Made by a program: the position numbers and the translations under genes
From: a virus
Virus record (IMG/VR): IMGVR_UViG_3300021364_000008
Span: 1-64,000 of that record
Reading direction: 5' to 3' (one strand)
DNA length: 64,000 nt
Notes under the pieces: generated by a model
Database searches by the model: none
The model's input: the letters and a program-made list of their open reading frames with translations, nothing else
What the model was told of the DNA's origin: nothing
Shown here: positions 1 through 64,000 of the stretch, one piece after another
Layout of the letters: each line of letters opens with the position of its first letter
Position numbering within the stretch: position 1 is the first letter of the stretch

Positions 1-40
1 TAACTGAAATAATGTGTGAATGTAAATTTAAGTAAATATT

Positions 41-403
41 ATGGAACTGAAAGACTGGTTAAACTCAATTAATCTTTCAAAAGAAGATTTGTCTGAAAAT
101 ATAAAACAATATCCACCATATATCATTAACAAATGCCTATCCGGTAACCTTGATTGCATTCTTTATGCAAATGAGATGAATGTGAATCATCATTTAAGTA
201 AGGATATGCAATATGCATTTTACTTACACGCCATAAGAAAAATGAGGAGATTTTCTCCTTGGATAAATAAAAAGAAAATTGAAGACATTGAGATTATCAA
301 AAAATATTATGGTTACAGTAATGAAAAGGCTATACAATCTTTGAAAATCCTAAATAATTCTCAGATTAACTTCATAAAACAAAAATTTGAAAAAGGTGGG
401 TAA
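41..403 (+). CDS. 62: Clamp loader small subunit (T4 gp62-like)
   Basis: LKDWLNSIN, YPPYIINKCLS, RRFSPW, YYGYSNEKA motifs; directly upstream of regA as in T4-like phages. Confidence 0.9.
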   Translation: MELKDWLNSINLSKEDLSENIKQYPPYIINKCLSGNLDCILYANEMNVNHHLSKDMQYAFYLHAIRKMRRFSPWINKKKIEDIEIIKKYYGYSNEKAIQSLKILNNSQINFIKQKFEKGG

Positions 404-404
404 A

Positions 405-845
405 ATGGTAAATCAATCAAGCGAACCTCAGGTAAAATGGTCTCCTGAGATGATGGTGGAAGTAATTCTCAATGAACCTGATGACTTTTTGAAGGTTCGT
501 GAAACACTTACCAGGATTGGAGTAGCTTCAAGAAAAGAAAAGAAATTATATCAGTCCTGCCATATTCTTCATAAACAAGGTAGATATTATATTGTTCACT
601 TTAAAGAACTTTTTGCTCTTGATGGTAAGCACGCAAATCTTACTGTAAATGATGTTCAGCGTCGCAATCGTATAGTTCGTCTTCTTGCAGACTGGGGACT
701 AATTGGGGTTGTTAAAGAAGATGCTGTAATTGACATTGCTCCTCTTAATCAAATTAAAGTTATTTCATACAAAGAAAAGGGTGAGTGGATTTTGGAACAA
801 AAATATAATATTGGGAAGAAAACAAAATCTCAAGATGAAGAATAA
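405..845 (+). CDS. regA: Translational repressor RegA
   Basis: DDFLKVRETLTRIGVAS, LYQSCHILHKQGRYYIVHFKELF; ATG at 405 preferred to TTG at 387. Confidence 0.95.
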   Translation: MVNQSSEPQVKWSPEMMVEVILNEPDDFLKVRETLTRIGVASRKEKKLYQSCHILHKQGRYYIVHFKELFALDGKHANLTVNDVQRRNRIVRLLADWGLIGVVKEDAVIDIAPLNQIKVISYKEKGEWILEQKYNIGKKTKSQDEE

Positions 846-885
846 ATAAATCTTTTTATCTCTTTGGGGTTAAAATGGCATAAAG

Positions 886-916
886 GGAAGTAGGGTTTTT
901 ACTACTTCTTTTTTTA
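886..916 (+). terminator. Intrinsic terminator after regA
   Basis: GAAGTAG/CTACTTC stem followed by T-run. Confidence 0.6.
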
Positions 917-936
917 TGTCTTGTGGTAATATATAT

Positions 937-992
937 TGTGGATGCCGAAAGGATCCACACAATCAAACCTCGCTTAACAAGGAGTTATTAAA
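937..992 (+). promoter_or_regulatory. Structured hsp20 leader, ROSE-like thermometer candidate
   Basis: TGTGGAT-G-CC-GAAA-GG-ATCCACA hairpin, then TCGCT (970-974) able to pair with SD AAGGAG (979-984). Confidence 0.55.
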
Positions 993-1427
993 ATGACTAA
1001 CCTAGCAAGATACACTTCTGCAGATCTTCCGCAGTTGATGGATAGAATCACTCGTAATAGTATTGGTATGGATCAATATTTTGATCGTCTCTTTAATCTT
1101 CATGAAACATCATCGAATTATCCTCCATACAATTTAGTTCATGTAAGTAATGTTGAGTCTAGATTAGAACTTGCCCTTGCCGGATTTAGAAAGAAAGAAG
1201 TCAATGTCTACACTCAAGATGGTAAACTTTTTGTCGAAGGTCAAAAAGAAGATAAAGAAACGGAAACTAACTACCTGCACAAAGGTCTGGCTCAACGGAG
1301 TTTTACTAGAGCATGGACACTCTCTGATGACACGGAAGTTAGATCAGTTGATTTTGAGGATGGGCTTTTGACAATTGTTCTTGGTAAAATTATTCCAGAT
1401 CATCATAAGAGAAAGGATTGGTTCTAA
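993..1427 (+). CDS. hsp20: Small heat shock protein (Hsp20/IbpA family)
   Basis: NYPPYNL, LELALAGF, YLHKGLAQRSFTR, FEDGLL. Confidence 0.95.
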   Translation: MTNLARYTSADLPQLMDRITRNSIGMDQYFDRLFNLHETSSNYPPYNLVHVSNVESRLELALAGFRKKEVNVYTQDGKLFVEGQKEDKETETNYLHKGLAQRSFTRAWTLSDDTEVRSVDFEDGLLTIVLGKIIPDHHKRKDWF

Positions 1428-1462
1428 ATAATATTGGGCAATCCCCAAATATCGTCGCTGTA

Positions 1463-1516
1463 AAGAGGGGAACCTGGCAAAAACCAGGTTGACACCCCTC
1501 TTTTTTGTGGTATAAT
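1463..1516 (+). promoter_or_regulatory. Terminator hairpin overlapping a sigma70-type promoter
   Basis: AAGAGGGG...CCCCTCTT+T-run; TTGACA (1489) -16 nt- TATAAT (1511). Confidence 0.65.
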
Positions 1517-1537
1517 AAATTGAGATCCAAATAGACT

Positions 1538-1894
1538 ATGACTGTAAAAATTGCTGTATTTAAATCTGGAGAGCAAGTTATTTGCGATATAAAAGAAGGA
1601 TTTGATCAAGATAAACTCATTACATATCTGTTAGAAAATCCTTGTAAAATTAAAATTAATAGTAGGCATAAGTATTCTATTAATAATGAAGATCAGAAGG
1701 AACAAATGCACATTTCTTTGGAACCTTGGCCCACTTTTTCTGGAGATTCTGTAGTTCCAATTGTTACAGACTTTTTGGTGACTGCAGTTGAACCTGCAGC
1801 AGGATTGAAAAAAATGTATGAGGAGCAATTTAAAAATGAAACCAATCAAACTGATTCTATTGATGAACAATCAGATTCTGATCAGTCAGGTTGA
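1538..1894 (+). CDS. Conserved cyanophage protein (Sm-like type)
   Basis: KIAVFKSGEQVICDI...LEPWP; typical position between hsp20 and gp43. Confidence 0.7.
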   Translation: MTVKIAVFKSGEQVICDIKEGFDQDKLITYLLENPCKIKINSRHKYSINNEDQKEQMHISLEPWPTFSGDSVVPIVTDFLVTAVEPAAGLKKMYEEQFKNETNQTDSIDEQSDSDQSG

Positions 1895-2093
1895 AGAAGT
1901 AACCTCTGAGCTTGGAGAACCTGATTGTAGATTAACTGAACCATTTTTAGTAGATCAATCAGGTTCAACTTTATCACCTTGGTTGATTGAGTTTACAACT
2001 GAAAATCAATATATGATATCATCAGACAAAATTATAACTCTCTCTGATCCAAAACCAACCTTACTTGAAAAATATCAGGATTTGATTAAATGA
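1836..2093 (+). CDS. Conserved cyanophage hypothetical protein
   Basis: LGEPDCRLTEPF motif; stop overlaps pol start (ATGA). Confidence 0.7.
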   Translation: MKPIKLILLMNNQILISQVEEVTSELGEPDCRLTEPFLVDQSGSTLSPWLIEFTTENQYMISSDKIITLSDPKPTLLEKYQDLIK

Positions 2094-3565
2094 AGTTTTA
2101 TACAAACGTGCAAATGATTGGGAACAAGTTCCTAGTTCGTGGTTATGAGAATGGTGAGCACGTTATGTTCAAAGATGAATATAATCCAACACTTTATGTT
2201 AAAAGTAATAAGGAAACTAAATATAAAACATTAGATGGTGAGTATGTTGAGGCAATTCAACCGGGAACTGTGAAAGATTGTCGTGAATTTTATAAAAAGT
2301 ATGAAGGAGTTCAGAACTTTAAAATTTACGGTAATGACAGATATGTTTATCAGTATATTTCTGACAAATATCCTCAAGATGAAATTAAGTTTGATATTAA
2401 TAAAATCAAGCTTGTAACTCTTGATATTGAAGTGGGATCTGAAAATGGATTTCCTGACCCAAAAGTTTCTGATCAAGAAATTCTTCTTATTACAATTCAG
2501 GACTATTCTACTAAACAGATTATTACTTGGGGGAATGGTCCTTTTAAGAATAAGCAAAGTAATGTTTCTTATAGAGAATTTACAAATGAGTATTCTCTTC
2601 TAAATGATTTTTTATATTATTGGGAACATAATATGCCAGAAGTTGTTACTGGTTGGAATGTTCAGTTCTTTGATATTCCTTTCATTTATGGGAGATTGGA
2701 AAAAGTTCTTGGGGAAAAAAGAGCTAAATCATTTTCTCCTTGGGGATTGGTGAGTAAAGAGGAAGTATTTATCAATAATAGAACAAATTTATTGATGGAT
2801 ATTGGTGGAATTACTCAACTAGATTATCTTGATTTATATAAAAAATTTACTTATAAGGCACAAGAATCTTATCGTCTAGATCACATTGCTAATGTGGAAC
2901 TTGGGGAGAAGAAATTAGATCACTCAGAATTTGATACTTTCAAAGATTTCTACACCAATGGATGGCAAAAGTTTGTAGAATATAACATCATTGACGTGGA
3001 ACTTGTTGATAGATTGGAAGATAAGATGAAACTGATTGAACTTGCTTTAACTATGGCATTTGATGCCAAGGTTAATTTTGGAGATGTATTTTATCAGGTT
3101 CGTATGTGGGATAATATTATTTACAATTATTTGAAAAAGAGAAATATTGTAATTCCCCCAAAAGATAGGTCTGAAAAGAATGAAAAGTATGCTGGAGCTT
3201 ATGTTAAAGAACCAGTTCCTGGTATTTATGAATGGATTTTGTCTTTGGATTTGACATCTCTATATCCTTCCCTCATTATGCAATATAATATTTCTCCAGA
3301 AACTCTCCTTGATGAAAAATATTCAGGAGTATCTGTTGATAAATTATTGAATAAAGAAATTAATATTGAAAATATTGACGGAAAATGTGTATGTTCAAAT
3401 GGTTGTATGTATGATACAACTAAAAGGGGAATATTTTCAGAACTTGTGGAAAAAATTTTTAATGATAGACAGTATTTTAAAAAAGAAATGTTGAAGGAAA
3501 AAAATAGACTGGAGGAAATTGAAAGTGAATTAAAGAAAAGAGGAATTGATTTAAATACTTTATAA
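2090..3565 (+). CDS. 43: DNA polymerase B (gp43), N-terminal part: exonuclease, motif A, first fingers helix
   Basis: ExoI DIE, ExoII GWNVQFFD, ExoIII YNIID, motif A DLTSLYPS; stops before motif B. Confidence 0.93.
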   Translation: MKFYTNVQMIGNKFLVRGYENGEHVMFKDEYNPTLYVKSNKETKYKTLDGEYVEAIQPGTVKDCREFYKKYEGVQNFKIYGNDRYVYQYISDKYPQDEIKFDINKIKLVTLDIEVGSENGFPDPKVSDQEILLITIQDYSTKQIITWGNGPFKNKQSNVSYREFTNEYSLLNDFLYYWEHNMPEVVTGWNVQFFDIPFIYGRLEKVLGEKRAKSFSPWGLVSKEEVFINNRTNLLMDIGGITQLDYLDLYKKFTYKAQESYRLDHIANVELGEKKLDHSEFDTFKDFYTNGWQKFVEYNIIDVELVDRLEDKMKLIELALTMAFDAKVNFGDVFYQVRMWDNIIYNYLKKRNIVIPPKDRSEKNEKYAGAYVKEPVPGIYEWILSLDLTSLYPSLIMQYNISPETLLDEKYSGVSVDKLLNKEINIENIDGKCVCSNGCMYDTTKRGIFSELVEKIFNDRQYFKKEMLKEKNRLEEIESELKKRGIDLNTL

Positions 3566-3593
3566 TATAAATAATAAAGAGTGTTTAAGTCAA
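3546..3593 (+). promoter_or_regulatory. Hairpin with late promoter TATAAATA in the loop, abutting HEG start
   Basis: TTGATTTAAATACT (3546-3559) / AGTGTTTAAGTCAA (3580-3593), 2 G-U pairs; TATAAATA 3566-3573; ATG 3594. Confidence 0.75.
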
Positions 3594-4268
3594 ATGAATT
3601 ATTTAAAATCTTATTGTAAGTTAATTAGAACTGCTGAAAAAAGAAATTGGAAAAGGAAAAATATTGATTTTTATATCGAAGAACATCATATTTTTCCAAT
3701 ATCAATCTATGGAAAAAATGACAGAATAGTTGGATTGACACCAAGAGAACATTTTTTGGCACATTGGTTACTTTATAAAATTTGTATGAAAAGATATGGT
3801 CTAAGAAATAATAAAACATTTAGTATGGGTTCTGCTTTTGCTATGATGTGTGTTACTAATGATTTGCAAGAAAGGAATTATACATCTAGGAAGTATGAGA
3901 TAGTTAGAAATTGTTTATCTACTATAAGAACTGGAAAGTCTAGAGACGATATGAAAGGGAAAAAATATTTTGGGGCAAGTGAAGATGTTATAAAAGAAGG
4001 TATAGAAAAGATGAGGAAAAAGAAAACGGGAATGAAGATAGAATATCCAAAAAATAGAAAATCTTCTCCCTGTTCATCAGAAAAAATAAAAAAAATATCA
4101 GAAACTAGAAAAAATACAAGAGTTAAATTTATTTCTATGAGTGAAGAAGAATTTGAATTGTGGATCTCCAAACAAAATTTTTATAGGAAAGATGGTGCGA
4201 GAAATTCAAATGTTACTCGTACATTAATGTGGAGAAATATTCCTTTGGAGAAATACTATGGGACTTGA
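3594..4268 (+). mobile_element. Free-standing HNH homing endonuclease splitting gp43
   Basis: EEHHIFP...LTPREHFLAHWLL HNH core; basic C-terminal region. Confidence 0.85.
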
Positions 4269-5367
4269 TTATTCAAAAATTTCTACAGATGAGTTGAAAA
4301 AGCAACGTCAAAATTGTATTAAAAGTATTTCGAAATATACAAATAATCAAATGGCAAGAAAAATACAACTTAATAGTTTGTATGGGGCAATAGGAAACGC
4401 ATACTTCAGGTATTACAAACTAGCAAACGCAGAAGCAATTACTCTTTCTGGTCAACTCTCAATTCGTTGGATTGAAAATAGAATGAATCAGTTTCTAAAT
4501 AAGATTTTAAAAACTAAGGATGTAGATTATGTCATCGCATCTGACACAGATTCAATTTATCTTAATCTTGGACCTATTGTTAATAAATTTTTTAATAATA
4601 AAGTTGGGAACAAGAACAAGATTGTGGAACTCTTGGATAAGATATGTCAAGAGCAGTTTGAACCGTTCATCGAATCCAGTTATAAAGAACTTGCGTCATA
4701 TGTCAATGCATATGAGCAAAAAATGCAAATGAAGAGAGAAAATATTGCCGATCGTGGAATATGGACTGCTAAAAAAAGATATATCTTGAATGTCTGGGAT
4801 AGTGAAGGTGTTCGATATGAAGAACCTAAACTTAAGATGATGGGAATTGAAGCAGTCAAATCTTCTACTCCAGCACCTTGTCGTAAGATGATTAAAAATG
4901 CTCTTAAGTTGATGATGAGTGGTACTGAGGATGATGTAATTGATTTTATTGAGAAATGTCGCTCTCAATTTAATAAATTTTCGCCAGAAGAAATAGCATT
5001 TCCTAGAACTGTAACTGATGTGGAAAAATGGAAATCATCATCTGGAATCTATAGTAAGGGAACACCCATTCACGTTCGTGGAGCACTTCTTTTCAATCAT
5101 TATATTAAAGAGAAAAAATTAACTAACAAATACTCTTTGATTCAAAATGGCGAAAAGATTAAATTTTGCTACTTAAAAAAACCAAACATTATTCATGAGA
5201 ATGTGATATCTTTTATATCAGATTTTCCGAAGGAATTTGGTATTGACAAGTATATTGATTATGAACTACAATTTGAAAAAGCATTCTTAGAACCACTTAA
5301 ATCAATTCTTGATGCTATTGGATGGAAAACAGAAAAAACAACTAGTCTGGAGGACTTTTTTTCATAA
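4258..5367 (+). CDS. 43: DNA polymerase B (gp43), C-terminal part
   Basis: Motif B KIQLNSLYG, motif C DTDS, KKRY, C-terminal clamp-binding SLEDFF. Confidence 0.93.
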   Translation: MGLDYSKISTDELKKQRQNCIKSISKYTNNQMARKIQLNSLYGAIGNAYFRYYKLANAEAITLSGQLSIRWIENRMNQFLNKILKTKDVDYVIASDTDSIYLNLGPIVNKFFNNKVGNKNKIVELLDKICQEQFEPFIESSYKELASYVNAYEQKMQMKRENIADRGIWTAKKRYILNVWDSEGVRYEEPKLKMMGIEAVKSSTPAPCRKMIKNALKLMMSGTEDDVIDFIEKCRSQFNKFSPEEIAFPRTVTDVEKWKSSSGIYSKGTPIHVRGALLFNHYIKEKKLTNKYSLIQNGEKIKFCYLKKPNIIHENVISFISDFPKEFGIDKYIDYELQFEKAFLEPLKSILDAIGWKTEKTTSLEDFFS

Positions 5368-6284
5368 TGGATTTTTTAAAGGACATTGTAAAGGAAATTG
5401 GTGACGATTACACACAACTTGCATCTGAAATTGATGAAACTGAAACTTATGTAGACACAGGTTCATATATTTTTAACGCATTAGTTTCTGGTAGTGTATT
5501 TGGTGGTGTATCTGGAAATAAAATTACTGCCATTGCTGGTGAGTCTTCTACTGGCAAAACTTTCTTTTCTCTTGCTGTTGTTAAAAATTTTCTTGATAGT
5601 AACCCAGATGGTTACTGCCTGTATTTTGATACTGAAGCAGCGATCACTAAATCTCTTTTGGAGAGTCGTGGAGTTGATACAACCAGAACTGTTGTTGTCA
5701 ATGTCGTAACAATTGAAGACTTTCGTACCAAAGCATTGAAAGCTGTAGATATCTACTTAAAGAAACCTGTAGAAGAACGCAAACCTTGTATGTTTGTGCT
5801 AGACTCTTTGGGTATGCTCTCAACTGAGAAAGAAATCAAAGATGCTCTAGATGATAAGCAAGTTCGTGATATGACCAAATCACAACTTGTAAAGGGTGCA
5901 TTCCGAATGCTAACTCTCAAGTTGGGTCAAGCAAAAATTCCAATGATTGTGACTAATCACGTATATTCCGTAATTGGACAATATGTTCCTATGCAGGAAA
6001 TGGGTGGGGGTTGTTTAGTTGCGGGAACTAAGATACAAACAGAAAATGGTTCTATTCCTATTGAATCTATTCAAGTTGGTGACAAAGTGAGAACTATGTT
6101 TGGTTATTCATCAGTTACTCACACTTTCCATTTCACCGACAAAGATGTTTATGAATTGGAATTGGAGGATGGAGAAACTATTAGATGTTCTGGTGAACAT
6201 AAATTTTTAGTAGATACTGGAGATGGTTATGAATGGAAATCTGTTACTGAGTTATTACCTTCAGATACTATCAAATCTATGTGA
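5367..6284 (+). CDS. uvsX: UvsX recombinase N-extein fused to 90-aa N-intein (6012-6281)
   Basis: Walker A GESSTGKT, VLDSLG; after EMGGG comes CLVAGTKI (block A) and IRCSGEHKF (block B). Confidence 0.92.
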   Translation: MDFLKDIVKEIGDDYTQLASEIDETETYVDTGSYIFNALVSGSVFGGVSGNKITAIAGESSTGKTFFSLAVVKNFLDSNPDGYCLYFDTEAAITKSLLESRGVDTTRTVVVNVVTIEDFRTKALKAVDIYLKKPVEERKPCMFVLDSLGMLSTEKEIKDALDDKQVRDMTKSQLVKGAFRMLTLKLGQAKIPMIVTNHVYSVIGQYVPMQEMGGGCLVAGTKIQTENGSIPIESIQVGDKVRTMFGYSSVTHTFHFTDKDVYELELEDGETIRCSGEHKFLVDTGDGYEWKSVTELLPSDTIKSM

Positions 6285-6289
6285 AAGTT

Positions 6290-6326
6290 GGTTCTGGACT
6301 AAATAATAATAGTTTAGTCCAGAACC
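6290..6326 (+). promoter_or_regulatory. Perfect 14-bp hairpin with late promoter (CTAAATA) abutting HEG start
   Basis: GGTTCTGGACTAAA / TTTAGTCCAGAACC; TTG start at 6327. Confidence 0.75.
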
Positions 6327-7001
6327 TTGTTTTTATCAAATAAGTATACTGATTGTTATTTCCGTATTATTAATAAGGCAAATCTTAGGAAACTTCCTCA
6401 AATTACTGAATGTCATCATATTATACCTAAATCATTAGGTGGAGGGGAAGAAGCAGAAAACAAAGTATATTTAACACCAAGAGAACATTTTGTCTGTCAC
6501 CATCTTCTTCTGAAAATGTTGGAGGGAAAATTAAAGCAGAAAATGTGTTATGCCTTTTATAATATGAAACGTAGTAATGGTAATGGTGTTAGATGTAAAA
6601 ATGTCAATTCTTATGATAGAATAAGATCACACTACTCACATCTTACTTCGGGTGAAAACAATCCATTTTATGGTAAGGGACATTATGGATTTTCTAACCC
6701 GATGTCAAACCCTGAAGTTCGGGAGAAACATAAACAAATCGTTTCTTCACCTGAACATAGAAAGAAGATGAGTGATAAAATGTCTGGTGAAAATAATCCA
6801 TTTTACGGAAGAACTCATTCAGATGAAACCAAGAAACATCTTTCTGAGTTGGCGTCTCAGAGAATAGGTAAAAACTCTCCCCGTTATGGGAAGAAACACA
6901 AACAAGTTGTTTGTGAACACTGCCAAAAACAAATCACTTACCCAATGTATAAGAGGTGGCATGGAACGAACTGTAAAATCTATAAAGAAAATAAAAACTG
7001 A
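6327..7001 (+). mobile_element. HNH homing endonuclease with NUMOD3-like repeats between the uvsX intein halves
   Basis: ECHHIIPKSLGG...LTPREHFVCHHLL; GENNPFYG x2, HSDETKK; CxxC tail. Confidence 0.88.
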
Positions 7002-7431
7002 AGATGTTTATGACATCACTGTTGAGGGAGAACATCATTATATTCTTGATAATGGTGTTGTGTCTCATAACTCTGGTCTTAAATATGCTGCTTCTACAAT
7101 CATTTATCTTTCTAAAAAGAAGGAGAAAGATGGAACAGAAGTCATTGGAAATATTATTAAAGCAAAGACTGCAAAATCACGCTTGAGTAAAGAAAATAAG
7201 GAAGTAGAGATTCGCTTGTATTATGATGAGAGGGGGCTAGACCGATACTATGGTCTCTTGGAGCTTGGAGAAATCGGTGGACTTTGGAAAAATGTAGCAG
7301 GACGCTATGAAATTGATGGTAAGAAAATTTATGGGAAACAAATTCTTGCAGAACCTGAAAAATATTTTACGCCCGAATTAATGGAGAAACTTGATGAAAT
7401 TGCGAGACACGAATTTAGTTACGGTAAGTAA
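6961..7431 (+). CDS. uvsX: 37-aa C-intein (6961-7071) fused to UvsX C-extein
   Basis: [33 protein letters not shown]|SGLKYAAS; GAGGTG upstream of ATG 6961. Confidence 0.92.
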
Positions 7432-8080
7432 AACACCATTATCACTATTTCCAATACCTGTTGAAATCTTTAATTTTAATAATCATTATCACGATTTAAA
7501 TGTATCTTTAATTGAAGATATAATTAAAGAAAAGAATAATGATCCTTCTGGTGCTAATCACAGCAATATGTGGGGGTGGCACAGTAAAACAAATTTGGAA
7601 AGAGTTTATGAGAGTTTTACTAGACTCAAAGATATAATTGAATCATGTGGAAATGAGTATTGTAAACAGTATGGATATAAAGATGGTTTAGTATGCTCAG
7701 ATCTTTGGGCAAATGTGAATGGTCCTAATGATTTAAATTTTAATCATCACCACGGAACTTCTGCTCTTGCTGGTGTTTATTATCCAGTCGAATCAATACT
7801 TGACTGTGGTTGTATTTTCAACTACACTAATAATAACCCATTAAAAGGTGGCACTTGGAATAATGTTGATGGGGGATCTCTTGTTTTTCAAGATCCTTCC
7901 TACGGAAAGAAAATCCATCTCATAAAGGATAAAGATTCTCCGTATAATGTAGATTTTTATCATTTATATCCAACTTCTGGAGTTTTGGTTTTATTTCCAA
8001 CCTACTTATTGCATAGTGTACTTCCATTCAGAGATGATAAAACTAGGGTAAGTATATCTTTTGCATTTATCTATGGATAA
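7391..8080 (+). CDS. Putative 2OG-Fe(II) oxygenase (TIGR02466-like)
   Basis: [28 protein letters not shown]; start uncertain. Confidence 0.8.
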
Positions 8081-8702
8081 AATTGAATTTTTAATATTGA
8101 AGTGTCTTATTAACAATGAAGAATATGCTAGAAAAGTTTTACCCTTTATTAAGGAAGAATATTTTGAAGAATTTGAGCAAAAGGTAGTATTTCAAGAAAT
8201 TTCTAAGTTTATTCTTGAGTATAATAAAATTCCCACAAAGCAAATTCTTGATATTGAAGTTGAAAAACGTAATGATATCAATGGAGATCAATATAAATCC
8301 ATAAGCCAACTAGTTGATAATCTTGATGAAATTGCTGTTGAATATAAATGGTTGATTGATTGTACAGAAAAATGGTGTAGAGATCGTGCAATTTATCTTG
8401 CCCTGATTGAATCTATTCAACTGGTAGATGATAAGGGTGATAAAAATAGAGATGCAATTCCATCAATATTGCAAGATGCTCTTTCAGTTTCATTTGACAA
8501 TCACGTAGGCCATGATTATCTTCAGGACTACAAAGGAAGATTTGAATTTTATAATAAAAAGGAGGAACGAGTTGAATTTGATTTGGAATATTTTAACAAA
8601 ATTACCAAAGGTGGTCTCCCTAATAAAACTCTCAATATCGCACTTGCTGGTTGTGTTCACCCAGAAACCAAAGTTAAGATTAGATTTAGGAAGATTTCTT
8701 GA
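8073..8702 (+). CDS. 41: Replicative helicase gp41 N-extein fused to 16-aa N-intein (8652-8699)
   Basis: TEKWCRDRAIY, VGHDY, KGGLPNKTLNIALAG then CVHPETKVKIRFRKIS-stop inside Walker A. Confidence 0.92.
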   Translation: MDKIEFLILKCLINNEEYARKVLPFIKEEYFEEFEQKVVFQEISKFILEYNKIPTKQILDIEVEKRNDINGDQYKSISQLVDNLDEIAVEYKWLIDCTEKWCRDRAIYLALIESIQLVDDKGDKNRDAIPSILQDALSVSFDNHVGHDYLQDYKGRFEFYNKKEERVEFDLEYFNKITKGGLPNKTLNIALAGCVHPETKVKIRFRKIS

Positions 8703-9354
8703 TTTTGGAGTTTGGTGCTGGTTCTCCTGTTCCAAATTTCCAACCTTCGTTTAATTTAGTATCAACATCTTCTGGAAGTATTCTTTTCCATCCTTTTGTT
8801 CCTGGTAAGTGCATTACCTTTTTGCCTTTGTGTGCCTTTCCTCCAAGAGATGCTCTTTCCCTTCTTCCTTGATTTGATGCCCAGTAATTAAATTCTTTTG
8901 ATGCTCTCTTTTTTCCTCCAAGAGATGCTCTTTCTTTTCTGCCTTCTTCTGTGCTCCAATAATAAAAATTTTTAACTTTATTGTTTAGATATTCTTGTTT
9001 TTGAGTTTCTATTCCTTTAATCATCCATTCTTTTCTTTCTTCTACTGGTGTTGAAAAGAAACCAAGTTGATTATCTCTACAAAACTCTCCAATTATTTTT
9101 CTATGTTGTGGTGATAAATTAGCACCTAACATTTTCATAGATCTTAAATCATTTGGATTTTTGTAAATCTTCCAAAGTAAATAGTGTGCTATGATGTGTT
9201 CTCTAACATTCAAGTATGTGAGGTTGCAATCATCATCTGTTCCTCCCATATGTTTAGGAACAATATGATGCTCGTGTAGTCCTGAATATTTCTTATAGTT
9301 TTCTCTTCTTAACTTATTGCCTTCGCATAAGTTAGAATAGATACGATCAAACAT
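8686..9354 (-). mobile_element. HNH homing endonuclease, antisense, between the gp41 intein halves
   Basis: HEHHIVPKHMGG...NLTYLNVREHIIAHYLL; repeated ERASLGGK; TATAAATA on minus strand at 9377-9384. Confidence 0.88.
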
Positions 9355-9388
9355 TCCCTGTCCCTGCTACTGTTATTATTTATATAAA

Positions 9389-10561
9389 ATGTGGATTGAA
9401 AAAGAAACATCAATTGCTGAAATCAAAACATTACTTGATAATGGATATGAGGTAGAAGTTGATTCGCCTGATGGATATGTTCCAGTCAATTTCTTTATTA
9501 ACAAAGGAATGTATGATGAATATGTTTTAAAGGTTGATGGTGAAGAACCAATTAGGTGTAATGCCGATCATTTATTTGAAACATCTTTTGGGTGGATGAA
9601 AGCATCGCATCTTTTTGAAAAATATAAGACAAATCATTTTTTAACTAAAAATGATTATAAACTTGGTAGTGTCTTTAAAACAGGAAATCAAATACCTATT
9701 GTTGATATTAATGTAAATCACCCAAATCATAGGTATTATACTAATGGTGTTTCTTCTCATAATACTGGTGTGGGTAAATCTCTATTCATGTGCCATGTGG
9801 CTAGCTCCGTCTTGCTCCAAGGGAGGAATGTACTCTACATTACAATGGAAATGGCAGAGGAGAAAATTGCTGAGCGAATTGATGCAAACCTTTTAAATAT
9901 CCCAATTCAGCAATTGACAGATCTTCCAAAGTCAATGTTTGAAACCAAAGTTACAAACATTTCTAAAAAAACTCAGGGAACTTTTATAATTAAAGAGTAT
10001 CCAACTGCTTCTGCACATGCTGGACACTTTAAATCACTTCTTAATGAACTTGCACTTAAGAAATCATTTAGACCTGATATTATTTTCATTGATTACCTTA
10101 ATATTTGTGCTTCCTCTAGATATAGGGGAAACCTTTCTGTCAATTCTTATTCGTATATTAAGGCAATTGCTGAAGAACTTCGAGGATTGGCGGTGGAATT
10201 CAATGTCCCCATCGTTTCTGCTACTCAAACCACTCGCAGTGGTTATGGTAGTTCTGATGTTGAACTTACTGATACTTCTGAATCCTTTGGTCTCCCTGCT
10301 ACTGCTGATCTTATGTTTGCCCTTATTAGCACTGAAGAGTTGGAGGAGTTGGGGCAGATTATGGTAAAGCAACTGAAGAATCGTTATGCTTCAACTGATA
10401 AATATAGAAGGTTCGTCTTAGGAATTGATAGGTCAAAAATGAGATTATATGACTGCGAGCAATCAGCTCAAGAAGATATTCTTGACAACAGCAAAGAAGA
10501 CGAGTATGATTTCCATGAGGAAAACAAACCCAAGAAAACATTTGAAGGATTTAAATTCTAA
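9389..10561 (+). CDS. 41: 125-aa C-intein (9389-9763) fused to gp41 helicase C-extein
   Basis: IRCNADHLF (block B), HPNHRYYTNGVSSHN|TGVGKS; FIDYL, SATQTTR, SESFGLPATAD. Confidence 0.93.
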   Translation: MWIEKETSIAEIKTLLDNGYEVEVDSPDGYVPVNFFINKGMYDEYVLKVDGEEPIRCNADHLFETSFGWMKASHLFEKYKTNHFLTKNDYKLGSVFKTGNQIPIVDINVNHPNHRYYTNGVSSHNTGVGKSLFMCHVASSVLLQGRNVLYITMEMAEEKIAERIDANLLNIPIQQLTDLPKSMFETKVTNISKKTQGTFIIKEYPTASAHAGHFKSLLNELALKKSFRPDIIFIDYLNICASSRYRGNLSVNSYSYIKAIAEELRGLAVEFNVPIVSATQTTRSGYGSSDVELTDTSESFGLPATADLMFALISTEELEELGQIMVKQLKNRYASTDKYRRFVLGIDRSKMRLYDCEQSAQEDILDNSKEDEYDFHEENKPKKTFEGFKF

Positions 10562-10562
10562 T

Positions 10563-10973
10563 ATGACTAAAGAAATTGATACTAAAAAGTACATCGAATT
10601 TGTTTCTAAAACTACAAGTGCTCCAAGTTCTGATTATGCTGCACTTATGACTCGACTGACTCAACTAGAAACAGAAGATGCAAATGTTCCAAAACTTATG
10701 ACTGCCGCATTTGGACTTTCTGCTGAAGCAGGTGAATTTACTGAAGTTGTAAAAAAGATTTTCCTTCAAGGCAAACCATACAATGAAGAAAATGTATTTC
10801 ATATGAAAAGAGAACTTGGAGATATTTGTTGGTACATGGCCCAAGCATGTATGGCACTTGATACTTCATTTGAAGAACTGATGCAAATGAATTATGAGAA
10901 GCTAAGTGCAAGATATCCAGAAGGAACTTTTGATGTATGGCGTTCTGAAAATCGTAAGGATGGAGATCTTTAA
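10563..10973 (+). CDS. mazG: MazG-like nucleotide pyrophosphohydrolase
   Basis: GLSAEAGEFTEVVKK, KRELGDICWY, NYEKLSARYP; ATG 10563. Confidence 0.9.
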   Translation: MTKEIDTKKYIEFVSKTTSAPSSDYAALMTRLTQLETEDANVPKLMTAAFGLSAEAGEFTEVVKKIFLQGKPYNEENVFHMKRELGDICWYMAQACMALDTSFEELMQMNYEKLSARYPEGTFDVWRSENRKDGDL

Positions 10974-10978
10974 TACTT

Positions 10979-11007
10979 AGACCCTTAAGGGTCTTTTTTT
11001 ATAAATA
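10979..11007 (+). terminator. Intrinsic terminator fused to late promoter
   Basis: AGACCC-TTAA-GGGTCT + T-run running into TATAAATA (11000-11007). Confidence 0.7.
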
Positions 11008-11034
11008 TCCATAGAACAATATAAAGTATTTCAA

Positions 11035-12531
11035 ATGGATTCTAGAGAACTTTTGGGACTTATAGAAGCATATACTGCAGTATATAATGAAGATCTTCGT
11101 GAAGATCTTTATGAGGAGTATGAGTATGTTGATAATCTTTACGATGAAGAACTGGAAGAAGTTGTAGAAGAAGTTATCTACGATCTTCTTGATGAAGGAT
11201 ATGATTTTGAAGATGTCGAAGATATTCTCAAAGTAAATCTTATTGGAGAAGTTCTTTCCGAAGCAAGAGTTGATATGGCAGCTCGTGCAGCAAGACGTAA
11301 GGAAGCAGATGCAGCATCTGAAAGATCTGCTAAAGAGGCAAGAGGTAGAGCAGCAGCAAAAGAGAGATCTGAAAAAAGAGCAGAAAGAATTGCAAGAGTT
11401 AAGGGTGCAATTAAAGGTGGGATTGATAAAGTAAAATCTGCTATTAGGTCTGGAGTTTCTAAAGCAAAGGAAGCTGGAAGACAGGCTAAATTCCAAGCAG
11501 TAGATAAAAGAGTTGCTAAATATGCAACTGATAGGAATCTTCATCCATCTGCAGGAATGGCAGCAAGATCTAAGGATCCTGAAAAGAGAAGAGCATTAAG
11601 AAAAAAAGTTGCTGGTGATATTGCATCTAGAGCACAAGTTGCTGCATATAATAGAGGAAGAGAAGTTGCTCAATCTGCAAGTGATACTGCAAGAAGAGCA
11701 AAGCAAGGTGCTAAAAATTTGGCAACAAGAGCTGGCAGAGAAGTATCTGGTGCTAAGTCAGCAGTTAAGAGTGGAGTAAAGGGGGCAATTAGAAGAGCAG
11801 CAGAGAAAGTTGCTTCTGGTGCTTCTAGAGTTGCTAAGAGAATGAGTGAGGATTTTGAAGTTTGGGTAGAAGATCTTTTAAATGAAGGATATGATCTTTC
11901 TGAATATACTTGGGAAGAACTTGGTGATATCTATCTGTCTGAAGCAAAAAAATTAAGACCTGCGTCAGAAAGAATGGCAAGAACAATGACTTCTGCAGAT
12001 AGAAAAAGGCAAAAAAGAGAACGTGAATTGAGAGATGCTGGACAGCAAGCATTGGCAGATATTCGTGCATTGTCTAAAGCAGAAAGAGATAGATCTTCTG
12101 TAAATAACCAATCTTCTTCTAATCGTTCTACTCCTGATGCAGAAGTTCGCAGGATTCCAAAAGGACAAAAGGTTGATAGACTTGCAATGCAAGCAAAGAA
12201 AGCAATGGGTGAAGAAGTTGAAGTTTTTGATGTTGTTTTAGATTTTCTTTATTCTGAAGGTTACGTAGAAACTTTGGAAGAAGCAGAGTGGATTATGGCA
12301 AATGAATTTGACTCTGAAGATATTGATGCCATTTTAGAGGTATATGAATTGACTGAAGCAGGAAGAATGCATAGTTCATCTGCACAACAAGCAGGATTCA
12401 AGAAAATTAAAGATATGGAATCTGGTGGACCAGGTGCTGGTAAAGTTAGAAGTGATGGTGAAATCAGAAACGAAAGGGGTGGACAAGCATTTTTAGATAA
12501 AATTGCTGCAGCAAAGAAAAAAATGAAGTGA
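11035..12531 (+). CDS. Late protein with alternating acidic and Ala/Arg/Lys-rich segments; probable capsid-internal protein
   Basis: Three acidic (L)xxEGY blocks each ending L-x-E|A before a basic block. Confidence 0.65.
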   Translation: MDSRELLGLIEAYTAVYNEDLREDLYEEYEYVDNLYDEELEEVVEEVIYDLLDEGYDFEDVEDILKVNLIGEVLSEARVDMAARAARRKEADAASERSAKEARGRAAAKERSEKRAERIARVKGAIKGGIDKVKSAIRSGVSKAKEAGRQAKFQAVDKRVAKYATDRNLHPSAGMAARSKDPEKRRALRKKVAGDIASRAQVAAYNRGREVAQSASDTARRAKQGAKNLATRAGREVSGAKSAVKSGVKGAIRRAAEKVASGASRVAKRMSEDFEVWVEDLLNEGYDLSEYTWEELGDIYLSEAKKLRPASERMARTMTSADRKRQKRERELRDAGQQALADIRALSKAERDRSSVNNQSSSNRSTPDAEVRRIPKGQKVDRLAMQAKKAMGEEVEVFDVVLDFLYSEGYVETLEEAEWIMANEFDSEDIDAILEVYELTEAGRMHSSSAQQAGFKKIKDMESGGPGAGKVRSDGEIRNERGGQAFLDKIAAAKKKMK

Positions 12532-12600
12532 CATAGTAAGACCCCCCCCCTTGACAAATCTGTTGAGGGGGTTTTATACTATTAGAACTTACATGAGATT

Positions 12601-13365
12601 ATGGTAGATCTAAGAATTGGCAATTGCATTGAATTGGCAAAAAATCTTGAAGATAATTCTATTGATTGTATAGTAACTTCTCCCCCATACAATAAGTGTG
12701 GTGTTGGTGGAGGATTATTTCGTAAAATTGAATATGCAGATTTTGATGATACTCTTCCAGAACAAGAGTATCAGATTCAGCAAATCGAACTTTTAAATAT
12801 TTTATTTGAAAAAATAAAAACTTCGGGATCTTTATTTTATAATCATAAAGTTAGATACTACAAAGGCAGTGCAATTTCTCCCTGGGAATGGTTGACTAAA
12901 ACTAAGTGGAATATTCGGGAAGAGATAGTTTGGAATCGTGGCAGTGGCCCCGAAATTTCTGGATATAGATTTATTCAAACAGATGAAAGAATTTATTGGT
13001 TGTGTAAAGGAGATAAACATCCACGTTTACCTAGACGTTGTGCTGAATGGACTAGTGTTTGGAAATTTAACCCTGAAATGAAAAATCCTCATCCTGCTCC
13101 ATATCCAATTCAACTTCCTGCAAGATGCATTCATGCTGTAATGCAAGAACCTGGTGTTGTTCTTGATCCGTATAGTGGATCTGGAACAACTGGACTTGCT
13201 GCAACTCTATTGGGACATCAATACATAGGATTTGATTTGTCTGAAAAATATCATGAAATGGCTAGGAAAAGAATTGAAAATCCATCTGAAACTGATATTA
13301 AAAAGTTTTTTGATGAAGTTGGAAATAATGTTCAAACTTCTACAAGTATATTTGATAGATTGTAA
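12601..13365 (+). CDS. DNA methyltransferase, beta class (N4C/N6A)
   Basis: TSPPYN, HPAPYP, VLDPYSGSGTT; TTGACA at 12551 upstream. Confidence 0.9.
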   Translation: MVDLRIGNCIELAKNLEDNSIDCIVTSPPYNKCGVGGGLFRKIEYADFDDTLPEQEYQIQQIELLNILFEKIKTSGSLFYNHKVRYYKGSAISPWEWLTKTKWNIREEIVWNRGSGPEISGYRFIQTDERIYWLCKGDKHPRLPRRCAEWTSVWKFNPEMKNPHPAPYPIQLPARCIHAVMQEPGVVLDPYSGSGTTGLAATLLGHQYIGFDLSEKYHEMARKRIENPSETDIKKFFDEVGNNVQTSTSIFDRL

Positions 13366-13415
13366 ATATAAATAATTTTAGGATATAAAATCTAAAAAGT
13401 TTGTAGTCAAATATT

Positions 13416-13844
13416 ATGGCTAGAAAACTAAGAAAGAGCTCTGTAAAATTAAAGCCACTTTTAGTTTCACAAAGAGAAAAATTAAAAAAGCAAAGATCTA
13501 AAAGTAGAATTGAAATACTTCAGGAAAATATAAAATATATTAGTGATCCTGAAGATATAATGATAGAAATTATTGATTTATTTAAAGAAACTCATGTAAT
13601 TCCTGAAGTTGGAAATTATTATACTTTCATATATAATGCAAAAACTCCAAATTTACTATATGATCAACATCCATTAATTGCCGCAATAGAGAATCATAGA
13701 TGGGGATTTAGAGGTTTAAATTTTCATTGGAATGAAATTAGAAATTATACTTGGAATGAAGTTGCTGGATTTTTGCATGTAGTGGAGGATGATGAAATTA
13801 TGTCCATGAGAAATATAAATTATGCCAAATATATGAGAAAATAA
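13416..13844 (+). CDS. DNA end protector-like protein (gp2-like)
   Basis: YTFIYNAKT..YDQHPL..GFRGLNFHW; TATAAATA upstream. Confidence 0.6.
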   Translation: MARKLRKSSVKLKPLLVSQREKLKKQRSKSRIEILQENIKYISDPEDIMIEIIDLFKETHVIPEVGNYYTFIYNAKTPNLLYDQHPLIAAIENHRWGFRGLNFHWNEIRNYTWNEVAGFLHVVEDDEIMSMRNINYAKYMRK

Positions 13845-13866
13845 ATATAGTATAATAAAAAAAAGT

Positions 13867-15024
13867 ATGAAAAAATTCTCTGCATTTATATCAGAAGCAA
13901 AAGAATCTCTTGCATCTCAAAGAGCCAAAAAGATGGGTCTTAGGGGAGATGGTCATGGATCGTGGTATAATGCAGCTGGAGAATTTATTGCTAAAACTGA
14001 AGGTGGGGAATTAAAATTTTATACCAAGGGGCAGAGAACTCCTGGAAAAGATGTTCCTCCAGACCAGCAAAAAAAACCTCAAGAATTTCAAAAAGTTCAG
14101 CAGCAAGAACCGGCACCAGAAGATAGTGAAGGTAAAAAAGTAACTTTAGTATTTGGTAAGTTCAATCCACCAACTAAAAAGAATCTGCAATTGTTCAACT
14201 ATGCAAAAATGGTTGCTGCTGGATCTGATTTGAGGATTTATCCTTCTAGGTCACAAGACTCTAATATGAATCCTTTAAAACCAGATACTAAAATTGAGTT
14301 TATGAAAAAAATGTTTCCATCATTTAAAGATAATATTGTAAATGATGATGAGTCTAATACTATTTTTGATGTTCTCAAAAAAGTTGAAAATGATGGATAT
14401 AGTGATGTAACTATTGTGGTTGGATCTGATAGACTTGGTGAATTTAAAAGTCTTGCTCAAAAATATAATGGAACTCTTTATAACTTTGATGATATTAGTG
14501 TAGTTGCTGGTACTGAGAAAGATGGCGATAATGAAATGTCATCCAAAATGAGGGAGTTTGTTTCCCAAGACAATTTTGCTTCGTTTAAGTCTGGACTCCC
14601 TTCTAATTTTAAAGATGGTGAAAAATTATTTAAAAAAGTAAAGTCTGGAATGGGATTAGATGCTAAAAAAGAGGGAGTTGAATTGTGGAGAATTGCTCCC
14701 AAATTAAGATATAAAAATCTCAGAGACAATTATATTGGAGGTAATATTTTTAAGAGTGGAACAATTGTGGAAAATATTAATACTGGATTGAGGGGTAAGA
14801 TTATTCGTCGTGGAACTAACTATCTCATCTGTGCTACTGAAGAAAATCTAATGTTCAAATCTTGGATTACTGATGTAGTAGAGAAAAAATCATTTACTGA
14901 TGTATCTGGTGTTCCTGCAGATCAAAGAGAAGTTGGAACTCCAGCACTTACCAAATACACAATGAAAATGGCAGATGTGAAGAAAATTCGCAATTTCATA
15001 AATAAGTATAAGGCTAAAAAGTAA
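13867..15024 (+). CDS. Cyanophage cytidylyltransferase-like (HIGH-superfamily) protein with degenerate motif
   Basis: FGKFNPPTKKN, VVGSDR, MSSKMR; N-terminus MKKFSAFISE. Confidence 0.75.
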   Translation: MKKFSAFISEAKESLASQRAKKMGLRGDGHGSWYNAAGEFIAKTEGGELKFYTKGQRTPGKDVPPDQQKKPQEFQKVQQQEPAPEDSEGKKVTLVFGKFNPPTKKNLQLFNYAKMVAAGSDLRIYPSRSQDSNMNPLKPDTKIEFMKKMFPSFKDNIVNDDESNTIFDVLKKVENDGYSDVTIVVGSDRLGEFKSLAQKYNGTLYNFDDISVVAGTEKDGDNEMSSKMREFVSQDNFASFKSGLPSNFKDGEKLFKKVKSGMGLDAKKEGVELWRIAPKLRYKNLRDNYIGGNIFKSGTIVENINTGLRGKIIRRGTNYLICATEENLMFKSWITDVVEKKSFTDVSGVPADQREVGTPALTKYTMKMADVKKIRNFINKYKAKK

Positions 15025-15038
15025 AACATTTTATACTC

Positions 15039-17177
15039 ATGACTCATCTTAACGATATTAGTAAAGTTTACTTGGAAGAAGTTGCCAAGAAAAAGGAAGA
15101 CAACCAATATCTTGAGACTGACTTTAAAAAACGTCAAGAAAATAATGAGAAAGCTCGTAAGGATCTTATGAAAGGTCCTCAGATGAAAAATCCACATTTT
15201 GAAGAGAAAGATCCATTTGGCAGACCTGGTGGCAAGTATGGTGGTGTTCCCAAAAAGGGTGGTGGATATGATAGGGCATATCAAGCTAACATGAAAAAGA
15301 TTAAAGAGTTGGAACAGAAAGAAGCACTTGATCCAGTAGGGCAAGAAGATGCAGATGTTGACAATGATGGTAAGGAGAATACTAAGTCTGATAAGTATCT
15401 TCTAAAACGCCGTAAGGCAATTTCTAAAGCAATGAAAGAGGCAGTTCATTCTACTGCTAAGCAGATGCATTCTCCGCACGAAGTTCCTTCTGGAAATCTA
15501 AAAGATCTTGTAAAGAAGGCAGTCAAGAGAATTGATACTGATGTTGATGGTGATACTGACAACAATGATAAGGCAAAGGGAGAACTTGGTGAGTTTATTC
15601 CTGGTGTAGGAAATAAAAGATTATATTCAACAACTAGAACTACAACAGCAAAAGAATCATTCTCTAATTGGAGAAATGATCTTCGTGAAATTGCTGGGGA
15701 AATTAGAGGATATGAAAAGAAAACTGGAAAGAAAAATGAAAGAACTAATGTAAATAATACAATCAATATTAATCCAAAACTTTCTGAAGGAGTAACCATT
15801 CTTGAAATGGTTGAAATTTCTGAAGAGCAAGAAATTCAAACTCTAAGTCATGCAGTTGATTTCTTTTTTGAGGAAGGTATCAATGAAGATGGTCTTGAAA
15901 TGATTATTGAAGATTTGGGTCTTGAAGAGTTTGTTGACTTAGTATATGAAATTGGATATGAAACTTTAACTGAAGCAAGAACTCTTGTTACTAAGAAAAA
16001 AACTCCTAAGAAACTTCCTAAAGGAACTGCTCCAGCAAAAACAACCAAAGCAAGAGTTGTTAAATCTGGCACAACAATGAAAGCAGCAGCACCTTCTGGT
16101 GCATTTAAGAGAAGACCTGCTGCAGCTAAAGCAGTGGAAACTGCTAAGCAAGAGCAACCTAAGAAAAAACCAGTTAGAGATGCTATTGCAAGAGGTATCT
16201 TTAGAGCAGTTGACGCATACAAAGCAGGTATGGAACGTCATAGGCAGGCAACTAAGGGAATGGGTAAAGCAGCAAAAGAAACTGGTAAGACCATTGCCAA
16301 AGCTGCAAAAGTAACTCATGAAGCTGGTCGTCGTGCTGGTGAATCTAAAGTAGGGCAGGCAGTTAAGAAAGCAGGTGCTGCTGCTATTAAGACTGGAGTT
16401 AAAAAGGCAAAGGAAGGTATTAAGTCTTTGAAAAAAGAAGAACTTGAACTTCAAGAAAAACCTTTTGATGTCTATGATACTAGAAATGATGTGTATCTAG
16501 CTAGAGGATTAAAAACTAGAAAGGGGGCAAGAAGAAGAGCTGATAGAGCAGATACAGAATATGGTGCTATTACAACTAAAGTGATTCCTACTGGTGATGA
16601 TAGACCAGAAGTTAAATATAAAACTAAAAAAGAAGAACTTGAACTTCAAGAAAAATCTATGAGTGTTTCTCAGCAGCAAGCAGCAGGTGCAGCACTTGCA
16701 GCAAAGAGGGGTGAGATTGATCCATCTGAACTTAAGGGTGCATCAATTCAAATGTATAAGTCTATGTCTGAAAAAGAACTTCGTGACTTTGCTAAGACTA
16801 AGCATAAAGGTCTTCCTAAGAAAAAGGAAGTTGAAGAAGCAGTGGAAGCTCCAAAGAAAAATGATAAAAAAGAAGAGCAAATGAAAAAGCAGCAACTTGC
16901 AAAACAGCAAGAAATGATTAAAAAACTCCAAATGCTTCAAAGACAAAAACTTCAAATGCAGAGGCAAGGAAGACTTCCTATGGGAACTGCTATGGAAGAA
17001 ACTGCAATTGATAAGGTAAGAAAAAGTATTGAAAAGGAGTATGGAAAAGGTATGATCTATGATCCCAATAAACCAAAACCAAAAAGAACTCCAAAAAATC
17101 CAGTTGATTCTCGTACTACAAGAGAGAAAGAAACGCAGGGAAGATATCTTGGTGGTGGTAGATACGCTGGAGACTGA
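15039..17177 (+). CDS. Large charged modular late protein containing a DUF3008-like module
   Basis: QQQAAGAALAAKRGE..ELRDFAKTKHKGLP; DADVDNDG; repeated KKEELELQEK. Confidence 0.7.
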   Translation: MTHLNDISKVYLEEVAKKKEDNQYLETDFKKRQENNEKARKDLMKGPQMKNPHFEEKDPFGRPGGKYGGVPKKGGGYDRAYQANMKKIKELEQKEALDPVGQEDADVDNDGKENTKSDKYLLKRRKAISKAMKEAVHSTAKQMHSPHEVPSGNLKDLVKKAVKRIDTDVDGDTDNNDKAKGELGEFIPGVGNKRLYSTTRTTTAKESFSNWRNDLREIAGEIRGYEKKTGKKNERTNVNNTININPKLSEGVTILEMVEISEEQEIQTLSHAVDFFFEEGINEDGLEMIIEDLGLEEFVDLVYEIGYETLTEARTLVTKKKTPKKLPKGTAPAKTTKARVVKSGTTMKAAAPSGAFKRRPAAAKAVETAKQEQPKKKPVRDAIARGIFRAVDAYKAGMERHRQATKGMGKAAKETGKTIAKAAKVTHEAGRRAGESKVGQAVKKAGAAAIKTGVKKAKEGIKSLKKEELELQEKPFDVYDTRNDVYLARGLKTRKGARRRADRADTEYGAITTKVIPTGDDRPEVKYKTKKEELELQEKSMSVSQQQAAGAALAAKRGEIDPSELKGASIQMYKSMSEKELRDFAKTKHKGLPKKKEVEEAVEAPKKNDKKEEQMKKQQLAKQQEMIKKLQMLQRQKLQMQRQGRLPMGTAMEETAIDKVRKSIEKEYGKGMIYDPNKPKPKRTPKNPVDSRTTREKETQGRYLGGGRYAGD
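16431..16655 (+). repeat. Exact 30-bp direct repeat flanking a 165-bp in-frame module
   Basis: AAAAAAGAAGAACTTGAACTTCAAGAAAAA at 16431-16460 and 16626-16655. Confidence 0.9.
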
Positions 17178-17178
17178 T

Positions 17179-17568
17179 ATGGCCATTTATGGTGGAAATG
17201 ATCCTGAATATTTAAAAAAACAAAAACTGAAAAAAATTAAAAAGAGTCTTCCTCCTGGAGTTGGATTTCAGGGAAGGTATGATCAATATGGTAGAGAATA
17301 TGACACTACTGCTGGTAAACTAAAAGAAGCTCTTTCAAGATCAACATATCATTCTGATTTTGCAAAAAAAGACTCAGAAAAAGAGGAAGAGCATCGTCAA
17401 AGAGATGCTCGTATGAAGCATGGTAAGAGTTGGAAAGAATTTACTGACGATGTTGAGAGTGCTAAAAGTAGAGTTGGTAAAGGTGAGGTTAAATGGTATG
17501 ATAAAAAAAATAAAACTTGGAAATCATCAAAATTCGAACGTGTCCCAAAACCATTTTCTGATAAATAA
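17179..17568 (+). CDS. Basic hypothetical protein
   Basis: ATG 17179 follows the upstream stop; QRDARMKHGK..GEVKWYD. Confidence 0.65.
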   Translation: MAIYGGNDPEYLKKQKLKKIKKSLPPGVGFQGRYDQYGREYDTTAGKLKEALSRSTYHSDFAKKDSEKEEEHRQRDARMKHGKSWKEFTDDVESAKSRVGKGEVKWYDKKNKTWKSSKFERVPKPFSDK

Positions 17569-17615
17569 TTGAGGAATTAATTTTCTCGATATTCAATTTA
17601 TTAAAGGAGGGTACA

Positions 17616-17786
17616 GTGTCTAAAATAGTAGAACTAGTTAAGCCTGTAGTATTTGCATTCATTGGGTCAAGAGAAGTAAAAGAATTTGTTATTCAACTTC
17701 TAGAAAAATATGTTTCTAGAACAGATAACTCAGTTGATGATGTTGCAGTTCAACTCATCAAAGAAAAACTTCTTCCTAACGAGTGA
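17616..17786 (+). CDS. Small conserved cyanophage protein (56 aa; not in ORF track)
   Basis: AAGGAGG SD, GTG start, LLEKYVSRTDNSVDD. Confidence 0.7.
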   Translation: MSKIVELVKPVVFAFIGSREVKEFVIQLLEKYVSRTDNSVDDVAVQLIKEKLLPNE

Positions 17787-17890
17787 TAGGGTTTTAAACT
17801 CTATTAAACAAAATAGAATAATTTAGGAGAGAAGTAAGCACTTCTCTTTTTTTATAAATATTTTTAGTTAAAACATTTAAAGGTAAAAAG

Positions 17891-18445
17891 ATGGCACTCT
17901 GGGGCAATAAGGATTCAGTTTACTCTGACGGTACTATTTCAGTAAATCTTGAAACTAATACTATAGAGGGTGGCGTTGGTGTTGTCACTTTCACTACCTC
18001 CGGAATTAGTACCGGTGACGTAATCGCAGTGGGAACTGGTGCTACCTACGGATATGCAATAGTAGCAGGATTTACATCCACCACAATTTCTATTGCTAAC
18101 ACTGCAGATTTTGTTTCTGGACTTACAACTGTTCCTTCAGGAACTTCATACTTTATTTCTCAAGAACCAGTATACACTCTTGGAGATTCTACTTACAGAG
18201 CACCTGAGTCTAAAACTGTTGGATATTCTACAAGTCCAGTATTCACTGGGGTATTTGGTGTGGATGAAATTGAGGTTGGAATAGCAGCAACAACTGCCTA
18301 TGCAGTCACTCACGGTGGATGGGTTGGACTCACAACCTATATTGATATGCATGGAAATTTGAGAGTTAAGAATGAAGTTTTAGTTGCTGGTGGCATTCTT
18401 ACTACTACTGATGCTCCTGATGATACCTACTTCCCAGATGCTTGA
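17891..18445 (+). CDS. Virion structural protein
   Basis: MALWG start, HGGWVG..GNLRVKNEVLVA; TATAAATA upstream. Confidence 0.7.
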   Translation: MALWGNKDSVYSDGTISVNLETNTIEGGVGVVTFTTSGISTGDVIAVGTGATYGYAIVAGFTSTTISIANTADFVSGLTTVPSGTSYFISQEPVYTLGDSTYRAPESKTVGYSTSPVFTGVFGVDEIEVGIAATTAYAVTHGGWVGLTTYIDMHGNLRVKNEVLVAGGILTTTDAPDDTYFPDA

Positions 18446-18470
18446 TAAATATAAGAACTGAAAATTAAAT

Positions 18471-18863
18471 ATGCACTTTAATGAATTAAACCGAGATAAT
18501 TTTTTATTATTTGCAATAAAAAATTATGAGAATCCTCAGGCAGTTACAAAAGATGATTTTAACAAAGACCTGAATCATTTTAAGTATATTAAAAGATTAC
18601 TTAAAAGATATAAAAAAACTGGTGAAATTAAAAGTCATCTTTTGATTAATCATTTTTTAATTTTGTATAATGTTTTTGGTGAAGCTACTACTCCAATGTT
18701 ATTTTGTAAATTAGATCCTGAGTATTGGCCACAAATAAAAACTTTTTTAGTATTTTTAAATAGACTTCCGGAATATCCAAAGTCAGATATTCATGATATA
18801 ATGGTCGATATTGAATGCCTAAAGCAGCTAAATAAAATTTACAAATCAGATGGAAAAAGTTGA
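18471..18863 (+). CDS. Conserved T4-like hypothetical protein
   Basis: NFLLFAIKNYENP, FKYIKRLLKRY, LINHFLILYNVFG. Confidence 0.75.
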   Translation: MHFNELNRDNFLLFAIKNYENPQAVTKDDFNKDLNHFKYIKRLLKRYKKTGEIKSHLLINHFLILYNVFGEATTPMLFCKLDPEYWPQIKTFLVFLNRLPEYPKSDIHDIMVDIECLKQLNKIYKSDGKS

Positions 18864-19044
18864 TAGAGTAATTGAATATTTTAGATCTCTTAGAGAAGAT
18901 GCTCCGACTATGAATGTTGGATCTGGAAAAATTGCAGGAACTCGTGAAGCTGGTGATGATCCTCCTGTTTTTAATAGAAAGAAAAAGAAAAAGTATATCT
19001 ATGGTCCTCGTAAAGTTTGGATAGATCACCTGAAAGATAAATAA
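18850..19044 (+). CDS. Small hypothetical protein
   Basis: LREDAPTMNVGSGKIAG..DDPPV; overlaps upstream stop. Confidence 0.65.
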   Translation: MEKVDRVIEYFRSLREDAPTMNVGSGKIAGTREAGDDPPVFNRKKKKKYIYGPRKVWIDHLKDK

Positions 19045-19085
19045 TTAAAAATGGCAAAGTGAGAAAACGCTATAGGATTCTCATA

Positions 19086-19541
19086 ATGTCTCCTTTCAAA
19101 AAAAATATCAAATTAGATACAGATCAAGAATCAGTCAGAGTTGCTATTCTTGAGCAAAAACTTACAGATTTTGTTGATGTCGTAGGAAAACTTGATGCTG
19201 CTATTGAAAAGTTAAGTGAAGTTAATGGTAATATTTCAAAAATGCTTGCAGTTCACGATGAAAAATTGACACAATCTGCAAAAGATGATTATCTAATTAT
19301 GAAATCAATTGAAGAAATTAAAGAGCAAAATAATGCTGATCACAATAAAGTTTTAGATAGAATTGAAAAAATAGAATATAAAATTCAAGATTTTGGTAAA
19401 TTTAGATGGATGACTATTGGAATTGGAGTTGCCATAATGGTTGGGATTAGTGGATTGACAACTTTGGCATCTGGAATAATTAGAATGGAAAATAAAAATT
19501 CATCTCAAAGTAGTTATGTCAAACAAATCAGTCAGATATAG
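19086..19541 (+). CDS. Coiled-coil protein with C-terminal transmembrane helix
   Basis: ISKMLAVHDEKL; hydrophobic segment after FRW; start uncertain. Confidence 0.65.
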   Translation: MSPFKKNIKLDTDQESVRVAILEQKLTDFVDVVGKLDAAIEKLSEVNGNISKMLAVHDEKLTQSAKDDYLIMKSIEEIKEQNNADHNKVLDRIEKIEYKIQDFGKFRWMTIGIGVAIMVGISGLTTLASGIIRMENKNSSQSSYVKQISQI

Positions 19542-19675
19542 TTTGATATCATATTGTCTTCACAAAATCTCAAACTCTGTGGCTAAGTGGACAAGTTTAA
19601 TCTCAGATATATGTAAGCAGATACTTGACTGATATCATAATAGTTGCTATACTTTTCTGAGGGCATTTTCTCCAA

Positions 19676-20644
19676 ATGGATTTTATTGACATAAAATATA
19701 TTAATATCATTTCAACAAGACTTTCTAAGTTTAAAAAAGTTAAAGCCAATTTATACAATTTTAGATGTCCAATTTGTGGAGATTCTAGGAAAAATAAAAA
19801 CAAAGCGAGGGGATACTTATATGAAGTAAAAAACAATACAAATTATAAGTGTCATAATTGTGGAATAAATATTTCATTCTCAAATTTCTTAAAGGAAATT
19901 GATAATACTATTCATAAAGAATATTCTTTTGATAAATTTAAAGAAGGCAAAACTGGTAAAAATTTTGTAGTAGAAGAACCCAAGTTTAATTTTGAAAGTC
20001 CAAAGTTTAAAACTCGAATAAATTTACCTAAGGCATCTGAAAATGAAGATGCAAGGAAGTATTTGGAAAATAGAAAATTAGATCCTGATAAATTTTATTA
20101 TGCCGAAAAATTTAAATATTGGACAAATACTCTTAAGAAAACATTTGATAATATTGATTATGATGAACCTAGAATAATAATTCCACTATTTTATGAGAAA
20201 AAATTGATTGGATTTCAAGGTAGAGCACTAGGTAACAGTAAGATTAAATATATAACTATAATGTTAGATGAAAATGCGCCAAAAATTTATGGACTTGATA
20301 CTATTGATGAGAAAAAACCAATCTATGTGGTCGAAGGACCCTTTGACAGCACTTTTGTCAGCAATTGTGTGGCATTGTGTGGCAGTGACGGTGATGTGGG
20401 TTGTCTTAAGGGAAGCGATATTATTTTTGTGTATGATAATGAACCCCGTAATAAAGAAATTGTTGATAGAATTGACAGAATTATTGAAAGAGGATATAAA
20501 TCAGTCATCTGGCCGAGTAACATAAAGGAGAAGGACATAAACGATATGGTATTGGCTGGACTGGATGTTCAGTCTGTGATAGAATTAAATACTTATTCTG
20601 GATTACAAGCAAAAATAAAGTTTACTACTTGGAAAAAAATATGA
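19676..20644 (+). CDS. 61: DNA primase (gp61)
   Basis: CPICGDS..CHNCG Zn finger; VVEGPFDS, YDNEPRN, KDINDM TOPRIM motifs. Confidence 0.95.
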   Translation: MDFIDIKYINIISTRLSKFKKVKANLYNFRCPICGDSRKNKNKARGYLYEVKNNTNYKCHNCGINISFSNFLKEIDNTIHKEYSFDKFKEGKTGKNFVVEEPKFNFESPKFKTRINLPKASENEDARKYLENRKLDPDKFYYAEKFKYWTNTLKKTFDNIDYDEPRIIIPLFYEKKLIGFQGRALGNSKIKYITIMLDENAPKIYGLDTIDEKKPIYVVEGPFDSTFVSNCVALCGSDGDVGCLKGSDIIFVYDNEPRNKEIVDRIDRIIERGYKSVIWPSNIKEKDINDMVLAGLDVQSVIELNTYSGLQAKIKFTTWKKI

Positions 20645-22095
20645 GCAACCAATCAAATGTAATTAAGAGAAATGGTGAAGTGGAAATCCTTAACCTAGAC
20701 AAGATGCATGTTATGGTGGAGGAAGCTTGTAGGGGAATTTCTGGAGTTTCTGCAAGTCAAGTTGAAATGAAGTCTGGAATACAATTTTACGATGGAATTA
20801 CTACTAAGGAAATTCAAGAAATTCTTATTCGTAGTGCTAGTGATTTGATCGATCTGGATCATCCAAATTATCAATATGTTGCTGCAAGACTACTTTTATT
20901 TTCTATTCGTAAGCAACTTTATGCCAGACAGTTTGAATTGCCCCATCTTGAAGATCACATTATAAATTGTGTAAATGCTGAAGTTTACGATAATGAAATC
21001 TTTACAAAATATTCTAAAGAAGAAATTGATAAGGTAAATAGTTTCATTGATCATGATAGAGATCTTCTTTTTACTTATGCAGGTCTTCGTCAAGTAGTTG
21101 ATAAGTATTTGGTTCAAGATAGAAGTTCTGGTGGAGTATATGAAACTCCGCAGTTTATGTACATTATGATTGCTTTGACTATTTTTGCGGAATATCCAAA
21201 ACAAACTCGTTTACTTTATGTAAAAAGGTATTATGACGCAATCAGCAAACACAAGATCAACATTCCAACACCAATTATGGCAGGTGTTAGAACCCCACTT
21301 CGCCAATTTGCAAGTTGTGTTCTTGTTGATGTCGATGATACCATGCGTAGTATCGAGTCAAGTGATGCTGCTATTTTTAGGTACGTTGCTCAAAGAGCTG
21401 GAATTGGTATCAACGCAGGTCGAATCAGGGGTATCAACAGCAAAATCAGAGGGGGAGAAGTTATTCATACAGGTGTTGTCCCATTCCTCAAAAAGTTTGA
21501 AGCAACTGTTAGAAGTTGTACACAGAACGGGATTCGCGGTGGAAGTGCTACGGTCCACTTTCCAATCTGGCACCAAGAAATAGAAGACATCATTGTCTTA
21601 AAAAATAATAAAGGAACTGAGGATAATCGTGTTCGTAAGTTAGACTACAGCATTCAGATTAGTAAACTGTTCTATGAACGTTTCATTCAAGACAAAGAAA
21701 TTTCTCTCTTCAGTCCGCATGACGTTCCTGGTTTGTATGATGCTTTTGGCACTGATAGATTTGACGATCTATATTGCCATTACGAACGAGCTCAAGATGT
21801 TCCAAGAAAGACTGTCCGTGCTCAAGAACTCATTCTGGATCTTCTAAAAGAACGTGCTGAGACTGGTCGTATTTACATTATGAATATTGACCATTGTAAT
21901 TCTCATAGTTCTTTTAAGGATCAAATTACAATGTCAAACCTCTGCCAAGAAATTTGTCTGCCGACTGTACCAATTCAGCATATTGATCAAAAACCAAATA
22001 CGATGAAAATGAAAGTAAAAGTTAAAAAAGATAAAGTTAATGATTATAAAAAATATATTCAAAATACCGGAGGAGTTCTATATGACCATGAATAA
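20641..22095 (+). CDS. nrdA: Class Ia ribonucleotide reductase alpha, N-terminal part (NrdA-a)
   Basis: ATP cone VIKRNG, QFASCVL, SNLCQEI; ends in a Lys-rich non-RNR tail. Confidence 0.92.
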   Translation: MSNQSNVIKRNGEVEILNLDKMHVMVEEACRGISGVSASQVEMKSGIQFYDGITTKEIQEILIRSASDLIDLDHPNYQYVAARLLLFSIRKQLYARQFELPHLEDHIINCVNAEVYDNEIFTKYSKEEIDKVNSFIDHDRDLLFTYAGLRQVVDKYLVQDRSSGGVYETPQFMYIMIALTIFAEYPKQTRLLYVKRYYDAISKHKINIPTPIMAGVRTPLRQFASCVLVDVDDTMRSIESSDAAIFRYVAQRAGIGINAGRIRGINSKIRGGEVIHTGVVPFLKKFEATVRSCTQNGIRGGSATVHFPIWHQEIEDIIVLKNNKGTEDNRVRKLDYSIQISKLFYERFIQDKEISLFSPHDVPGLYDAFGTDRFDDLYCHYERAQDVPRKTVRAQELILDLLKERAETGRIYIMNIDHCNSHSSFKDQITMSNLCQEICLPTVPIQHIDQKPNTMKMKVKVKKDKVNDYKKYIQNTGGVLYDHE

Positions 22096-22243
22096 TTAAT
22101 ACCAGAAAAGTTTTGGGTCTAAAAATGGTTGGAGTAAAAAGGTTAAAATTGGAGAAGTTGTGTATGATTGTATGAGAGAAGCATCAGAAAAAACCGGTTT
22201 AAGTTTACATTTAATTAGAAAAAAAGGAGATTTCAATGTCTAA
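22082..22243 (+). pseudogene. Remnant of a homing endonuclease between the nrdA halves
   Basis: One frame reads MTMNN-stop-YQKSFGSKNGWSKKVKIGEVVYDCMREASEKTGLSLHLIRKKGDFNV-stop; NUMOD1/HTH-like HEG tail with no nuclease core. Confidence 0.65.
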
Positions 22244-23276
22244 TAAATTGTACGAATTTGTATTTGAAAATGAAATAGAAGATAATGAAAATTATGAATA
22301 TTTTTATGAAGATGTAGTAGTTGATGATAATCCAGCATCAATTCAGCTATGCATTCTTTCGGCAATTAATGTCGGAAAAGTAAAATCTGATGAAGAACTT
22401 GAAGAACTTTGCGATCTTTCGGTTCGTGGATTGGATGAATTGATTGATTATCAGAAATATCCTGTAAAGGCAGCTGAAATAGCTACAAAGGCACGTAGAT
22501 CCCTTGGAATAGGTTTTATTGGGTTGGCACACTATTTGGCAAAACTTGGGTTTAATTATGCAGATCAAGAAGCATGGGACGCTGTTCATGGTCTTTCAGA
22601 ATCTTTTCAGTACTATCTTTTGAAAGCATCAAATCAACTTGCTAAAGAAAAGGGATATTGTGAGTACTTTGGACGTACTAAGTATGCTGATGGTATTTTG
22701 CCAATTGATACTTATAAGAAAGATGTGGATGAGATTTCTTCAATTCCTCTTCAGCATAACTGGGAAGAACTTAGGAAGAATATTTTGGAGTATGGGTTGC
22801 GCCATAGTACATTGACTGCTCAAATGCCCTCAGAGTCATCTTCAGTGGTCTCTAATGCAACCAATGGAATAGAACCTCCTCGTGGATTCCTGTCCATTAA
22901 GAAGTCTAAGAAAGGGCCTCTTAAGCAGATTGTTCCCCAATATTCTACCTTAAAAAATAATTACACACTTTTGTGGGACATGAAATCTAATGAGGGATAC
23001 ATTAATATAGTTGCAGTAATGCAAAAGTTTTTCGATCAAGCAATCAGTGGCAATACCAGTTACAATCCAGAGAACTATCCAAATAATGAGGTCCCTGTAA
23101 GTGTCTTGGCACAAGATCTGCTTACTTGTTTTCGTACTGGATGGAAAACACTTTATTATCAAAATACTTATGATATTAAAACTGATGATTTTTCGGATAA
23201 GTCTTCAGAAATTGAAAGACTTATAAATGATATTATGGAGTCTGATGAAAATGATTGCGAATCATGTAAAGTTTAG
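22236..23276 (+). CDS. nrdA: Class Ia ribonucleotide reductase alpha, C-terminal part (NrdA-b)
   Basis: AAGGAGA SD; acidic leader then LCILSAIN, MPSESSS, NGIEP, KTLYY, C-terminal CESC. Confidence 0.92.
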   Translation: MSNKLYEFVFENEIEDNENYEYFYEDVVVDDNPASIQLCILSAINVGKVKSDEELEELCDLSVRGLDELIDYQKYPVKAAEIATKARRSLGIGFIGLAHYLAKLGFNYADQEAWDAVHGLSESFQYYLLKASNQLAKEKGYCEYFGRTKYADGILPIDTYKKDVDEISSIPLQHNWEELRKNILEYGLRHSTLTAQMPSESSSVVSNATNGIEPPRGFLSIKKSKKGPLKQIVPQYSTLKNNYTLLWDMKSNEGYINIVAVMQKFFDQAISGNTSYNPENYPNNEVPVSVLAQDLLTCFRTGWKTLYYQNTYDIKTDDFSDKSSEIERLINDIMESDENDCESCKV

Positions 23277-23345
23277 ATCTTACAAAGTATTAAAGAATTA
23301 AATATATTATATGAAGGTGAGGATAGATTTGTATAGAGGAATTAA

Positions 23346-24527
23346 ATGAAGTACAATTTTACATCAAAAGAAGAGCAAAAAAATTCAATTAAAGGTATGA
23401 CTGTTTTCAACACGGATCAAGTCGATACTAAAAAGCAGCCAATGTTCTTCGGTAAACCTTTGGGGATTCAAAGGTATGATTCATATAAGTATCCAATTTT
23501 TGAAAAACTTACAGTTCAACAATTGGGATATTTTTGGAGACCAGAAGAGGTTTCACTTCAAAAGGATCGTGGAGACTATCAGACACTTAGACCAGAGCAA
23601 AAACACATTTATACTTCAAATTTGAAGTATCAAATTATGCTTGATTCGGTTCAAGGTCGTGGTCCTGGACTTGCATTTCTTCCATATTGTTCAATACCTG
23701 AGTTGGAAGCTTGTATGACTGTATGGGAATTTATGGAAATGATTCACAGTCGTTCATACACATATATTATAAAAAACATATACTCAAATCCGAGTGAAGT
23801 TTTTGATACTATAATTGATGACGAATATATTTTAGAACGTGCAAAAAGTGTTACAGATTCTTATAATCAATTTATAGATTCTGCTCATCAGTATGACTCT
23901 TCTAATACTTGGATTCATAATCTCGAAGAAGTTACTTACGCACAGGAGTCATTGTATGAAACTAAACGAAAATTATACAGAGCAATTGCAAATGTTAACA
24001 TTCTTGAAGGTATTCGCTTCTACGTTAGTTTTGCTTGTTCTTTCGCCTTTGGTGAACTCAAGATCATGGAAGGATCAGCTAAAATTATCTCTCTTATTGC
24101 AAGAGACGAAAACCAACACTTAGCAATTACTCAAAATATTTTGAATAAGTGGAAGCAAGGTGATGATCCTGATATGAAAAAAATTGCTAAAGAAGAAGAA
24201 GAGTGGACTTATAAAATGTTTGATCGTGCTGTAAATGAAGAAAAAAGATGGGCAGATTATCTGTTCAAAGATGGCAGTATGATTGGACTAAATGATAAAC
24301 TTCTTCAGCAATATGTTGAGTGGATTGCAAATAGAAGATTAAAAGCAATTGGTTTAAAACCAGTTTACGATATTCCTGCAAGGAATAATCCACTTCCTTG
24401 GACTTCACATTGGATTAATTCTAAATCAGTTCAAATCGCACCTCAGGAAACGCAGATAACCAGTTATTTGGTCGGAGGAATTAAACAAGATGTTTCTGCG
24501 AATACATTTTCTGATTTCAAACTTTGA
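23346..24527 (+). CDS. nrdB: Class Ia ribonucleotide reductase beta
   Basis: FWRPEEVSL, EMIHSRSY, LEGIRFYVSF, RDENQH, APQE. Confidence 0.96.
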   Translation: MKYNFTSKEEQKNSIKGMTVFNTDQVDTKKQPMFFGKPLGIQRYDSYKYPIFEKLTVQQLGYFWRPEEVSLQKDRGDYQTLRPEQKHIYTSNLKYQIMLDSVQGRGPGLAFLPYCSIPELEACMTVWEFMEMIHSRSYTYIIKNIYSNPSEVFDTIIDDEYILERAKSVTDSYNQFIDSAHQYDSSNTWIHNLEEVTYAQESLYETKRKLYRAIANVNILEGIRFYVSFACSFAFGELKIMEGSAKIISLIARDENQHLAITQNILNKWKQGDDPDMKKIAKEEEEWTYKMFDRAVNEEKRWADYLFKDGSMIGLNDKLLQQYVEWIANRRLKAIGLKPVYDIPARNNPLPWTSHWINSKSVQIAPQETQITSYLVGGIKQDVSANTFSDFKL

Positions 24528-24534
24528 CAAATAC

Positions 24535-24584
24535 AACAAACTGAAATATATTATTATATAAATAGTTGTGGAGTTCAGTTTGTT
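24535..24584 (+). promoter_or_regulatory. 11-bp hairpin with TATAAATA in the loop before HEG start
   Basis: AACAAACTGAA / TTCAGTTTGTT; TATAAATA 24557-24564; ATG 24588. Confidence 0.75.
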
Positions 24585-24587
24585 AAA

Positions 24588-25322
24588 ATGTATTATGTTT
24601 ACGAATTAATAGACCCGAGAGTTAATCTTCCTTTTTATGTTGGAAAGGGGAAAGACAAACGGGTCTATTTTCATTTGTCTGAAAAATCAAGGGCAAAAAG
24701 TGAAAACAAGAGGAAATATAATAAGATACAAAAAATGAGAGAAAATGGATGTGAACCTGAAATAAAAATAGTAAAATATTTTGAAAATGAGAATGATGCT
24801 TATGATTACGAGGAACTATTAATAGAAAAATATGGAAGAATAAGATATGATGAAAATGGAATATTAACAAATATTTGTGAAAGTTCCAGACCACCTAAGC
24901 ATAAAGGAAAAACATATCAAGAAATATATGGAGATAAGTGGGAAGAACAAATTCAAAAAAGAATGAAAACAAAAGAAAAGAGAGGAAACTATGGTGGAGT
25001 GAGAAAACATACAGAAGAAACTAAGAGAAAAATAAGTGAAAAAGTAGCAGGAAAAAATAATCCAAGTTATGGTGTTCCTTGTAGTGAAGAACGAAAAAGA
25101 AAAATAAGTGAAAGAGCAAAAGAAAGATTTGCTGGAGGTTTTAAATCGCCATCATCAGTAACTTATCTTCTAACAAGTCCTTCTGGGGAAAAATTTGAGG
25201 TGTTTGGAGAACTTAAAAAGTTTTGTAAATCTCAAAACATTTCTTATGCTACTATGCACGCAGCAATACTTTATGAAAGAAAGGGGCCAAGAAGAAATGG
25301 ATGGAGTATTGAGAAAGTTTAG
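24588..25322 (+). mobile_element. GIY-YIG family homing endonuclease with NUMOD3-like repeats
   Basis: YYVY..FYVGKG..R..H, LTN; HTEETKRKISE, GKNNPSYG. Confidence 0.85.
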
Positions 25323-25710
25323 AGTGTCACTACCAGATGATGAGTGTGTAATCAAACTCCAAGAGTATTGTAAGTTTTCTTCTACACTTTTAAAAATACC
25401 AGTCATATCAAAACCTTTGTGTGTTGATGCAAACTGCCACAATAATGTAAATCATTATGTGGAAACTTATGGTGGAGAAAAAATAAGTGGTTATTATTTG
25501 ATTACAGATACTGAAGATGTGAACTATGGATGTGCGATATATCATAGTATTTGGAAAAATACTTATGGAGATTTGGTGGATATAACACCATTTGGAGATG
25601 GTAGAGAATATAACATGTTTTCTGTATCAAATACTGAAGAGTATTTCTCTGGTGTTGCTTATGATGGTAGTGATTATAAAATATTAGAACCAGGACTTAA
25701 TGTTGTTTAA
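25297..25710 (+). CDS. Hypothetical passenger protein in the HEG cassette
   Basis: NCHNNV..GYYL..HSIW..LVDITP (Cys/His/Asp arrangement); overlaps HEG 3' end. Confidence 0.65.
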   Translation: MDGVLRKFRVSLPDDECVIKLQEYCKFSSTLLKIPVISKPLCVDANCHNNVNHYVETYGGEKISGYYLITDTEDVNYGCAIYHSIWKNTYGDLVDITPFGDGREYNMFSVSNTEEYFSGVAYDGSDYKILEPGLNVV

Positions 25711-25712
25711 GT

Positions 25713-25748
25713 GTCAGCAAAGACACATTTAGTGGATTTAAACTCTGA
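25713..25748 (+). pseudogene. Stranded duplicate of the nrdB 3' end
   Basis: Reads VSKDTFSGFKL-stop versus expressed VSANTFSDFKL-stop; both followed by CAAA. Confidence 0.8.
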
Positions 25749-25799
25749 CAAAGTAGCAAAAATATGCTTAAATAGGAGGTAGCAACACCTCCTATTTTT

Positions 25800-25955
25800 A
25801 TGCCTAGAAATAGAATAGACAAGCACGAACTCACTGCAAGAATTCATAAACTTAAGCATCAATTGTATGAGGAACCATATTTAAATACTCATAAAGAACT
25901 GGCACATAAATATTTGAACGCAGTTCTTGGTATCATTGAAGAATATAGATATTGA
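25800..25955 (+). CDS. Small conserved cyanophage protein (51 aa; not in ORF track)
   Basis: MPRN..KELAHKYLNAVLGIIEEYRY. Confidence 0.65.
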   Translation: MPRNRIDKHELTARIHKLKHQLYEEPYLNTHKELAHKYLNAVLGIIEEYRY

Positions 25956-26376
25956 CTATGAAAATCCTTGGATCTATAATGGGAAACCCTTTACTAGTGC
26001 TGATATTGGGGAGTACTTTGGTTTTGTTTATCTCATTACCAACAAGACCAACGGTAGAAAATATATCGGGAGAAAGTACCTATGGCAGTTTAGAACTCCA
26101 AAGGGAAAGAAACGCAAAGTAAAATCAGAATCTGACTGGAAGAAATACTATGGATCTTGTCCAGAACTTAAGGAAGATATTGATCGAATCGGGAAAGATA
26201 ATTTTTCACGGACTATACTCTCATTACATAAAACCAAAGGGAAAACCAACTACGAAGAAACAAGACAACTCTTCACCAACGGAGTTTTGACTGAAGCATT
26301 AGAGGACGGAACACCTGCTTTTTATAATTCGAATATACTTTCGAGATATTTTAGAAAAGATTACTTTGATAAATAA
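25927..26376 (+). CDS. Conserved GIY-YIG family nuclease
   Basis: GFVY..YIGRK..ESDWKKYYGS..FYNSNI; start uncertain. Confidence 0.8.
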   Translation: MVSLKNIDIDYENPWIYNGKPFTSADIGEYFGFVYLITNKTNGRKYIGRKYLWQFRTPKGKKRKVKSESDWKKYYGSCPELKEDIDRIGKDNFSRTILSLHKTKGKTNYEETRQLFTNGVLTEALEDGTPAFYNSNILSRYFRKDYFDK

Positions 26377-26405
26377 TTAAGTATAATTCTAATATCTTAA
26401 TTACT

Positions 26406-26984
26406 ATGATACACAGACATCATATTATTCCAAGACATATGGGTGGTGATGATAGTGAGGGAAATATTGTGGAATTGCCTTATTGGGCACATATAGAAGT
26501 TCATAAAAGATTGTGGGAAGTGTGTGGAAGGTTGGAAGATAAACTTGCATATTGTATGCTTTCGGGAAAAACAGAAGAGGCTGAAAAAGTAAGAATAGAA
26601 CTTGCCAAAACAAAATATCAAAAATGGTTAAAAGAAAAACCAGAAGAAGTTGAAAGGTGGAAGAAAAATATTAGCAAATCCAAAAAAGGAGTAAAATGTC
26701 TTCCTGATGAACACTATAAAAAACTTGGTAATGATTTAAAAGGTATTCCAAGAAGTCAAGAAGTTAGAGATAAAATTAGTAAAGCAAAGAAAGGAAAATC
26801 TGTTGCCCAACCAAATCAAATGAAAACTTATGAAATTATAAAACCTAATGGTGAAGTTTTGATTGTTAAAGGATTGAATGAGTTTTGTAAAAATGAAGGA
26901 ATTGATGCTTCAAATATGTGTAATGTTGCTAAAGGAAAGTTTAAGCAACATAAAGGATACAAGTGTAGATTAATAAATACCTAA
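26406..26984 (+). mobile_element. HNH homing endonuclease
   Basis: HRHHIIPRHMGG..NIVEL..HIEVH; NUMOD-like tail ending HKGY; ATAAATA upstream. Confidence 0.85.
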
Positions 26985-26998
26985 AAAGTGTAATATAA

Positions 26999-27454
26999 AT
27001 GAAAACATTCCAAGAATTTATTGCAGAGGTAAAAAGATTAAGATATGTAAAAATGTATCACGGAACTTCTGCATCTTCTGCGGATAAAATTAAAAAATCT
27101 GGGTTCAATACTCCAGAAGTTTATACTTCAACATCAAAAGAAACTGCAAAATCTTTTGGACAAAGAAAGGGTGAGGATACTAAAGTAATATCTTTTAGGG
27201 TTCCTAAAAAAGACATTAAAGATAAATCTCCAGGAAAAGTTGTAAAAACAGATGGGCAAAGGGGAACAGATAGATGGGGAAGGAAACATTATTCCTCTAC
27301 TATGGATAGTGATTATGCAAAAAAACACATATCAAAAGAAAAGCAAGGTGTAATTGATGCACCAAAAATTCCTAAAAAATATCAAAGTTTATTACCGGCA
27401 AATAGTAGATTTAAGAGAAGAACAGAAACACAACCAAAGAAAAAAGAAATTTAA
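26999..27454 (+). CDS. ADP-ribosyltransferase-like protein with capsid-targeting N-terminus
   Basis: MKTFQEFIAE; MYHGTS..I.KSGF..VYTS; ATAAATA at 26973. Confidence 0.65.
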   Translation: MKTFQEFIAEVKRLRYVKMYHGTSASSADKIKKSGFNTPEVYTSTSKETAKSFGQRKGEDTKVISFRVPKKDIKDKSPGKVVKTDGQRGTDRWGRKHYSSTMDSDYAKKHISKEKQGVIDAPKIPKKYQSLLPANSRFKRRTETQPKKKEI

Positions 27455-27463
27455 TTTTTTTTT

Positions 27464-27763
27464 ATGAAACCTTTAAAATGGATTAAAAATCTTTTGGAGC
27501 ACTTGACGGAAGAAACAAGTGCTCCTATAGTGGAGGAACCTACTTCAGGAAAGATTATTATGGAAAAGACGACTGAAGATATCGTCGCACATGTTCGTGA
27601 ATGGGCAATTGATAGAGTTGGTGATCTTCACGAAGAAGTTTATAAAAATCAAAAAGATGTTGGAAATCTTGATGATGCATGTGCAATTTACCAAGAATTT
27701 GTGGAATGGATTGAACCAGAGACAAAAGAACTTGATATCCTTTCTCTAGAACAAGAAACTTGA
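27464..27763 (+). CDS. Hypothetical protein
   Basis: TEDIVAHVREW..AIYQEFVEWIEP; true start may be the internal Met. Confidence 0.65.
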   Translation: MKPLKWIKNLLEHLTEETSAPIVEEPTSGKIIMEKTTEDIVAHVREWAIDRVGDLHEEVYKNQKDVGNLDDACAIYQEFVEWIEPETKELDILSLEQET

Positions 27764-27788
27764 CAGAGTATAAATACTCACTTATAAT
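27760..27788 (+). promoter_or_regulatory. Consensus sigma70 promoter with a late promoter nested in the spacer
   Basis: TTGACA(27760)-17-TATAAT(27783); TATAAATA 27769-27776 inside GAGTA/TACTC palindrome. Confidence 0.8.
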
Positions 27789-27813
27789 ATGAAATCCCAC
27801 ATTGGGAAATGAT

Positions 27814-27880
27814 TTAGAGCCGTGGAAGGTGCCCCTTGAGAAAGGGTTGGACCCCCCTTCTAAACGGATGTAGAGTTCAA
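27814..27880 (+). ncRNA. GC-rich structured leader upstream of rlpA-like gene
   Basis: CCGT-GGAAGG...CCTTCT-AA-ACGG outer stem; CCCTT-GAGA-AAGGG inner hairpin. Confidence 0.5.
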
Positions 27881-27889
27881 TTTAATTCA

Positions 27890-28252
27890 GTGCGTTTATT
27901 TTCAACTTTTCTTTTTGCCGTAGCAACACTGGGACTTGCAACCCCACAAGCACAGGCAGCAAGCGGATGTACTTCCGCATCACATTATGGAGTGGGTGAT
28001 GGTTATCATGGTAGAACAACTGCCAATGGAGAAACCTACAATGCATATGGTAATTCAGTAGCACATCGTTGGCTACCATTTGGAACCAGACTGAAAGTGA
28101 CGAATCAGTCAAATGGTAGGTCAGTGATTGTCAGAGTCAATGACCGAGGACCATATGTTGGGGGAAGAGATCTTGACCTTTCTTATGGTGCATTTTCTTC
28201 TATAGCAAGCCCATCTCAAGGAATTGCAAGAGTTTGTTATACTTTAGTTTAA
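27890..28252 (+). CDS. rlpA: RlpA-like lytic transglycosylase (DPBB) with signal peptide
   Basis: ASHYG..TANGE..AHRWLPFGT..VRVNDRGP..DLDLS; GTG 27890 opens a signal peptide ending AQA. Confidence 0.88.
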   Translation: MRLFSTFLFAVATLGLATPQAQAASGCTSASHYGVGDGYHGRTTANGETYNAYGNSVAHRWLPFGTRLKVTNQSNGRSVIVRVNDRGPYVGGRDLDLSYGAFSSIASPSQGIARVCYTLV

Positions 28253-28326
28253 TCTATTCTTGGGGGGAGAAAGTACTTTCTTCTCCATTTTCTAAATAGT
28301 ATGTAATTCTGATTGGATAATAAAAG

Positions 28327-29016
28327 ATGAAAATAGATTTACATAACTTTTTTAGATTTTACGATCAAAAAAACCCAAAGCACGTTGCAGCAGTAGAACA
28401 GCTTGAAATTGATCTTGCAAGCTCTCCATTGATTGAGGATACTGCAAATTGGGTACGAATTTATAGAACACCAATAGATAAACCAAGATCAAATATTCTA
28501 GAAGTACCTTATTATCCACAAACAGATAATTATAGAGATCCCCAAAGGACTTGCAATTCTTCTGCTTGTGCAATGTGTCTTGAGTATTTTAAACCAGGCA
28601 CTTTAAAGGGGGCAAAGGGAGACAATGCCTACATTAGAAAAGTTTTTGCAATTGGTGATACAACAGATCACTCAGTTCAGACAAGAGTATTGTCTGGATA
28701 TGGTGTCAATAGCAAGTTTAGTTATAATCTTTCTTTCACAGATCTTGATATTCAACTTAATTCTGGGAAGCCAGTTGTTATTGGCATTTTACATAGAGGT
28801 AGCTTGTCTTATCCTACTGGCGGCCACATGTGCGTCGTGATTGGAAAAACTGAATCTGGTAATTATGTTGTGAATGATCCGTATGGAAACCTGAATGATG
28901 GATATACTTCTTCGGTATATAATGGTAAAGGTGCTGTTTATTCCAAATATGTTCTGGAAAAAAGGTGGACTCCTGATGGTCCTAATAGTGGATGGGGGAG
29001 AGTTTTCTTTAAATGA
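28327..29016 (+). CDS. C39-like cysteine peptidase (probable cell-wall hydrolase)
   Basis: VPYYPQ..CNSSACAM..GGHMCVVIG..VNDPYG. Confidence 0.8.
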   Translation: MKIDLHNFFRFYDQKNPKHVAAVEQLEIDLASSPLIEDTANWVRIYRTPIDKPRSNILEVPYYPQTDNYRDPQRTCNSSACAMCLEYFKPGTLKGAKGDNAYIRKVFAIGDTTDHSVQTRVLSGYGVNSKFSYNLSFTDLDIQLNSGKPVVIGILHRGSLSYPTGGHMCVVIGKTESGNYVVNDPYGNLNDGYTSSVYNGKGAVYSKYVLEKRWTPDGPNSGWGRVFFK

Positions 29017-29300
29017 ATAATTTCCCGGATTCTCAAGAAGATATTGTGGATATTCTTGCAAAAGCTGGATATTTAAAGGCATCAAATGATAAAGTAGAAC
29101 TTTCTATGAAAGATTCTAAAACTATGGATATTCAGATCAAAGATAATATTTTTGGAACTCAAATTGAGTTGGAAGATGATGGAAATCTTGCATTGAGTTT
29201 AACATTTGACACAAAAAAACTTAGAAATTCTAATCACTTTGATGCAAAAAAATCTATAGATATTGCAATAAAAAGTTTCTTAGAGGATAATAATGTTTAA
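29013..29300 (+). CDS. Hypothetical protein
   Basis: Start overlaps the upstream stop (ATGA). Confidence 0.6.
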   Translation: MNNFPDSQEDIVDILAKAGYLKASNDKVELSMKDSKTMDIQIKDNIFGTQIELEDDGNLALSLTFDTKKLRNSNHFDAKKSIDIAIKSFLEDNNV

Positions 29301-29721
29301 ACTTTTTGAAATAAAGGAGGGTAAATTAAAAGTTCTCCCAATCTTAAGTAAAAGAAAATTTAAGGGTTTTTTACTATCTTCTATTCTTTTGTTGATTATT
29401 GCTGGAGTTTCTGGATGGTTGAAGATTGATGAAAATGAGTTATTTAAGTTGTATAATGCAATAATCAATCATTTTGAAATGCAATATGATGTTCCTCAAG
29501 AACATAAAGAAAGAGTATTAGATTCTAAAGTTGAAACTGAAGTTGATAATGCCATAAAGGAATATCAAGACTTGACAGGTGATGATGGGAGGGTTAGAAT
29601 ACAGGGGCCTACATATGTTGAAGAAGAAGCAAAACCAGAAAATCAAACTGGTGATGCTGGACTTCTTGGACCACCTATGAGACTCTGTGCTCCCTGGGTT
29701 GACAACTGTCCCAAGGAGTGA
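29293..29721 (+). CDS. Membrane-anchored hypothetical protein
   Basis: Single hydrophobic helix; C-terminal CAPWVDNC. Confidence 0.6.
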   Translation: MFKLFEIKEGKLKVLPILSKRKFKGFLLSSILLLIIAGVSGWLKIDENELFKLYNAIINHFEMQYDVPQEHKERVLDSKVETEVDNAIKEYQDLTGDDGRVRIQGPTYVEEEAKPENQTGDAGLLGPPMRLCAPWVDNCPKE

Positions 29722-29727
29722 TATACT
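29699..29727 (+). promoter_or_regulatory. Sigma70-type promoter
   Basis: TTGACA-17-TATACT. Confidence 0.7.
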
Positions 29728-29815
29728 AAACACATTGGCAGCAAGGGTCCAAACCTTGTGTAAGTCCTACCCCTCCCAAGCCTATCAACGATGCTCAAAC
29801 AGGGAGGACTCTTAT

Positions 29816-29888
29816 GGGCGTATGGTGAAGTGGATTATCACTAGGAGCTTCTACCTCCTCATCCCTGGTTCGAATCCGGGTACGCCTG
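29816..29888 (+). tRNA. tRNA-Arg(UCU)
   Basis: GGGCGTA/TACGCCT acceptor; AGGAG-CTTCTAC-CTCCT; GGTTCGAATCC. Confidence 0.9.
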
Positions 29889-30059
29889 TTATAAGTAACA
29901 GCAGAAAATTATATGAAAATACCCATTGACACCAACCCAAAATAATGCTACTATATAAAATGATAGAGGGTAAGTCCCTGTTATATCCTTATGAGGTATA
30001 TCACACTTACTCCATTAAACACTTGACAATCAAATTAGAATAGTTTATGATTGTCTTAT

Positions 30060-30131
30060 GCGAAAGTAACTCAACGGTAGAGTCCCTGCCTTCCAAGCAG
30101 GTTGTTGCGAGTTCGAATCTCGTCTTTCGCT
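30060..30131 (+). tRNA. tRNA-Gly(UCC)
   Basis: GCGAAAG/CTTTCGC; CCTGC-CTTCCAA-GCAGG; promoter TTGACA(30023)-17-TATGAT. Confidence 0.92.
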
Positions 30132-30153
30132 CTGAACCCCTAAGGTTCTTTAT

Positions 30154-30225
30154 TGGGGTGTAGCTCAGCGGTAGTAGAGGGAGCTGTTAACATCTAGGTC
30201 GCAGGTTCGATCCATGCCGCCCCAG
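30154..30225 (+). tRNA. tRNA-Asn(GUU), degenerate/possible pseudogene
   Basis: TGGGGTG/CGCCCCA; loop CTGTTAA; mismatches in anticodon and T stems. Confidence 0.7.
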
Positions 30226-30381
30226 TTGGTAGTCCTTAGCGATTAACTAAGTAGACGCCAACCTTACCAAAAGTTTTATTGATGCCTGTGGGGAGTCAAT
30301 AAATTACTATGGTATTGTACACCTTCTACCCAGCGTATCTTGCTGGGGGTCGTAAGGGGAGGGCATTGTTCTCCCCATCAA

Positions 30382-30455
30382 GCCCGAGTGACCCAGAGGA
30401 ATGAGGTTCTCGACTTAAAATCGAGCAGTCGTGGGTTCGAATCCCACCTCGGGTA
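30382..30455 (+). tRNA. tRNA-Leu(UAA) with short variable loop
   Basis: GCCCGAG/CTCGGGT; CTCGA-CTTAAAA-TCGAG; 5-nt variable region. Confidence 0.85.
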
Positions 30456-30508
30456 TTCTTGGAAAGAATTTGATTTTTATTGAATAAATATAAGAAGTTA
30501 TTAGATTT

Positions 30509-30773
30509 GATGATGATTAGGGTAAGATGTAAGGTATGTTCTAAAGAAGTTGGAGATTTCTATGGAGACCTTGGTTGTTGCGGATGTCACAATTTAACTT
30601 CAGTTAGAAATGGTAAAATTATTGCCAAAGATTTAACAAAAGTTGTTATTATAGACTCTCCTAAAAAAGATAATAAATCAAATAAAGGTGGTGTTTTATC
30701 ATCAGAAGATATTTCATGGCAAGAATCTAGACGTAATCGTAAAATTCGTAAGCTTGATTTTGAAGTTAGATAA
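30509..30773 (+). CDS. Small Cys-rich (Zn-binding) cyanophage protein
   Basis: RCKVC..CCGCHN; C-terminal RKLDFEVR; start approximate. Confidence 0.7.
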
Positions 30774-30845
30774 AGGTATATTTAAATACCATAAGTTTTC
30801 TTAAAAGATGTAAAATTGTTATATACTATAAATGTTATTAATTTT

Positions 30846-30992
30846 ATGGATCAACATACATATGACAATTGGCTGAAAATAAAAGAAACTTTTGAAAAAT
30901 CTGGAAATACTTCTAATTCATTTTACAAAAGGGCATGTACAATTGTAAAAACAAAAACTGATCCTCTTAAAAAATATTTGGGAGATGAATGA
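30846..30992 (+). CDS. Small conserved cyanophage protein (48 aa)
   Basis: MDQHTYDNWLKIKETFEKSGNT..FYKRAC. Confidence 0.65.
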   Translation: MDQHTYDNWLKIKETFEKSGNTSNSFYKRACTIVKTKTDPLKKYLGDE

Positions 30993-31122
30993 ACAAGAAG
31001 AAAACAGAGAATTTTACAAACAGTTGATGGAAAGAGTCAAACAACTTAGAATGAGAGAACTGTTTGAAGAACCTTCTACATACGAGGACGATGATGACGA
31101 CGATTTCAACTTTGTTATCTAA
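30985..31122 (+). CDS. Small acidic-tailed protein (45 aa)
   Basis: QLRMRELFEEPSTYEDDDD; overlaps upstream gene. Confidence 0.55.
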   Translation: MNEQEENREFYKQLMERVKQLRMRELFEEPSTYEDDDDDDFNFVI

Positions 31123-31153
31123 CGATTTATTTCTTGCAGCACTGTGTTACCTC

Positions 31154-31182
31154 TTGACAATGACACCAATCATAGGTATAAT
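31154..31182 (+). promoter_or_regulatory. Consensus sigma70 promoter
   Basis: TTGACA-17-TATAAT. Confidence 0.8.
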
Positions 31183-31271
31183 GATCATACATTCAAGGAA
31201 ATAACGAGATGTGAGTCAGCAGTAGACAGCATCTTTTGGGAGCAATCCCGACTTATAAATATCCTTAATCA

Positions 31272-31451
31272 ATGAACAACATCTCTTTTTACACTGTGGA
31301 ATACTGGCAAAACAACTGGGACGAAATGATTACAAGAGTTGAAAATGGAGAAACTCTTGGAATAGAAGACAAAGGAAATAGAGCAATAATGATACCTGCG
31401 GATGATGAACTCATACGCATATACAACGAGCAAAATAACGAAGCACCTTAA
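31272..31451 (+). CDS. Phd/YefM antitoxin-like small protein (59 aa; not in ORF track)
   Basis: YTVEYWQNNWDEMITRVENGETLGI..AIMIP. Confidence 0.6.
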   Translation: MNNISFYTVEYWQNNWDEMITRVENGETLGIEDKGNRAIMIPADDELIRIYNEQNNEAP

Positions 31452-31459
31452 TTTTTCTT

Positions 31460-31531
31460 GCTTCTGTTGCTTATTGGTTAAAGCCCATGCCTTATAAGCG
31501 TGTGAACCGAGTTCAATTCTCGGCAGAAGCA
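31460..31531 (+). tRNA. tRNA-Ile(UAU)
   Basis: GCTTCTG/CAGAAGC; CATGC-CTTATAA-GCGTG; CCGAG-TTCAATT-CTCGG. Confidence 0.85.
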
Positions 31532-31535
31532 CTTT

Positions 31536-31609
31536 GCAGGTTTAGCCATCTGGAGAAGGCAGCGTTCTCATAAAGCGCCATCAGGAGAGTTCGATCCTCT
31601 CAACCTGCA
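31536..31609 (+). tRNA. tRNA with CAU anticodon (elongator Met or Ile2)
   Basis: GCAGGTT/AACCTGC; GCGTT-CTCATAA-AGCGC; GTTCGATC. Confidence 0.85.
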
Positions 31610-31662
31610 CTTGACAGAATACCTGTCAAACCACTATAATATCAAAGTCAACATTCAAAAAG

Positions 31663-31878
31663 ATGACTCTCATTTCAAAATTCAAGAAAGATGTTCAAAC
31701 CCTTCGTGGTGCTGCTAATGGCGAATTTTTCCTTGATGTAAAGAATCCAAAACTTTATAAAAAGGTTCGTCGGTATTATGAAAGTAATGGTGTAGTTTTT
31801 TCTGGTGATCCTATGGATGATTATGATATCCTAATGGAATATATTTATAATGATCTTGAAACTGTTGAAGTTGCTTAA
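31663..31878 (+). CDS. Conserved cyanophage hypothetical protein
   Basis: LDVKNPKLYKKVRRYY..FSGDP; TTGACA(31611)-18-TATAAT upstream. Confidence 0.75.
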   Translation: MTLISKFKKDVQTLRGAANGEFFLDVKNPKLYKKVRRYYESNGVVFSGDPMDDYDILMEYIYNDLETVEVA

Positions 31879-31880
31879 GT

Positions 31881-31920
31881 AGTCACGGATGGACTATAAC
31901 AGAACTGGTGGAGCCAATCC
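31881..31920 (+). ncRNA. Probable 5' part of an interrupted manA/wcaG-like RNA
   Basis: AGTC/GACT hairpin and a UGGUG motif; GC-rich island directly before the HEG promoter. Confidence 0.4.
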
Positions 31921-31954
31921 ATATAAATATTCTTATATTTAAGAAAATAAAATT

Positions 31955-32547
31955 ATGGAGACCTATTATACTTATGCTTATTTGAGAGAAGATGGAACAC
32001 CTTATTACATTGGAAAAGGTAAAGGTCGTAGAGCATTTCATAAAAATCATAATGTTCCTCGCCCAAACAAAGATAAAATTTTGTTCTTAAAACAAAATCT
32101 CTCTGAAGAAAATGCTTTAAAACACGAAAAATATTTAATATCAATCTTAAATAATTTGTTAAATAAAAAAAGTGGTGGTAAATCTGGTAGTCGTTCTTCA
32201 CTAACAGAAGAGCATAAAAATAAAATCAGTGCAAAATTAAAAATTGTCAGACCACTACAAATTATTACAGAAGATCATAAAAAAATATCAGTAATTCCGT
32301 AAAATCTCATTGGAAAAGTTTAACAATAGAGCAAAGAGAACAAAGAAATAAAAAAGCAGCGGAAAGAAGAAAAGAAGTTTTATCTTTGAAGACTAATTAT
32401 CAATATAAGTATTTGATAGATAATAAATCATTTAATACTTTAAATGAAGTTAGTCAAGTGTATAATGTGTCATTAGCATCTGTTAGAAATAGATGTTTGT
32501 CTAAAAATTTTCCTAATTGGAAAAGAATATCTTTTAATCTGACATAA
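31955..32547 (+). mobile_element. GIY-YIG homing endonuclease, frameshifted at an A7 run
   Basis: YYTYAY..PYYIGKG; after 32279-32285 the -1 frame continues NISNSVKSHW..SVRNRCLSKNFPNW to TAA 32547; TATAAATA 31922. Confidence 0.8.
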
Positions 32548-32554
32548 TTTTATT

Positions 32555-32652
32555 ATGAGTTTACGTTATCTCTAAAATGCCGTTGGTGCGGATGTGGAGT
32601 TTACTCCCGCCTGGTTTCCAATTTCCATTCAAAGAATTGGTGGCGAGCCTTA
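32555..32652 (+). ncRNA. wcaG/manA-like cyanophage structured RNA
   Basis: Two GUUU-hairpin-UGGYG units joined by a GCGG/CCGC, GGAGT/ACTCC stem; upstream of an epimerase gene. Confidence 0.6.
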
Positions 32653-32662
32653 AGACCTTCAG

Positions 32663-32698
32663 AGGAGAGTTGCAAAAACTCTCCTTTTTTATTATAAT
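32663..32698 (+). terminator. Intrinsic terminator overlapping a sigma70-type promoter
   Basis: AGGAGAGTT/AACTCTCCT + T-run; TTGCAA(32670)-17-TATAAT(32693). Confidence 0.7.
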
Positions 32699-32724
32699 AT
32701 ATAATATACACAAGCATTGGATTT

Positions 32725-33777
32725 ATGAGTGAATATAAGAAGACAGCATTGGTTCTTGGTGCTGGAGGATTTATTGGAAGTCACATGGTAAAAAGACTTC
32801 GCGAGGAGGGTTATTGGGTTCGCGGGGTCGATCTTAAACGACCAGAATTTTCTGAAACTTGGGCAAATGAATTTATCCAAGGGGATCTTCGTGATGTAAA
32901 TTTCGTAAGTCGCGTGATTAAATTTGCGGGATATAGTGGAAATTTTTATCATCAAATTGTGGATAAATTTCTAAGTCCATTTGATGAGATCTATCAGTTT
33001 GCTGCTGATATGGGTGGTGCTGGATTTGTTTTTACTGGTGAAAATGATGCAGATATTATGCACAATTCTGTATCTATTAATTTAAATGTTCTTGAAGAAC
33101 AAAGAAAATTCAACGAATTAAAAGGATGTAATGTAACTAAAATTTTCTATTCTGGGTCAGCATGTATGTATCCAGAACATAATCAACTTGATCCAGATAA
33201 TCCAGATTGCCGTGAAGAGTCAGCTTACCCAGCAAACCCAGATTCAGAATATGGATGGGAAAAACTATTCAGTGAGCGTCTTTACCTTGCTTACAACCGC
33301 AATTATAGTATTCCTGTTCGTATTGCCCGTTATCATAATATTTTTGGACCAGAAGGAACTTGGGAAGGAGGAAGAGAAAAAGCTCCTGCCGCCATCTGTC
33401 GTAAAGTCGCATATCTTCCCGAAGAGGGTGGATCAATTGAAGTATGGGGTGATGGAAAACAAACACGATCCTTTCTATACATTAATGGGTGTATTGAAGC
33501 AACTCGTAGAATGATGGAATCTGACTTTATTGGTCCTGTAAATATTGGATCTGAAGAAATGGTTACTATTAATCAACTTGTAGATACTGCTGCTAAAGTT
33601 TCCAATAAAGAAGTAAATAAAATTCATATTGACGGTCCTCTTGGAGTTCGTGGTCGCAACTCTAACAACGACTTGATTCGCGAAAAACTCGGATGGGATT
33701 ATTCGCAGAGTTTGGAGGAAGGTATCCGCCTGACATATTCTTGGATTGAAGAACAAATCGCCAAAAAGACATCATAA
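32725..33777 (+). CDS. NAD-dependent epimerase (GDP-mannose 3,5-epimerase-like)
   Basis: GAGGFIG, AADMGG, SACMYP, YGWEK, GREKAPAA, GVRGRNS. Confidence 0.92.
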   Translation: MSEYKKTALVLGAGGFIGSHMVKRLREEGYWVRGVDLKRPEFSETWANEFIQGDLRDVNFVSRVIKFAGYSGNFYHQIVDKFLSPFDEIYQFAADMGGAGFVFTGENDADIMHNSVSINLNVLEEQRKFNELKGCNVTKIFYSGSACMYPEHNQLDPDNPDCREESAYPANPDSEYGWEKLFSERLYLAYNRNYSIPVRIARYHNIFGPEGTWEGGREKAPAAICRKVAYLPEEGGSIEVWGDGKQTRSFLYINGCIEATRRMMESDFIGPVNIGSEEMVTINQLVDTAAKVSNKEVNKIHIDGPLGVRGRNSNNDLIREKLGWDYSQSLEEGIRLTYSWIEEQIAKKTS

Positions 33778-33781
33778 GAAA

Positions 33782-34579
33782 ATGACAATAAGTTTTAATA
33801 TGCTTGGACATCATGGTAGACTCGGTAACCAGATGTTTCAATATGCAACTCTAAAATCAATTGCAACTAAGCATGGTTATGAATTCACCATCCCCCCAAG
33901 TGAATTTAATGATCCTTGGCATGATCATCAACTTTTTGAAGGATTTGAACTTCCCAGTGTCACGGAAAAAAATATTCGATTTAATGATGTAAAAACCCGA
34001 GTAGAAGAGGGGCATTTTCATTTTAATCAAAATCTTTATGACAATTGTCCTGATGATGTTGATCTTTTTGGATATTTTCAAACTGAAAAATATTTTTTAG
34101 ATATTGCTGATGATGTAAAAAAGGAGTTTACTTTTAAGGATCAAATTCTTTCTGTTGCCAAAGATTATAGAAATCAAATTGATAGTGATGAGATAATTTC
34201 TTTACATATTCGTAGGGGTGATTATGTAAATCAACCTTGGCATGGATGTTGCTCTCTAGAATACTATGAAAGTGCTCTTTCAATGCTTGATACAAATCTC
34301 CCAGTAATTATCTTCACGGACGACCCGAATTGGGCTTTAAGTCAAAATATATTTGATTCTGATAGATTTTATGTCTCTCAAGGAAATGGTAATTTATTTG
34401 ATATGTGCTTAATGACACTCTGTGATTATCACATCATTGCAAACTCTTCATTTTCTTGGTGGGGTGCTTGGTTAGCAGATAGTAAAAAAGTTATTGCTCC
34501 TCAAAGATGGTTTGGGCCTCCTTTGAGTGAACAAAATGACACTAAAGATTTGATTCCTGAGAGGTGGGTTAAGATATGA
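33782..34579 (+). CDS. Alpha-1,2-fucosyltransferase (GT11)
   Basis: GRLGNQMFQYA, GYFQ, HIRRGDY, NSSFSWW. Confidence 0.92.
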   Translation: MTISFNMLGHHGRLGNQMFQYATLKSIATKHGYEFTIPPSEFNDPWHDHQLFEGFELPSVTEKNIRFNDVKTRVEEGHFHFNQNLYDNCPDDVDLFGYFQTEKYFLDIADDVKKEFTFKDQILSVAKDYRNQIDSDEIISLHIRRGDYVNQPWHGCCSLEYYESALSMLDTNLPVIIFTDDPNWALSQNIFDSDRFYVSQGNGNLFDMCLMTLCDYHIIANSSFSWWGAWLADSKKVIAPQRWFGPPLSEQNDTKDLIPERWVKI

Positions 34580-35451
34580 TTGATCTTAGAAATGTTACTT
34601 TCATCATCCCTCTCAGAATTGATAGTGATGATCGTCTTCGAAATATTATTCTATCGACTTCCTTTTTATTGAATAAATTTGATTGCAAAGTTATAATTAA
34701 AGAATCAGATGAAATGTCTAAATTTGAGGCATGGGCTCTTCCTCTCATCAAAAAGATTTCAGATACTAAAAATTTGGAATATATTTTTGAAGAAAATTAC
34801 GATGAGCATTTTCATCGCACAAGACTTTTAAATGATATGATCATGAAGACCGCAACTGATATTGTGGTTAATTATGATAGTGATATTATACTTCCCGTAG
34901 AATCTTACATTAAAGCAAAAGAAATGCTAGATTCTAAAAAATATGATGTGGTATATCCATATAGATTTGGTGAAAAAGGTGAAAGAAAGGCAATTCTCGA
35001 CACTGTAGTTGAAGATGAACATGACCTTAATCAACTTTTAGATCATCCAATAATTAGAGAATTTATTATTGATTATGATCCAGACTCATTTAAAAATTCT
35101 TATGGATATGCTCAAAATGTAAATGGAATTGGATGGGCTGAATACGGAATGGTTCAATTTTTTAATACTGAAGTTTATAAAGATGGATATTTAGAGAATG
35201 AAAACTTCATAGCATATGCACCAGAAGATGTTGAAAGGCATCATAGATGGAATATGCTTGGATATACAATAGGTAGAGTTGATAATTATGCATACCATTT
35301 AGAACATAAGAGAACTCAAAACTCTTGGTTCAATAATCCATTTATGCAAAAAAATAATCAACTCTGGGAGTATCTTAAGTCACTATCAAAAGACGAACTT
35401 ATAGAATATTATGAATCCCAAGATTATGTAAAGGGGAGGATGAAAAAATGA
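34576..35451 (+). CDS. GT-A glycosyltransferase (GT7C-like)
   Basis: YDSD, ENENFIAYAPEDVER, HLEH. Confidence 0.75.
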   Translation: MIDLRNVTFIIPLRIDSDDRLRNIILSTSFLLNKFDCKVIIKESDEMSKFEAWALPLIKKISDTKNLEYIFEENYDEHFHRTRLLNDMIMKTATDIVVNYDSDIILPVESYIKAKEMLDSKKYDVVYPYRFGEKGERKAILDTVVEDEHDLNQLLDHPIIREFIIDYDPDSFKNSYGYAQNVNGIGWAEYGMVQFFNTEVYKDGYLENENFIAYAPEDVERHHRWNMLGYTIGRVDNYAYHLEHKRTQNSWFNNPFMQKNNQLWEYLKSLSKDELIEYYESQDYVKGRMKK

Positions 35452-36185
35452 ACTGGCATTTAGTATCGTATGCTGATGACAAATTTAAAGATGAGCAAAA
35501 ATTTTTAGAAAAAAATCATTCAGAAAATTTTAATATTAAATCATATGATAGAGACTGGTTAGTCTCTACAAATTTTTATGAAGATAATCAAACTCTTCTT
35601 GACGAAGAGAAAGGTGGTGGATGGTGGGCATGGAAACCTTATGTGATTTTGGATGCTCTCAGGAATGTGCAAGAGAATGATTATATTCTTTATTGTGATT
35701 GTGGGGACATGATTTCACCAAGTATTAAAGAATTTGTAGAGAATACCTTAAGTGATGATGATTTTTGCTTACTTCTTTTGGGTGGCAATCTCAATAAAGA
35801 ATACACGAAAAGAGATTGTTTTATTTTAATGGAATGTGATGAAGATGATTATTGGAACTCTAATCAATTAGAAGCTGGAGTTCAAGTGTGGAAAGCAACG
35901 GAACAATCAATTAAAGTAGTTTCCGATTGGATGAAGTTTTGTATTGATAGTAGAATTATTAAAGATGATGAGAGTGTGTTGGGGGAAAATTTCCCATCCT
36001 TCAAATCACATAGAAATGATCAAAGCATTTTAACAAATATTGCAATTAAGGAAGGTCTGAGTGTTAGTAATCATGAATTTAGAAACTTTATTGAATGTGA
36101 TTATGATTATTGGTATGAACGATATCCTAGATCTGATCTAGGTAGAGATATTGATAAATTTTTGGTGAGTATTAAAGATGCATAG
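35448..36185 (+). CDS. Putative glycosyltransferase
   Basis: GWWAWKPYVI, LYCDCG, HRNDQSIL. Confidence 0.65.
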   Translation: MNWHLVSYADDKFKDEQKFLEKNHSENFNIKSYDRDWLVSTNFYEDNQTLLDEEKGGGWWAWKPYVILDALRNVQENDYILYCDCGDMISPSIKEFVENTLSDDDFCLLLLGGNLNKEYTKRDCFILMECDEDDYWNSNQLEAGVQVWKATEQSIKVVSDWMKFCIDSRIIKDDESVLGENFPSFKSHRNDQSILTNIAIKEGLSVSNHEFRNFIECDYDYWYERYPRSDLGRDIDKFLVSIKDA

Positions 36186-36993
36186 TATTATCTTAACAGT
36201 TCACAATAAAGAATGGTTGATTGATAAAGTAATTGAATCGATAGTTAAAAATACTATCGAATCTTACGAACTTATTGTTGTTATTGATGGTTGTACAGAT
36301 AATACTGAAAAAATTGTTTTTGAAACTTTAAAAAATAGTCAAGTTAACTATAAAGTAATTTTTACTCCTGATGTGTTTGAAACTAAAGCAAATAATGCCG
36401 GACTAAAACTTGCGAAAGGTGATAAAGTCATAATCATTCAGGATGATATGATTATTAAGGAGTATGGTTGGAACAAAAGAATGCAAAAACCATTTGATGA
36501 ATTTAATGATGTTTTTGCGGTAACTTCCAGAACTGCTCATAATTGGTCTTTCAATCCAAATACACAACACTTAAATATGAGAGAAAATCTCGATAACTGC
36601 TGGTGTGATATTTGCCTACATAATAATCATGCAGACAAGTCAAATATTTCAAGGGATGTATTTGCAGTTCGTGCCTCTGTAAATAGAGGTCCTTTGATGA
36701 TTGATCATGATGATTTGAAAGTTATGAATTATTTTGATGAAAATTTTTCTCCACAAGACATGGATGATCATGATTTAATGTATAGAATGCATAAAAAACT
36801 TGATAAGGTTTGTGGGTGTTATTGGATTGATTTTGAATCTAGAGATGTGTGGGGTGGAACTAGAGTTTCTGGATCTCCTGCTCCTTGGTTATTAAAGGCA
36901 AACCACAAAAACATGAAAATTTTTTACGAAAGGCATAAAGATCTGATAAATTTAAATTACCAAAACGAAAATAGGATGTTAAATGATGGTTGA
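36178..36993 (+). CDS. Glycosyltransferase family 2
   Basis: SIILTVHN, VIDGCTDNT, IIQDD, FDENF. Confidence 0.85.
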   Translation: MHSIILTVHNKEWLIDKVIESIVKNTIESYELIVVIDGCTDNTEKIVFETLKNSQVNYKVIFTPDVFETKANNAGLKLAKGDKVIIIQDDMIIKEYGWNKRMQKPFDEFNDVFAVTSRTAHNWSFNPNTQHLNMRENLDNCWCDICLHNNHADKSNISRDVFAVRASVNRGPLMIDHDDLKVMNYFDENFSPQDMDDHDLMYRMHKKLDKVCGCYWIDFESRDVWGGTRVSGSPAPWLLKANHKNMKIFYERHKDLINLNYQNENRMLNDG

Positions 36994-37610
36994 ATCTATT
37001 AATCCAATTAGTTCTGAAAGATGGGTCCAAGCACAATCTGGTGAAGTTGCACATTATGATTATGAAAATGTTGATAATTATAAAAATTCCGCAATGGTTA
37101 TTTTAAAAGATCATTTTGGAATTGATGTTGAGAAAGATTTGATGGGTAAAAAAAGTTTTAGAATCTGGTGGTGGATGTCATCCCGCTATCAGTTTTTGTA
37201 GTGGATTGAAGAAAGCGGTGAATGTTGAACCACTTTATGATAAGTTTCCTGAAAATATTAAAGAAAATTTGAATAATTTGAATATTGAATGCGTATCTAA
37301 AGCATTTGAAGATTATAAAAGTCTAGTTAAGTTTGATGAAGTTTGGCTTTTTAATGTTCTTCAACATGTACGGGATCCTTTTATGCAAATTGAAAATGCG
37401 AAAAAACTAGGAAATATTGTTAGAATCTTTGAACCTATTGACACTGCAATTAATAATGAACATCCCCACAGCTTTACAATGAAATTTTTTGAAGAACAGT
37501 TCCCAGATGCTGATGTTAAAATGTATCAAGGTGGATCTGTTGCTAGATTTCATGGAGCAAATTGTGCATATTTGACTTGGACTAAAACTAATGAAAAAAA
37601 ATCTTCATAA
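36986..37610 (+). pseudogene. SAM-dependent methyltransferase split by a +1 frameshift (or sequence error)
   Basis: Removing one A from A7 (37148-37154) joins both ORFs via GKKVLESGGGCHP; NVLQHV downstream. Confidence 0.75.
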
Positions 37611-38295
37611 TATTGATTTAATTTCAATTAATTGTGTTGATCCATATCAATCAGCAGCAGCAATTAATTATTGTCAAAAATTTTTTAATTTTGGTAATAG
37701 TATTTTAATTACTCATCAAGATATTGATGTAGATAATATTGAACTTCATCTAATTGATAAGCTCGATTGGTATCAATACAACGATCATGTTTTAAAACTA
37801 ATTGATCACACGGATAACGATTATGTTCTACTAATTCAAGATGATGGGCACATTGTAAACTCGGATTTGTGGGATGATGAATTTTTAAAATATGACTATA
37901 TTGGAGCTCCATGGCCAAATGAAGAAAGTTGGATTACTTTGCAGCATAAAGATCAGCAAGATCACATGAGAAAAGTATTTTTACAAAATCGTGTTGGTAA
38001 TGGTGGTTTTTGTTTGAGGAGTAAAAAATTTCTTGAATTTTCATCGCAGTATGATACTTGTGATGGATTGGGTGAAGATAGTTTTCTTTGTACTAGAAAG
38101 TATGAAGAAGCAATTCAATATGGAATTAAGTTTGCCCCTTTGGAAGTTGCTGTAAAATTTGCATATGAAAATCCTTGTATTGAATTTGGAACTACTTGGA
38201 ATCAACCTATTTTATTTGATAAGGAAAAGCATTTTGGGTGGCATGGTAAAAACTTCTTAAATACTCATGAGTTAATGAATTTAAAGTATCATTGA
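37591..38295 (+). CDS. DUF5672-like glycosyltransferase-related protein
   Basis: LLIQDDG, YDYIGAPW, VGNGGFCLRS, ED, FGWH. Confidence 0.75.
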   Translation: MKKNLHNIDLISINCVDPYQSAAAINYCQKFFNFGNSILITHQDIDVDNIELHLIDKLDWYQYNDHVLKLIDHTDNDYVLLIQDDGHIVNSDLWDDEFLKYDYIGAPWPNEESWITLQHKDQQDHMRKVFLQNRVGNGGFCLRSKKFLEFSSQYDTCDGLGEDSFLCTRKYEEAIQYGIKFAPLEVAVKFAYENPCIEFGTTWNQPILFDKEKHFGWHGKNFLNTHELMNLKYH

Positions 38296-38296
38296 T

Positions 38297-39286
38297 ATGA
38301 AAATATTAGTCACAGGATCTGCAGGTTTATTGGGCGCAAATTACACGAGACATCTTTTAAATCGAGGCCATACTGTAATCGGAGTTGATAATTTTTCTGG
38401 AGGATATAAAGCATTTCTCCCTAAAAATGATCAATTTAAGTTTTATAAAGTAAATTTGGAAAATAGAAAAAAAGTAAAAGAAGTTTTTGAAAAAGAAAAT
38501 CCGGAAATAACATATCACTTTGCTGCATATGCTGCAGAAGGATTATCTCCTTTTATCAGAAATTATAATTATCGTAATAATGTCATTTGTTCTGCAAATA
38601 TTATTAACGAGTGTATTAATTATGATTCAAAACTGGTTTTTACTTCAAGTATGGCAGTTTATGGAGAACAGCAACCTCCATTTACTGAAGACTTGAGACC
38701 AATGCCAGTAGATCCGTATGGTGTTGCAAAATATTCTGTAGAAGTTGATTTGAAACTTGCGGGAAATCAATTTGGATTAAAATATAATATAGTCAGACCT
38801 CATAATGTTCTTGGAAAATATCAAAACATTTGGGACAGATATCGTAATGTAATTGGAATCTTTATTCGTAAAGCAATTTTAGGCAAACCTTTATTGGTAT
38901 ATGGTGATGGTACTCAGACAAGAGCATTCTCTGACATTAAATATTATATGGATCCATTTGATAAATTGCTAGATAATTTTCATGGAGAGACATTCAATAT
39001 TGGAGCAGATAGATATTTTGCAATTAATGAAGCGGCAGAAACTGTAAAAAATGTTGCGGCAAAATATGGATATTCTACTACCATAGAACATGGTGAGCCA
39101 AGACATGAGGTTAAACATGCTTATTGTGATCATACAAAGGCAAAAACACTTTTAAACTTTGTTGATAATACGGAACTAGAACCTTTAATTGATAGTATGT
39201 TTGAGTGGGCAATTAAGCAACCGAACAGAAAAGTTAAAGATATGGAGTATGAAGTAACAAAAGACATTTACGATTATTGGAAATGA
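38297..39286 (+). CDS. NAD-dependent epimerase/dehydratase
   Basis: TGSAGLLG, SSMAVYG, YGVAK, GDGTQTRAF. Confidence 0.9.
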   Translation: MKILVTGSAGLLGANYTRHLLNRGHTVIGVDNFSGGYKAFLPKNDQFKFYKVNLENRKKVKEVFEKENPEITYHFAAYAAEGLSPFIRNYNYRNNVICSANIINECINYDSKLVFTSSMAVYGEQQPPFTEDLRPMPVDPYGVAKYSVEVDLKLAGNQFGLKYNIVRPHNVLGKYQNIWDRYRNVIGIFIRKAILGKPLLVYGDGTQTRAFSDIKYYMDPFDKLLDNFHGETFNIGADRYFAINEAAETVKNVAAKYGYSTTIEHGEPRHEVKHAYCDHTKAKTLLNFVDNTELEPLIDSMFEWAIKQPNRKVKDMEYEVTKDIYDYWK

Positions 39287-39987
39287 AACCTATTCATGTA
39301 TTTTTAAGACAATGTTATTATTCGCCAAATAGTGCATTGCCCAACAGACACAGACCAGATTGGTTTGATAAAGAAAAAATTTTTAATAACTTTAAAAAAA
39401 CTATCGATACAAATCTTGCAGATTATACGATTGTATATGATGAGAAGTATGGATCAATAAAAGATACATTTTTAAAAGATGAGCAAAATGTAGAGATTGT
39501 TAATTTTGGATATGAAGCGGGAAGTTTTTCAAGAACTGTTGATATTGCTTTAGAAAAAGGATTATCAAACGACACTGTTGTTTATTTTTTAGAGGACGAT
39601 TATCTTCATCGTCCTGGATGGTGCAAAATCCTTTTAGAGGGTTTCACTCTTCCGACACAATATATTTCGTTATATGATCATCTTGACAAATATCTTGACG
39701 GTGGGTATGATACTCTCGTGTCAAAAATTTTAATAAGTGAAAGCATTCATTGGAGAACAACTCCATCAACATGTAATACTTATGCCACAAAGATTCAAAC
39801 ACTAATTGAAGATTATTCAATTCATAAGCATTATAGCGATGCTTCTCCGGATGGAGTATCTATGGACCATGCTAAATTTGTACATCTTGGAAATAATGGT
39901 AAAAGATTAATCACATCCATTCCTGGATATTCGACTCATTGTGATCACTTACAATCTCCTACTATTGATTGGAAAACTTATCTATGA
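39283..39987 (+). CDS. Putative GT-A glycosyltransferase
   Basis: VYFLEDDYLH, SLYDHLDKY, PGYSTH. Confidence 0.65.
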   Translation: MKPIHVFLRQCYYSPNSALPNRHRPDWFDKEKIFNNFKKTIDTNLADYTIVYDEKYGSIKDTFLKDEQNVEIVNFGYEAGSFSRTVDIALEKGLSNDTVVYFLEDDYLHRPGWCKILLEGFTLPTQYISLYDHLDKYLDGGYDTLVSKILISESIHWRTTPSTCNTYATKIQTLIEDYSIHKHYSDASPDGVSMDHAKFVHLGNNGKRLITSIPGYSTHCDHLQSPTIDWKTYL

Positions 39988-40769
39988 ATTGTATTCTGTA
40001 TCTTGTCAGATCTTCTGATAAAGATTTGATTGATTTTAATAAATCATTAGAACTATTGGAAAAAAACTTGATCCCATTTACAAAAAATGTGGATTTAGTT
40101 GTTTTTTGTGAAAATTCTTTTGACGAATATAAGTCTGAAGTTAAAACAAATTTGAATATTAAATATCAAGAAATTGAGTTCAAAGTTCCAGATTATCCTA
40201 AAGAAATTAAAGATAATATTCCCGATTTTTTCCCACATCCAACTCATGGAAATGGTCCAGTTGCTTGGGGACATCCTGGATTTTCTATGGGATATCGTCA
40301 TATGTGTAGATTTTTCTCTGGACAAATTTATGAATTTGATATTCTTAAAGCATATGACTATTACTTAAGACTCGATACAGATTCATTTATTCATACTCCT
40401 CTCAATTATGATATCTTTGAGTGGGCTAAAAAGAATGAGTGTTATTATGGATACATTTCTCCAGCGGTTCAGAGAGATAATGAAAAAGTTATTGATGGAC
40501 TTTGGGAGTATGTGAACCAGTTTTATCCTAATAATATTTCTAATGGAATGATGTTTTATACAAATTTTGAATTAGCAAAAACATCTTGGTTTTCTACAAG
40601 TCAATATAAAAACTTTTATAACTTAATTGATAAATGTGGTGGAATTTATACCAAAAGATGGGGAGATGCTCCTATTAAATTTTTGGGCATAAATTTATTC
40701 ATGGATAAAAAACATATTATTCCTGTACAGGGATTCACTTATCAACATGGCGCAATTTATACGGTATGA
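39984..40769 (+). CDS. GT15 (KRE2/MNT1-like) mannosyltransferase
   Basis: YRHMCRFFSG, YDYYLRLD, YTNFE, RWGDAP. Confidence 0.82.
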   Translation: MNCILYLVRSSDKDLIDFNKSLELLEKNLIPFTKNVDLVVFCENSFDEYKSEVKTNLNIKYQEIEFKVPDYPKEIKDNIPDFFPHPTHGNGPVAWGHPGFSMGYRHMCRFFSGQIYEFDILKAYDYYLRLDTDSFIHTPLNYDIFEWAKKNECYYGYISPAVQRDNEKVIDGLWEYVNQFYPNNISNGMMFYTNFELAKTSWFSTSQYKNFYNLIDKCGGIYTKRWGDAPIKFLGINLFMDKKHIIPVQGFTYQHGAIYTV

Positions 40770-41560
40770 TGGATAAAAATAAATCTGCATATAAATTTAA
40801 ATCAATCCCCCCAATATATTACTTAAATCTTGATGATCAACCAGAAAGAAAAGATTATATGGAGGATCAATTTAAGTATTGGGAGATTGATAATTATACT
40901 CGCATTTCTGCATATGATGGTAGGGATGATGATTTGAGTGATATTATCAAAGGAAGATATCCAGAAATGATGTCTTCTAGTGAAATAGGTTGTACTACTT
41001 CTCATCTCAAGGCAATTAAACATTGGATGGAAACATCAGATAGTCCATATGCAATCATTATGGAAGATGATTGTAACTTAGAAAGTGCCAGTTATTGGAA
41101 CTTTTCTTTGGCAGATTTTATTGCTCGTGCTCCTTATGCCTGGGATGTTCTTCAAATAGCAATTATTTGTACTGGAAATATTGTTGTTCCAGTACACAAT
41201 AGATTTGTAAATGAGTTTTCTACTGCTTGTTATATTATTACTAGACACCATGCAGAAAAACTTATAAGAAATCACGTTCGAGGAAATAAATATAAACTTG
41301 ATAATGGAGTCAAACCAAGAGCTGTTGCTGATGATTTAATTTACAATTCTGGGTGTACTTATTCTTGTCCCCTATTATTGTATAAAATTGACCTTGGATC
41401 TTCTATTCATCCAGATCATGTTGACATTTTTCATAAAAACAGTTATGATGGTATTCTGAACTTTTGGAAAACCCAGGGATATCAACTTGGTATAGAACAT
41501 ATCACTAAGTATGATCCATATTTTGGAAGAGTTTCTGAAAGTTCCCATCAAGATACTTGA
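40766..41560 (+). CDS. Glycosyltransferase family 25
   Basis: YYLNLD..ERK, RISAYDG, EIGCTTSH, IMEDD. Confidence 0.85.
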   Translation: MMDKNKSAYKFKSIPPIYYLNLDDQPERKDYMEDQFKYWEIDNYTRISAYDGRDDDLSDIIKGRYPEMMSSSEIGCTTSHLKAIKHWMETSDSPYAIIMEDDCNLESASYWNFSLADFIARAPYAWDVLQIAIICTGNIVVPVHNRFVNEFSTACYIITRHHAEKLIRNHVRGNKYKLDNGVKPRAVADDLIYNSGCTYSCPLLLYKIDLGSSIHPDHVDIFHKNSYDGILNFWKTQGYQLGIEHITKYDPYFGRVSESSHQDT

Positions 41561-41643
41561 CATTTGTTAAGTAATCCTTTATACTAAATACTCCCTTAAG
41601 AGTTAATATTCTCTTAAGATTCCCGTTATTTTTAGCTTAATTT

Positions 41644-42468
41644 ATGAAATTTTCTAATCTTTTTGCAACTGCAGTAATTGCATCTTCTACTATTGCTGCT
41701 CCCGCAATGGCAACTCCACAGGGACAGTTTCCTGATGTCCAGCCTACTAACTGGGCATATCAAGCTATCCTGAACCTCAAGGAGCGTTATGGTTGTGCTG
41801 AAGGGTTTCCTAATGGCACCTTTCGTCCAGGTCAACCAGCCACTCGTGCTGAACTTGCAGCACTAACCAACCATTGTCTTGATAATATCACCCAGTTCTA
41901 TAGTGCTGCTGATGCTAAACTAGCTGCTGCTCTTCGTGCAGAATTCAATCCTCGTCTAACTTCACTTGAAGTTGCTGCTGAGCGTAAAGAACTTGGAGTT
42001 GGTAACTATGCAGGTCTTGCATTCAGTGGTTATTCTACTGATGGCAATTCTGACGGTAATGACTATGCTGCTGGTGCAACTCTGACTGGTCGTGCTCGTC
42101 TTTATGAGTGGGATAATAATGTAGCAGTTTCTCTGCGTCCTGAACTCTCCTTCATGGATAATAATCAAACTACTCTGGGTGGTGCTGCAACCATTGACTT
42201 CCCTGTAGGTCGTCGTACTCTGAGTGATGGTTCTAAGGTTGCTTCTTGGAATGTCTATGCAGGTGCTGGTGTTGGTGGTGCTATTGGTGCTGCCGATAAT
42301 ACCTACAACATGTACGGTGAAAATACTGATGGTTATGGTGTTCTTGGTACTGAGGTCAGTGTCAGTAATAACTTTGTTGCCTTTGCAAATGTGAAGTTTC
42401 CCTTTGGTGACAATAGTGTAGATAGTTACTCTCCTGTTGGCACTGTCGGAGGAGGATTCAAGTTTTAA
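41644..42468 (+). CDS. Secreted SLH-domain outer-membrane protein (cyanobacterial porin-like N-terminus)
   Basis: Signal peptide; FPDVQPTNWAYQA..GFPNGTFRP..TRAE; beta-strand C-terminus ending Phe; TTGACA(41557)-17-TATACT. Confidence 0.8.
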   Translation: MKFSNLFATAVIASSTIAAPAMATPQGQFPDVQPTNWAYQAILNLKERYGCAEGFPNGTFRPGQPATRAELAALTNHCLDNITQFYSAADAKLAAALRAEFNPRLTSLEVAAERKELGVGNYAGLAFSGYSTDGNSDGNDYAAGATLTGRARLYEWDNNVAVSLRPELSFMDNNQTTLGGAATIDFPVGRRTLSDGSKVASWNVYAGAGVGGAIGAADNTYNMYGENTDGYGVLGTEVSVSNNFVAFANVKFPFGDNSVDSYSPVGTVGGGFKF

Positions 42469-42557
42469 TTTTATCTTAAAATCTAAATAAAATGCAAAGA
42501 GGTGCTTGACACCTCTTTCTTTTTGATCTACAATACTCTTGTAAATCTTCATATATT

Positions 42558-42767
42558 ATGACTGTTACAACTGAAGACGGTGGACGCCAAAACATGTTTG
42601 CCGTTGAACCACAAATGTACATTACGGAGGAAGACATGGAAAATCATGTAACTGAAACTCATAACGAAAGGGCTGAAAAACTGAATGGAAGAGTTGCTAT
42701 GGTGTCAATTATGTTGGCATTTATTTCCTACTTTACTACAGGAACACTTGCATTTGGTTTGTTTTGA
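42558..42767 (+). CDS. hli: High-light inducible protein
   Basis: AEKLNGRVAM + TM helix; TTEDGGRQNMFA N-terminus; TTGACA(42506)-17-TACAAT. Confidence 0.92.
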   Translation: MTVTTEDGGRQNMFAVEPQMYITEEDMENHVTETHNERAEKLNGRVAMVSIMLAFISYFTTGTLAFGLF

Positions 42768-42783
42768 TATAGAATGAGTATTT

Positions 42784-42830
42784 AAAACTTCGAGCATTAT
42801 AAATAATAATATATTAATGCTCGGAGTTTT
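42784..42830 (+). promoter_or_regulatory. 16-bp hairpin/terminator with TATAAATA at the loop, upstream of lysozyme
   Basis: AAAACTTCGAGCATTA / TAATGCTCGGAGTTTT; TATAAATA 42798-42805. Confidence 0.7.
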
Positions 42831-42873
42831 TTATGCTTCCAAAGTAGAGACAATTCTGGAAGATTTGTGAAAA

Positions 42874-43509
42874 ATGACTATTAAAATACTGGATGCTGTA
42901 AAATATCATAAAGATTTACCACATCAAATAGATGCCTGGGAGTACCTACAAAAAAATATTAATGATGAAACGCTATATGAATTTGCAAGCATATACAGGA
43001 ATCTAAAAGTAGAATCGCCAACCAATAATCCTAATGAAGTACCGTTGGTTGGCGTTAATTTAATTAAAGAGTTTGAGGGGTGTCATCTGGAGGCATATCC
43101 TGACCCTCTTACAGGAGGACTCCCAATCACAATCGGTTGGGGGTCCACAAGAGACGAAAACGGAAAACCATTCAAGTTGGGTACAAAGATTTCTCAGCAA
43201 ACTGCTGACGATCTTCTCATTTCACAAATAAAGAATGAGTTTCTTCCTCCATTGACTCAGATTCCTTATTGGAATCGAATGAATATGAATCAGAGAGGAG
43301 CACTTCTCTCATTTGCATATAACTTGGGTGCAAGATTCTATGGTTCTTCTGGTTTTAATACAATCAGTAGAGTCCTGAAGAATAGACAGTGGAATAAAGT
43401 TCCTGATGCACTATATCTTTATCGTAATCCGGGAACAAATGTAGAAGCTGGATTGAAAAGGAGGAGAATTGCTGAAGGGAAACTTTTTCTGGAAGGACTT
43501 AATAAATAA
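42874..43509 (+). CDS. Phage lysozyme (GH24)
   Basis: LIKEFEG..AYPD..TIGWG, ALLSFAYNLG, GLKRRR.AE. Confidence 0.92.
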   Translation: MTIKILDAVKYHKDLPHQIDAWEYLQKNINDETLYEFASIYRNLKVESPTNNPNEVPLVGVNLIKEFEGCHLEAYPDPLTGGLPITIGWGSTRDENGKPFKLGTKISQQTADDLLISQIKNEFLPPLTQIPYWNRMNMNQRGALLSFAYNLGARFYGSSGFNTISRVLKNRQWNKVPDALYLYRNPGTNVEAGLKRRRIAEGKLFLEGLNK

Positions 43510-43604
43510 TTGTTCTTATGTGTGTCCCAATCAGAAGCAAAGATTGAGTGTTTTCTGGCATTCTACGCAAACGAGAAAGACTATAAATACTTAAAAAACT
43601 TCCC

Positions 43605-43940
43605 ATGGCATCAGTAAGTTCAGTTAATTTAGTTATTCAAAAAGGAACTTATTTTGAAGAAACTATTTCACTAACCGCTGAAGATGGATTTGGATTAAAT
43701 TTAAATAATGCGACAGCGACTTGCAAATTGAGAAAGTATCCTACTGCAGGAATTGCTTATACATTTTCAACAACAACGACTGTTTCTGATAGTACTGTTA
43801 AAATCATAATGACATCTGATAAAACTGCAGAACTGCCGAGTGGAAGGTGCTATTATGACATTCTTATAACATATTCAAGTGGTCTTATTTCTAAAGTTTT
43901 GGAAGGAAATGTTCTGGTACAGGAGACCGCATCCCTATGA
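43605..43940 (+). CDS. Virion structural/adaptor protein
   Basis: NLVIQKG, GRCYYDI, KVLEGNV; TATAAATA upstream. Confidence 0.7.
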   Translation: MASVSSVNLVIQKGTYFEETISLTAEDGFGLNLNNATATCKLRKYPTAGIAYTFSTTTTVSDSTVKIIMTSDKTAELPSGRCYYDILITYSSGLISKVLEGNVLVQETASL

Positions 43941-44236
43941 CTATCAATGTCAGAGTTGTAACCAGTAAAGAAAAAATCAAAGCAACAGTAGCATCAGGAG
44001 TAATCATGCCACGAACTCTAGATGAGTTATTAGATGTAGATGTTTCTGGAGTGAGTGATAAATATGTGATTATGTATGATGCAACTACTCAGAAATATAC
44101 TGCAGTAAATCCCGACGAAGTTCTTTCTGCATCATCTACTACAGAACCTGAGCAACCTGGATTGCCGAATGATTTTGTAGATACATTAGATACTGATCTT
44201 GATGATCGTATTGATCTTGATGCAGGAACTTTTTAG
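43937..44236 (+). CDS. Small structural protein
   Basis: LDELLDVD, C-terminal DAGTF. Confidence 0.6.
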   Translation: MTINVRVVTSKEKIKATVASGVIMPRTLDELLDVDVSGVSDKYVIMYDATTQKYTAVNPDEVLSASSTTEPEQPGLPNDFVDTLDTDLDDRIDLDAGTF

Positions 44237-44271
44237 AGTCTAAATAGTGATATAAACACGAATAAAAGAAG

Positions 44272-45591
44272 ATGGCAGCTCCTGTTCTGCAGTTTAAGAG
44301 GGGTCTTCTTACTAATCTTCCCGGTTTGAGGGCAGGTGAACCTGGATTTACTACAGATAGTTACGATTTTTATGTTGGTCTTACCTCAGAAACTTCAACT
44401 AATAAATTCTTTGGATCTCATCGTTACTGGATCAAAGAAACAACTTCTACTGGTAGTGCAGTTAATCTGGTAGAAGGAACTTCTAATGGTTCGGATTATA
44501 TTAGTATTAAATCTCCAGATTCTCTTGCTGGAATTGTAACTTATGTTCTTCCAGGAACTCAAGGAAACTCTTCTACGGTACTTACAAATGATGGAAGTGG
44601 AAATCTAAGTTGGGCAGGCGGTTCTGCAAACCCAGTATTTACAGGTATTGCAACTTTTTCGGACACAACAGATAATACTTTAGGTGATTCTGATACTGGT
44701 TCCGTTCAGATTGATGGTGGACTTGGAATTGATAAGAACACTACAGTTGGTGCCAACCTGAATGTTCAAGGATATTCTGAATTTGTTGGAGTCTCAACTT
44801 TCGGTAGTGATCTTGATGTTAACGCATCAGCAGATATCTCTACCGATTTAAGTGTAGGACAAAATCTTTCAGTTACTGGTGTTTCTACATTTACTGGAGC
44901 AATTGATGCCAATGGTGGTGCAGATATTTCTGGCGGTGAAACTATATTATCTTCTGCAACTGTTAGTGACTTAACATCAGGTAGAGTTGTTCTTGCAGGA
45001 ATTTCTGGTGCATTAGAAGACAGTGGAAACTTAACTTTTAATGGTTCAACTTTAACCGTAGTTGGATATGCTGATTTAGATGATGTAAATGTTTCATCTG
45101 CACTTTCAGCACCAACAATAAGTGTAACCAACATAAAAGCAGCAGATGATACTGCAGGATTAACAATTGCAAATTCAACTGGTGCAGTTACAGCAAGTCA
45201 TAACTTAATAGTTCAAGGAAATCTTTATATAAATGGTTCTACAACTCAAGTCAATACAACTTCCTTAACTGTTGAAGATACATTAGTTGAACTTGGTTTA
45301 GTTGATGGTAGTCTTCCTACAACTGATGTAAATCGTGATTTGGGAATTATCTTTAATTATTATACGGTTTCTGCAAAGAAAGCAGCAGTTTATTGGGACG
45401 ACAGTACAAGTCGTATTGCTCTTGCTGCTGAAGTCAGTGAAAGTTCAAGTGTATTAACTGCATCAACTTATGCACCAATTGAAGTTGGTGCTCTTTGGGT
45501 TAATGACTGTGCGGGTCAATCACAAGTCATTTCTTGTACTGGAAGTGAAAGATTCTTGGAAAATATTACAATTGATTGTGGAACTTTTTGA
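44272..45591 (+). CDS. Tail fibre-like structural protein
   Basis: LQFKRG..GEPGF N-terminus; G/S/T-rich; C-terminal DCGTF. Confidence 0.75.
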   Translation: MAAPVLQFKRGLLTNLPGLRAGEPGFTTDSYDFYVGLTSETSTNKFFGSHRYWIKETTSTGSAVNLVEGTSNGSDYISIKSPDSLAGIVTYVLPGTQGNSSTVLTNDGSGNLSWAGGSANPVFTGIATFSDTTDNTLGDSDTGSVQIDGGLGIDKNTTVGANLNVQGYSEFVGVSTFGSDLDVNASADISTDLSVGQNLSVTGVSTFTGAIDANGGADISGGETILSSATVSDLTSGRVVLAGISGALEDSGNLTFNGSTLTVVGYADLDDVNVSSALSAPTISVTNIKAADDTAGLTIANSTGAVTASHNLIVQGNLYINGSTTQVNTTSLTVEDTLVELGLVDGSLPTTDVNRDLGIIFNYYTVSAKKAAVYWDDSTSRIALAAEVSESSSVLTASTYAPIEVGALWVNDCAGQSQVISCTGSERFLENITIDCGTF

Positions 45592-45594
45592 TAA

Positions 45595-45792
45595 ATGAAC
45601 GAAGAAGATTATAAAGCAATTATTGCAACCTATCAACAGAAAGCATTTGAGTTATTCAATCAAAATATTGTATTGGAAACTCAATTGAATTCTTTTAAGC
45701 AAAAAGTTGAGACTTTAACTCAAGAAAATGTAAAATTAAAAGCAGCAAAAGCAAGAAAAACCAAAGCAACAGAAAGTGAGGACTTTACATAA
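45595..45792 (+). CDS. Small coiled-coil protein (possible fibre chaperone)
   Basis: Heptad pattern; lies between fibre genes. Confidence 0.6.
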   Translation: MNEEDYKAIIATYQQKAFELFNQNIVLETQLNSFKQKVETLTQENVKLKAAKARKTKATESEDFT

Positions 45793-45854
45793 ATAATAAA
45801 AATAACCCATTATATAATGGGAAGAAATCACAGTATATACCGATATGAAGATAT

Positions 45855-46433
45855 ATGGCGAATCCAAATGTAAGAATTAAAAGGTCCTCTGTTGCAGGAA
45901 AAAGACCAACAATAGCACAACTTGAATTGGGAGAATTAGCTCTTAATACAAATGATGGTAGATTATTTACAAGAAAAGATAATGTCGGTATAGGTACTAC
46001 TGTTACATTATTAAATCCCTGGACGGAAAATATTGGTGGTGGTACATATTATAATGATGGAAATGTTGGAATAGGGGTAACTGTTCCAACAACAGAATTA
46101 GAAGTTTCTGGAACAATCAAAGCAAATGACTTTGATTCATTGTCAGATCAAAATTTAAAAGAAAACATAAGAACTTTAGAAAATCCACTAGAAAAAATAT
46201 TATCAATTAATGGAGTATCATTTAATTGGAGACATAGCAAAGAACCATCAATTGGAGTAATCGCACAAGAAGTAGAAGAGATATTCCCAGAACTTGTAAA
46301 TACAAATGAATTCAAATCGGTTAATTATAATGGATTGATTGGAGTTTTAATTGAGGCAGTTAAAGAACTTAAGACTGAAGTCAACGAACTCAGGTCACAA
46401 ATAAATAGTACCATAAGAAATGATGTATCATAA
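45855..46433 (+). CDS. Short fibre protein with S74 intramolecular chaperone
   Basis: IKRSSVAGKRP..GELALN; SDQNLKENI, GVIAQEVE, VNYNGL. Confidence 0.85.
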   Translation: MANPNVRIKRSSVAGKRPTIAQLELGELALNTNDGRLFTRKDNVGIGTTVTLLNPWTENIGGGTYYNDGNVGIGVTVPTTELEVSGTIKANDFDSLSDQNLKENIRTLENPLEKILSINGVSFNWRHSKEPSIGVIAQEVEEIFPELVNTNEFKSVNYNGLIGVLIEAVKELKTEVNELRSQINSTIRNDVS

Positions 46434-46435
46434 AA

Positions 46436-48361
46436 ATGCCTCTTAAGAAACCTTCACAATTATTTGAATCACCAAGAAAATTAATCACGGAAGACTATTC
46501 TCCATTAGTTTCTGTATCTCCCGCTGAGAATAATTTTAGTGATACTTTTGAATCATTTAAAGGAAATCTAAATAAGCTTGAAAGTTTAAGTGAGAAAGTA
46601 GAGTCTATTGCGGAATCTTTAAATAATAAGCTATCAAAAAGTGACCTTGATAGCTCATTATTCTCATACTTGGTTATTGTTGATGAAAACTTCAAGAAAT
46701 TGGAGGATAGAGTCAGTGGCCTTAATAAAAAGCACATTAGAGAATTTAAAGAAGATATTTCAAATGCAATTGAAATAGTTGAAGACTTATCAAAAAATCA
46801 GTTTCCAAAATATAAAAGAAAAATTGTAGATACTGAAGTCAAAATCAGTGAAAAATTTAATGTATTTAAAGAAGAAGTAGCGCAAAGTCAAGAAATCGCT
46901 GAAAATAAGATACAAGAAAAGATTAATAATTTCGCTGATGTTGTAGACAATAATTTCTCAATTTTTAATGAAAATATTCAACAAACAAAAAATTATGTTA
47001 ATGAAACAGTAGAAACTTATAAAAAACTTCATAAGATTTTAGAAAATAAAACTGAAAAAGAGAATGAAAGATTAAATGAATATTCATCTGTTCTTGAGAA
47101 CTTTAATAATGATTTCCTTAAGTTTCAAGAGAATATTCAAGAACAAATTAAAGAATATGAAAAAATCAATTCAGTTCTTGATGAAAGATTTGAGTCTTTT
47201 GGAAATGAACTTAATGAGTGGAAAGATAACAATAAAACTGAGTTAGAAAATTTTAAGTCGCAGACAAACAATACAATAGTAGAATTCAAAAGTGATATTG
47301 GCTCATTAAAAGCAGATATTGTTATTTTTGAAAACCACAATAAATCTTTAGTCAGTAAAGTTGATAATTTTCAGGAGAGTCTTGATTCAGTTCAAGAAAA
47401 TTTTTCTGGTCTTGAGACACTAAAAGAAAGTCAAGTAGAACTCAAAGAACATCTAAGTGAGACTAAAAAAGATTTGAATATTGTTGAAAGATACATTCAA
47501 AATCATCATAATGATATTGAAGAACTCAAAGAAGAAGTTTTTACTGAAATTGAAGGTCTTCCTTTTGGAAATATTCAAGAGAACATCCAAAGACTAGAAA
47601 GTAAGATAGACTTCATTCGTGAAACTTATTCAAAAATTGAACCAGAAGTTATTGTAAAAGAAGTTATTAAAGAAGGACTTACCGAACCACCTTCTACAAA
47701 TAATCAAGATCCACTAACTCCATTAGACCAAAACTTTGTTACATTAGATCAATTACAACAGCACTATCGTTTATTTCTCAATCGTATTCAACAACAGTTG
47801 TCCACTTTAGGTGGAGGTGGTGAAACGCAATTAAAATATCTTGATGATATTGTTGGTATTGCAACGAATGCAAGTGCTTATGATGGTAAGTATCTTAAGT
47901 ACAATCATTCTTTAGGAAAGTTTGAGTTTGATAGTGTAGATATTACTAATGATAGTTGGGCTGATGGAATCAATGGACCATATACCAATGGTAGTGTCGG
48001 CATTGGAACCTCTGTTGCAAATTGTGAACTTGATGTTGTTGGTAATGTTTGTGTTACTGGTGTTGTAACTGCAACTGATTTTAATTCTTTGTCTGATTTG
48101 AAACTCAAAGAGAATGTAGAAATCATTGAAAAACCAGTAGATACTATAATGAAAATTGAAGGTGTAAACTTCAATTGGAAAGAGTCTGGTAAATTATCAA
48201 TGGGTGTCATCGCACAACAACTTGAAGAGACACTCCCACAATTAGTATCAGGTGATGAAATCAAGACAGTGAATTATAATGGTCTTGTTGGTTTGCTAAT
48301 TGAAGTTGTAAAAGACCAACAAAAGCAGATTGACGAATTAAAAGATCTTTTAGATAAATAA
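46436..48361 (+). CDS. Long coiled-coil fibre protein with S74 chaperone
   Basis: About 400-aa coiled coil; GGGGE; SDLKLKENV, GVIAQQLE, VNYNGL. Confidence 0.8.
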   Translation: MPLKKPSQLFESPRKLITEDYSPLVSVSPAENNFSDTFESFKGNLNKLESLSEKVESIAESLNNKLSKSDLDSSLFSYLVIVDENFKKLEDRVSGLNKKHIREFKEDISNAIEIVEDLSKNQFPKYKRKIVDTEVKISEKFNVFKEEVAQSQEIAENKIQEKINNFADVVDNNFSIFNENIQQTKNYVNETVETYKKLHKILENKTEKENERLNEYSSVLENFNNDFLKFQENIQEQIKEYEKINSVLDERFESFGNELNEWKDNNKTELENFKSQTNNTIVEFKSDIGSLKADIVIFENHNKSLVSKVDNFQESLDSVQENFSGLETLKESQVELKEHLSETKKDLNIVERYIQNHHNDIEELKEEVFTEIEGLPFGNIQENIQRLESKIDFIRETYSKIEPEVIVKEVIKEGLTEPPSTNNQDPLTPLDQNFVTLDQLQQHYRLFLNRIQQQLSTLGGGGETQLKYLDDIVGIATNASAYDGKYLKYNHSLGKFEFDSVDITNDSWADGINGPYTNGSVGIGTSVANCELDVVGNVCVTGVVTATDFNSLSDLKLKENVEIIEKPVDTIMKIEGVNFNWKESGKLSMGVIAQQLEETLPQLVSGDEIKTVNYNGLVGLLIEVVKDQQKQIDELKDLLDK

Positions 48362-48388
48362 TAATAACCCCTAGTGTAAACGAAGACG

Positions 48389-49579
48389 GTGGCAATTAAA
48401 ATTAAAAATTCTACTATTATTGATGATAGTAGAAATCTAGTTGATGTAGGAATATCAACTATTACTTCTTTAAGTATTGGAAGTACCGAAGTTATAAGTT
48501 CTTCAAGACAACTCAAGAATATTGATTCTCTTGATGCAACGACAACTGCAACTATTGAGAGTGCAATAGCGAATGCTCCAAATACATTTACTGACTTAAA
48601 TGTAACTGGAATTTCAACTCTTAATGTTGTAAGTGCAAATTCACTGAATGTGGTTGGTGTCATAACTGCTGGTGGATTTGATGGTGGTCCACTCTCTGGT
48701 TCCAGTGGTTCTTTTACACAAATTGATGTAAGTGGTATTGGAACAATTGCGACTCTAGATACCAATAACGGAACAATTGATTTCTTATCGGGAACTAACA
48801 TCAATGCTTCTGGTATTGTAACTGCAAATACATTTAGTGGCAATTTAGAAAATACATTAACACTTAATACATCGGGTACTGGACTTTCTGGTTCTACTAC
48901 ATTTAATAATTCTGGTGCTGCTACATTCACTGTAACCTCTAATGCAACCAGTAATAATACTGGTGGAACAATAGTTGCTCGTGATGGCTCTGGTAATTTT
49001 AGTGCTGGTATTATTACTGCAACCAGATTTGTTTCTACACAAACCACAGGAACTGCACCATTTACAGTTTCTTCTACTACTAAAGTCACTAATTTAAATG
49101 CAGATTTATTAGATGGTTATAATACTGCATCTACAAATACTGCGAGTACAGTTGTTATAAGAGATGGTTCAGGTAATTTTAGTGCTGGAACAATTACTGC
49201 AAGTCTTTCTGGTAATGTAGATGCAACAACAGTAGATACTGATGATTTAAATATTGGAACTCAATCAGTCTCTAATACAACAACGACAAACCTTTCTACA
49301 TTATCAGCAACAACGATTGAAAGTTTTGCGATTGCTACTTATCGTTCTGCAAGAGTTCAAGTACAAATCACACAAGGAACTGATTACCAGACAAGTGATG
49401 TATTAATTATACACGATGGTTCTACTGCATCAGTTATTGAATATGCTTCTATTGCGACTGATGATTACTTAGGAACATTTACTGGAGCAGTTTCTGGTGG
49501 TAATTGTTTATTACAGATAAATATGAGTAGTTCATCATCTGCAACTGTGAAAGTTTTGTCTCAACTCATAACAGTCTAA
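48389..49579 (+). CDS. Tail fibre-like structural protein
   Basis: GTG start; G/S/T-rich; RDGSGNFSAG twice; NLNADLLDG. Confidence 0.75.
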   Translation: MAIKIKNSTIIDDSRNLVDVGISTITSLSIGSTEVISSSRQLKNIDSLDATTTATIESAIANAPNTFTDLNVTGISTLNVVSANSLNVVGVITAGGFDGGPLSGSSGSFTQIDVSGIGTIATLDTNNGTIDFLSGTNINASGIVTANTFSGNLENTLTLNTSGTGLSGSTTFNNSGAATFTVTSNATSNNTGGTIVARDGSGNFSAGIITATRFVSTQTTGTAPFTVSSTTKVTNLNADLLDGYNTASTNTASTVVIRDGSGNFSAGTITASLSGNVDATTVDTDDLNIGTQSVSNTTTTNLSTLSATTIESFAIATYRSARVQVQITQGTDYQTSDVLIIHDGSTASVIEYASIATDDYLGTFTGAVSGGNCLLQINMSSSSSATVKVLSQLITV

Positions 49580-49607
49580 ATAGTCTTATAAGGAGTAAGA
49601 AAAGAAG

Positions 49608-51083
49608 ATGGCGAAAAATCGCATTACATTTACTGATGATTTTGTCTTAAGAAATGAACAAGTTGGTATTGGAACGACAAATCCATTTGCAACTTTAACA
49701 GTTGTTGGTGATACTAATATTTCTGGTGTTGTAACTGCATCTTCATTTTCTGGTGATGCATTTAATGCTTATCCATTCTACTCTGGAATCACAAGTTCAG
49801 TTTTTGTATCTCCAACTGGTGTTCTCAATCCGGTTATAGAGTTTCCATCAACTGCAGATAAAAGATACATTATTCACTCAATTAATGTTGCAAATGTAGC
49901 AAGAGTTCAACCACAAGTTGCTGGTGCAACTGTTGATATTGATATGAATGCAGGTGCTGTTACATCACTTACGATTGATGGTGTTGGCGTAGGATATACT
50001 GATGGAGATCTTGGTTCTCCAAGTAATCTTAATGTTTCTTTCGCAACAACTTCTTATGTTGGTGTTGGAACTACTGGTGATCCAGCATACTCTGGTATTA
50101 CAAGTGCATTAGGTTACATTACATCAGTATCTGGTGGTGCTGTGACTGGTGTTGCAATTACTTTTGGTGGATTTGGTTATACTTCTGCTCCTGCCGTAAC
50201 TTTTGACCCACCAGCAGCAGGAGGAACCACAGAAACAGGAACAGCAGTTCTTACTCTTGGAGAAGTCACTGCAGCAAACTTGAATGTTCCTGGTGAAGGT
50301 TATACTGAACCTCCAACGGTTTCTATTGCATCAACAGCAGGAACTGGAGCAGTCATCACAGCAGATGTAGATAGTGATGGAAAGGTTATAAGACTGAATC
50401 TACTTGCACGAGGTTATGGTTATTCTACGAATAATTCTCTTGGAAATAATGAAGAAAACGAAGTTTATATTTCACAACCACCACTTGCTAAAACAGAAGT
50501 TGGTGTTGATGTAGAAATGGATCGTGTTCCTGTTGGTGGTGGAACTACTGTTGCATCATATCTTGCATTTGATGTTCCTATTCCTGTTGGTGGTGTCCTT
50601 GAAGTTCTCAAGCAACCAGCAGTAATGAATCCTGGTGATGTAATGAAAATTCGTGGTATTGATGCTGATGGTTCTGGTCTAAGTGATGCAATTGATGTAT
50701 GTATTTCTTATGAAGAAACTCACGACAATTATATTGGTTATGGAACTGCAACACCAGCAAATGTGGGTCTTGGAACCACTGTTGCAAATATTGGAATCAT
50801 AAGTGCAACAACAAATCCAGTGATGGTACAATCCATAAGACTTACAAATACCGAATTCGTTGGTGATTATGATGTCTCAGTCAAAGTCATCACAGGTGCA
50901 GGACAAACATTCTATCTTGCAAGGAATCTTATGATTCCATCATTCGCATCAGTAGAACTTTGTGATACACCAAAGAGAATTGAAGCAGGTTCTTATATAT
51001 TGATGGACGCAGAAACTGTTGGTATTGATGCGAATGAAGCAAGTACCATAGATATACAAGTATCAGGAAGACAGATTGTATGA
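49608..51083 (+). CDS. Virion structural protein
   Basis: VGIGTTNP; GxGYT..P repeats; TAAATA upstream. Confidence 0.7.
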   Translation: MAKNRITFTDDFVLRNEQVGIGTTNPFATLTVVGDTNISGVVTASSFSGDAFNAYPFYSGITSSVFVSPTGVLNPVIEFPSTADKRYIIHSINVANVARVQPQVAGATVDIDMNAGAVTSLTIDGVGVGYTDGDLGSPSNLNVSFATTSYVGVGTTGDPAYSGITSALGYITSVSGGAVTGVAITFGGFGYTSAPAVTFDPPAAGGTTETGTAVLTLGEVTAANLNVPGEGYTEPPTVSIASTAGTGAVITADVDSDGKVIRLNLLARGYGYSTNNSLGNNEENEVYISQPPLAKTEVGVDVEMDRVPVGGGTTVASYLAFDVPIPVGGVLEVLKQPAVMNPGDVMKIRGIDADGSGLSDAIDVCISYEETHDNYIGYGTATPANVGLGTTVANIGIISATTNPVMVQSIRLTNTEFVGDYDVSVKVITGAGQTFYLARNLMIPSFASVELCDTPKRIEAGSYILMDAETVGIDANEASTIDIQVSGRQIV

Positions 51084-51736
51084 GTATTTTTATAGCATTA
51101 CCTTGTTATGGCGGAGTGGTTTGTGAGAAGACCACAATGAGTTTGTTTAATCTTGGAAAACTCTTTGTAAGAGAAGGAGTACCACACGGATTATTTACAG
51201 TTGCAAATTCTTCTTTGATTAGTCAAGGAAGAAGTAAGATTGCAAACTTCTTTCTAAATAATACAGACCACGAGTACTTGTTCTTCCTTGATAGTGATAT
51301 TGGATTTGATCCAACTTCAGTATTAAAACTTCTAAGTCATCAAAAGGATATTGTCGCAGCACCTTATCCTATGAAATCAATACCATTACGATACAATTAT
51401 AAACTTGCAGTTCCAGAAGAACGACAAGGTGATCTAGTTAAAATAGAACATAATGGTATGGGATTTGTAATGATTCATCGTAAAGTATTTTATGATATTG
51501 CTGCTGCTTATCCTGAACTGAAATATTATCCATCACTTGACGATAGTAATGTAAGACCAAGTGAACAAGAATATCATAACTCTTATCATTACTTTTTGGA
51601 ACATAAGAATGGACCAAGTTTTATGCCTGAGGATATTAGTTTCTTTTGGAGAGCAAGAAGTTTAGGTTATGAATGTTGGTTAGATAAAAGTGTACATCTC
51701 TCACACACTGGATCTCACTTATTTGAGGAACGATAA
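51080..51736 (+). CDS. GT-A fold glycosyltransferase-like protein
   Basis: IALPCYGG, LFFLDSDI, GMGFVMI, PEDISF, HTG. Confidence 0.75.
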   Translation: MSIFIALPCYGGVVCEKTTMSLFNLGKLFVREGVPHGLFTVANSSLISQGRSKIANFFLNNTDHEYLFFLDSDIGFDPTSVLKLLSHQKDIVAAPYPMKSIPLRYNYKLAVPEERQGDLVKIEHNGMGFVMIHRKVFYDIAAAYPELKYYPSLDDSNVRPSEQEYHNSYHYFLEHKNGPSFMPEDISFFWRARSLGYECWLDKSVHLSHTGSHLFEER

Positions 51737-54615
51737 TGCCGCAGACTGGAGTAAGAACTAACATCTTTGGTATTGGTGAAGTTTATGAACTTCAAAGAGA
51801 AGGTCAGTGGGTAGAAAAGAATAGAGAATCTTATAGGGAGTATGGGTATTTTGGTGGATTGAGAAATGGTCTTACAACATATTCTTTTTCAACTAGAATT
51901 GATTATTCTAACGATACATCAACAGCAAATACAAGAGGAAATTTTAATTTAAATAGAAATTATATTGCAGCAACAGGAAACTCTAATTTTGGATATTTTG
52001 GTGGTGGTGGTGCTATTTCTACTATAGAAAGAATAGATTATTCTAATGATTCTGCTTTAGCTAGTATTAGAGGTCCATTAACAATAAGTAGAATTGCTGG
52101 TTCTGCAGTGGGGAACTCTAATTTTGGTTGGTTTATTTGTGGGCAAGTATCAAATGTAGATAGAGTAGATTATGCAAATGACTTAGCAACGGCATCAATA
52201 AGAGGTAATGAATTAGCAGATTTTTCCAGATATTCTTCTTTTGGTAATTCTAATTATGGTTGGAATGGTGGTGGAAATAATGCTGTATTCAATAACCCCA
52301 CATCAATGATAAGAAGAATTGATTACTCTAATGATTTAATTGCGCCAACAATTCGTGGACCATTTAATGGTTTTAGAAGATTATTTGGAGCAACAGGAAA
52401 TTCTAATTTTGGTTATGCTGGTGGTGATTTTGGTGCATCATCAAGAATTGAACGAGTTCAATATTCAAATGATTTGGTAACTGCAAGTATAAGAGGTCCA
52501 TTAAGTTCTGGACGAGGATATTTAACAGCAACTGGAAACTCCAATTTTGGATATTTTAATGGAGGTACTAATGTACCATCACCATCAGTTATAACTTATT
52601 CACTTACAGATCGCATAGATTATTCAAATGATACAGTAACTGCAAGTGTTAGAGGTTCATCTCCTGTACCTCAATCATATCATGCATCAACCTCCTCAGC
52701 ATCATTCGGTGGTGCTCCTGTTTCATATCTTGGAGCACCTTGGACTGATACAAGTCCTTTTGGGTATTTTGGTGGTGGAAACAATCCAGGAGTTCCTGCA
52801 AGTTATTCAACAATAGATCGTGTTGATTATACAAACGATACAAATACTGCAAGTGTTCGTGGTCCATTGACTGAATTAAAATATGGATTAGCAGCAACAG
52901 GAAATTCTAATTTTGGATATTTTGGTGGTGGTCTAAATCCTTTAATTACATATCCATCTACAATAGATCGTTTAGATTATTCAAATGATTCTTCTAACTC
53001 AAGTTCAAGAGGATTTTTAACCTCTGGTAGAACCATATTAGCATCGACAGGAAATTCTAACTTTGGATACTTTGGTGGAGGTTCTCTTGGAACATTATCA
53101 ACTGTAGACAGAATACAATATTCTAATGATACTGCAACTGCATCAACCAGAGGTCCATTAAGTATAGGAAGAAGACAGTTAAGTGCTACAGGAAATTCTA
53201 ATTTTGGATATTTTGGCGGAGGAACTTTTCCCGACTTTTCAACAATAGATCGCATTGATTATTCAAATGATTTATTAACTGCAAGTGCGAGAAATAATCT
53301 TCCAGAAGTACAAAGAGCACTTGCTGCTACAGGAAACTCTAATTTTGGTTATTTTGGTGGAGGTTATACTTCGTTAGTAAGACGATTGGATTATTCAAAT
53401 GATACTTTCCCAATACTTACTAGAGGTTCTATAGCATCAAGAGGTTTAATTTCTGCAACGGGGAATTCAAACTTTGGATACTTTGGTGGAGGTCAATCTG
53501 GTGCTGGACCATTATCAACAGTAGACCGCATAGATTACTCAAACGACACCCAAACAGCATCAGCAAGAGGTCCATTGAGTGTTGCAAGGCAATATTTAGC
53601 AGCAACCTCCTCACAAGCATTTGGAGGTGCTCCAAACACCACCACAGATCCATTACCTGTGTATATAAGAGATGCTACGAAGTTTGATGATTCTAATACA
53701 CTTGATTTACCATTTAAGAGAGTATTGGGGTCTTATGGGTATTTTGGTGGTGGTAGTGTTCCTTCTTTATATTCAACAGTAAATCGCATAGACTATTCTA
53801 ACGATACAACAAATGCATCTGTTAGAGGTTCATTAAGTCAAACTAGATATTCTCACCAGGCAACAGGAAATTCTAACTTTGGTTATTTTGTGGGAGGAAG
53901 AGTTGTTGCAGAACCATCACCTATTGTTTCTTCAAATGATAGAATAAATTATTCAAATGACCTTACATCATCTGTAATAAGAGGACCACTAGCATCTACA
54001 TCTTATTTTACAAATGCAATCAGTTCAAATTCTTTTGGATATTTTGATAGTTTTGGTAATATATCAAAATTTGATTATTCTAATGATAATGCTACATCAA
54101 TACAAAGGTTTGTTAGAGTTAGAAGTCAAAATAGATATGGATTGAGTGGTAATTTGAATTTTGCATATTATGCTGGAGGTGGTGCTGGTGGAGGTGGTGG
54201 TGCAGTATCATTAATAGACAGATTAAATTTCTCAAATGATAGTGGAAATTCTGTTTATAGAGGAAATCTTACTTTTAATAAAAGTGAAACATCAAGTGTT
54301 GGAAATGATAATTTTGGATATGTTGGTGGTGCAAGAAGTCCAAGTCCAACTACCATAACTGCTGTTGATAGAATTGATTATTCAAATGATACAGCAACAG
54401 CAATTTTTAGATTTAATTTAGATAGATTTAGAAATGCCTCAACAGGAAATTCTAACTTTGGATATTTTGCTATGGGTGCTGTAACTGCTGGAAATAGTGT
54501 AAATTCGCAGATATATCGTTTAGATTATTCAAATGATACTTCTGTGGTTGTGAGATCAAACACAACTTATTCTTCTTGGTTTGCAAGAGGAACAACCAAC
54601 GCAAGATCCTCATAA
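51736..54615 (+). CDS. Kelch-like repeat protein 1 (3 x 6 blades)
   Basis: 18 copies of GNSNFGYFGGG..DRIDYSND..RGPL in three groups separated by linkers. Confidence 0.85.
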   Translation: MPQTGVRTNIFGIGEVYELQREGQWVEKNRESYREYGYFGGLRNGLTTYSFSTRIDYSNDTSTANTRGNFNLNRNYIAATGNSNFGYFGGGGAISTIERIDYSNDSALASIRGPLTISRIAGSAVGNSNFGWFICGQVSNVDRVDYANDLATASIRGNELADFSRYSSFGNSNYGWNGGGNNAVFNNPTSMIRRIDYSNDLIAPTIRGPFNGFRRLFGATGNSNFGYAGGDFGASSRIERVQYSNDLVTASIRGPLSSGRGYLTATGNSNFGYFNGGTNVPSPSVITYSLTDRIDYSNDTVTASVRGSSPVPQSYHASTSSASFGGAPVSYLGAPWTDTSPFGYFGGGNNPGVPASYSTIDRVDYTNDTNTASVRGPLTELKYGLAATGNSNFGYFGGGLNPLITYPSTIDRLDYSNDSSNSSSRGFLTSGRTILASTGNSNFGYFGGGSLGTLSTVDRIQYSNDTATASTRGPLSIGRRQLSATGNSNFGYFGGGTFPDFSTIDRIDYSNDLLTASARNNLPEVQRALAATGNSNFGYFGGGYTSLVRRLDYSNDTFPILTRGSIASRGLISATGNSNFGYFGGGQSGAGPLSTVDRIDYSNDTQTASARGPLSVARQYLAATSSQAFGGAPNTTTDPLPVYIRDATKFDDSNTLDLPFKRVLGSYGYFGGGSVPSLYSTVNRIDYSNDTTNASVRGSLSQTRYSHQATGNSNFGYFVGGRVVAEPSPIVSSNDRINYSNDLTSSVIRGPLASTSYFTNAISSNSFGYFDSFGNISKFDYSNDNATSIQRFVRVRSQNRYGLSGNLNFAYYAGGGAGGGGGAVSLIDRLNFSNDSGNSVYRGNLTFNKSETSSVGNDNFGYVGGARSPSPTTITAVDRIDYSNDTATAIFRFNLDRFRNASTGNSNFGYFAMGAVTAGNSVNSQIYRLDYSNDTSVVVRSNTTYSSWFARGTTNARSS

Positions 54616-54642
54616 ATACTCACAACTACATTATCATACACA

Positions 54643-55722
54643 ATGACTATATCAGGTGCAACTGAAACCTCATACGAATATCTTTACGAACACTTTCAAC
54701 CATCACAAGATATTCATATTTCTCATCTTCCACAAGAACTTAAGACCTCAACAAAACCAATTAAGATTCTGTGGGCACATCACGCATACGATCAACAGGT
54801 TTATCAAAACTTCTCACACGAACAAGTTACTCATATCGTAACACCATCAAACTGGGCGAAACAAACACTATCTCATTTTCATAAAATACCAGAGAATAAG
54901 ATCTCAGTCATTCCAAATGGTGTAGATACTCAATATACTTATTCAAACCAAAAACAAAAACAACTGATATATACCTCAATACCTTATAAGGCACTACCAG
55001 TCTTAGCAGCAGTGATTCCTTTGGTACATTCAATTCATCCTGATGCAAAGTTTAAAATCTTTTCATCTATGAGTCTTTATGGTCCACAGAATGATCCTTT
55101 TATTGAACTTTACGATCACCTGAAGACTCTACCAAATGTAGAATACTCAAGGGCAATTGATCGTCAACAACTGATTCAACATTACCAAGAATCTGCATTC
55201 TTTATCAGTCCTTGTATCTGGGAAGAGACTTTTGGTGTTGCTATGTGTGAAGCAATGAGATGTGGTGCATATCCTATCATCACAGACATTGGAGCACTGG
55301 AAGAAGTTGCAGGACCCAATCTTGCAACAGTAGTTCCTATTGAAGGTCAAAGAACTACACAAGGTTATGAAGTCACAGAACGATTTGTGAAGCAGTTTGC
55401 AGAAGCAACTTGTGTAGCATTAGATTACTTTGATAAAGACAGAAAGACTTATGATGAGGTCTCTAAGTCTTGTAGTGATTGGGTTACAAAGCAATATGAT
55501 TGGAAGACTATTGCAGGACTATGGAAGAATCTTACAAAGTCATTACAGGGGCATACAGACACCTCTAGTGAGGTGACTACACCGAACGGAGCGACTGTAA
55601 GGAGCGGTGGTGTTGGATTTGCAAATAAGATCGTAGAAAGAAAAGGTGAGACTTATGTAGAAGATAAGGTAGTAGAAAGTTCGGTTGGGGGTTACTTCAA
55701 CTTTGATAAATACAACAGATGA
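54643..55722 (+). CDS. Glycosyltransferase family 4 (GT-B)
   Basis: VIPNGVD, YTS.P.K, EETFGVAMCEAM..G, GALEE. Confidence 0.85.
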   Translation: MTISGATETSYEYLYEHFQPSQDIHISHLPQELKTSTKPIKILWAHHAYDQQVYQNFSHEQVTHIVTPSNWAKQTLSHFHKIPENKISVIPNGVDTQYTYSNQKQKQLIYTSIPYKALPVLAAVIPLVHSIHPDAKFKIFSSMSLYGPQNDPFIELYDHLKTLPNVEYSRAIDRQQLIQHYQESAFFISPCIWEETFGVAMCEAMRCGAYPIITDIGALEEVAGPNLATVVPIEGQRTTQGYEVTERFVKQFAEATCVALDYFDKDRKTYDEVSKSCSDWVTKQYDWKTIAGLWKNLTKSLQGHTDTSSEVTTPNGATVRSGGVGFANKIVERKGETYVEDKVVESSVGGYFNFDKYNR

Positions 55723-55748
55723 ATAAACACATAGGAATTTGGAGTTTT

Positions 55749-56654
55749 ATGTCTATTTTACCTGAAAACAGTCTTGGTCTTCGTTCTATTGAAGAATTTT
55801 CTCAAGATAAAGATAAAGCAACAGAATACTTGAAGTCAGCATTTGATAATGTCTATAAGTACCACAAACAAGATTGTGAACTCGCTCAGGGTCGTACAAA
55901 CTTTCAGTTAGAGAAGTTTGCTCTTCTTGAGACTTATACACCAGAAACTGCTTACGAAAGTGTTCTCAAGTCTAGAAAACAAATGGGAGAGGGTTTGCTC
56001 ACACTCCTGTTAGATCTCGCTGGGGAAGTAAGATCTTTTGAATATCGTTGGAAAGATAAGGATAAAAATGAACCTATTTTCTGGGAAGAAGCAGCACCCG
56101 CTGGTGGTTCTGGTAAAAAGTTGCTTTGGTTTGATCTTGATGAAATGAGATTGGTTCATAGATTAAAGTCAGCAGAACTTGAGGTTCGTGATCGTCTTTA
56201 TCAAATGGAGCACTTAGAAAAAATGCTTCTTAAATTAAGAGAACAACTAGGTGGGGACTTGAGTAGGGAAAGATTCTTGGAAGCTGAACACAAATATTGG
56301 GAGATTCGCTTCGCAGAGCAATCGGCGGATGAAATTTTGAGTCGTGAAACGGGAATTTCAATCGGCAATATTCATAGTATGAGAAGAGCATCTGCACCTT
56401 CACTTGTTGATGATAGAAATCAATTGAAAGAAGGTTACTTACCAATTACTAAGATGCTTGAGAGTCCACAAGGAAGAATGGAATTTCTTGGAGACCTTCA
56501 ACGCAAAATTGCTGAAGGTTATGAAAATGTAATGGATATTGATCTTGGAACTGGTAGATTTATTCCTGCAGCAGAAAGAAACAAACTTCGTCAACAAAAA
56601 GAACAAGGACAAATTTCTGGTTCTCCAGAAAACACTGAGATTGTTGAGGAATAA
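55749..56654 (+). CDS. Helical hypothetical protein
   Basis: GRTNFQLEKF, KYWEIRF; ATAAA and GGAG upstream of Met 55749; function unknown. Confidence 0.7.
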   Translation: MSILPENSLGLRSIEEFSQDKDKATEYLKSAFDNVYKYHKQDCELAQGRTNFQLEKFALLETYTPETAYESVLKSRKQMGEGLLTLLLDLAGEVRSFEYRWKDKDKNEPIFWEEAAPAGGSGKKLLWFDLDEMRLVHRLKSAELEVRDRLYQMEHLEKMLLKLREQLGGDLSRERFLEAEHKYWEIRFAEQSADEILSRETGISIGNIHSMRRASAPSLVDDRNQLKEGYLPITKMLESPQGRMEFLGDLQRKIAEGYENVMDIDLGTGRFIPAAERNKLRQQKEQGQISGSPENTEIVEE

Positions 56655-56687
56655 ATAATATCGTTCGTGAACCGACAACCAGAACAT

Positions 56688-56716
56688 AAGGACGGGATTT
56701 ACTCTTGTCCTTTTTT
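56688..56716 (+). terminator. Intrinsic terminator
   Basis: AAGGACGGGA/TCTTGTCCTT + T-run. Confidence 0.7.
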
Positions 56717-56748
56717 AATATCTAAATACACCAGAATATAATGATGAA

Positions 56749-57237
56749 ATGAAACATAAGATCCAAATTATAGACAACTTCCTTGACGAACCACTGACCT
56801 ACAAGAACTCCAAAGACCCCAACGCAACACAAGAAATCTCAAATAAGATCGCTCATATCCTCCAAGCAAACATAAAACTCTCCTCATCCTCAAACACACC
56901 AAATCAAATCTTTGCTGATTACTCTTGTGATTTTATTGCGATGCTTTATTTGGACTTTCCAACAGAATGTGTGAATAAAAAAGCAGTATCATTTTGGATG
57001 CATAAAGAAACACAAGATGAAGAACTACCAAATGAAACTAAATTGAAATGGTTAGGACTTCAAAGTGTTGAAGAAATTGAGAAGTGTTATGATGTAAGTA
57101 AAGTTGAGGACTGGGAGAGGTATATGAGTTATTATATCAAATATAATCGCCTGATATTATTTGATGCGAAGATGTTTCATTCCTATGGTGATGAGAGTGA
57201 TTGTAGGAAATTTAATATAGAGATAAATAATTTATAA
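56749..57237 (+). CDS. DUF6445-like (2OG-oxygenase fold) protein, degenerate
   Basis: IIDNFL, YNRLILFD..FHS; lacks the HxD seen in its paralog. Confidence 0.65.
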   Translation: MKHKIQIIDNFLDEPLTYKNSKDPNATQEISNKIAHILQANIKLSSSSNTPNQIFADYSCDFIAMLYLDFPTECVNKKAVSFWMHKETQDEELPNETKLKWLGLQSVEEIEKCYDVSKVEDWERYMSYYIKYNRLILFDAKMFHSYGDESDCRKFNIEINNL

Positions 57238-57255
57238 TAGAGTTTCTGTGTCTAA

Positions 57256-60162
57256 ATGTCTGGAATATTTGGTCTTTCTGCTTATAACGATCAAAACTTA
57301 GCAGGTCTTATACCAGATAAGACCAGAGAATCCTTTAGGGAGTATGGGTATTTTGGAGGTGGAAATGCTCCAGGAAATGTATCAACAGTAGACCGAATAG
57401 ATTACTCTAACGACACAGCAACAGCATCAGTTAGAGGTCCATTAGATATTATTAAAAGAAATGTGGAAGCAACAGGAAACTCTAACTTTGGTTATTTTGG
57501 TGGAAGTTTACCACTAAGATCAACAGTAGACCGCATAGATTACTCTAACGACACAGCAACAGCATCAGTTAGAGGTCCATTAAGTCAAGAAAAATATTCT
57601 TCTTCTGCATCTGGAAATTCAAATTTCGGTTGGTTTACTGGAGGACATACAAATGACAATATAATAGATATTAATTTTTCAATTTCAACAATAGATCGTA
57701 TTGATTATTCAAATGATTTATCTACTGCTTCTATAAGAGGAAATTTAAATCAAAATAGAACTAATCATAGTATTGCTGGAAATTCAAATTATGGATGGAT
57801 TGCTGGAGGAAATCTTGCAGTAAATGATTCTCCATTTTTTACTTCTGTTGAAAGATTGGATTATTCAAATGATGTTTCATTAACATCATTTAGATCCACA
57901 TCAAATGATATATCAGGTCAAGGTAATAGTGCGACAGGAAATAATAATTTTGGATATTATCATAGAGCAAATTTTCCTGCAGGAACTAATAGAACAGATT
58001 TGCAGCGTATTGATTATTCTAATGATTTAATTAGTCCAACATTGAGAGGCAATTTAACTTTACTTATTACTGGTAGGGCAGCATCTGGAAACTCTAACTT
58101 TGGTTATTTTAGTGGTGGATCATTAGTTCCAGCAGGTTATGAGCCTAACTCTTCGGTTGAAAGAATAGATTATTCTAACGACACCACAATAGCATCAGTT
58201 AGAGGTCCATTATCTTCTGCAAGGTCTTCATTAGCAGCAACCTCCTCACACAGTTTCGGTGGATCTCCAATCTCACAATACGGAGTGTTTCCAAAACCTT
58301 TTGGGTATTTTGGAAATAATGCAAATTTTTCAAGATTTGATTTCTCAAATGATACATCAGCATCCGTAAGTAGAACATCAATTTCTGGAGTTGTACTTGT
58401 AGCAAAAGCAACAGGAAATTCAAATTATGCCTGGATTGGTGGAGGATTATTTTCAGTAAGTTCCAAAGTATATCGTTTTGATTATTCAAATGATAATGCT
58501 GGTGGAGTACAAAGAGGACCATTAAGTGCTGCAAGAGGATCTTTTGCAGCAACTGGAAATTATAACTTTGGATATTTTAGTGGTGGAATAGATCCTGGAG
58601 TCCCACCAAAGTATTCAATAGTAGACCGCATTGATTACTCAAATGATAATGTAACTGCTTTAAGAAGAGGTTCCCTGAGTGCAGTAAATTATAACCATAC
58701 TGGAGTTTCAAATTTAAGTTATGCTTACTTTATTGGTGGAGGTGATGGACCAACAACAAAAACTTGGGTAGAAAGAATCAATTATTCTAATGATAATGCC
58801 TCAACATCTTATAGATCACCATTACAAAATTCAAGACGACTTCTTGCATCTTCAGGGAATTCTAATTTTGCATATGTTTCTGGAGGAGATGTTGGTGGAG
58901 TAGTAAATTCTATTGTAGAACGAATTGATTATGCAAGTGATACTTCTGCAACAAGTATTCGTGGACCATTAAGTTTAGCAAGAGCTGGATTTGCAGGAAC
59001 AGGAAATTCTAATTTTGGTTATTTTGGTGGTGGTGGTGCTCCTGGACTAGTATCAACAGTAGACCGCATAGATTATTCCAATGATACTGCAACTGCAACT
59101 GCAAGAACTACAAATACTTTTAGTGATGTAGTAGATTATGGTATTTCTCCACTCACACCAAGCAGTGCATTCTCACCAGACCAACTAATTAGAGGAACAT
59201 CAAACACTGACTTCCAACCAACTTCAACATTCTTTGATATTCAGTCAATGAGAAGAATTGAAGATACTACAAATGAAAGTGTGAAGAAGAGAGTGTTGGG
59301 GTCTTATGGGTATTTTGGTGGTGGTTTAAGTCCAGATGTATCAACAGTAGAAAGAATTGATTATTCCAATGATAATTCTTCTGGTTTAATTAGAGGACCA
59401 CTATCTGGAATAAAAAGACAACCAACAGGAGTTGGAAATAATAATTTTGGTTATATAGTTGCTGGTGGAATTTCTTCACCATCATTCGTATCATTAATAG
59501 AAAGAATTGACTATTCAAATGATTCTGTAAATACATCTATAAGAGGAAATATTGATAGATCTGTGGTTTCTGCATTTTCGGTTGGAAATGAAAAATATGG
59601 GTATATTGCTGGTGGATTTTTATACAATTCAAGAGTCCAAAGAATAGATTATTCTAATGATAATTCAACACCGACTATTAAAGGATCTTTAAATAAATTG
59701 ACTGCTGGTGCTGGAGCAGCAGGAAATAACAATTTTGGGTATTTTGGTGGTGGTGGAGATGCGTCTATTTATACTTCTATAGTAGAAAGAATTAATTATT
59801 CTAATGATTCAATTAAACCTTCAATTAGAGGTCCATTAAGTTTAGCAAGAAGTAGATTGGGAGCAACAGGAAATAACAATTTTGGGTATTTTGGTGGAGG
59901 TAGAAGTTCTGTAGATACTTCAATTATAGAAAGAATAGATTATTCCAATGATACTGTATTAGCATCTGTAAGATCAAATTTAGTTTTACCATCATATGCA
60001 GTATCTTCTACAGGAAATTCAAACTTTGGATACTTTATTGGGTTTCCATTTTTTAGTACACATAGATTAGATTACAATAATGATACAAATAATACTATTC
60101 TAAGAGGCGCTTTATCAGCTGTAAGATATAGAGCAGCAACAACCAACGCAAGAAACTCCTAA
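57256..60162 (+). CDS. Kelch-like repeat protein 2 (3 x 6 blades)
   Basis: 18 repeats; same RESFREYGY start and TTNAR end as protein 1. Confidence 0.85.
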   Translation: MSGIFGLSAYNDQNLAGLIPDKTRESFREYGYFGGGNAPGNVSTVDRIDYSNDTATASVRGPLDIIKRNVEATGNSNFGYFGGSLPLRSTVDRIDYSNDTATASVRGPLSQEKYSSSASGNSNFGWFTGGHTNDNIIDINFSISTIDRIDYSNDLSTASIRGNLNQNRTNHSIAGNSNYGWIAGGNLAVNDSPFFTSVERLDYSNDVSLTSFRSTSNDISGQGNSATGNNNFGYYHRANFPAGTNRTDLQRIDYSNDLISPTLRGNLTLLITGRAASGNSNFGYFSGGSLVPAGYEPNSSVERIDYSNDTTIASVRGPLSSARSSLAATSSHSFGGSPISQYGVFPKPFGYFGNNANFSRFDFSNDTSASVSRTSISGVVLVAKATGNSNYAWIGGGLFSVSSKVYRFDYSNDNAGGVQRGPLSAARGSFAATGNYNFGYFSGGIDPGVPPKYSIVDRIDYSNDNVTALRRGSLSAVNYNHTGVSNLSYAYFIGGGDGPTTKTWVERINYSNDNASTSYRSPLQNSRRLLASSGNSNFAYVSGGDVGGVVNSIVERIDYASDTSATSIRGPLSLARAGFAGTGNSNFGYFGGGGAPGLVSTVDRIDYSNDTATATARTTNTFSDVVDYGISPLTPSSAFSPDQLIRGTSNTDFQPTSTFFDIQSMRRIEDTTNESVKKRVLGSYGYFGGGLSPDVSTVERIDYSNDNSSGLIRGPLSGIKRQPTGVGNNNFGYIVAGGISSPSFVSLIERIDYSNDSVNTSIRGNIDRSVVSAFSVGNEKYGYIAGGFLYNSRVQRIDYSNDNSTPTIKGSLNKLTAGAGAAGNNNFGYFGGGGDASIYTSIVERINYSNDSIKPSIRGPLSLARSRLGATGNNNFGYFGGGRSSVDTSIIERIDYSNDTVLASVRSNLVLPSYAVSSTGNSNFGYFIGFPFFSTHRLDYNNDTNNTILRGALSAVRYRAATTNARNS

Positions 60163-60189
60163 TAAATACCTCAAACAACCCACTACATA

Positions 60190-60813
60190 ATGAGACGCTC
60201 TATCATAATACTTGACGATTTCCACGAGAATCCACAAGAAGTCCGTAACTACGCAATATCTGCAGAGTACTCCAAAGAAGAAACTGCAACTTTTCCAGGA
60301 TCAAACTCAACAACAGGTTTCCAAGAAGACCTACTAAAATCAAAGATAGAATCAATTCTTCAAAGACCCATAAAACCCTCAAATACTTTTGGATACTTTA
60401 GATATTCTTGGGAAACATCCAATCAAGAAAATCCAAAACTCCAAAAAGTTCATGTTGATAATGGATGGGAGTTTGGTGGAGTTTGTTACTTATCAACACC
60501 AGAACAACTCAAAGATAATCCAGATTCGGGAACATTATTCACAAGACATAAGATCTTAAAGACAGACGCAACACCAAGAACCAAAGAAGAAGCAGAACTC
60601 TTTGGTTATACTCATTATGATGAGTTAAGACAATCAATCATTTATGGTGATGGATTAGACTTGGATAAGTGGGAGGTGTATGCTCGTTGTTTGCCTAAGT
60701 TCAATCGTTTAGTCTTATTCCGTGCTTGGATGTATCATAGTCATTTTGTAAATTTTGGTCCAAAAGATCCAGCACAAAGTCGTCTAGTTCAATTATTCTT
60801 TTTTAATACTTGA
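60190..60813 (+). CDS. DUF6445-like 2OG-Fe(II) oxygenase
   Basis: ILDDF..P, HVD, GVCYL, FNRLVLF..YHS, RLVQLFF. Confidence 0.78.
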   Translation: MRRSIIILDDFHENPQEVRNYAISAEYSKEETATFPGSNSTTGFQEDLLKSKIESILQRPIKPSNTFGYFRYSWETSNQENPKLQKVHVDNGWEFGGVCYLSTPEQLKDNPDSGTLFTRHKILKTDATPRTKEEAELFGYTHYDELRQSIIYGDGLDLDKWEVYARCLPKFNRLVLFRAWMYHSHFVNFGPKDPAQSRLVQLFFFNT

Positions 60814-60815
60814 TT

Positions 60816-61661
60816 ATGCACTATTCATACTATTTTATGTCTGGGTTGCCCAGGAGTGGTTCTACACTCTTAAGATCCATATTAAATCAAAATGAGTCCA
60901 TATACAGTGGACCAATCTCACCATCAGTAGAACTCCTCTACTACACAGACAAATACTTTCAATCCAGTGAGATGTTACTTGCATCACCAAATCCTCAAGG
61001 TTGTTATGATGTTCTATCCAATATGATGGATCACTTCTATCATAATATAATGGAGAAAGAAGGTAAATCAAAAATCATAGAATTCAATAGAGCAATTCCA
61101 AATAACATTGAACGATTTAGAACTTATATTAAAGATGATGTAAGAATTGTATGTCCTGTAAGAAGTATACCAGAAATCCTTGCAAGTTTTATTAGTTTGA
61201 TTCACAAAAATAGTGATAAGGTTTCATTTGTGGATCAGTATTTGATTGATAAAGGTATTGAAGTGAATGATGATACTCGTTGTGATTACTTGATGAGTGA
61301 TTATGGTATTGTCGGTCAGGCATTATTTGCGATGAGTCGTCCATATTTGAGAAACGAACAGAGTCTATTGAAGATCGTTGAGTATGATGACCTTGTAGAG
61401 AATACTGATAAAGTAATGGAAGAGATCTATGACTTCTGGGGATTAGAGAAGTATTCGCATAGCTATGAGAACTTAGAGAATACTTATCCAGAGAATGATA
61501 TTTTTCAGTATAATTTAGATGGGATGCATACGATTGGTAGAACAATTAAGAAGACTTGTAAGAAACCAGAAGAAGTCTTAAGTAAGGAGATCATTGAAAA
61601 GTATAGTGGTATGGAATTTTGGAGAACTGATTGTAGTAATAAGTATTATCTTACGATCTAA
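60816..61661 (+). CDS. Sulfotransferase family protein
   Basis: PAPS-binding SGLPRSGSTLL, CPVR..ILAS, VEYDDLV. Confidence 0.88.
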   Translation: MHYSYYFMSGLPRSGSTLLRSILNQNESIYSGPISPSVELLYYTDKYFQSSEMLLASPNPQGCYDVLSNMMDHFYHNIMEKEGKSKIIEFNRAIPNNIERFRTYIKDDVRIVCPVRSIPEILASFISLIHKNSDKVSFVDQYLIDKGIEVNDDTRCDYLMSDYGIVGQALFAMSRPYLRNEQSLLKIVEYDDLVENTDKVMEEIYDFWGLEKYSHSYENLENTYPENDIFQYNLDGMHTIGRTIKKTCKKPEEVLSKEIIEKYSGMEFWRTDCSNKYYLTI

Positions 61662-61689
61662 TAAATAATCAATAAAGTGTCTAAAACTG

Positions 61690-64000
61690 ATGGCGGACAA
61701 TAAAAATATTCAAAAAGTGTTTGGTCTTAGTGATTATCGCAAACTTCAATTAACATCTAAAATACCTGAGAGAGGTAGAGAATCCTTCAGGGAGTATGGA
61801 TACTATTCAATGGGTGCTCCTTTTGGGCAACATGGTTTTACTAATGTCTATCGGTTAGATTTTACAAATGATACTAATATATTAAATATTCATAATTATT
61901 TAAATATTAGACGCAGTTTAGCAGCAGCAGCAGGAAACTCTAACTCTGGATATTTTGGTGGTGGTTCTTTTGGACAATCAATATCATCAATAGAACGAAT
62001 AGACTATGCAAATGATGTTGCAACTCCATCATTTAGAGGTCCATTAAGTTTAGCAAGATCTAGATTAGCAGCAACAGGAAACTCCAATTTTGGTTATTTT
62101 GCTGGGGGAATGATTTCAGAATCATCTAATAATACATCAAGAACAGATAGAATTAATTATTCAAATGATTTAGCAACTGCAGCAATAAGAGGTCCATTAT
62201 CATTCGCCAGGCAATCGGTGGGTGCAGCATTTTCTAATAGTAAATATGGTTATTTTACTGGGGGGTCATTAGTACAATATTATGCTCCAGTATTTTCTAC
62301 AATTGAAAGAATAGATTATTCCAATGATATTTTTTTACCATCAATTAGGGGTCCTTTAAGTTCTGCAAGAAGATACGCAGCAGGAATTGGAAATTTAAAT
62401 TATGGATATTCTGGTGGAGGAAGAAATACTCCAGCCAATGCTATATCTTTAGTAGATCGCATTGATTACTCAAATGATACGGCACAATCAAGTCCAAGAG
62501 GTAATTTAGTCCGGGCAAGAACTAATCTTGGTGCAACAGGAAATTCTAATTTTGCTTGGTTTATGGGTGGATTTTCCTCAATGATTGATAGAGTAGATTA
62601 TGCAAATGATACAATAACTTCAACAAGTAGAGGAAGATTAGATAGTAGTTTATATGGCGGACAAGCAACCTCCTCACACAGTTTCGGTGGATCTCCAAAC
62701 TCTTCATTTGCCTCTAACTTTACATTTCCTACTGTTCCTAATGCTGGGTATTTTGGTGGTGGTACTATTCCAGGACCAGCAGTAACAGCAAGTATTGATA
62801 AAGTAGATTATGCAAATGATACAGCAACTGCAAGTGTTCGTAGTGCTTTGAGTGTTGCAAGAAACTCAATTGGTTCTATTGGTAATAATTCTTTTGGTTA
62901 TTTTGCTGGTGGATTTATTCCAAGTCCAGCAACATTTTCAACAATAGATCGCATAGAATATTCAAGTGATACACAAAACACAATAACAAGAGGTCCATTA
63001 AGTTCTTCTAAAGGACAAATATCTGGTACAGGAAACTCAAACTTTGGTTATTTTGGTGGTGGTACTCCTGGACCAAGATCAACAGTAGACCGCATAGACT
63101 ACTCTAACGACTCAGCAACAGTAAGTGTTAGAGGTCCATTAAGTTTAGCAAAAAGATATTTTTCAACATTAAGTAATTTTAATTTTGGTTATAATTGCGG
63201 TGGTTATGTTCCTGCCGGAAATGCATCAAATGTAGACCGCATAGATTACTCCAATGATACAGCAACAGCATTAGCAAGAGGACCACTACAATCAGTATCA
63301 TCACATACAAGCGGAGGTGCAGGAAATATTAATTTTGGTTATGCATTTAATGGAATTTTTGGTGGAGATAGATCAATTATAAATCGCATAGATTATTCTA
63401 ACGATACTCAAACAGCATCAGTAAGAGGTCCTTTAAGTACATATTCTGCATTTAGAGCGATGACTGGAAGTTCCAGTTTTGGATATGTTGGTGGTGGTGA
63501 TGCAATATCAACAATAGACCGTATCAACTTCTCAAACGATACTGCAATCGCACAAGTAAGAGGACCACTACCAGTTGCTAAAAGTAGTGGAGCAGCAACC
63601 TCACCACTTGCTTATGGTGGTGCTCCAATTTATTTCACCAATCCACTTCCACAAGTCTTCCAGGACCAGATTGAGTTTGATGATTCTAATACACTTGATT
63701 TACCATTTAAGAGAGTGTTGGGGTCTTATGGGTATTTTGGTGGAGGTTCTTCTATTCTAAGTAGAATAGATTTTTCAAATGATTTAGCAACTTCATCAAG
63801 TAGATCTGTTGTTGTGATTACTAGTGATGAAGCATATGCAGGAACTGGGAATAATAATTTTGGTTATTTTGGTGGTGGGTATTTTTCTGCATTGGGAACT
63901 TCTACAGTAGGAAGAGTTGATTATTCTAATGATAATGCTATTTGTTCTATAAGAGGACCACTTACAACATCACTACGATTACAATCTGCATCAGGTACAA
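61690..64000 (+). CDS. Kelch-like repeat protein 3 (runs off window; absent from ORF track)
   Basis: ATG 61690 after ATAAATA; MADNKNIQKVFGLS..RESFREYGY; two 6-blade modules plus start of a third. Confidence 0.85.
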   Translation, partial: MADNKNIQKVFGLSDYRKLQLTSKIPERGRESFREYGYYSMGAPFGQHGFTNVYRLDFTNDTNILNIHNYLNIRRSLAAAAGNSNSGYFGGGSFGQSISSIERIDYANDVATPSFRGPLSLARSRLAATGNSNFGYFAGGMISESSNNTSRTDRINYSNDLATAAIRGPLSFARQSVGAAFSNSKYGYFTGGSLVQYYAPVFSTIERIDYSNDIFLPSIRGPLSSARRYAAGIGNLNYGYSGGGRNTPANAISLVDRIDYSNDTAQSSPRGNLVRARTNLGATGNSNFAWFMGGFSSMIDRVDYANDTITSTSRGRLDSSLYGGQATSSHSFGGSPNSSFASNFTFPTVPNAGYFGGGTIPGPAVTASIDKVDYANDTATASVRSALSVARNSIGSIGNNSFGYFAGGFIPSPATFSTIDRIEYSSDTQNTITRGPLSSSKGQISGTGNSNFGYFGGGTPGPRSTVDRIDYSNDSATVSVRGPLSLAKRYFSTLSNFNFGYNCGGYVPAGNASNVDRIDYSNDTATALARGPLQSVSSHTSGGAGNINFGYAFNGIFGGDRSIINRIDYSNDTQTASVRGPLSTYSAFRAMTGSSSFGYVGGGDAISTIDRINFSNDTAIAQVRGPLPVAKSSGAATSPLAYGGAPIYFTNPLPQVFQDQIEFDDSNTLDLPFKRVLGSYGYFGGGSSILSRIDFSNDLATSSSRSVVVITSDEAYAGTGNNNFGYFGGGYFSALGTSTVGRVDYSNDNAICSIRGPLTTSLRLQSASGT

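Follow-up and report, generated by a model that had tools for sequence, protein, structure and literature searches.

Four replication and recombination genes in two pieces each, with homing endonuclease genes or a remnant of one in the gaps, in a contig of an uncultured T4-like cyanophage

Each kind of break described here, and each individual element, is already known from other systems. Fractured genes in cyanophage-like relatives of T4 were described from ocean metagenomes by Dassa, London, Stoddard, Schueler-Furman and Pietrokovski (2009; PMC2677866), the loci being gp41-1 to gp41-9, NrdA-1 to NrdA-7, NrdJ, IMPDH, DnaE, ligase and terminase; the endonucleases are GIY-YIG or Vsr-like and bring their own control elements (hairpin, promoter), and endonuclease-less loci also exist. 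In the gp41 loci of that study all three ORFs lie on one strand, and gp41-1 to gp41-7 insert at position 356 of P-SSM2 gp41; uvsX is outside the eight host enzymes listed there and stands intact upstream of gp41. The VidaL intein is cysteine-dependent and split at the S1 position; inteins of this class have a short IntN (15-37 aa, with 16 aa in VidaL) and a long IntC with blocks B, F and G. In the Aeromonas phage Aeh1, nrdA is broken, with no intein, in the loop between the equivalents of Cys439 and Cys462 (nrdA-a/mobE/nrdA-b, the endonuclease gene overlapping the start of the second half; Friedrich 2007; Crona 2011, PMC3045599); the split NrdA is active, and both (a/b)2 assembly and activity depend on its tails, which has been shown for Aeh1 only (PMC3045599). 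In the Aeromonas salmonicida phages 25 and 44RR, gp43 is broken into 43A and 43B between motifs A and B, at the tip of the fingers; in phage 25 the gap holds an endonuclease gene (annotated "homing endonuclease", GIY-YIG in appearance by its sequence motif), gene 43B carries a group I intron, and the halves are reported to co-purify and to be active (Petrov, Ratnayaka and Karam 2010, as cited in PMC2988022).

The window analyzed here (64,000 nt, positions 1 to 64,000 of IMG/VR record IMGVR_UViG_3300021364_000008) comes from an uncultured T4-like cyanophage (Kyanoviridae-like). ORF calls and a Pfam search of the window resolved gp43, uvsX, gp41 and nrdA into two ORFs each (Table 1), and the break points were placed by alignment to the intact cyanophage genes of S-SM2, S-SRM01 and S-PM2. 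An initial annotation had proposed that the four genes are divided in this way and that the breaks fall in conserved catalytic regions, and both proposals agree with the ORF calls, Pfam hits and alignments. Below, "tail" denotes an extra peptide that ends an N-half and "head" an extra peptide that starts a C-half. What is unusual is that the four breaks occur together and that relatives show every stage of each: all four are found in this contig only, about 115 related IMG/VR contigs carry one or two each, and intact, lost and re-fused forms occur among the relatives, in keeping with the density and the range of stages that had been singled out initially. All pieces (exteins, intein fragments, tails and endonucleases) are under purifying selection, as judged from dN/dS values of 0.04-0.37.

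Table 1. Positions of the split genes, inteins, endonuclease genes and expression signals in the window
Feature	Position	Strand	Remarks
gp43 N-half (43A-like)	2090..3565	+	N-terminal domain, 3'-5' exonuclease domain, palm motif A, first helix of the fingers
T4-type late-promoter motif TATAAATA	3566..3573	+	20 nt upstream of gp43-gap endonuclease gene (28 nt from first base of motif)
gp43-gap MobE-type HNH homing endonuclease gene, 224 aa	3594..4268	+	
gp43 C-half (43B-like)	4258..5367	+	second helix of the fingers (motif B), palm motif C (DTDS), thumb
uvsX N-half	5367-6284	+	RecA and Intein_splicing/Hint (Pfam)
uvsX N-extein, 215 aa	5367..6011	+	C-terminal EMGGG
uvsX IntN, 90 aa	6012..6284	+	Cys1, block B CSGEH, then stop
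Hairpin with 15-bp stem	6290..6326	+	directly before start codon of uvsX-gap endonuclease
uvsX-gap MobE-type HNH + NUMOD3 homing endonuclease gene, 224 aa	6327..7001	+	TTG start
uvsX C-half	6961 (or 6886)-7431	+	Intein_splicing C-terminal end (Pfam)
uvsX IntC, 37 aa	6961..7071	+	C-terminal VVSHN; Shine-Dalgarno GAGGTGG before ATG 6961
uvsX C-extein, 119 aa	7072..7431	+	Ser at +1 (SGLKY..)
gp41 N-half	8061/8073-8702	+	
gp41 N-extein	8073..8651	+	C-terminal ..NIALAG with the first half of Walker A; start at ATG 8073 as in S-SM2
gp41 IntN, 16 aa only (CVHPETKVKIRFRKIS)	8652..8702	+	then stop
gp41-gap MobE-type HNH homing endonuclease gene, 222 aa, antisense	8686..9354	-	weak Pfam HNH hit
Late-promoter motif TATAAATA	9377..9384	-	just upstream of antisense endonuclease gene
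gp41 C-half	9389-10561	+	DnaB_C (Pfam)
gp41 IntC, 125 aa	9389..9763	+	block B CNADH, C-terminal GVSSHN
gp41 C-extein	9764..10561	+	Thr at +1 (TGVGKS..)
nrdA N-half (NrdA-a-like), 484 aa from ATG 20641	20629/20641-22095	+	Ribonuc_red_lgC positions 1-221
Endonuclease gene remnant, last about 45-47 codons	22100..22240	+	MobE-family DNA-binding module
nrdA C-half (NrdA-b-like), 346 aa	22236..23276	+	Ribonuc_red_lgC positions 218-522

We consider it likely that the replication/recombination module was colonized four times by homing-endonuclease cassettes, independently and with two cistrons left behind on each occasion, and that the breaks are repaired at the protein level; two trans-splicing reactions and two non-covalent reassemblies are supported as the predicted modes of repair by the features set out below, from which we infer that the halves would splice or assemble into active enzymes.

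The ORFs in the gp43, uvsX and gp41 gaps all match phrog_655, annotated as homing endonuclease, and have in common with Aeh1 MobE an HH-P...H...H nuclease motif (HH..P..N..H..H). BLASTP against Aeh1 MobE gave E=6e-14, and the four-way alignment with MobE contains twelve invariant positions, including H31, H32, I33, P35, G40, L48, H53 and H57; Pfam contributed a weak HNH hit for one of the three (E=0.005) and NUMOD3 on the uvsX-gap ORF. They are MobE-type HNH endonucleases, unlike those of Dassa et al. and that of phage 25. HNH genes had been proposed to fill these three gaps, and they do, although the one in gp41 lies on the minus strand. As in the loci of Dassa et al., the endonuclease genes come with control elements of their own (late-promoter motif or hairpin), and in three of the four cases (gp43, uvsX, nrdA) the 3' end of the endonuclease gene holds the ribosome-binding site and the start codon of the downstream half.

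The cassettes have probably spread by homing with co-conversion of their flanks: DNA identity to relatives is highest over each cassette and lower on either side. The linkage of the four breaks in one molecule is given by a metagenomic assembly, together with a second source in which the same proteins were recovered. A first alternative is a mosaic, i.e., a contig that joins alleles of co-occurring cyanophage strains, each break being real although no phage has all four. The source is a metagenomic contig, the combination of cassettes varies among relatives, and adjoining segments have different closest relatives (one contig, L260, shows 96-100% identity in the uvsX cassette and only 62-74% in gp43). 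Against this, identity drops gradually around each cassette, as homing with co-conversion predicts, and not abruptly; both gp43 halves match one lineage (L089-L092); and all eight half-proteins and the gp43-gap and gp41-gap endonucleases, which were the two endonucleases looked up, have identical sequences in JGI/IMG and ENA, with the gp43 N-half protein also on a separate 51-kb ENA contig. We regard such a mosaic as unlikely.

In uvsX, the break point lies between EMGGG and SGLKY, and the pieces show the pattern of a canonical split intein (EMGGG followed by C.., block B CSGEH, and ..VVSHN followed by S). Its IntN is closest to the gp41-1 intein of Dassa et al. (6qaz, E=6e-11). The endonuclease gene overlaps the start of IntC by 41 nt, the layout of split gene and same-strand endonuclease gene recurs in at least 25 IMG/VR contigs, and the uvsX pieces have dN/dS values of 0.08-0.27. 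Trans-splicing of this intein (Cys1, Ser+1) would restore UvsX without a scar, the predicted product of 334 aa having the size of the intact S-SM2 protein.

The gp41 break is inside Walker A, between ALAG and TGVGKS, and its intein differs in site from gp41-1 to gp41-7. It is split into 16 + 125 aa, a VidaL-type arrangement of short IntN and long IntC with blocks B, F and G; IntC alone matches VidaL (6vgv) with E=5.4e-9, and a naturally contiguous relative of the intein (L211) matches it over residues 5-141 with E=1.7e-12. The likeness to VidaL extends to the length of IntN, the S1 split position and the dependence on cysteine; Thr at +1 is a difference. We find this intein in its native context, in the P-loop of gp41 and accompanied by a late-promoter motif and an HNH gene on the opposite strand, and also in natural contiguous and endonuclease-less split forms, relatives carrying it contiguous, split with the endonuclease gene or split without it. 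In contrast to the fractured genes of the Dassa type, in which the endonuclease gene is on the same strand, the gene at 8686-9354 is on the minus strand, an orientation kept in more than 60 contigs. No recognizable Shine-Dalgarno sequence was found for the gp41 C-half. Trans-splicing of this VidaL-class P-loop intein (Cys1, Thr+1) would yield a scarless protein, predicted at 458 aa, the size of intact S-SM2 gp41.

Split-intein fragments on the uvsX and gp41 halves had been noticed from the start and are borne out by motifs, homology and, for uvsX, Pfam; common to both inteins are Cys1, the block-B His and a C-terminal HN, the +1 residue being Ser in one case and Thr in the other, and trans-splicing of both UvsX and gp41 is predicted from this sequence evidence. 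It is plausible that the two inteins are mutually orthogonal, because their split topologies differ and they are 30% identical; this is not guaranteed, since inteins split at atypical sites were the most prone to cross-reaction in published tests (PMC7090010). In this phage, a canonical split intein and an ultra-short one may form a pair that has co-evolved in nature.

In gp43, the break falls between motif A (DLTSLYPS) and motif B (KIQLNSLYG), at the tip of the fingers as in phages 25 and 44RR. Pfam finds the exonuclease domain and positions 21-145 of the DNA_pol_B profile on the N-half, the profile match of the C-half begins at position 148, and neither half gave a Pfam hit to an intein. The N-half ends in ..ELKKRGIDLNTL and a stop codon, the last ~8 aa being extra compared with contiguous relatives; the earlier description of halves without an intein stands, but of the extra peptides only about 8 residues per side are truly extra, as the long tip of the fingers is already present in contiguous relatives (P0065, P0068). 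An N-half ending in ..RGI.. is common to phage 25 and the source, and the similarity of the tails is weak. The source differs from phage 25 in belonging to a cyanophage lineage with such long-tipped contiguous relatives and in a C-half without an intron. The Shine-Dalgarno sequence and the ATG of the C-half are its own and lie in the 3' end of the endonuclease gene (overlap 11 nt). The arrangement is the same in the L089-L092 lineage; split N-halves of about 470-494 aa occur in ~18 further clusters (the largest with n=105) and keep at least part of the tail, and split forms persist at 20-30% amino-acid divergence (protein identities 68-81%), with dN/dS of 0.10-0.15 for the gp43 halves of the source. 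By analogy with phage 25, the halves would rejoin non-covalently, the break being at the solvent-exposed tip of the fingers hairpin.

In nrdA, the N-half carries the thiyl-radical Cys motif NLCQEI and a basic tail of ~34 aa (21991-22092), and the C-half starts with an acidic head of ~33 aa, in which the core EDNENYEYFYEDV is conserved and after which comes the redox-Cys motif LCILSAIN; the break between NLCQEI and LCILSAIN thus separates the two active-site cysteines (Cys439/Cys462 equivalents), in the same loop as in Aeh1. The two halves are in different reading frames across a gap of 140 bp, and the C-half has its own ATG, preceded by a Shine-Dalgarno sequence (AAGGAG) in the endonuclease remnant. 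No intein hit was obtained in the tails even at Pfam E<=10, so that extra terminal peptides without an intein, as initially annotated, are what the halves carry. Tail and head are absent from the best-matching cultured cyanophage records, none of the matches listed extending into either; about 37 further protein clusters show their conservation (16 of N-halves and 21 of C-halves), and the core of the head is invariant in 21 further clusters. The N-tail resembles that of Aeh1 (KM..KVKK..V..[YF]K; 3 of 2000 shuffles score as high), and the similarity between the acidic heads is not significant.

The proposed endonuclease remnant in the nrdA gap is confirmed by its identity of 84-96% to the 3' end of an endonuclease gene (254 aa) that lies intact between the nrdA halves in five related contigs (L009-L011, L289-L290). 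The loss is a 664-bp deletion between 7-bp repeats, with its junction at AAAAGTT (22106-22112), and this exact junction was found in no other IMG/VR contig. The C-terminal 140 aa of the intact endonuclease (L009) are homologous to Aeh1 MobE (E=1e-20, its DNA-binding module) and also to T-even mobE, and the N-terminal half differs from MobE, being GIY-YIG-like by eye and without a Pfam hit. Aeh1 (an Aeromonas phage) and the source (a cyanophage) agree in an endonuclease gene that overlaps the start of the second half, and they differ in the N-terminal half of the endonuclease in the cyanophage relatives, in the deletion of the source gene to a 140-bp remnant and in the existence of re-fused nrdA descendants. 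As in Aeh1 NrdA-a/NrdA-b, the halves would assemble non-covalently, the basic tail and acidic head having probably arrived with the cassette. That the gp43 and nrdA break sites match experimentally studied precedents (PMC3045599, PMC2988022) supports non-covalent reassembly for both.

It might instead be supposed that at least one of the broken genes has no activity, gp43 and nrdA with their lack of an intein being the likeliest candidates, and that an intact copy elsewhere in the genome, or the host, supplies the function. Genes of the gp43, uvsX, gp41 and nrdA type are single-copy core genes in T4-like phages, which counts against this, and tblastn found no second copy of any of them in the 99-kb contig; the contig is ~47% of the genome, so that intact second copies are possible in the remainder, and the decay of the nrdA endonuclease could be taken as a sign of an eroding locus. 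However, the catalytic motifs of the gp43 and nrdA halves are intact, and dN/dS is 0.08-0.15 for these halves, 0.10 for the last 50 codons of the nrdA N-half (tail included) and 0.37 for the head. Relatives diverged by 20-30% and many protein clusters retain the split forms, and enzymes split in these ways are active in Aeh1 (PMC3045599) and, as far as PMC2988022 reports, in phage 25. Inactive halves are in our view decidedly improbable.

Repair at the level of RNA or translation, by group I intron splicing or a bypass of the T4 gene 60 type, mainly at the 140-nt nrdA gap, is the least probable explanation and hardly credible. T4-like phages have group I introns in nrd genes. Gene 43B of phage 25 also has its intron, and bypass elements of the gene 60 type are described as mobile (bioRxiv 10.1101/2022.08.31.505936). 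When the window was searched against Rfam, nothing reached the gathering score, and even at E<=1 the gp43 and nrdA gaps gave no hit to an intron-like RNA; what fills the gaps is protein-coding and under selection, the nrdA halves differ in frame and the C-half has its own AAGGAG and ATG, the non-homologous tails would stay in the product, and the uvsX and gp41 junctions are explained exactly by the boundaries of the inteins.

Under the cassette reading, nrdA may have decayed stepwise, from an intact endonuclease through a 3' remnant, kept in the source for the downstream ribosome-binding site, to an in-frame re-fusion; decay would stop at the 3' end because this end holds the ribosome-binding site and start codon of the C-half. 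More tentatively, and with slightly less than even confidence, we suggest that the peptides that break and reassemble proteins are portable parts of the cassettes that outlive them, an endonuclease with the MobE module having carried the same kind of NrdA break and at least a related basic tail into phages as far apart as Aeh1 and marine cyanophages. If this is true, homing endonucleases would add new segments to proteins permanently and would split the genes of essential enzymes in a heritable way. In the re-fused stage (P0041 and similar), both tails would persist as an insert of ~65 aa inside a loop of the RNR barrel; four re-fused NrdA proteins (P0038, P0041, P0045 and P0048) keep both tails internally and in frame.

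The four replication and recombination genes gp43, uvsX, gp41 and nrdA are each encoded in two separate ORFs, an N-half and a C-half, as the initial annotation had claimed, and the break points could be located in all of them (see table). The finding is real and was correctly read; its functional side, i.e., the reassembly of the halves, is predicted from the sequences. By gene content and DNA matches, the 99,003-bp IMG/VR contig (47% complete as estimated by CheckV), of which the window forms the first 64 kb, belongs among the T4-like cyanophages of Synechococcus and Prochlorococcus, and the nearest cultured relatives share at most about 78% DNA identity with it. All eight halves, as well as the gp43-gap and gp41-gap endonucleases (the two looked up), are present with identical sequence in both JGI/IMG and ENA, and gp43-N was found on a separate ENA contig of 51,218 bp. 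A tblastn search of the pieces against the whole 99-kb contig (47% of the genome) returned self-matches alone, i.e., no intact second copies. Repair at the RNA level is not indicated either: Rfam detected no intron-like RNA in the whole window at the gathering score, and no family in the gp43 and nrdA gaps at E ≤ 1.

Positions in the window of the four broken genes and of the endonuclease ORFs in their gaps
Feature	Positions	Strand	Break point
gp43	2090-3565 and 4258-5367		between polymerase motifs A and B
uvsX	5367-6284 and 6961-7431		extein junction exactly EMGGG/SGLKY
gp41	8073-8702 and 9389-10561		within Walker A, ALAG/TGVGKS
nrdA	20641-22095 and 22236-23276		between NLCQEI and LCILSAIN
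gp43-gap endonuclease ORF	3594-4268	+	
uvsX-gap endonuclease ORF	6327-7001	+	
gp41-gap endonuclease ORF	8686-9354	− (antisense)	

The elements taken singly are all of kinds described before (fractured genes of the Dassa type, atypical split inteins of the VidaL type, split NrdA as in Aeh1 and split gp43 as in phage 25), and this 21-kb replication module gathers every known phage answer to the arrival of an endonuclease in an essential gene. New here are the occurrence of all four breaks in one module, the connection of the endonuclease cassettes in cyanophage nrdA with that of Aeh1, and the full series of evolutionary stages, re-fused NrdA included. Relatives of the contig provide the intermediate stages: one gp41 intein is known in one piece, split with an endonuclease gene between its parts, and split with none, and one NrdA break is known with the endonuclease gene intact, with a remnant of it, and in re-fused form. 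Gene-breaking models (Dassa 2009, Crona 2011) become testable by comparison.

The ORFs in the gp43, uvsX and gp41 gaps all match phrog_655 (annotated as homing endonuclease) and have an N-terminal nuclease motif in common with Aeh1 MobE (BLASTP E = 6e-14), the His and Pro positions of which are invariant across the three ORFs and MobE. Endonuclease genes thus fill these gaps as had been proposed, with the addition that the gene in gp41 is antisense, an orientation absent from the initial annotation. The gp43-gap and gp41-gap genes are each preceded at a short distance by the motif TATAAATA (3566, + strand, and 9377, − strand), and the uvsX-gap gene is directly preceded by a hairpin (6290-6326; stem of 15 bp). 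Also new is a rationale for endonuclease remnants keeping their 3′ ends: Shine-Dalgarno sequences and start codons of the C-halves sit within the 3′ end of the endonuclease gene in gp43-C (GGAG), uvsX-C (GAGGTGG, ATG at 6961) and nrdA-C (AAGGAG). On a related contig with an intact gp43 (L249:4664-5182, G003), a free-standing endonuclease gene is found between gp43 and uvsX, with 48% identity to the gp43-gap endonuclease of the window, which suggests that one endonuclease family is found both between genes and within them.

The 140-bp gap in nrdA contains a 47-codon stop-to-stop frame, which alone shows a weak resemblance to the I-TevI DNA-binding domain (E = 0.008). In five IMG/VR contigs (L009-L011, L289, L290), NrdA halves with the same tails (extra peptides at the break) enclose an intact endonuclease gene of 254 aa. 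The last 45 codons of this gene match the sequence in the window at 84-96% identity, which bears out the earlier reading of the gap as filled by an endonuclease remnant. The state in the window corresponds to a 664-bp deletion between two AAAAGTT copies (a search of IMG/VR for the exact deletion junction gave no match). Residues 110-249 of the intact endonuclease are homologous to residues 99-230 of Aeh1 MobE (E = 1e-20) and also to T-even mobE; its N-terminal half differs from MobE. In Aeh1, mobE splits nrdA between the equivalents of Cys439 and Cys462, and the NrdA tails, brought by mobE, are essential for activity (PMC3045599). The break in the window lies in the same loop, and the basic N-tail resembles that of Aeh1 (KMKVKVKKDKVNDYK in the window against KMLFKVKKSEVDKFK in Aeh1; 3 of 2000 shuffles scored as high). 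By analogy, the cyanophage genes would add a second natural lineage in which a split RNR depends on its tails, and with it a test of how general the Aeh1 mechanism is. The acidic head (the extra peptide beginning the C-half) showed no significant similarity to the Aeh1 head, and homology of the heads was dropped, a profile of 22 cyanophage heads ranking 401 of 2001.

The NrdA head recurs in 21 further protein clusters with an invariant core, EDNENYEYFYEDV, and the tail in about 15. In re-fused NrdAs from JGI and ENA (P0038, P0041, P0045, P0048; up to 833 aa), tail and head are linked by ASLPPGRGT and kept as an internal insert; searching IMG/VR for the re-fused junction turned up split forms alone. 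An uncontrolled complex prediction with the two tails alone (residues 455-488 and 1-33) scored 0.03 and is counted neither for nor against their association. AlphaFold2 modelled the re-fused P0041 (alignment A6) at a mean pLDDT of 60, with the tail-derived insert predicted as a strand (454-462), a helix (463-475) and strands at 490-492 and 503-511 (pLDDT 59-79); this output gives no readable contacts, and tail pairing is therefore not claimed. In some split-nrdA relatives (L009:2510-3037, L010, L011; P0042-P0047), an unsplit mini-intein of 176 aa is located at the thiyl-radical Cys (NLC/..VHN/CQEI), some 20 residues ahead of the endonuclease break. Other NrdA C-halves carry the same intein in split form (33-aa IntC). 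In L289 and L290 there is instead an insert of 450 bp, placed at residue 305/306 of the N-half.

The gp43 arrangement of N-half, endonuclease gene and C-half is shared by four IMG/VR contigs (L089-L092), and about 18 further clusters of split gp43 N-halves (ca. 470-494 aa, 105 members in the largest) keep at least part of the tail. The extra terminal peptides noted initially are present but short: two contiguous polymerases of 848 aa (P0065, P0068) share the long fingers tip, and therefore just about 8 residues per side (RGIDLNTL, MGLDYSKI) are truly extra. In Aeromonas phage 25, gp43 is split at the same place, with a GIY-YIG-like gene in the gap, and the halves reportedly co-purify and are active (PMC2988022). 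Homology of the gp43 N-tail to the phage 25 43A tail is not claimed (weak; 44 of 2000 shuffles as high).

The halves of uvsX and gp41 carry split-intein fragments, in agreement with the initial annotation, as judged by motifs and matches to solved inteins. The IntN of uvsX (90 aa) has Cys1 and block B CSGEH, its nearest solved intein being gp41-1 (6qaz, E = 6e-11), and the IntC (37 aa) terminates in VVSHN with Ser at +1. In gp41, the IntN comprises just 16 aa (CVHPETKVKIRFRKIS) and the IntC 125 aa (block B CNADH, SSHN end, Thr at +1), the best PDB match of the latter being VidaL, a 16-aa ‘ultra-short’ split intein (6vgv, E = 5.4e-9). The native gene of VidaL is presumably a T4-like helicase (a literature search on its native host gene and on uvsX split inteins found nothing usable). 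Natural split inteins whose IntN measures 15-37 aa form an established class (PMC13014065). The predicted spliced products (UvsX 334 aa, gp41 458 aa) are as long as their S-SM2 orthologues. Identity between the two inteins is 30%. The pair, a gp41-1-like canonical and a VidaL-like 16-aa split intein, is of interest for protein engineering, since both would have had to function together in one cell.

An IntC of the gp41 type seen here occurs in at least 80 IMG/VR contigs, more than 60 of which keep the layout of N-half, antisense endonuclease gene and C-half, even at a gp41 identity of 44-64%. The same intein is contiguous in L211-L215 (with RFRKISWWIEKE across the split point), a form that matches VidaL over residues 5-141 (E = 1.7e-12), and in L197, L199, L236 and L239 it is split at the same point without an endonuclease gene. 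The uvsX cassette was found in at least 25 contigs, in two of which (L264, L265) the endonuclease gene is eroded down to its last 18 codons. Some relatives (L177, L187, L205, L209, L212-L214, L217, L239) have a second gp41 intein at C-half residue 286/287, a gp41-1-type site, with an N-part 40-46% identical to the uvsX IntN of the window, so gp41 can hold two inteins at once.

Compared with diverged relatives, exteins gave dN/dS values of 0.04-0.17, intein fragments 0.08-0.37 and endonucleases 0.10-0.14; the two segments that include the NrdA tails gave 0.10 and 0.37. All these values are rough, with dS often saturated. Each cassette coincides with a peak of about 90-100% in DNA identity to relatives, which drops to 65-80% over a few hundred bases, the pattern expected of homing with co-conversion. 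Contigs with a split gp43 have intact uvsX and gp41, those with a split uvsX have an intact gp43 wherever the gene is visible, and in two long contigs where uvsX and gp41 are both split, gp43 and nrdA are intact. Among the relatives examined, all four breaks occur together in this contig only, and the density of breaks is thus as unusual as had been supposed.

At least seven endonuclease-related ORFs were counted in 27 kb of the window. A GIY-YIG and NUMOD3 endonuclease gene (24588-25322) follows nrdB, with its own TATAAATA motif at 24557. About 1.2 kb downstream, positions 25713-25745 encode VSKDTFSGFKL before a stop codon, a further copy of the C-terminal end of nrdB (VSANTFSDFKL; tblastn E = 0.018, small search), which would fit a cassette inserted into the last nrdB codons, duplicating them. 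A 149-aa GIY-YIG-only protein (25927-26376) and a 192-aa MobE-like HNH protein (26406-26984), the C-terminus of which resembles the MobE DNA-binding module, are also encoded. Outside the window, in the tail/baseplate region of the full contig (G000:C1:79956-80525, −), a 189-aa ORF with NUMOD3-like repeats and a MobE-like C-terminal module, without a recognisable nuclease domain, may be another decayed endonuclease gene. At 32555-32654 and 29772-31531 of the window, Rfam identified a wcaG RNA motif (79.7 bits), an abiF RNA (49.4 bits) and a cluster of five tRNA genes.

Follow-up and report, generated by a model that had tools for sequence, protein, structure and literature searches.

A replicative helicase gene split inside its Walker A motif in an uncultured T4-like cyanophage, and its probable rejoining by a VidaL-family intein

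In the window analysed here, a stretch of 64,000 nucleotides from an uncultured viral genome, the replicative helicase gp41 is distributed over two open reading frames that part company inside the Walker A motif, which raises the question of whether the enzyme has been lost or is made whole again at the protein level. Judging from the sequence, we consider it very probable that the window belongs to an uncultured T4-like cyanophage that encodes gp41 in two genes and rejoins their products by means of a VidaL-family intein split at S1, the loop that follows the second beta-strand. The first reading frame (gp41-N, positions 8073-8702, plus strand) encodes a 193-residue N-extein of the DnaB-like replicative helicase type (8073-8651) that ends in NKTLNIALAG, and hence with the first two residues of Walker A, before it continues into the intein and a stop codon. 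The program that listed the reading frames started this one at a TTG at position 8061; the ATG at 8073 (MDKIEF...) agrees with the start of the homologues. The N-extein gives a weak match to the DnaB N-terminal domain, and two relatives of the window's gp41 with a contiguous copy of the intein (P0072 and P0103) align to residues 4-198 of T4 gp41 (8dtp). The second reading frame (gp41-C, 9389-10561, plus strand) opens with the C-terminal part of the intein and continues into a 265-residue C-extein (9764-10561, stop codon included) with a DnaB_C domain (PF03796, E = 2.4e-16), whose first codon, that of Thr+1 (9764-9766), opens TGVGKS, the rest of Walker A. Joined, the exteins read NIALAGTGVGKSLFM, which over the Walker A region matches the uninterrupted gp41 of Synechococcus phage S-SCSM1 at every residue.

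The intein pieces themselves are markedly unequal in size. The N-intein (IntN, CVHPETKVKIRFRKIS; 8652-8699, plus strand) lies in frame with gp41-N and comprises 16 residues, namely Cys1 (TGT, 8652-8654) and 15 further codons, closed by TGA at 8700-8702. The C-intein (IntC; 9389-9763, plus strand) comprises 125 residues from an ATG at 9389, before which no Shine-Dalgarno sequence was found; it carries block B as CNADH (residues 57-61, with the histidine at residue 61) and ends in NHRYY...SSHN, with a VSSHN tail, the terminal His-Asn, and a junction of SSHN plus Thr+1 at 9752-9766. The first-pass annotation, made by a model from the letters alone, had reported the Walker A interruption, the 16- and 125-residue pieces and Thr+1, all of which held base for base, and its description of a basic N piece and an acidic start of the C piece agrees with our counts of five Lys/Arg versus one Glu in IntN (net +4) and eight Asp/Glu versus two Lys/Arg in the first 30 residues of IntC (net -6). 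Neither Pfam nor PHROGs recognises the intein, be it split or contiguous. In a family alignment of 59 rows, the catalytic residues are well conserved: among the 34 rows not gapped at the first intein position, 32 have Cys1, and the block B histidine is found in 58 of 59 rows and the terminal His-Asn in 58 of 58. The +1 residue is Thr in 48, Ser in 6 and Cys in 3 of the 57 rows with a residue there, threonine being usual because Walker A of these helicases natively has it at this position. Most inteins have a threonine in block B (TxxH); this position is Asn in the window and Asn, Ser or Ala across the family, and according to the alignment VidaL, a splicing intein, likewise lacks it.

IntC alone was searched against all PDB chains using phmmer, which returned VidaL (6vgv/6vgw) as the top match with an E-value of 1.5e-9, well beyond chance. 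The whole intein of the contiguous allele P0103, IntN included, also has VidaL as its top PDB match (E = 7.8e-13); through this allele the window's IntN aligns with VidaL residues 4-19, and at the break TKKG/MIEEKK of VidaL aligns with RKIS/(M)WIEKE. VidaL is naturally split at S1, has a 16-residue IntN, is Cys-dependent (PMC13014065, citing Neugebauer 2017 and Burton 2020), and is the only fast short-IntN intein characterised (PMC13014065). The two inteins are homologous at about 30% identity and share the break after the second strand, a basic 16-residue IntN beginning with Cys, the ...HPNHRYY..G..SH(N) ending, and insertion after the Gly and before the [ST]G of a P-loop. They differ in the +1 residue, which is Ser in the VidaL chain and Thr in the window. 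The proteins most similar to a 72-residue VidaL fragment (P0225, P0192, P0208 and P0219) have UvsX/RecA-like P-loops (HN/SGKS), so that among the sequences of our set VidaL's nearest relatives reside in UvsX/RecA-like recombinases, whereas the window's intein resides in gp41 (HN/TGVGKS). A phylogenetic tree parts the gp41 clade from the UvsX-like clade (SH-aLRT 95), and since the nearest relatives of VidaL lie in UvsX-like P-loops, the window's intein probably forms a sister lineage whose host gene is not that of VidaL. An intein in a T4-like helicase was reportedly named 'VidaL T4Lh-1' by Neugebauer in 2017. The intein is real and mobile, but a common relative of the characterised VidaL, and it constitutes an additional member rather than a separate class. 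This is what the first-pass annotation had surmised, and sequence, predicted fold and break position all bear it out.

An AF2 model was made of a natural contiguous allele (L038:2935-3402), which stands in for the window's split pair; its IntN is identical to that of the window and its IntC 86-87% identical (tblastn). The model (pLDDT 93.2, pTM 0.86) has VidaL 6vgv in first place in a Foldseek search (TM 0.84/0.90, rmsd 1.5 Å, E = 1.6e-12), and its top 50 PDB matches consist only of inteins and bacterial intein-like (BIL) Hint domains. The natural contiguous allele is predicted to adopt the horseshoe Hint fold, with the break mapping to model residues 19-23, the loop between the strands at residues 12-18 and 24-29 and hence after the second strand. 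Weak matches between designed ankyrin repeats and IntC residues 9-43 were put down to a probable local resemblance in a helix-hairpin segment rather than domain homology, and multi-stretch matches in proteins of 1,000-3,600 residues were set aside on the same grounds.

We propose that a class-1 mini-intein of the VidaL family came to interrupt gp41 inside Walker A (AG/TGVGKS), and that a cassette with a free-standing HNH homing endonuclease gene (HEG) on the opposite strand would then have entered the S1 loop, giving rise to two genes. Their products would be the N-extein with the basic IntN and the acidic-headed IntC with the C-extein. The two polypeptides would associate, with IntN providing strands one and two of the Hint fold; Cys1 would form a thioester, attack by Thr+1 would lead to a branched oxyester, and cyclisation of the terminal Asn together with an O-to-N shift would generate the peptide bond, yielding an intact 458-residue helicase with a native P-loop. 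For the window's intein we infer the association of the pieces, the splicing chemistry and its rate. The opposite charges of IntN and the IntC head would favour tight association with or without chemistry, and the pieces could in principle act by non-covalent dimerisation alone and keep the helicase halves together without splicing. This is very unlikely, as the break falls between residues 2 and 3 of Walker A, and a P-loop still carrying a 141-residue domain there would probably be unable to bind ATP. Moreover, association alone would have no need of Cys1, the block B His, the His-Asn and the +1 nucleophile, which are conserved family-wide, and the homologue VidaL does splice, its half-time at 37 °C being about 1 min (PMC13014065).

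Comparison of the DNA with that of L038, L042 and L044-L047 indicates that the halves of the window's intein are separated by an inserted cassette of 689 nucleotides (8702-9390); TCT TGG TGG stands at this point in the contiguous alleles, among them L038. The cassette appears to finish the IntN stop codon, TGA, with its first base and to make the ATG of IntC with its final two. Between the gp41 halves, on the minus strand, lies the HEG (8686-9354, 222 residues), whose last five codons and stop run antisense inside the IntN codons. It matches the homing endonuclease family phrog_655 (E = 1.4e-15) and, below the cut-off, Pfam HNH (E = 0.005), and copies with 80-98% identity occupy the same position and orientation in most related loci. 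This antisense reading frame was absent from the text of the first-pass annotation.

On the HEG strand, 22 nucleotides upstream of the HEG ATG, we find TATAAATA (9377-9384), the T4-type late-promoter consensus. In 63 of 80 related loci the element occurs within the 60 nucleotides that precede the IntC start, and Dassa et al. report it upstream of HEGs that fracture genes (PMC2677866). Over the whole window its enrichment is not significant (13 versus 8 expected), and the argument for a function is its conserved position; the HEG would be expressed late from its own TATAAATA element. Both gp41 halves would be co-transcribed, antisense to the HEG. No terminator-like site was found between the gp41 halves, sigma-70-like promoter matches are no commoner than in shuffled sequences (7 versus 9.2), and no hairpin that would sequester the HEG start was found, the fold being no better than that of shuffles (z = 0.99).

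Excising 8702-9390 gives back the TCT TGG TGG of the contiguous allele exactly, as would be the case if the insert were an intron with an antisense HEG that is removed from the RNA to leave a contiguous intein in the mRNA. We rejected this reading, which is very improbable, on the grounds of an Rfam search, group I and II introns included, without a match at E ≤ 1 on either strand of positions 8500-9600, and of the boundary bases. The 5' exon ends in G and the insert in T, whereas a group I intron would be expected to show U and a terminal G at these boundaries. In addition, the cassette brings an in-frame stop and an ATG, and alleles that lack the HEG are split at the protein level.

The helicase gene might also simply have been broken by the endonuclease insertion, leaving a pseudogene in a phage that is defective or uses another helicase. 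The C-extein is the sole DnaB_C match in the 99-kb virus record, but since this record is about 47% complete another helicase gene is possible, and the window contains several further HEG-fractured genes, uvsX among them. A decayed gene is nonetheless highly improbable given the state of the locus: both halves are open, with stop and start exactly at the cassette ends, and all catalytic residues are intact. IntC is under purifying selection (median dN/dS 0.19 in 78 comparisons), and the first 14 codons of IntN show a dN of about 0 versus relatives despite synonymous changes. The identical split architecture recurs in hundreds of distinct metagenome sequences, and in alleles without the HEG the split persists, the stop and start codons overlapping or lying next to each other (L065, TAATG; L028, TGAttATG), which likewise counts against a pseudogene.

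In metagenomes the intein is carried by about 970 proteins, and in IMG/VR 122 stretches with it were confirmed and 80 loci kept for comparison. The first-pass annotation had called natural inteins with very short N-fragments rare, which is true of characterised inteins but not of their occurrence in nature. Among deposited phage genomes none was found with this intein; the best matches there, at 34% identity, are inteins that Pseudomonas phage PA5oct and relatives of this phage carry in UvsX. The IMG/VR loci fall into three allele states, contiguous, HEG-split and split without HEG. Across phages whose exteins are 64-81% identical, the DNA comprising IntN, HEG and IntC is 89-97% identical; as this island is far more alike than the exteins, it is mobile.

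We lean towards the view that the metagenomic population has kept every stage of gene fracture of one intein lineage, and that S1 is a recurrent point of HEG invasion in the VidaL family. The series would comprise the contiguous mini-intein alleles, alleles that three or more different endonuclease cassettes have split, all in the S1 loop, and alleles that have no HEG but are split nonetheless, with scar-like stop/start junctions, the split state being interspersed with the contiguous one through both the gp41 and the UvsX clades. On the intein tree, which rests on 118 columns and has most forks unresolved, 20 changes between split and contiguous states are an upper-end figure, and the starred branches force only about three. 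If this view is right, HEGs repeatedly invade the VidaL family at S1 and not at the canonical endonuclease-domain site, and the population offers a ready panel for semisynthesis tools, with natural IntN lengths of 14-21 residues and a Cys1/Thr+1 pairing.

For the biology of the phage, these findings would mean that an essential replication enzyme depends on protein trans-splicing, and that an intein-plus-endonuclease island travels between diverged cyanophages. For protein chemistry, inteins with a short IntN are wanted because a 16-mer is within reach of peptide synthesis; the lineage adds a Cys1/Thr+1 relative of VidaL, and its natural IntN variants go down to 14 residues, as in L006 and L043. 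Matched pairs of contiguous and split alleles could reveal the changes that fit an intein for work in two pieces. None of these findings alters the accepted view of how inteins of this kind function.

The arrangement of the locus is reminiscent of the fractured genes, gp41-1 included, described by Dassa et al. 2009 (PMC2677866). There, as in the window, adjacent halves flank a free-standing endonuclease gene, gp41 is cyanophage-like, and uvsX and a 2OG oxygenase lie upstream; split alleles without a HEG, comparable to those among the window's relatives, are represented by gp41-7. In contrast, gp41-1 is inserted at position 356 of P-SSM2 gp41 and has a canonical split, whereas the window's intein sits in Walker A and is split at S1; canonical IntN pieces measure about 100-130 residues (PMC13014065), compared to 16 in the window. 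The window's HEG is of the HNH type and lies on the opposite strand, which sets it apart from HEG families named by Dassa et al. The gp41-1 intein is absent from the window, where ...TTRSGYGSSDVEL... is uninterrupted at the gp41-1 site. The relatives P0003 and P0074 end in ...RSGY/CLDLKTQVQT... at this site, and in both of them, as well as in P0097, the Walker A intein and the gp41-1 intein occur within one gene.

The IntN pieces of natural inteins with atypical splits range from 15 to 37 residues (PMC13014065). AceL-TerL and GOS-TerL share with the window's intein a natural atypical split, a short IntN and an origin from phage-like metagenomic loci, but they are split at S2, after the first helix, and are hosted by the terminase large subunit; the IntN of AceL TerL has 25 residues. 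The PolB16 OarG intein, like that of the window, occurs naturally in split form with the break at S1 and has a very short IntN (15 residues), yet it is cysteine-independent with Ser1 and Ser+1, resides in PolB and has a 168-residue IntC (PMC10189870). It appears as a distant structural match of the L038 model, at rank 42 in the Foldseek search.

The gp41 helicase gene of the window, which belongs to a 99-kb virus record that is ~47% complete, is encoded in two halves by separate plus-strand ORFs. The N-half, listed from TTG 8061 with ATG 8073 agreeing with the MDK... start of its homologues, ends NIALAG-CVHPETKVKIRFRKIS-TGA; 8652-8654 encode Cys1 of the N-part of the intein (IntN), and the stop codon occupies 8700-8702. 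The C-half begins at ATG 9389, and its residues 1-125 form the C-part (IntC), which contains block B (CNADH) at residues 57-61, ends VSSHN (9763) and is followed by TGVGKS (9764-9781), beginning with Thr+1, the first C-extein residue. IntN carries five K/R and one E, and IntC residues 1-30 carry eight D/E and two K/R. A check of ORFs and sequence thus bore out every figure of the first-pass annotation, which had described a basic 16-residue IntN, a 125-residue IntC with an acidic start, and Thr+1. The gap is occupied on the minus strand by a 222-aa HNH homing endonuclease gene (HEG; 8686-9354; phrog_655 'homing endonuclease', E 1.4e-15; Pfam HNH weakly). T4-like cyanomyoviruses, among them Synechococcus phage S-SCSM1 and Prochlorococcus phage P-TIM68, match the gp41 region by blastn; their helicase gene is uninterrupted, and the hits come in two pieces with ~1.1 kb of the query skipped. 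The joined exteins read NKTLNIALAGTGVGKSLFMC, and the same place in the intein-less S-SCSM1 gp41 reads KTLNIALAGTGVGKSLFMCH; alignment places the insertion point between Gly198 and residue 199 of T4 gp41 (8dtp numbering), within the Walker A motif AGVNVGKS.

The first-pass annotation had likened this intein to the VidaL group, and the comparisons uphold that resemblance. In a phmmer search of all PDB chains, the top match of IntC is the naturally split intein VidaL (6vgv/6vgw, E 1.5e-9), with the Spl DnaX and gp41-1 inteins ranking behind. For P0103, a metagenome protein containing the same intein unsplit within one gp41 ORF (a contiguous allele), the whole intein including IntN aligns with VidaL (E 7.8e-13): ...G-(C1A)LPKEAVVQIRLTKKG-MIEEKK... 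of VidaL stands opposite ...G-CVHPETKVKIRFRKIS-W-WIEKE..., and both share the ending HPNHRYY..G..SH(N). Structure prediction, which had been proposed for the window's own pair, gave a Hint-type fold on the contiguous allele L038:2935-3402 (IntN identical to the window's, IntC 86-87% identical) with a 59-row family alignment as input (pLDDT 93.2, pTM 0.86). Foldseek against the PDB returned VidaL on top (E 1.6e-12, TM 0.84/0.90, rmsd 1.5 Å, 30% identity), the remaining hits all being inteins or bacterial intein-like (BIL) Hint domains. In the model, the natural break maps to the loop joining strand 12-18 to strand 24-29, immediately behind the second strand and at the S1 position described for VidaL and PolB16 (PMC13014065). 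Sequence and model together place the window's gp41 intein in the VidaL family. By analogy it would work like VidaL, but it belongs to a sister clade, sits in a different host gene and uses Thr+1. Among characterised naturally atypically split inteins, AceL-TerL and GOS-TerL are reported as S2-split (PMC13014065, PMC10189870), VidaL as S1-split with 16 aa, Cys-dependent and with a half-time of ~1 min at 37 °C (PMC13014065), and PolB16 OarG as S1-split with 15 aa and Ser1/Ser+1 (PMC13014065, PMC10189870). The window's intein is a further member of this known kind, of somewhat greater value for intein engineering and as a clean evolutionary series than for biology at large.

In the 59-row family alignment, the block B His is conserved in 58/59 rows, the terminal His-Asn in 58/58 and Cys1 in 32/34 rows having a residue at that position; at +1, 48 rows have Thr, 6 Ser and 3 Cys. 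Median dN/dS of IntC is 0.19 (window versus 78 related loci), and the first 14 IntN codons show dN ~0 at dS 0.3-2.4. The DnaB_C match at this gene is the only one in the whole 99-kb record. An intron reading of the insert was rejected, since Rfam families, introns included, gave no match in 8500-9600 and the insert boundaries are unlike those of a group I intron. On these grounds we read the element as a working split intein, in which, judging from the family, Cys1 would form the thioester, Thr+1 would give the oxyester branch and the terminal Asn would cyclise.

We kept 80 of 122 confirmed related IMG/VR loci and counted layouts in the ~68 showing both halves. The window-type layout (IntN ...RFRKIS, minus-strand 222-aa HNH, ~688-nt gap) occurs in ~27. 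A further ~19 have, between IntN and the antisense HEG, one more ORF on the plus strand that is 106-278 aa long and gave no match in a Pfam search (for example L001:1867-2241, L003:438-1004, L010:1457-2230, L011:1984-2820 and L008:1590-2225); the IntN tails of these loci read ...RFRKLK[ITSL]. Two loci of this group encode a 14-aa IntN (CVHPETKVKIRF[RK]K; L006:1853-1894 and L043:1853-1894), shorter than the 15 aa of PolB16 that PMC10189870 calls the shortest characterised. Tails beyond residue 14 vary freely (KIS, KLKI, KRSAI, others), and the HEG has shrunk to a remnant in L011 and L037. In 5-6 loci the IntN has 18 aa (...RKRSAI) and the endonuclease is another HNH, 35% identical, whose DNA-binding tail resembles that of I-TevI; L067 has a plus-strand ORF in place of the HNH. 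Four split alleles are HEG-less: stop and start lie 2 nt apart in L028 and L029 (TGAttATG, L028:1421-1500, IntC starting MEFIEKE) and overlap in L065 (TAATG, 2951-3010), and the halves of L075 (100-150) are in overlapping frames, junctions that suggest translational coupling after HEG loss. Seven loci hold contiguous mini-inteins (L038, L042, L044-L047, L072), and L038, L042 and L044-L047 read ...KIS-W-WIEKE... (DNA TCT TGG TGG). Compared with contiguous alleles, the window has 689 additional nt (8702-9390), flanked by TCTTG and GTGG. The first base of this insert completes the TGA stop and its final two bases create the ATG start; the HEG ORF extends beyond the insert edge and terminates antisense within the IntN codons. 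The series matches the gene-breaking model described by Dassa et al. (PMC2677866), in which a free-standing HEG invades an intein and may later be lost with the split kept. A TATAAATA element lies on the HEG strand 22 nt upstream of its ATG and recurs in 63 of the 80 loci, and no terminator-like site was found between the gp41 halves of the window. Such an arrangement would suit joint transcription of the two helicase halves in antisense to the HEG.

Aligned pairwise as DNA, loci whose gp41 exteins share 64-81% identity with the window, and whose neighbouring genes share 52-76%, are 89-97% identical to it over IntN, HEG, spacer and IntC; IntC dS in the closest loci (0.15-0.35) is far below extein dS (0.7-2.4). 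The intein-HEG island has therefore passed between diverged phages in recent times.

IntC has matches at E <= 1e-3 in about 970 metagenome proteins, the best 120 at 81-99% identity; most have the 374-406 aa of the split form, and a few, 594-600 aa long, are contiguous. Among 50%-identity representatives, 243 clusters match. Some relatives, P0003, P0074 and P0097 among them, have a doubly fractured gp41: the VidaL-type intein breaks Walker A, and a second break at ...TTRSGY| is due to the gp41-1 split intein (IntN CLDLKTQVQT...), which the window's gene lacks. A rough classification of listed representatives finds both contiguous and N-terminal-IntC forms with gp41-like (HN|T[GN]xGK[ST]) and with UvsX/RecA-like exteins (HN|[ST]GK[ST]). 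The members closest to the 72-aa VidaL chain fragment are of UvsX type (P0225 54%, P0208 48%, P0219 47%, P0192 43%). In a quick, weakly resolved tree of 118 columns, the window belongs to a gp41 clade that is set apart from a second, UvsX/other clade (SH-aLRT 95); split and contiguous rows are interspersed in both, and the contiguous P0121 is the window's nearest representative. Pfam and PHROGs leave the window's intein unrecognised, and none of the deposited phage genomes searched carries it. Pseudomonas jumbo phage PA5oct and relatives contain a 34%-identical intein of the same family in a UvsX-like recombinase gene (e.g. NC_071039.1 136463-136840), for which the annotation says no more than recombinase, hypothetical or structural protein. 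P0137 (605 aa) has an IntC-like start, a later second contiguous intein copy (CVIKGTKVKIRYRGIT...) and then TRRYKN instead of a P-loop, which may reflect another host gene or a rearrangement. The helix-hairpin segment of IntC residues 9-43 (9413-9520; IAEIKTLLDNGYEVEVDSPDGYVPV) weakly matches designed ankyrin repeats (E 2.6e-4) and, in multiple stretches, proteins of 1,000-3,600 aa, probably local resemblance only. The window's uvsX (5367-7431) also contains a split intein, this one with a conventional split: UvsX-N (5367-6284) runs through ...EMGGG|CLVAGTKIQ... into a terminal IntN of ~90 aa, UvsX-C (6886-7431) contains ...VVSHN|SGLKY (Pfam Intein_splicing, E 1.2e-6), and the plus-strand HNH/NUMOD3 endonuclease gene that follows UvsX-N (6327-7001) overlaps the UvsX-C ORF start with its 3' end.

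What the first reader, a model, noticed from the sequence alone, without database searches (positions are those of the whole stretch)
51080..64000. Triple-propeller proteins interleaved with a modification toolkit: candidate virion-surface display and decoration system
Seen: three paralogs (two complete at about 960 aa with 3x6 Kelch-like blades, one truncated by the window). The framework is near-invariant, while the loops after GGG vary and are often Pro/Ser/Thr-rich (NVPSPS, AEPSP, RSPSPT). Many blades contain N-D-T/S. The genes alternate with a GT-A enzyme, a GT4, two 2OG-oxygenase-fold proteins (one lacking HxD), a sulfotransferase and an unknown helical protein. Most follow TAAATA late promoters, downstream of the fibre genes. 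Inference: multivalent adhesins that are hydroxylated, glycosylated and sulfated by dedicated neighbours. I know of no characterised phage system like this.
Basis: partly seen in the sequence, partly recalled or inferred. Interest (0 to 1): 0.8.

Follow-up and report, generated by a model that had tools for sequence, protein, structure and literature searches.

The report
Cyanophage triple-propeller proteins with tailoring enzymes
Behind its tail-fibre genes, a T4-like virus of marine cyanobacteria encodes three fast-evolving proteins, each a string of three six-bladed Kelch propellers. They alternate with conserved hydroxylase, sugar-adding and sulfate-adding enzymes that probably decorate the virus's own host-binding parts, but no chemistry shows this yet.

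Summary
Three paralogs (959, 968 and 973 aa; the third ends 611 bases past the window) each have 18 repeats in 6+6+6. They fold as three Kelch-type six-bladed propellers (Keap1 TM 0.87). The framework is conserved (0.83) and the loops after GGG are hypervariable (0.21) and Pro-rich.

The interleaved genes are an A197-like GT-A, a GT4 with a coiled-coil partner, an intact and a degenerate DUF6445, and a TPST-like sulfotransferase. A prolyl-hydroxylase-family gene follows just outside the window. All are served by TAAATA late-promoter-like sites or overlap the gene upstream.

The cassette recurs in more than 40 uncultured cyanophage contigs, in AG-345-L05 and AG-345-O18, and in Synechococcus phage S-SKS1. 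Among 50,697 phage records, close enzyme orthologs occur only in propeller carriers.

Corrections:
- The N-D-T motif is a framework turn, not a conserved sequon.
- Ser and Thr are not enriched in the loops.
- One-propeller variants arise by recombination inside a propeller gene, so co-loss of the enzymes is mechanical.

Virion location and every modification remain inferred. No paper found describes this module. This scan has already reported the same cassette in at least nine other genomes.

The parts
49608..51083 (+). Fibre-like structural gene (491 aa) that heads the unit. The GT-A gene and propeller A overlap it and each other by 1-4 nt.
   Evidence: PHROG hits to virion structural, tail-fibre and baseplate-wedge families over residues 168-277. 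TAAATA at -31. A homolog precedes the cassette in nearly all loci.
51080..51736 (+). GT-A-fold glycosyltransferase (218 aa) with a D-S-D motif
   Evidence: phrog_1574 at 3e-29. The DxD region aligns to GlfT2. The family profile hits PDB 2c0n A197 at 6.3e-7. 86-97% identical across loci.
51736..54615 (+). Propeller A: 959 aa, 18 blades, three six-bladed Kelch-type propellers
   Evidence: phrog_19111 at 3.5e-114.
54613..54618 (+). TAAATA late-promoter-like core that overlaps the stop codon of propeller A, 30 nt before the GT4 gene
   Evidence: The same N-A-R-(N/S)-S-stop plus TAAATA junction follows propellers B and C.
54643..55722 (+). GT4-family (GT-B) glycosyltransferase, 359 aa, with an EX7E motif
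   Evidence: Pfam Glycos_transf_1 46 bits (cut-off 26.4), Glyco_trans_1_4 and Glyco_transf_4. Motif conserved in 16 orthologs.
55719..56654 (+). U311: helical coiled-coil protein with a beta-hairpin, an accessory partner of the GT4 enzyme
   Evidence: No Pfam or PHROG hit. 68 representative clusters in 1.84 billion proteins; in four of them (P0126, P0128, P0131, P0144) the domain is fused C-terminal to a GT4 domain. Model pLDDT 85.7. The core resembles prefoldin beta only weakly (Z 7.2).
56688..56712 (+). Terminator-like hairpin (10-bp stem followed by a T run) after the GT4-U311 pair
56749..57237 (+). Short, degenerate DUF6445-like protein (162 aa) without the HxD metal motif; probably not catalytic
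   Evidence: Pfam DUF6445 20.7 bits, below the cut-off of 24. No conserved HxD in 16 orthologs. TAAATA at -26.
57256..60162 (+). Propeller B: 968 aa, 18 blades
   Evidence: TAAATA at -32.
60190..60813 (+). DUF6445 protein (207 aa) with invariant H-V-D ... H-S-H ... R; a candidate 2OG/Fe(II) oxygenase, tightly coupled to the sulfotransferase gene
   Evidence: Pfam DUF6445 43.3 bits (cut-off 24). Invariant H88, D90, H183, H185 and R198. The Atlas names its cluster phytanoyl-CoA-dioxygenase-like. The fold was not confirmed by hhalign or a PDB profile search.
60810..61661 (+). Sulfotransferase (283 aa) with the PAPS-binding P-R-S-G-S-T loop and an R...S motif
   Evidence: Pfam Sulfotransfer_3 44.9 bits (cut-off 27). 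With a family profile the nearest solved structures are the protein-tyrosine sulfotransferases TPST1 and TPST2, at 7e-10 to 6e-8.
61690..64000 (+). Propeller C, cut by the window. It is complete in the record at 973 aa (to position 64611). A prolyl-hydroxylase-family gene follows at 64638-65288, then a conserved 181-aa unknown.

Best explanation
This is a late-expressed accessory module at the far end of the tail-fibre gene block of a T4-like cyanophage (Kyanoviridae-like).

The three propeller proteins are most likely appendage or adhesin proteins of the virus particle. Each carries three Kelch-type six-bladed propellers. The loops between strands B and C (after G-G-G) and between D and A form, by Kelch topology, the ligand-binding face. 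These loops evolve very fast, as expected for host recognition.

The interleaved soluble enzymes most likely form a dedicated cytoplasmic tailoring pathway for these proteins, or for them together with the neighbouring fibres, before assembly:
- A prolyl-hydroxylase-family enzyme and a DUF6445 oxygenase-like enzyme would add hydroxyl groups. The Pro-rich, Pro-Gly-enriched loops are the obvious target.
- The GT-A enzyme and the GT4 enzyme with its coiled-coil partner would add sugars.
- The TPST-like sulfotransferase would add sulfate, using host PAPS.

Shown: gene content, fold, catalytic motifs, promoter-like signals, conserved linkage, phyletic co-occurrence, and fast propeller evolution against slow enzyme evolution.

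Inferred: virion location, the substrate, and the order of reactions.
For: Fold and repeat anatomy.

Hypervariable loops in a constant frame. Against the window's orthologs, propellers are 44-48% identical while the flanking enzymes are 80-95%. For comparison, homologs of the genes that S-SKS1 annotates as ssDNA-binding protein (gp32-like) and helicase loader (gp59-like) are 58% and 48%, though in only two loci.

The cassette order fibre, GT-A, propeller, GT4, U311, short DUF6445, propeller, DUF6445, sulfotransferase, propeller, P4H is kept in dozens of contigs. The same families stay interleaved in other orders in L012, AG-345-L05, AG-345-O18 and S-SKS1, where the propellers are only 24-45% identical to these.

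In 50,697 phage records the propeller family hits only S-SKS1 and AG-345-L05; AG-345-O18 carries a divergent copy. U311 hits only S-SKS1 and AG-345-L05. The sulfotransferase above 40% and P4H above 45% hit only S-SKS1, AG-345-L05 and AG-345-O18. GT-A above 33% hits only AG-345-L05.

GT4-U311 fusions exist. Catalytic motifs are intact in five enzymes.

Nearest solved relatives: P4H to prolyl 3- and 4-hydroxylases; the sulfotransferase to protein-tyrosine sulfotransferases; GT-A to viral A197.

67% of 1,049 loops carry Pro, and the dipeptide P-G occurs 238 times against 69 expected.

Late-promoter-like TAAATA sites or gene overlaps serve every gene, and the stop-codon junction after each propeller doubles as the promoter-like site of the next enzyme gene.

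No enzyme and no propeller has a membrane-like segment or a signal-like N-terminus.

Precedents: the Kelch protein CBB_552 is a virion component of phage CBB (PMC5259590), and a TolB-annotated protein was found in the virion proteome of S-SCSM2R, with homologs in the virion proteomes of other cyanophages (PMC12801897). S-SRM01 carries an analogous arrangement around RCC1-like propellers.
Against: - No proteomic, structural or biochemical datum places these proteins in a virion or shows any modification.
- Most loci are close relatives, so much of the synteny is inherited.
- One-propeller variants arose by recombination inside a propeller gene (100% identity over two domains, then unrelated). 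The enzymes lost with the extra propellers therefore say little about function.
- The phage carries a second, larger sugar gene cluster at 32.7-41.6 kb, as other cyanophages do. That is often read as modification of the host envelope.
- DUF6445 is not shown to be an oxygenase.
- Pro-Gly is also a plain turn former.
- No PAPS-making gene was found in the record, which is 47% complete.
Confidence: 0.5

Rival explanations
1. The propellers are virion adhesins, but the enzymes work on something else: host envelope glycans or polysaccharide, or other fibre proteins. The genes sit together only because this is a recombination-prone accessory island under late control.
For: A large separate sugar cluster lies at 32.7-41.6 kb, with epimerases or dehydratases and GT11, GT2, GT15 and GT25 genes. 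Homing-endonuclease-like genes are inserted in the cassette in other phages. Domain-level recombination and a 10-kb indel separate otherwise identical phages. A collagen-like tail fibre is encoded elsewhere in the record.
Against: Close orthologs of U311, the sulfotransferase, P4H and GT-A occur only in propeller-carrying records among 50,697 phage records. Sugar clusters and collagen-like fibres are widespread in cyanophages (from general knowledge of the group). Interleaving survives rearrangement and deep divergence. The collagen-like fibre has Pro in G-P-Q, not in the X-Pro-Gly context. The sulfotransferase is nearest to protein, not carbohydrate, sulfotransferases among solved structures.
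Confidence: 0.25
2. The propellers are not virion parts. They are intracellular or lysis-released binding proteins, such as Kelch-type adaptors, scaffolds or lectin-like decoys, that work with the enzymes on host targets during late infection.
For: In cellular proteins Kelch propellers are mostly protein-interaction adaptors (top fold matches Keap1 and KLHL12). No domain known to attach to a virion was recognised. There are no proteomic data.
Against: Propeller A is translationally coupled to a fibre-like gene, and the cassette lies within the tail-fibre block under late-promoter-like sites. Extreme diversification of one face fits an extracellular arms race better than an intracellular target. 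A conserved N-terminal helix precedes the first propeller.
Confidence: 0.12
3. The enzymes make a modified peptide or other secondary metabolite, as Iyer et al. proposed for the tandem dioxygenase clusters of cyanophages. The propellers are unrelated neighbours.
For: PMC2938197 reads cyanophage dioxygenase arrays as secondary-metabolite genes.
Against: No peptide synthetase, halogenase or precursor-peptide gene lies in the cassette. The enzymes track the propeller family phyletically.
Confidence: 0.05

Closest known systems
Predicted bacterial 'hydroxylate then sulfate' operons: 2OG dioxygenases plus sulfotransferase with collagen-like or phage tail-collar proteins (Iyer, Abhiman, de Souza and Aravind 2010, PMC2938197)
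   Same: An oxygenase-like gene sits directly next to a sulfotransferase, and both are co-encoded with a repetitive structural protein taken to be the substrate. The DUF6445 cluster is auto-named phytanoyl-CoA-dioxygenase-like, one of the families in those operons.
   Different: The system here is in a phage. The candidate substrate is a Kelch propeller array, not a collagen-like or tail-collar protein. Two glycosyltransferases and a prolyl-hydroxylase-family enzyme are added. No PAPS synthetase was found in the record. Both systems are predictions only.
Virion glycosylation by phage-encoded glycosyltransferases in mycobacteriophages (Freeman et al. 2023, as cited in PMC12801897; see also PMC11256854)
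   Same: Phage-encoded glycosyltransferases lie beside structural genes and are proposed or shown to glycosylate the phage's own virion proteins in the cytoplasm.
   Different: In mycobacteriophages the substrates are capsid and tail-tube proteins (from my own knowledge of that paper, which is not held in the library). There are no hydroxylases, no sulfotransferase and no propellers, and the hosts and phages are unrelated.
Kelch-repeat six-bladed propellers (Keap1, KLHL12) and the Kelch-domain virion protein CBB_552 of jumbo phage CBB (PMC5259590)
   Same: Six four-stranded blades, a G-G doublet after strand B, and a conserved Tyr and Arg. TM 0.84-0.88 and rmsd 2.2-2.6 A to Keap1 and KLHL12. 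A Kelch protein has been found in a phage virion by mass spectrometry.
   Different: No Pfam Kelch model matches at E 0.01. Three propellers are strung in one chain, and relatives carry two, four or five. There is no BTB/BACK part. No sequence relation to CBB_552 was tested.
Cytoplasmic hydroxyproline glycosylation of Skp1 in Dictyostelium and Toxoplasma, and the prolyl 4-hydroxylase of chlorovirus PBCV-1 (both from my own knowledge; PBCV-1 P4H is PDB 5c5t, matched at E 0.005)
   Same: A soluble prolyl-hydroxylase-family enzyme is paired with soluble glycosyltransferases that could extend a sugar chain on hydroxyproline. There is a viral precedent for an encoded P4H.
   Different: No homology beyond the enzyme superfamilies. 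The substrate here is unproven. Those systems have no sulfotransferase.
Synechococcus phage S-SRM01: RCC1-like propeller genes beside a 2OG oxygenase, a sulfotransferase and a glycosyltransferase
   Same: The theme is the same: repeat beta-propeller proteins interleaved with a 2OG oxygenase, a sulfotransferase (31% identical to this one) and sugar enzymes, close to fibre-like genes in a Kyanoviridae phage.
   Different: The propellers are RCC1-like and show no BLAST similarity to the Kelch-type family here (no hit at E 0.001). The system is uncharacterised and is not discussed in the phage's paper (PMC8557907).

Membership tests
Kelch-type six-bladed beta-propeller | Six four-stranded antiparallel blades around a central axis | tested here: met
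   The AlphaFold model has three all-beta domains. Foldseek matches Keap1 and KLHL12 Kelch domains at TM 0.84-0.88 and rmsd 2.2-2.6 A over about 295 residues.
Kelch-type six-bladed beta-propeller | Match to curated Kelch sequence models | tested here: not met
   No Pfam family at E 0.01 for any of the three proteins. A few metagenomic homologs carry precomputed PF24681 or PF13964 hits. The proteins are Kelch-like in fold and motif pattern (G-G doublet, Tyr, Arg) but form a separate sequence family, PHROG 19111.
Prolyl hydroxylase family (2OG-FeII_Oxy_3), for the gene just past the window | H-x-D ... H metal triad, a 2OG-binding Arg, and a Pfam match above cut-off | tested here: met
   PF13640 66.6 bits against a cut-off of 27. 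H-I-D, a distal His and an Arg are invariant in 7 orthologs. The profile hits P3H1, Bacillus P4H and collagen P4H.
Prolyl hydroxylase family (2OG-FeII_Oxy_3) | Hydroxylation of peptidyl proline | not testable with these tools
   This needs an enzyme assay or mass spectrometry.
PAPS-dependent sulfotransferase (Sulfotransfer_3, TPST-like) | 5'-phosphosulfate-binding loop P-R-S-G-(S/T)-T, a 3'-phosphate-binding R...S motif, and a Pfam match above cut-off | tested here: met
   PF13469 44.9 bits against a cut-off of 27. The motifs are conserved in 21 orthologs. The profile hits TPST1 and TPST2 at 7e-10 to 6e-8.
Protein-tyrosine sulfotransferase | Sulfation of Tyr in an acidic context of a protein substrate | not testable with these tools
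   The match to TPST covers mainly the PAPS-binding parts. The invariant D-Y of each blade is a framework Tyr and probably buried. This is a lead only.
GT-A glycosyltransferase | A DxD motif in a Rossmann-like fold, related to known GT-A enzymes | tested here: met
   An F-L-D-S-D motif is conserved. The profile hits PDB 2c0n A197 at 6.3e-7 and the DxD region of GlfT2. No Pfam hit at 0.01.
GT4 (GT-B) glycosyltransferase | Glycos_transf_1 domain with an EX7E motif | tested here: met
   Pfam 46 bits against a cut-off of 26.4. E-E-T-F-G-V-x-M-C-E is conserved.
2OG/Fe(II) oxygenase, for the two DUF6445 proteins | Double-stranded beta-helix fold with H-x-D ... H | tested here: inconclusive
   The 207-aa protein has invariant H-V-D, H-S-H and R, but hhalign against the P4H profile gives probability 0.1% and there is no PDB hit. 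The Atlas auto-name is phytanoyl-CoA-dioxygenase-like. The 162-aa protein lacks HxD and falls below the Pfam cut-off.
'Hydroxylate then sulfate' operons (Iyer et al. 2010) | A 2OG hydroxylase next to a sulfotransferase, with a co-encoded repetitive structural protein | tested here: met
   The DUF6445 and sulfotransferase genes overlap or abut, and they are adjacent in nearly all loci, separated at most by an inserted endonuclease-like gene. A propeller gene follows.
'Hydroxylate then sulfate' operons (Iyer et al. 2010) | A PAPS synthetase in the neighbourhood (present in several of those operons) | tested here: not met
   No APS-kinase match in the 99-kb record, which is only 47% complete. Host PAPS would be needed.
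Diversity-generating retroelement target | A reverse transcriptase and template repeat near the variable gene | tested here: not met
   No RVT_1 match in the record. The record is incomplete.
Phage virion protein (structural) | Presence in purified particles | not testable with these tools
   Only context is available: late-promoter-like sites, coupling to a fibre-like gene, and a position in the fibre block.

The most novel reading that the evidence does not exclude
These cyanophages run their own multi-step protein-tailoring pathway in the host cytoplasm: proline and other hydroxylation, glycosylation, and the first phage-encoded protein sulfation. The pathway would write a chemical layer onto hypervariable Kelch-propeller receptor-binding proteins, so host range would be set by loop sequence together with enzyme-added groups.
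Probability: 0.35. Interest if true: 0.85.

Novelty: new variant of a known kind. Interest (0 to 1): 0.62.

Why it matters
T4-like cyanophages are a major cause of mortality in Prochlorococcus and Synechococcus, yet little is known about what sets their host range.

The propeller family has more than 1,000 metagenomic relatives with two to five propellers per chain. Their loops diverge far faster than the rest of the genome, which makes them strong candidates for a recognition device.

If the conserved enzymes really tailor these proteins, this would be the first case of phage-encoded protein hydroxylation and sulfation, and a new kind of virion glycosylation. It would also give a testable example of the 'hydroxylate then sulfate' systems predicted in 2010.

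S-SKS1, a cultured phage of Synechococcus WH7803, carries the module, so the question can be tested directly at the bench.

Tried and rejected
Neighbourhoods therefore came from the search for related loci and from phage records.
- Megablast of the region against the phage collection found nothing.
- A scan of 185,579 species genomes found no cellular relative of the propeller family.
- U311: there was no usable Atlas hit, no PDB sequence hit with a profile and no Foldseek match at E 0.001. The prefoldin-beta-like core (Z 7.2) stands barely above coiled-coil background, so it is not used as a function call.
- DUF6445 as a 2OG fold: hhalign against the P4H profile failed and so did the PDB profile search.
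- N-glycosylation at N-D-T was considered and set aside. Sequon counts are near compositional expectation, and the Asn is replaced by Thr or Ser in the AG-345 propellers.
- Tyr sulfation of the invariant D-Y was considered. That Tyr corresponds to the framework Tyr of Kelch repeats, so it is kept only as a lead.
- P4H acting on the collagen-like fibre was considered. The fibre has G-P-Q repeats and lacks X-Pro-Gly, and this P4H lineage tracks the propellers, not collagen-like fibres.
- A DGR was considered; no reverse transcriptase is present.
- A shared N-terminal attachment motif in other proteins of the record was sought by a simple pattern and not found. The pattern also missed this phage's own propeller C, so the result says little.
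- Literature searches for S-SKS1, S-SRM01, cyanophage plus Kelch, sulfotransferase or beta-propeller found no description of this module.

Full report
**Setting.** The window is the first 64 kb of a 99-kb IMG/VR virus record that CheckV rates 47% complete. It has 29-37% G+C. It carries T4-type replication genes and ribonucleotide reductase, whose closest relatives are in Synechococcus myoviruses (82% to Sf-FS3). Its genes downstream of the finding are syntenic with those S-SKS1 annotates as NrdC, exonuclease, gp33, gp59 and gp32. It is therefore a T4-like cyanophage.

**Observation.**
- The three large proteins are 959, 968 and 973 aa. The third runs to record position 64611.
- Each has exactly 18 anchors of the R-I-D-Y-S-N-D type, 42-57 residues apart, with long linkers after repeats 6 and 12.
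- An AlphaFold model built on 36 homologs (pLDDT 77.6) shows three all-beta domains joined by low-confidence linkers at 323-340 and 630-663.
- Foldseek aligns single domains to Kelch propellers of Keap1 and KLHL12 with TM 0.84-0.88 and rmsd 2.2-2.6 A, and aligns the whole chain to multi-propeller receptors such as LRP. In BFVD the best hits are S-SKS1 and other phage Kelch-like proteins.
- No Pfam Kelch model matches. The proteins belong to PHROG 19111, of unknown function.

**Constant frame, variable loops.**
- Over the 36-protein alignment, the R-I-D-Y-S-N-D and G-N-S-N-F-G-Y-F-G-G-G segments have column conservation of 0.83-0.84. The loops after G-G-G score 0.21 and hold most of the indels.
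- By Kelch topology (established knowledge of the fold) these are the B-C loops. Together with the moderately variable D-A loops (0.49) they form the ligand-binding face.
- Pro is fourfold enriched in these loops (14.6% against 3.7%). Ser and Thr are not enriched.
- In 1,049 loops from 86 distinct proteins, 67% contain Pro. It peaks at loop positions 2-4, and P-G occurs 238 times against 69 expected.
- The proteins are very poor in Lys, Glu, Cys, Met and His.
- The N-D-T/S motif sits in the invariant turn after strand C. It is a sequon in 31 of 54 blades. Total sequon counts are near compositional expectation. In the distant AG-345 propellers the Asn is often Thr or Ser. I read it as a structural turn rather than a glycosylation signal.

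**The enzymes.**
- GT-A (51080-51736) has a conserved D-S-D motif, and its family profile hits the viral protein A197 (PDB 2c0n) at 6e-7. From my own knowledge, A197 is the GT-A glycosyltransferase of Sulfolobus turreted icosahedral virus.
- GT4 (54643-55722) passes the Pfam cut-offs and keeps EX7E.
- The unknown 311-aa protein has only 68 representative clusters among 1.84 billion proteins. In four of them it is fused behind a GT4 domain, so it is a partner of that enzyme. Its confident model (pLDDT 85.7) is a coiled coil with a beta-hairpin. The likeness to prefoldin beta is weak.
- The 207-aa DUF6445 protein has invariant H-V-D, H-S-H and R, and its cluster is auto-named phytanoyl-CoA-dioxygenase-like. 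I could not confirm the fold.
- The sulfotransferase has both PAPS-binding motifs. With a family profile it is nearest to the protein-tyrosine sulfotransferases among solved structures, at 7e-10.
- Just past the window lies a 2OG-FeII_Oxy_3 gene with a full H-x-D...H...R set. Its nearest solved relatives are all prolyl hydroxylases.
- None of these proteins has a membrane-like or signal-like segment.

**Expression signals.**
- TAAATA lies 26-34 nt before the starts at 54643, 56749, 57256, 60190 and 61690, and before the four fibre-like genes upstream. The remaining cassette genes overlap the gene upstream by 1-4 nt.
- The motif occurs 119 times on this strand in 99 kb, so chance placement in such a narrow span before so many genes is very unlikely.
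- After each propeller, the conserved C-terminal N-A-R-(N/S)-S codons, the TAA stop and the TAAATA motif form one junction. That junction precedes GT4, DUF6445 and P4H respectively.
- A terminator-like hairpin follows the GT4-U311 pair.

**Linkage.**
- Loci fetched from IMG/VR and from metagenomes give the same order in dozens of contigs: fibre, GT-A, propeller, GT4, U311, short DUF6445, propeller, DUF6445, sulfotransferase, propeller, P4H, a 181-aa unknown, NrdC.
- In L012, AG-345-L05, AG-345-O18 and S-SKS1 the order differs and the propellers are only 24-45% identical to these, yet the same enzyme families remain interleaved.
- Among 50,697 phage records the propeller family hits only S-SKS1 and AG-345-L05, and AG-345-O18 has a divergent copy. 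Close orthologs of U311, the sulfotransferase, P4H and GT-A are confined to these same records.
- A tree of 41 full-length propellers shows three largely position-specific clades, with a few swaps.
- Against the window, enzymes are 80-95% identical (U311 57%). Propellers are 44-48%. The gp32-like and gp59-like genes, seen in only two loci, are 58% and 48%.

**A caution.** The one-propeller variant (L015) is 100% identical to propeller A of a three-propeller phage (L021) over its first two domains. Its third domain is unrelated to any copy sampled. That variant is a recombinant at a domain linker. The loss of the enzymes together with the extra propellers is therefore a mechanical by-product, not evidence of function.

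**Interpretation.** The best reading, with confidence about 0.5, is a late accessory module in which propeller arrays serve as host-binding appendages and the neighbouring enzymes tailor them in the cytoplasm.
- Supporting precedents: a Kelch protein in the virion of phage CBB (PMC5259590); a TolB-annotated protein in cyanophage virion proteomes (PMC12801897); and the prediction by Iyer et al. that 2OG hydroxylases and sulfotransferases modify co-encoded tail-collar or collagen-like proteins (PMC2938197).
- S-SRM01 shows the same theme around unrelated RCC1-like propellers.
- Rivals: the enzymes act on host glycans or on other fibres; the propellers are not in the virion; or the enzymes make a small molecule.
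- No tool here can show virion location or any modification.

**Novelty.** I found no paper that describes this module. Earlier notes of this scan report the same cassette in at least nine other genomes, with similar readings. I tested the shared claims here independently, so those notes are not counted as evidence. I rate the finding a new variant of a known kind, namely virus-encoded tailoring of the virus's own structural proteins. The sulfation and hydroxylation steps would be unprecedented for a phage if true.

Noticed in passing
window 32725-41560: A second sugar gene cluster: two NAD-dependent epimerase/dehydratases, GT11 (fucosyltransferase-type), GT2, DUF5672, GT15 (alpha-1,2-mannosyltransferase-type) and GT25, with several unknowns between them. 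It could supply or extend the glycans used by the cassette, or act on the host envelope.
   Followed up: partly
window 41644-42468 and 42874-43509: An S-layer-homology (SLH) domain protein and a phage lysozyme lie between the sugar cluster and the fibre genes.
   Followed up: no
window 44272-45591 and 46436-48361: One fibre-like gene has a weak match to the N-terminal domain of the Bordetella phage major tropism determinant (Mtd_N, 25.1 bits, just under the cut-off). Another fibre gene ends in a Peptidase_S74 intramolecular chaperone domain. No reverse transcriptase is present in the record.
   Followed up: partly
record positions 66079-66444 and 66446-67681 (L009:5080-5445 and 5447-6682): Downstream of the cassette lie a 121-aa fragment with a Cas12f1/TnpB-like TNB domain and a fused GT2 glycosyltransferase-methyltransferase.
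   Followed up: no
   Followed up: no
L015:9992-12844 against L021:4501-7419: Two phages share a propeller gene that is 100% identical over its first two propeller domains and unrelated in the third. They also differ by a 10-kb block holding two more propellers and five enzymes. This is a recent recombination at a domain linker.
   Followed up: yes
L078 (Synechococcus phage S-SRM01, NC_070963.1 223780-238538): Two RCC1-like seven-repeat propeller genes are interleaved with a TPR protein, a 2OG oxygenase, a sulfotransferase, a glycosyltransferase and an epimerase, next to fibre-like genes. This is an analogous module built on an unrelated propeller.
   Followed up: partly
L011 (S-SKS1, NC_020851.1): The GenBank annotation leaves a propeller-coding stretch unannotated (locus 4876-6183). 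It splits the prolyl-hydroxylase-family gene into two CDS, and several propeller genes are short or interrupted. This may be an assembly problem in repeats, or real decay.
   Followed up: partly
record positions 65329-65874 (L009:4330-4875): A conserved 181-aa unknown always follows the P4H gene. It has one hydrophobic stretch near residue 115 and its own TAAATA sites.
   Followed up: no
cassette enzymes against core genes, loci L015-L018 and L021: The GT-A, DUF6445, sulfotransferase and P4H genes are 79-94% identical to the window's copies. In the same contigs the gp32-like, gp59-like and exonuclease-like genes are only 48-58% identical. This suggests recent exchange of the cassette between phages, or unusually strong constraint.
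   Followed up: partly
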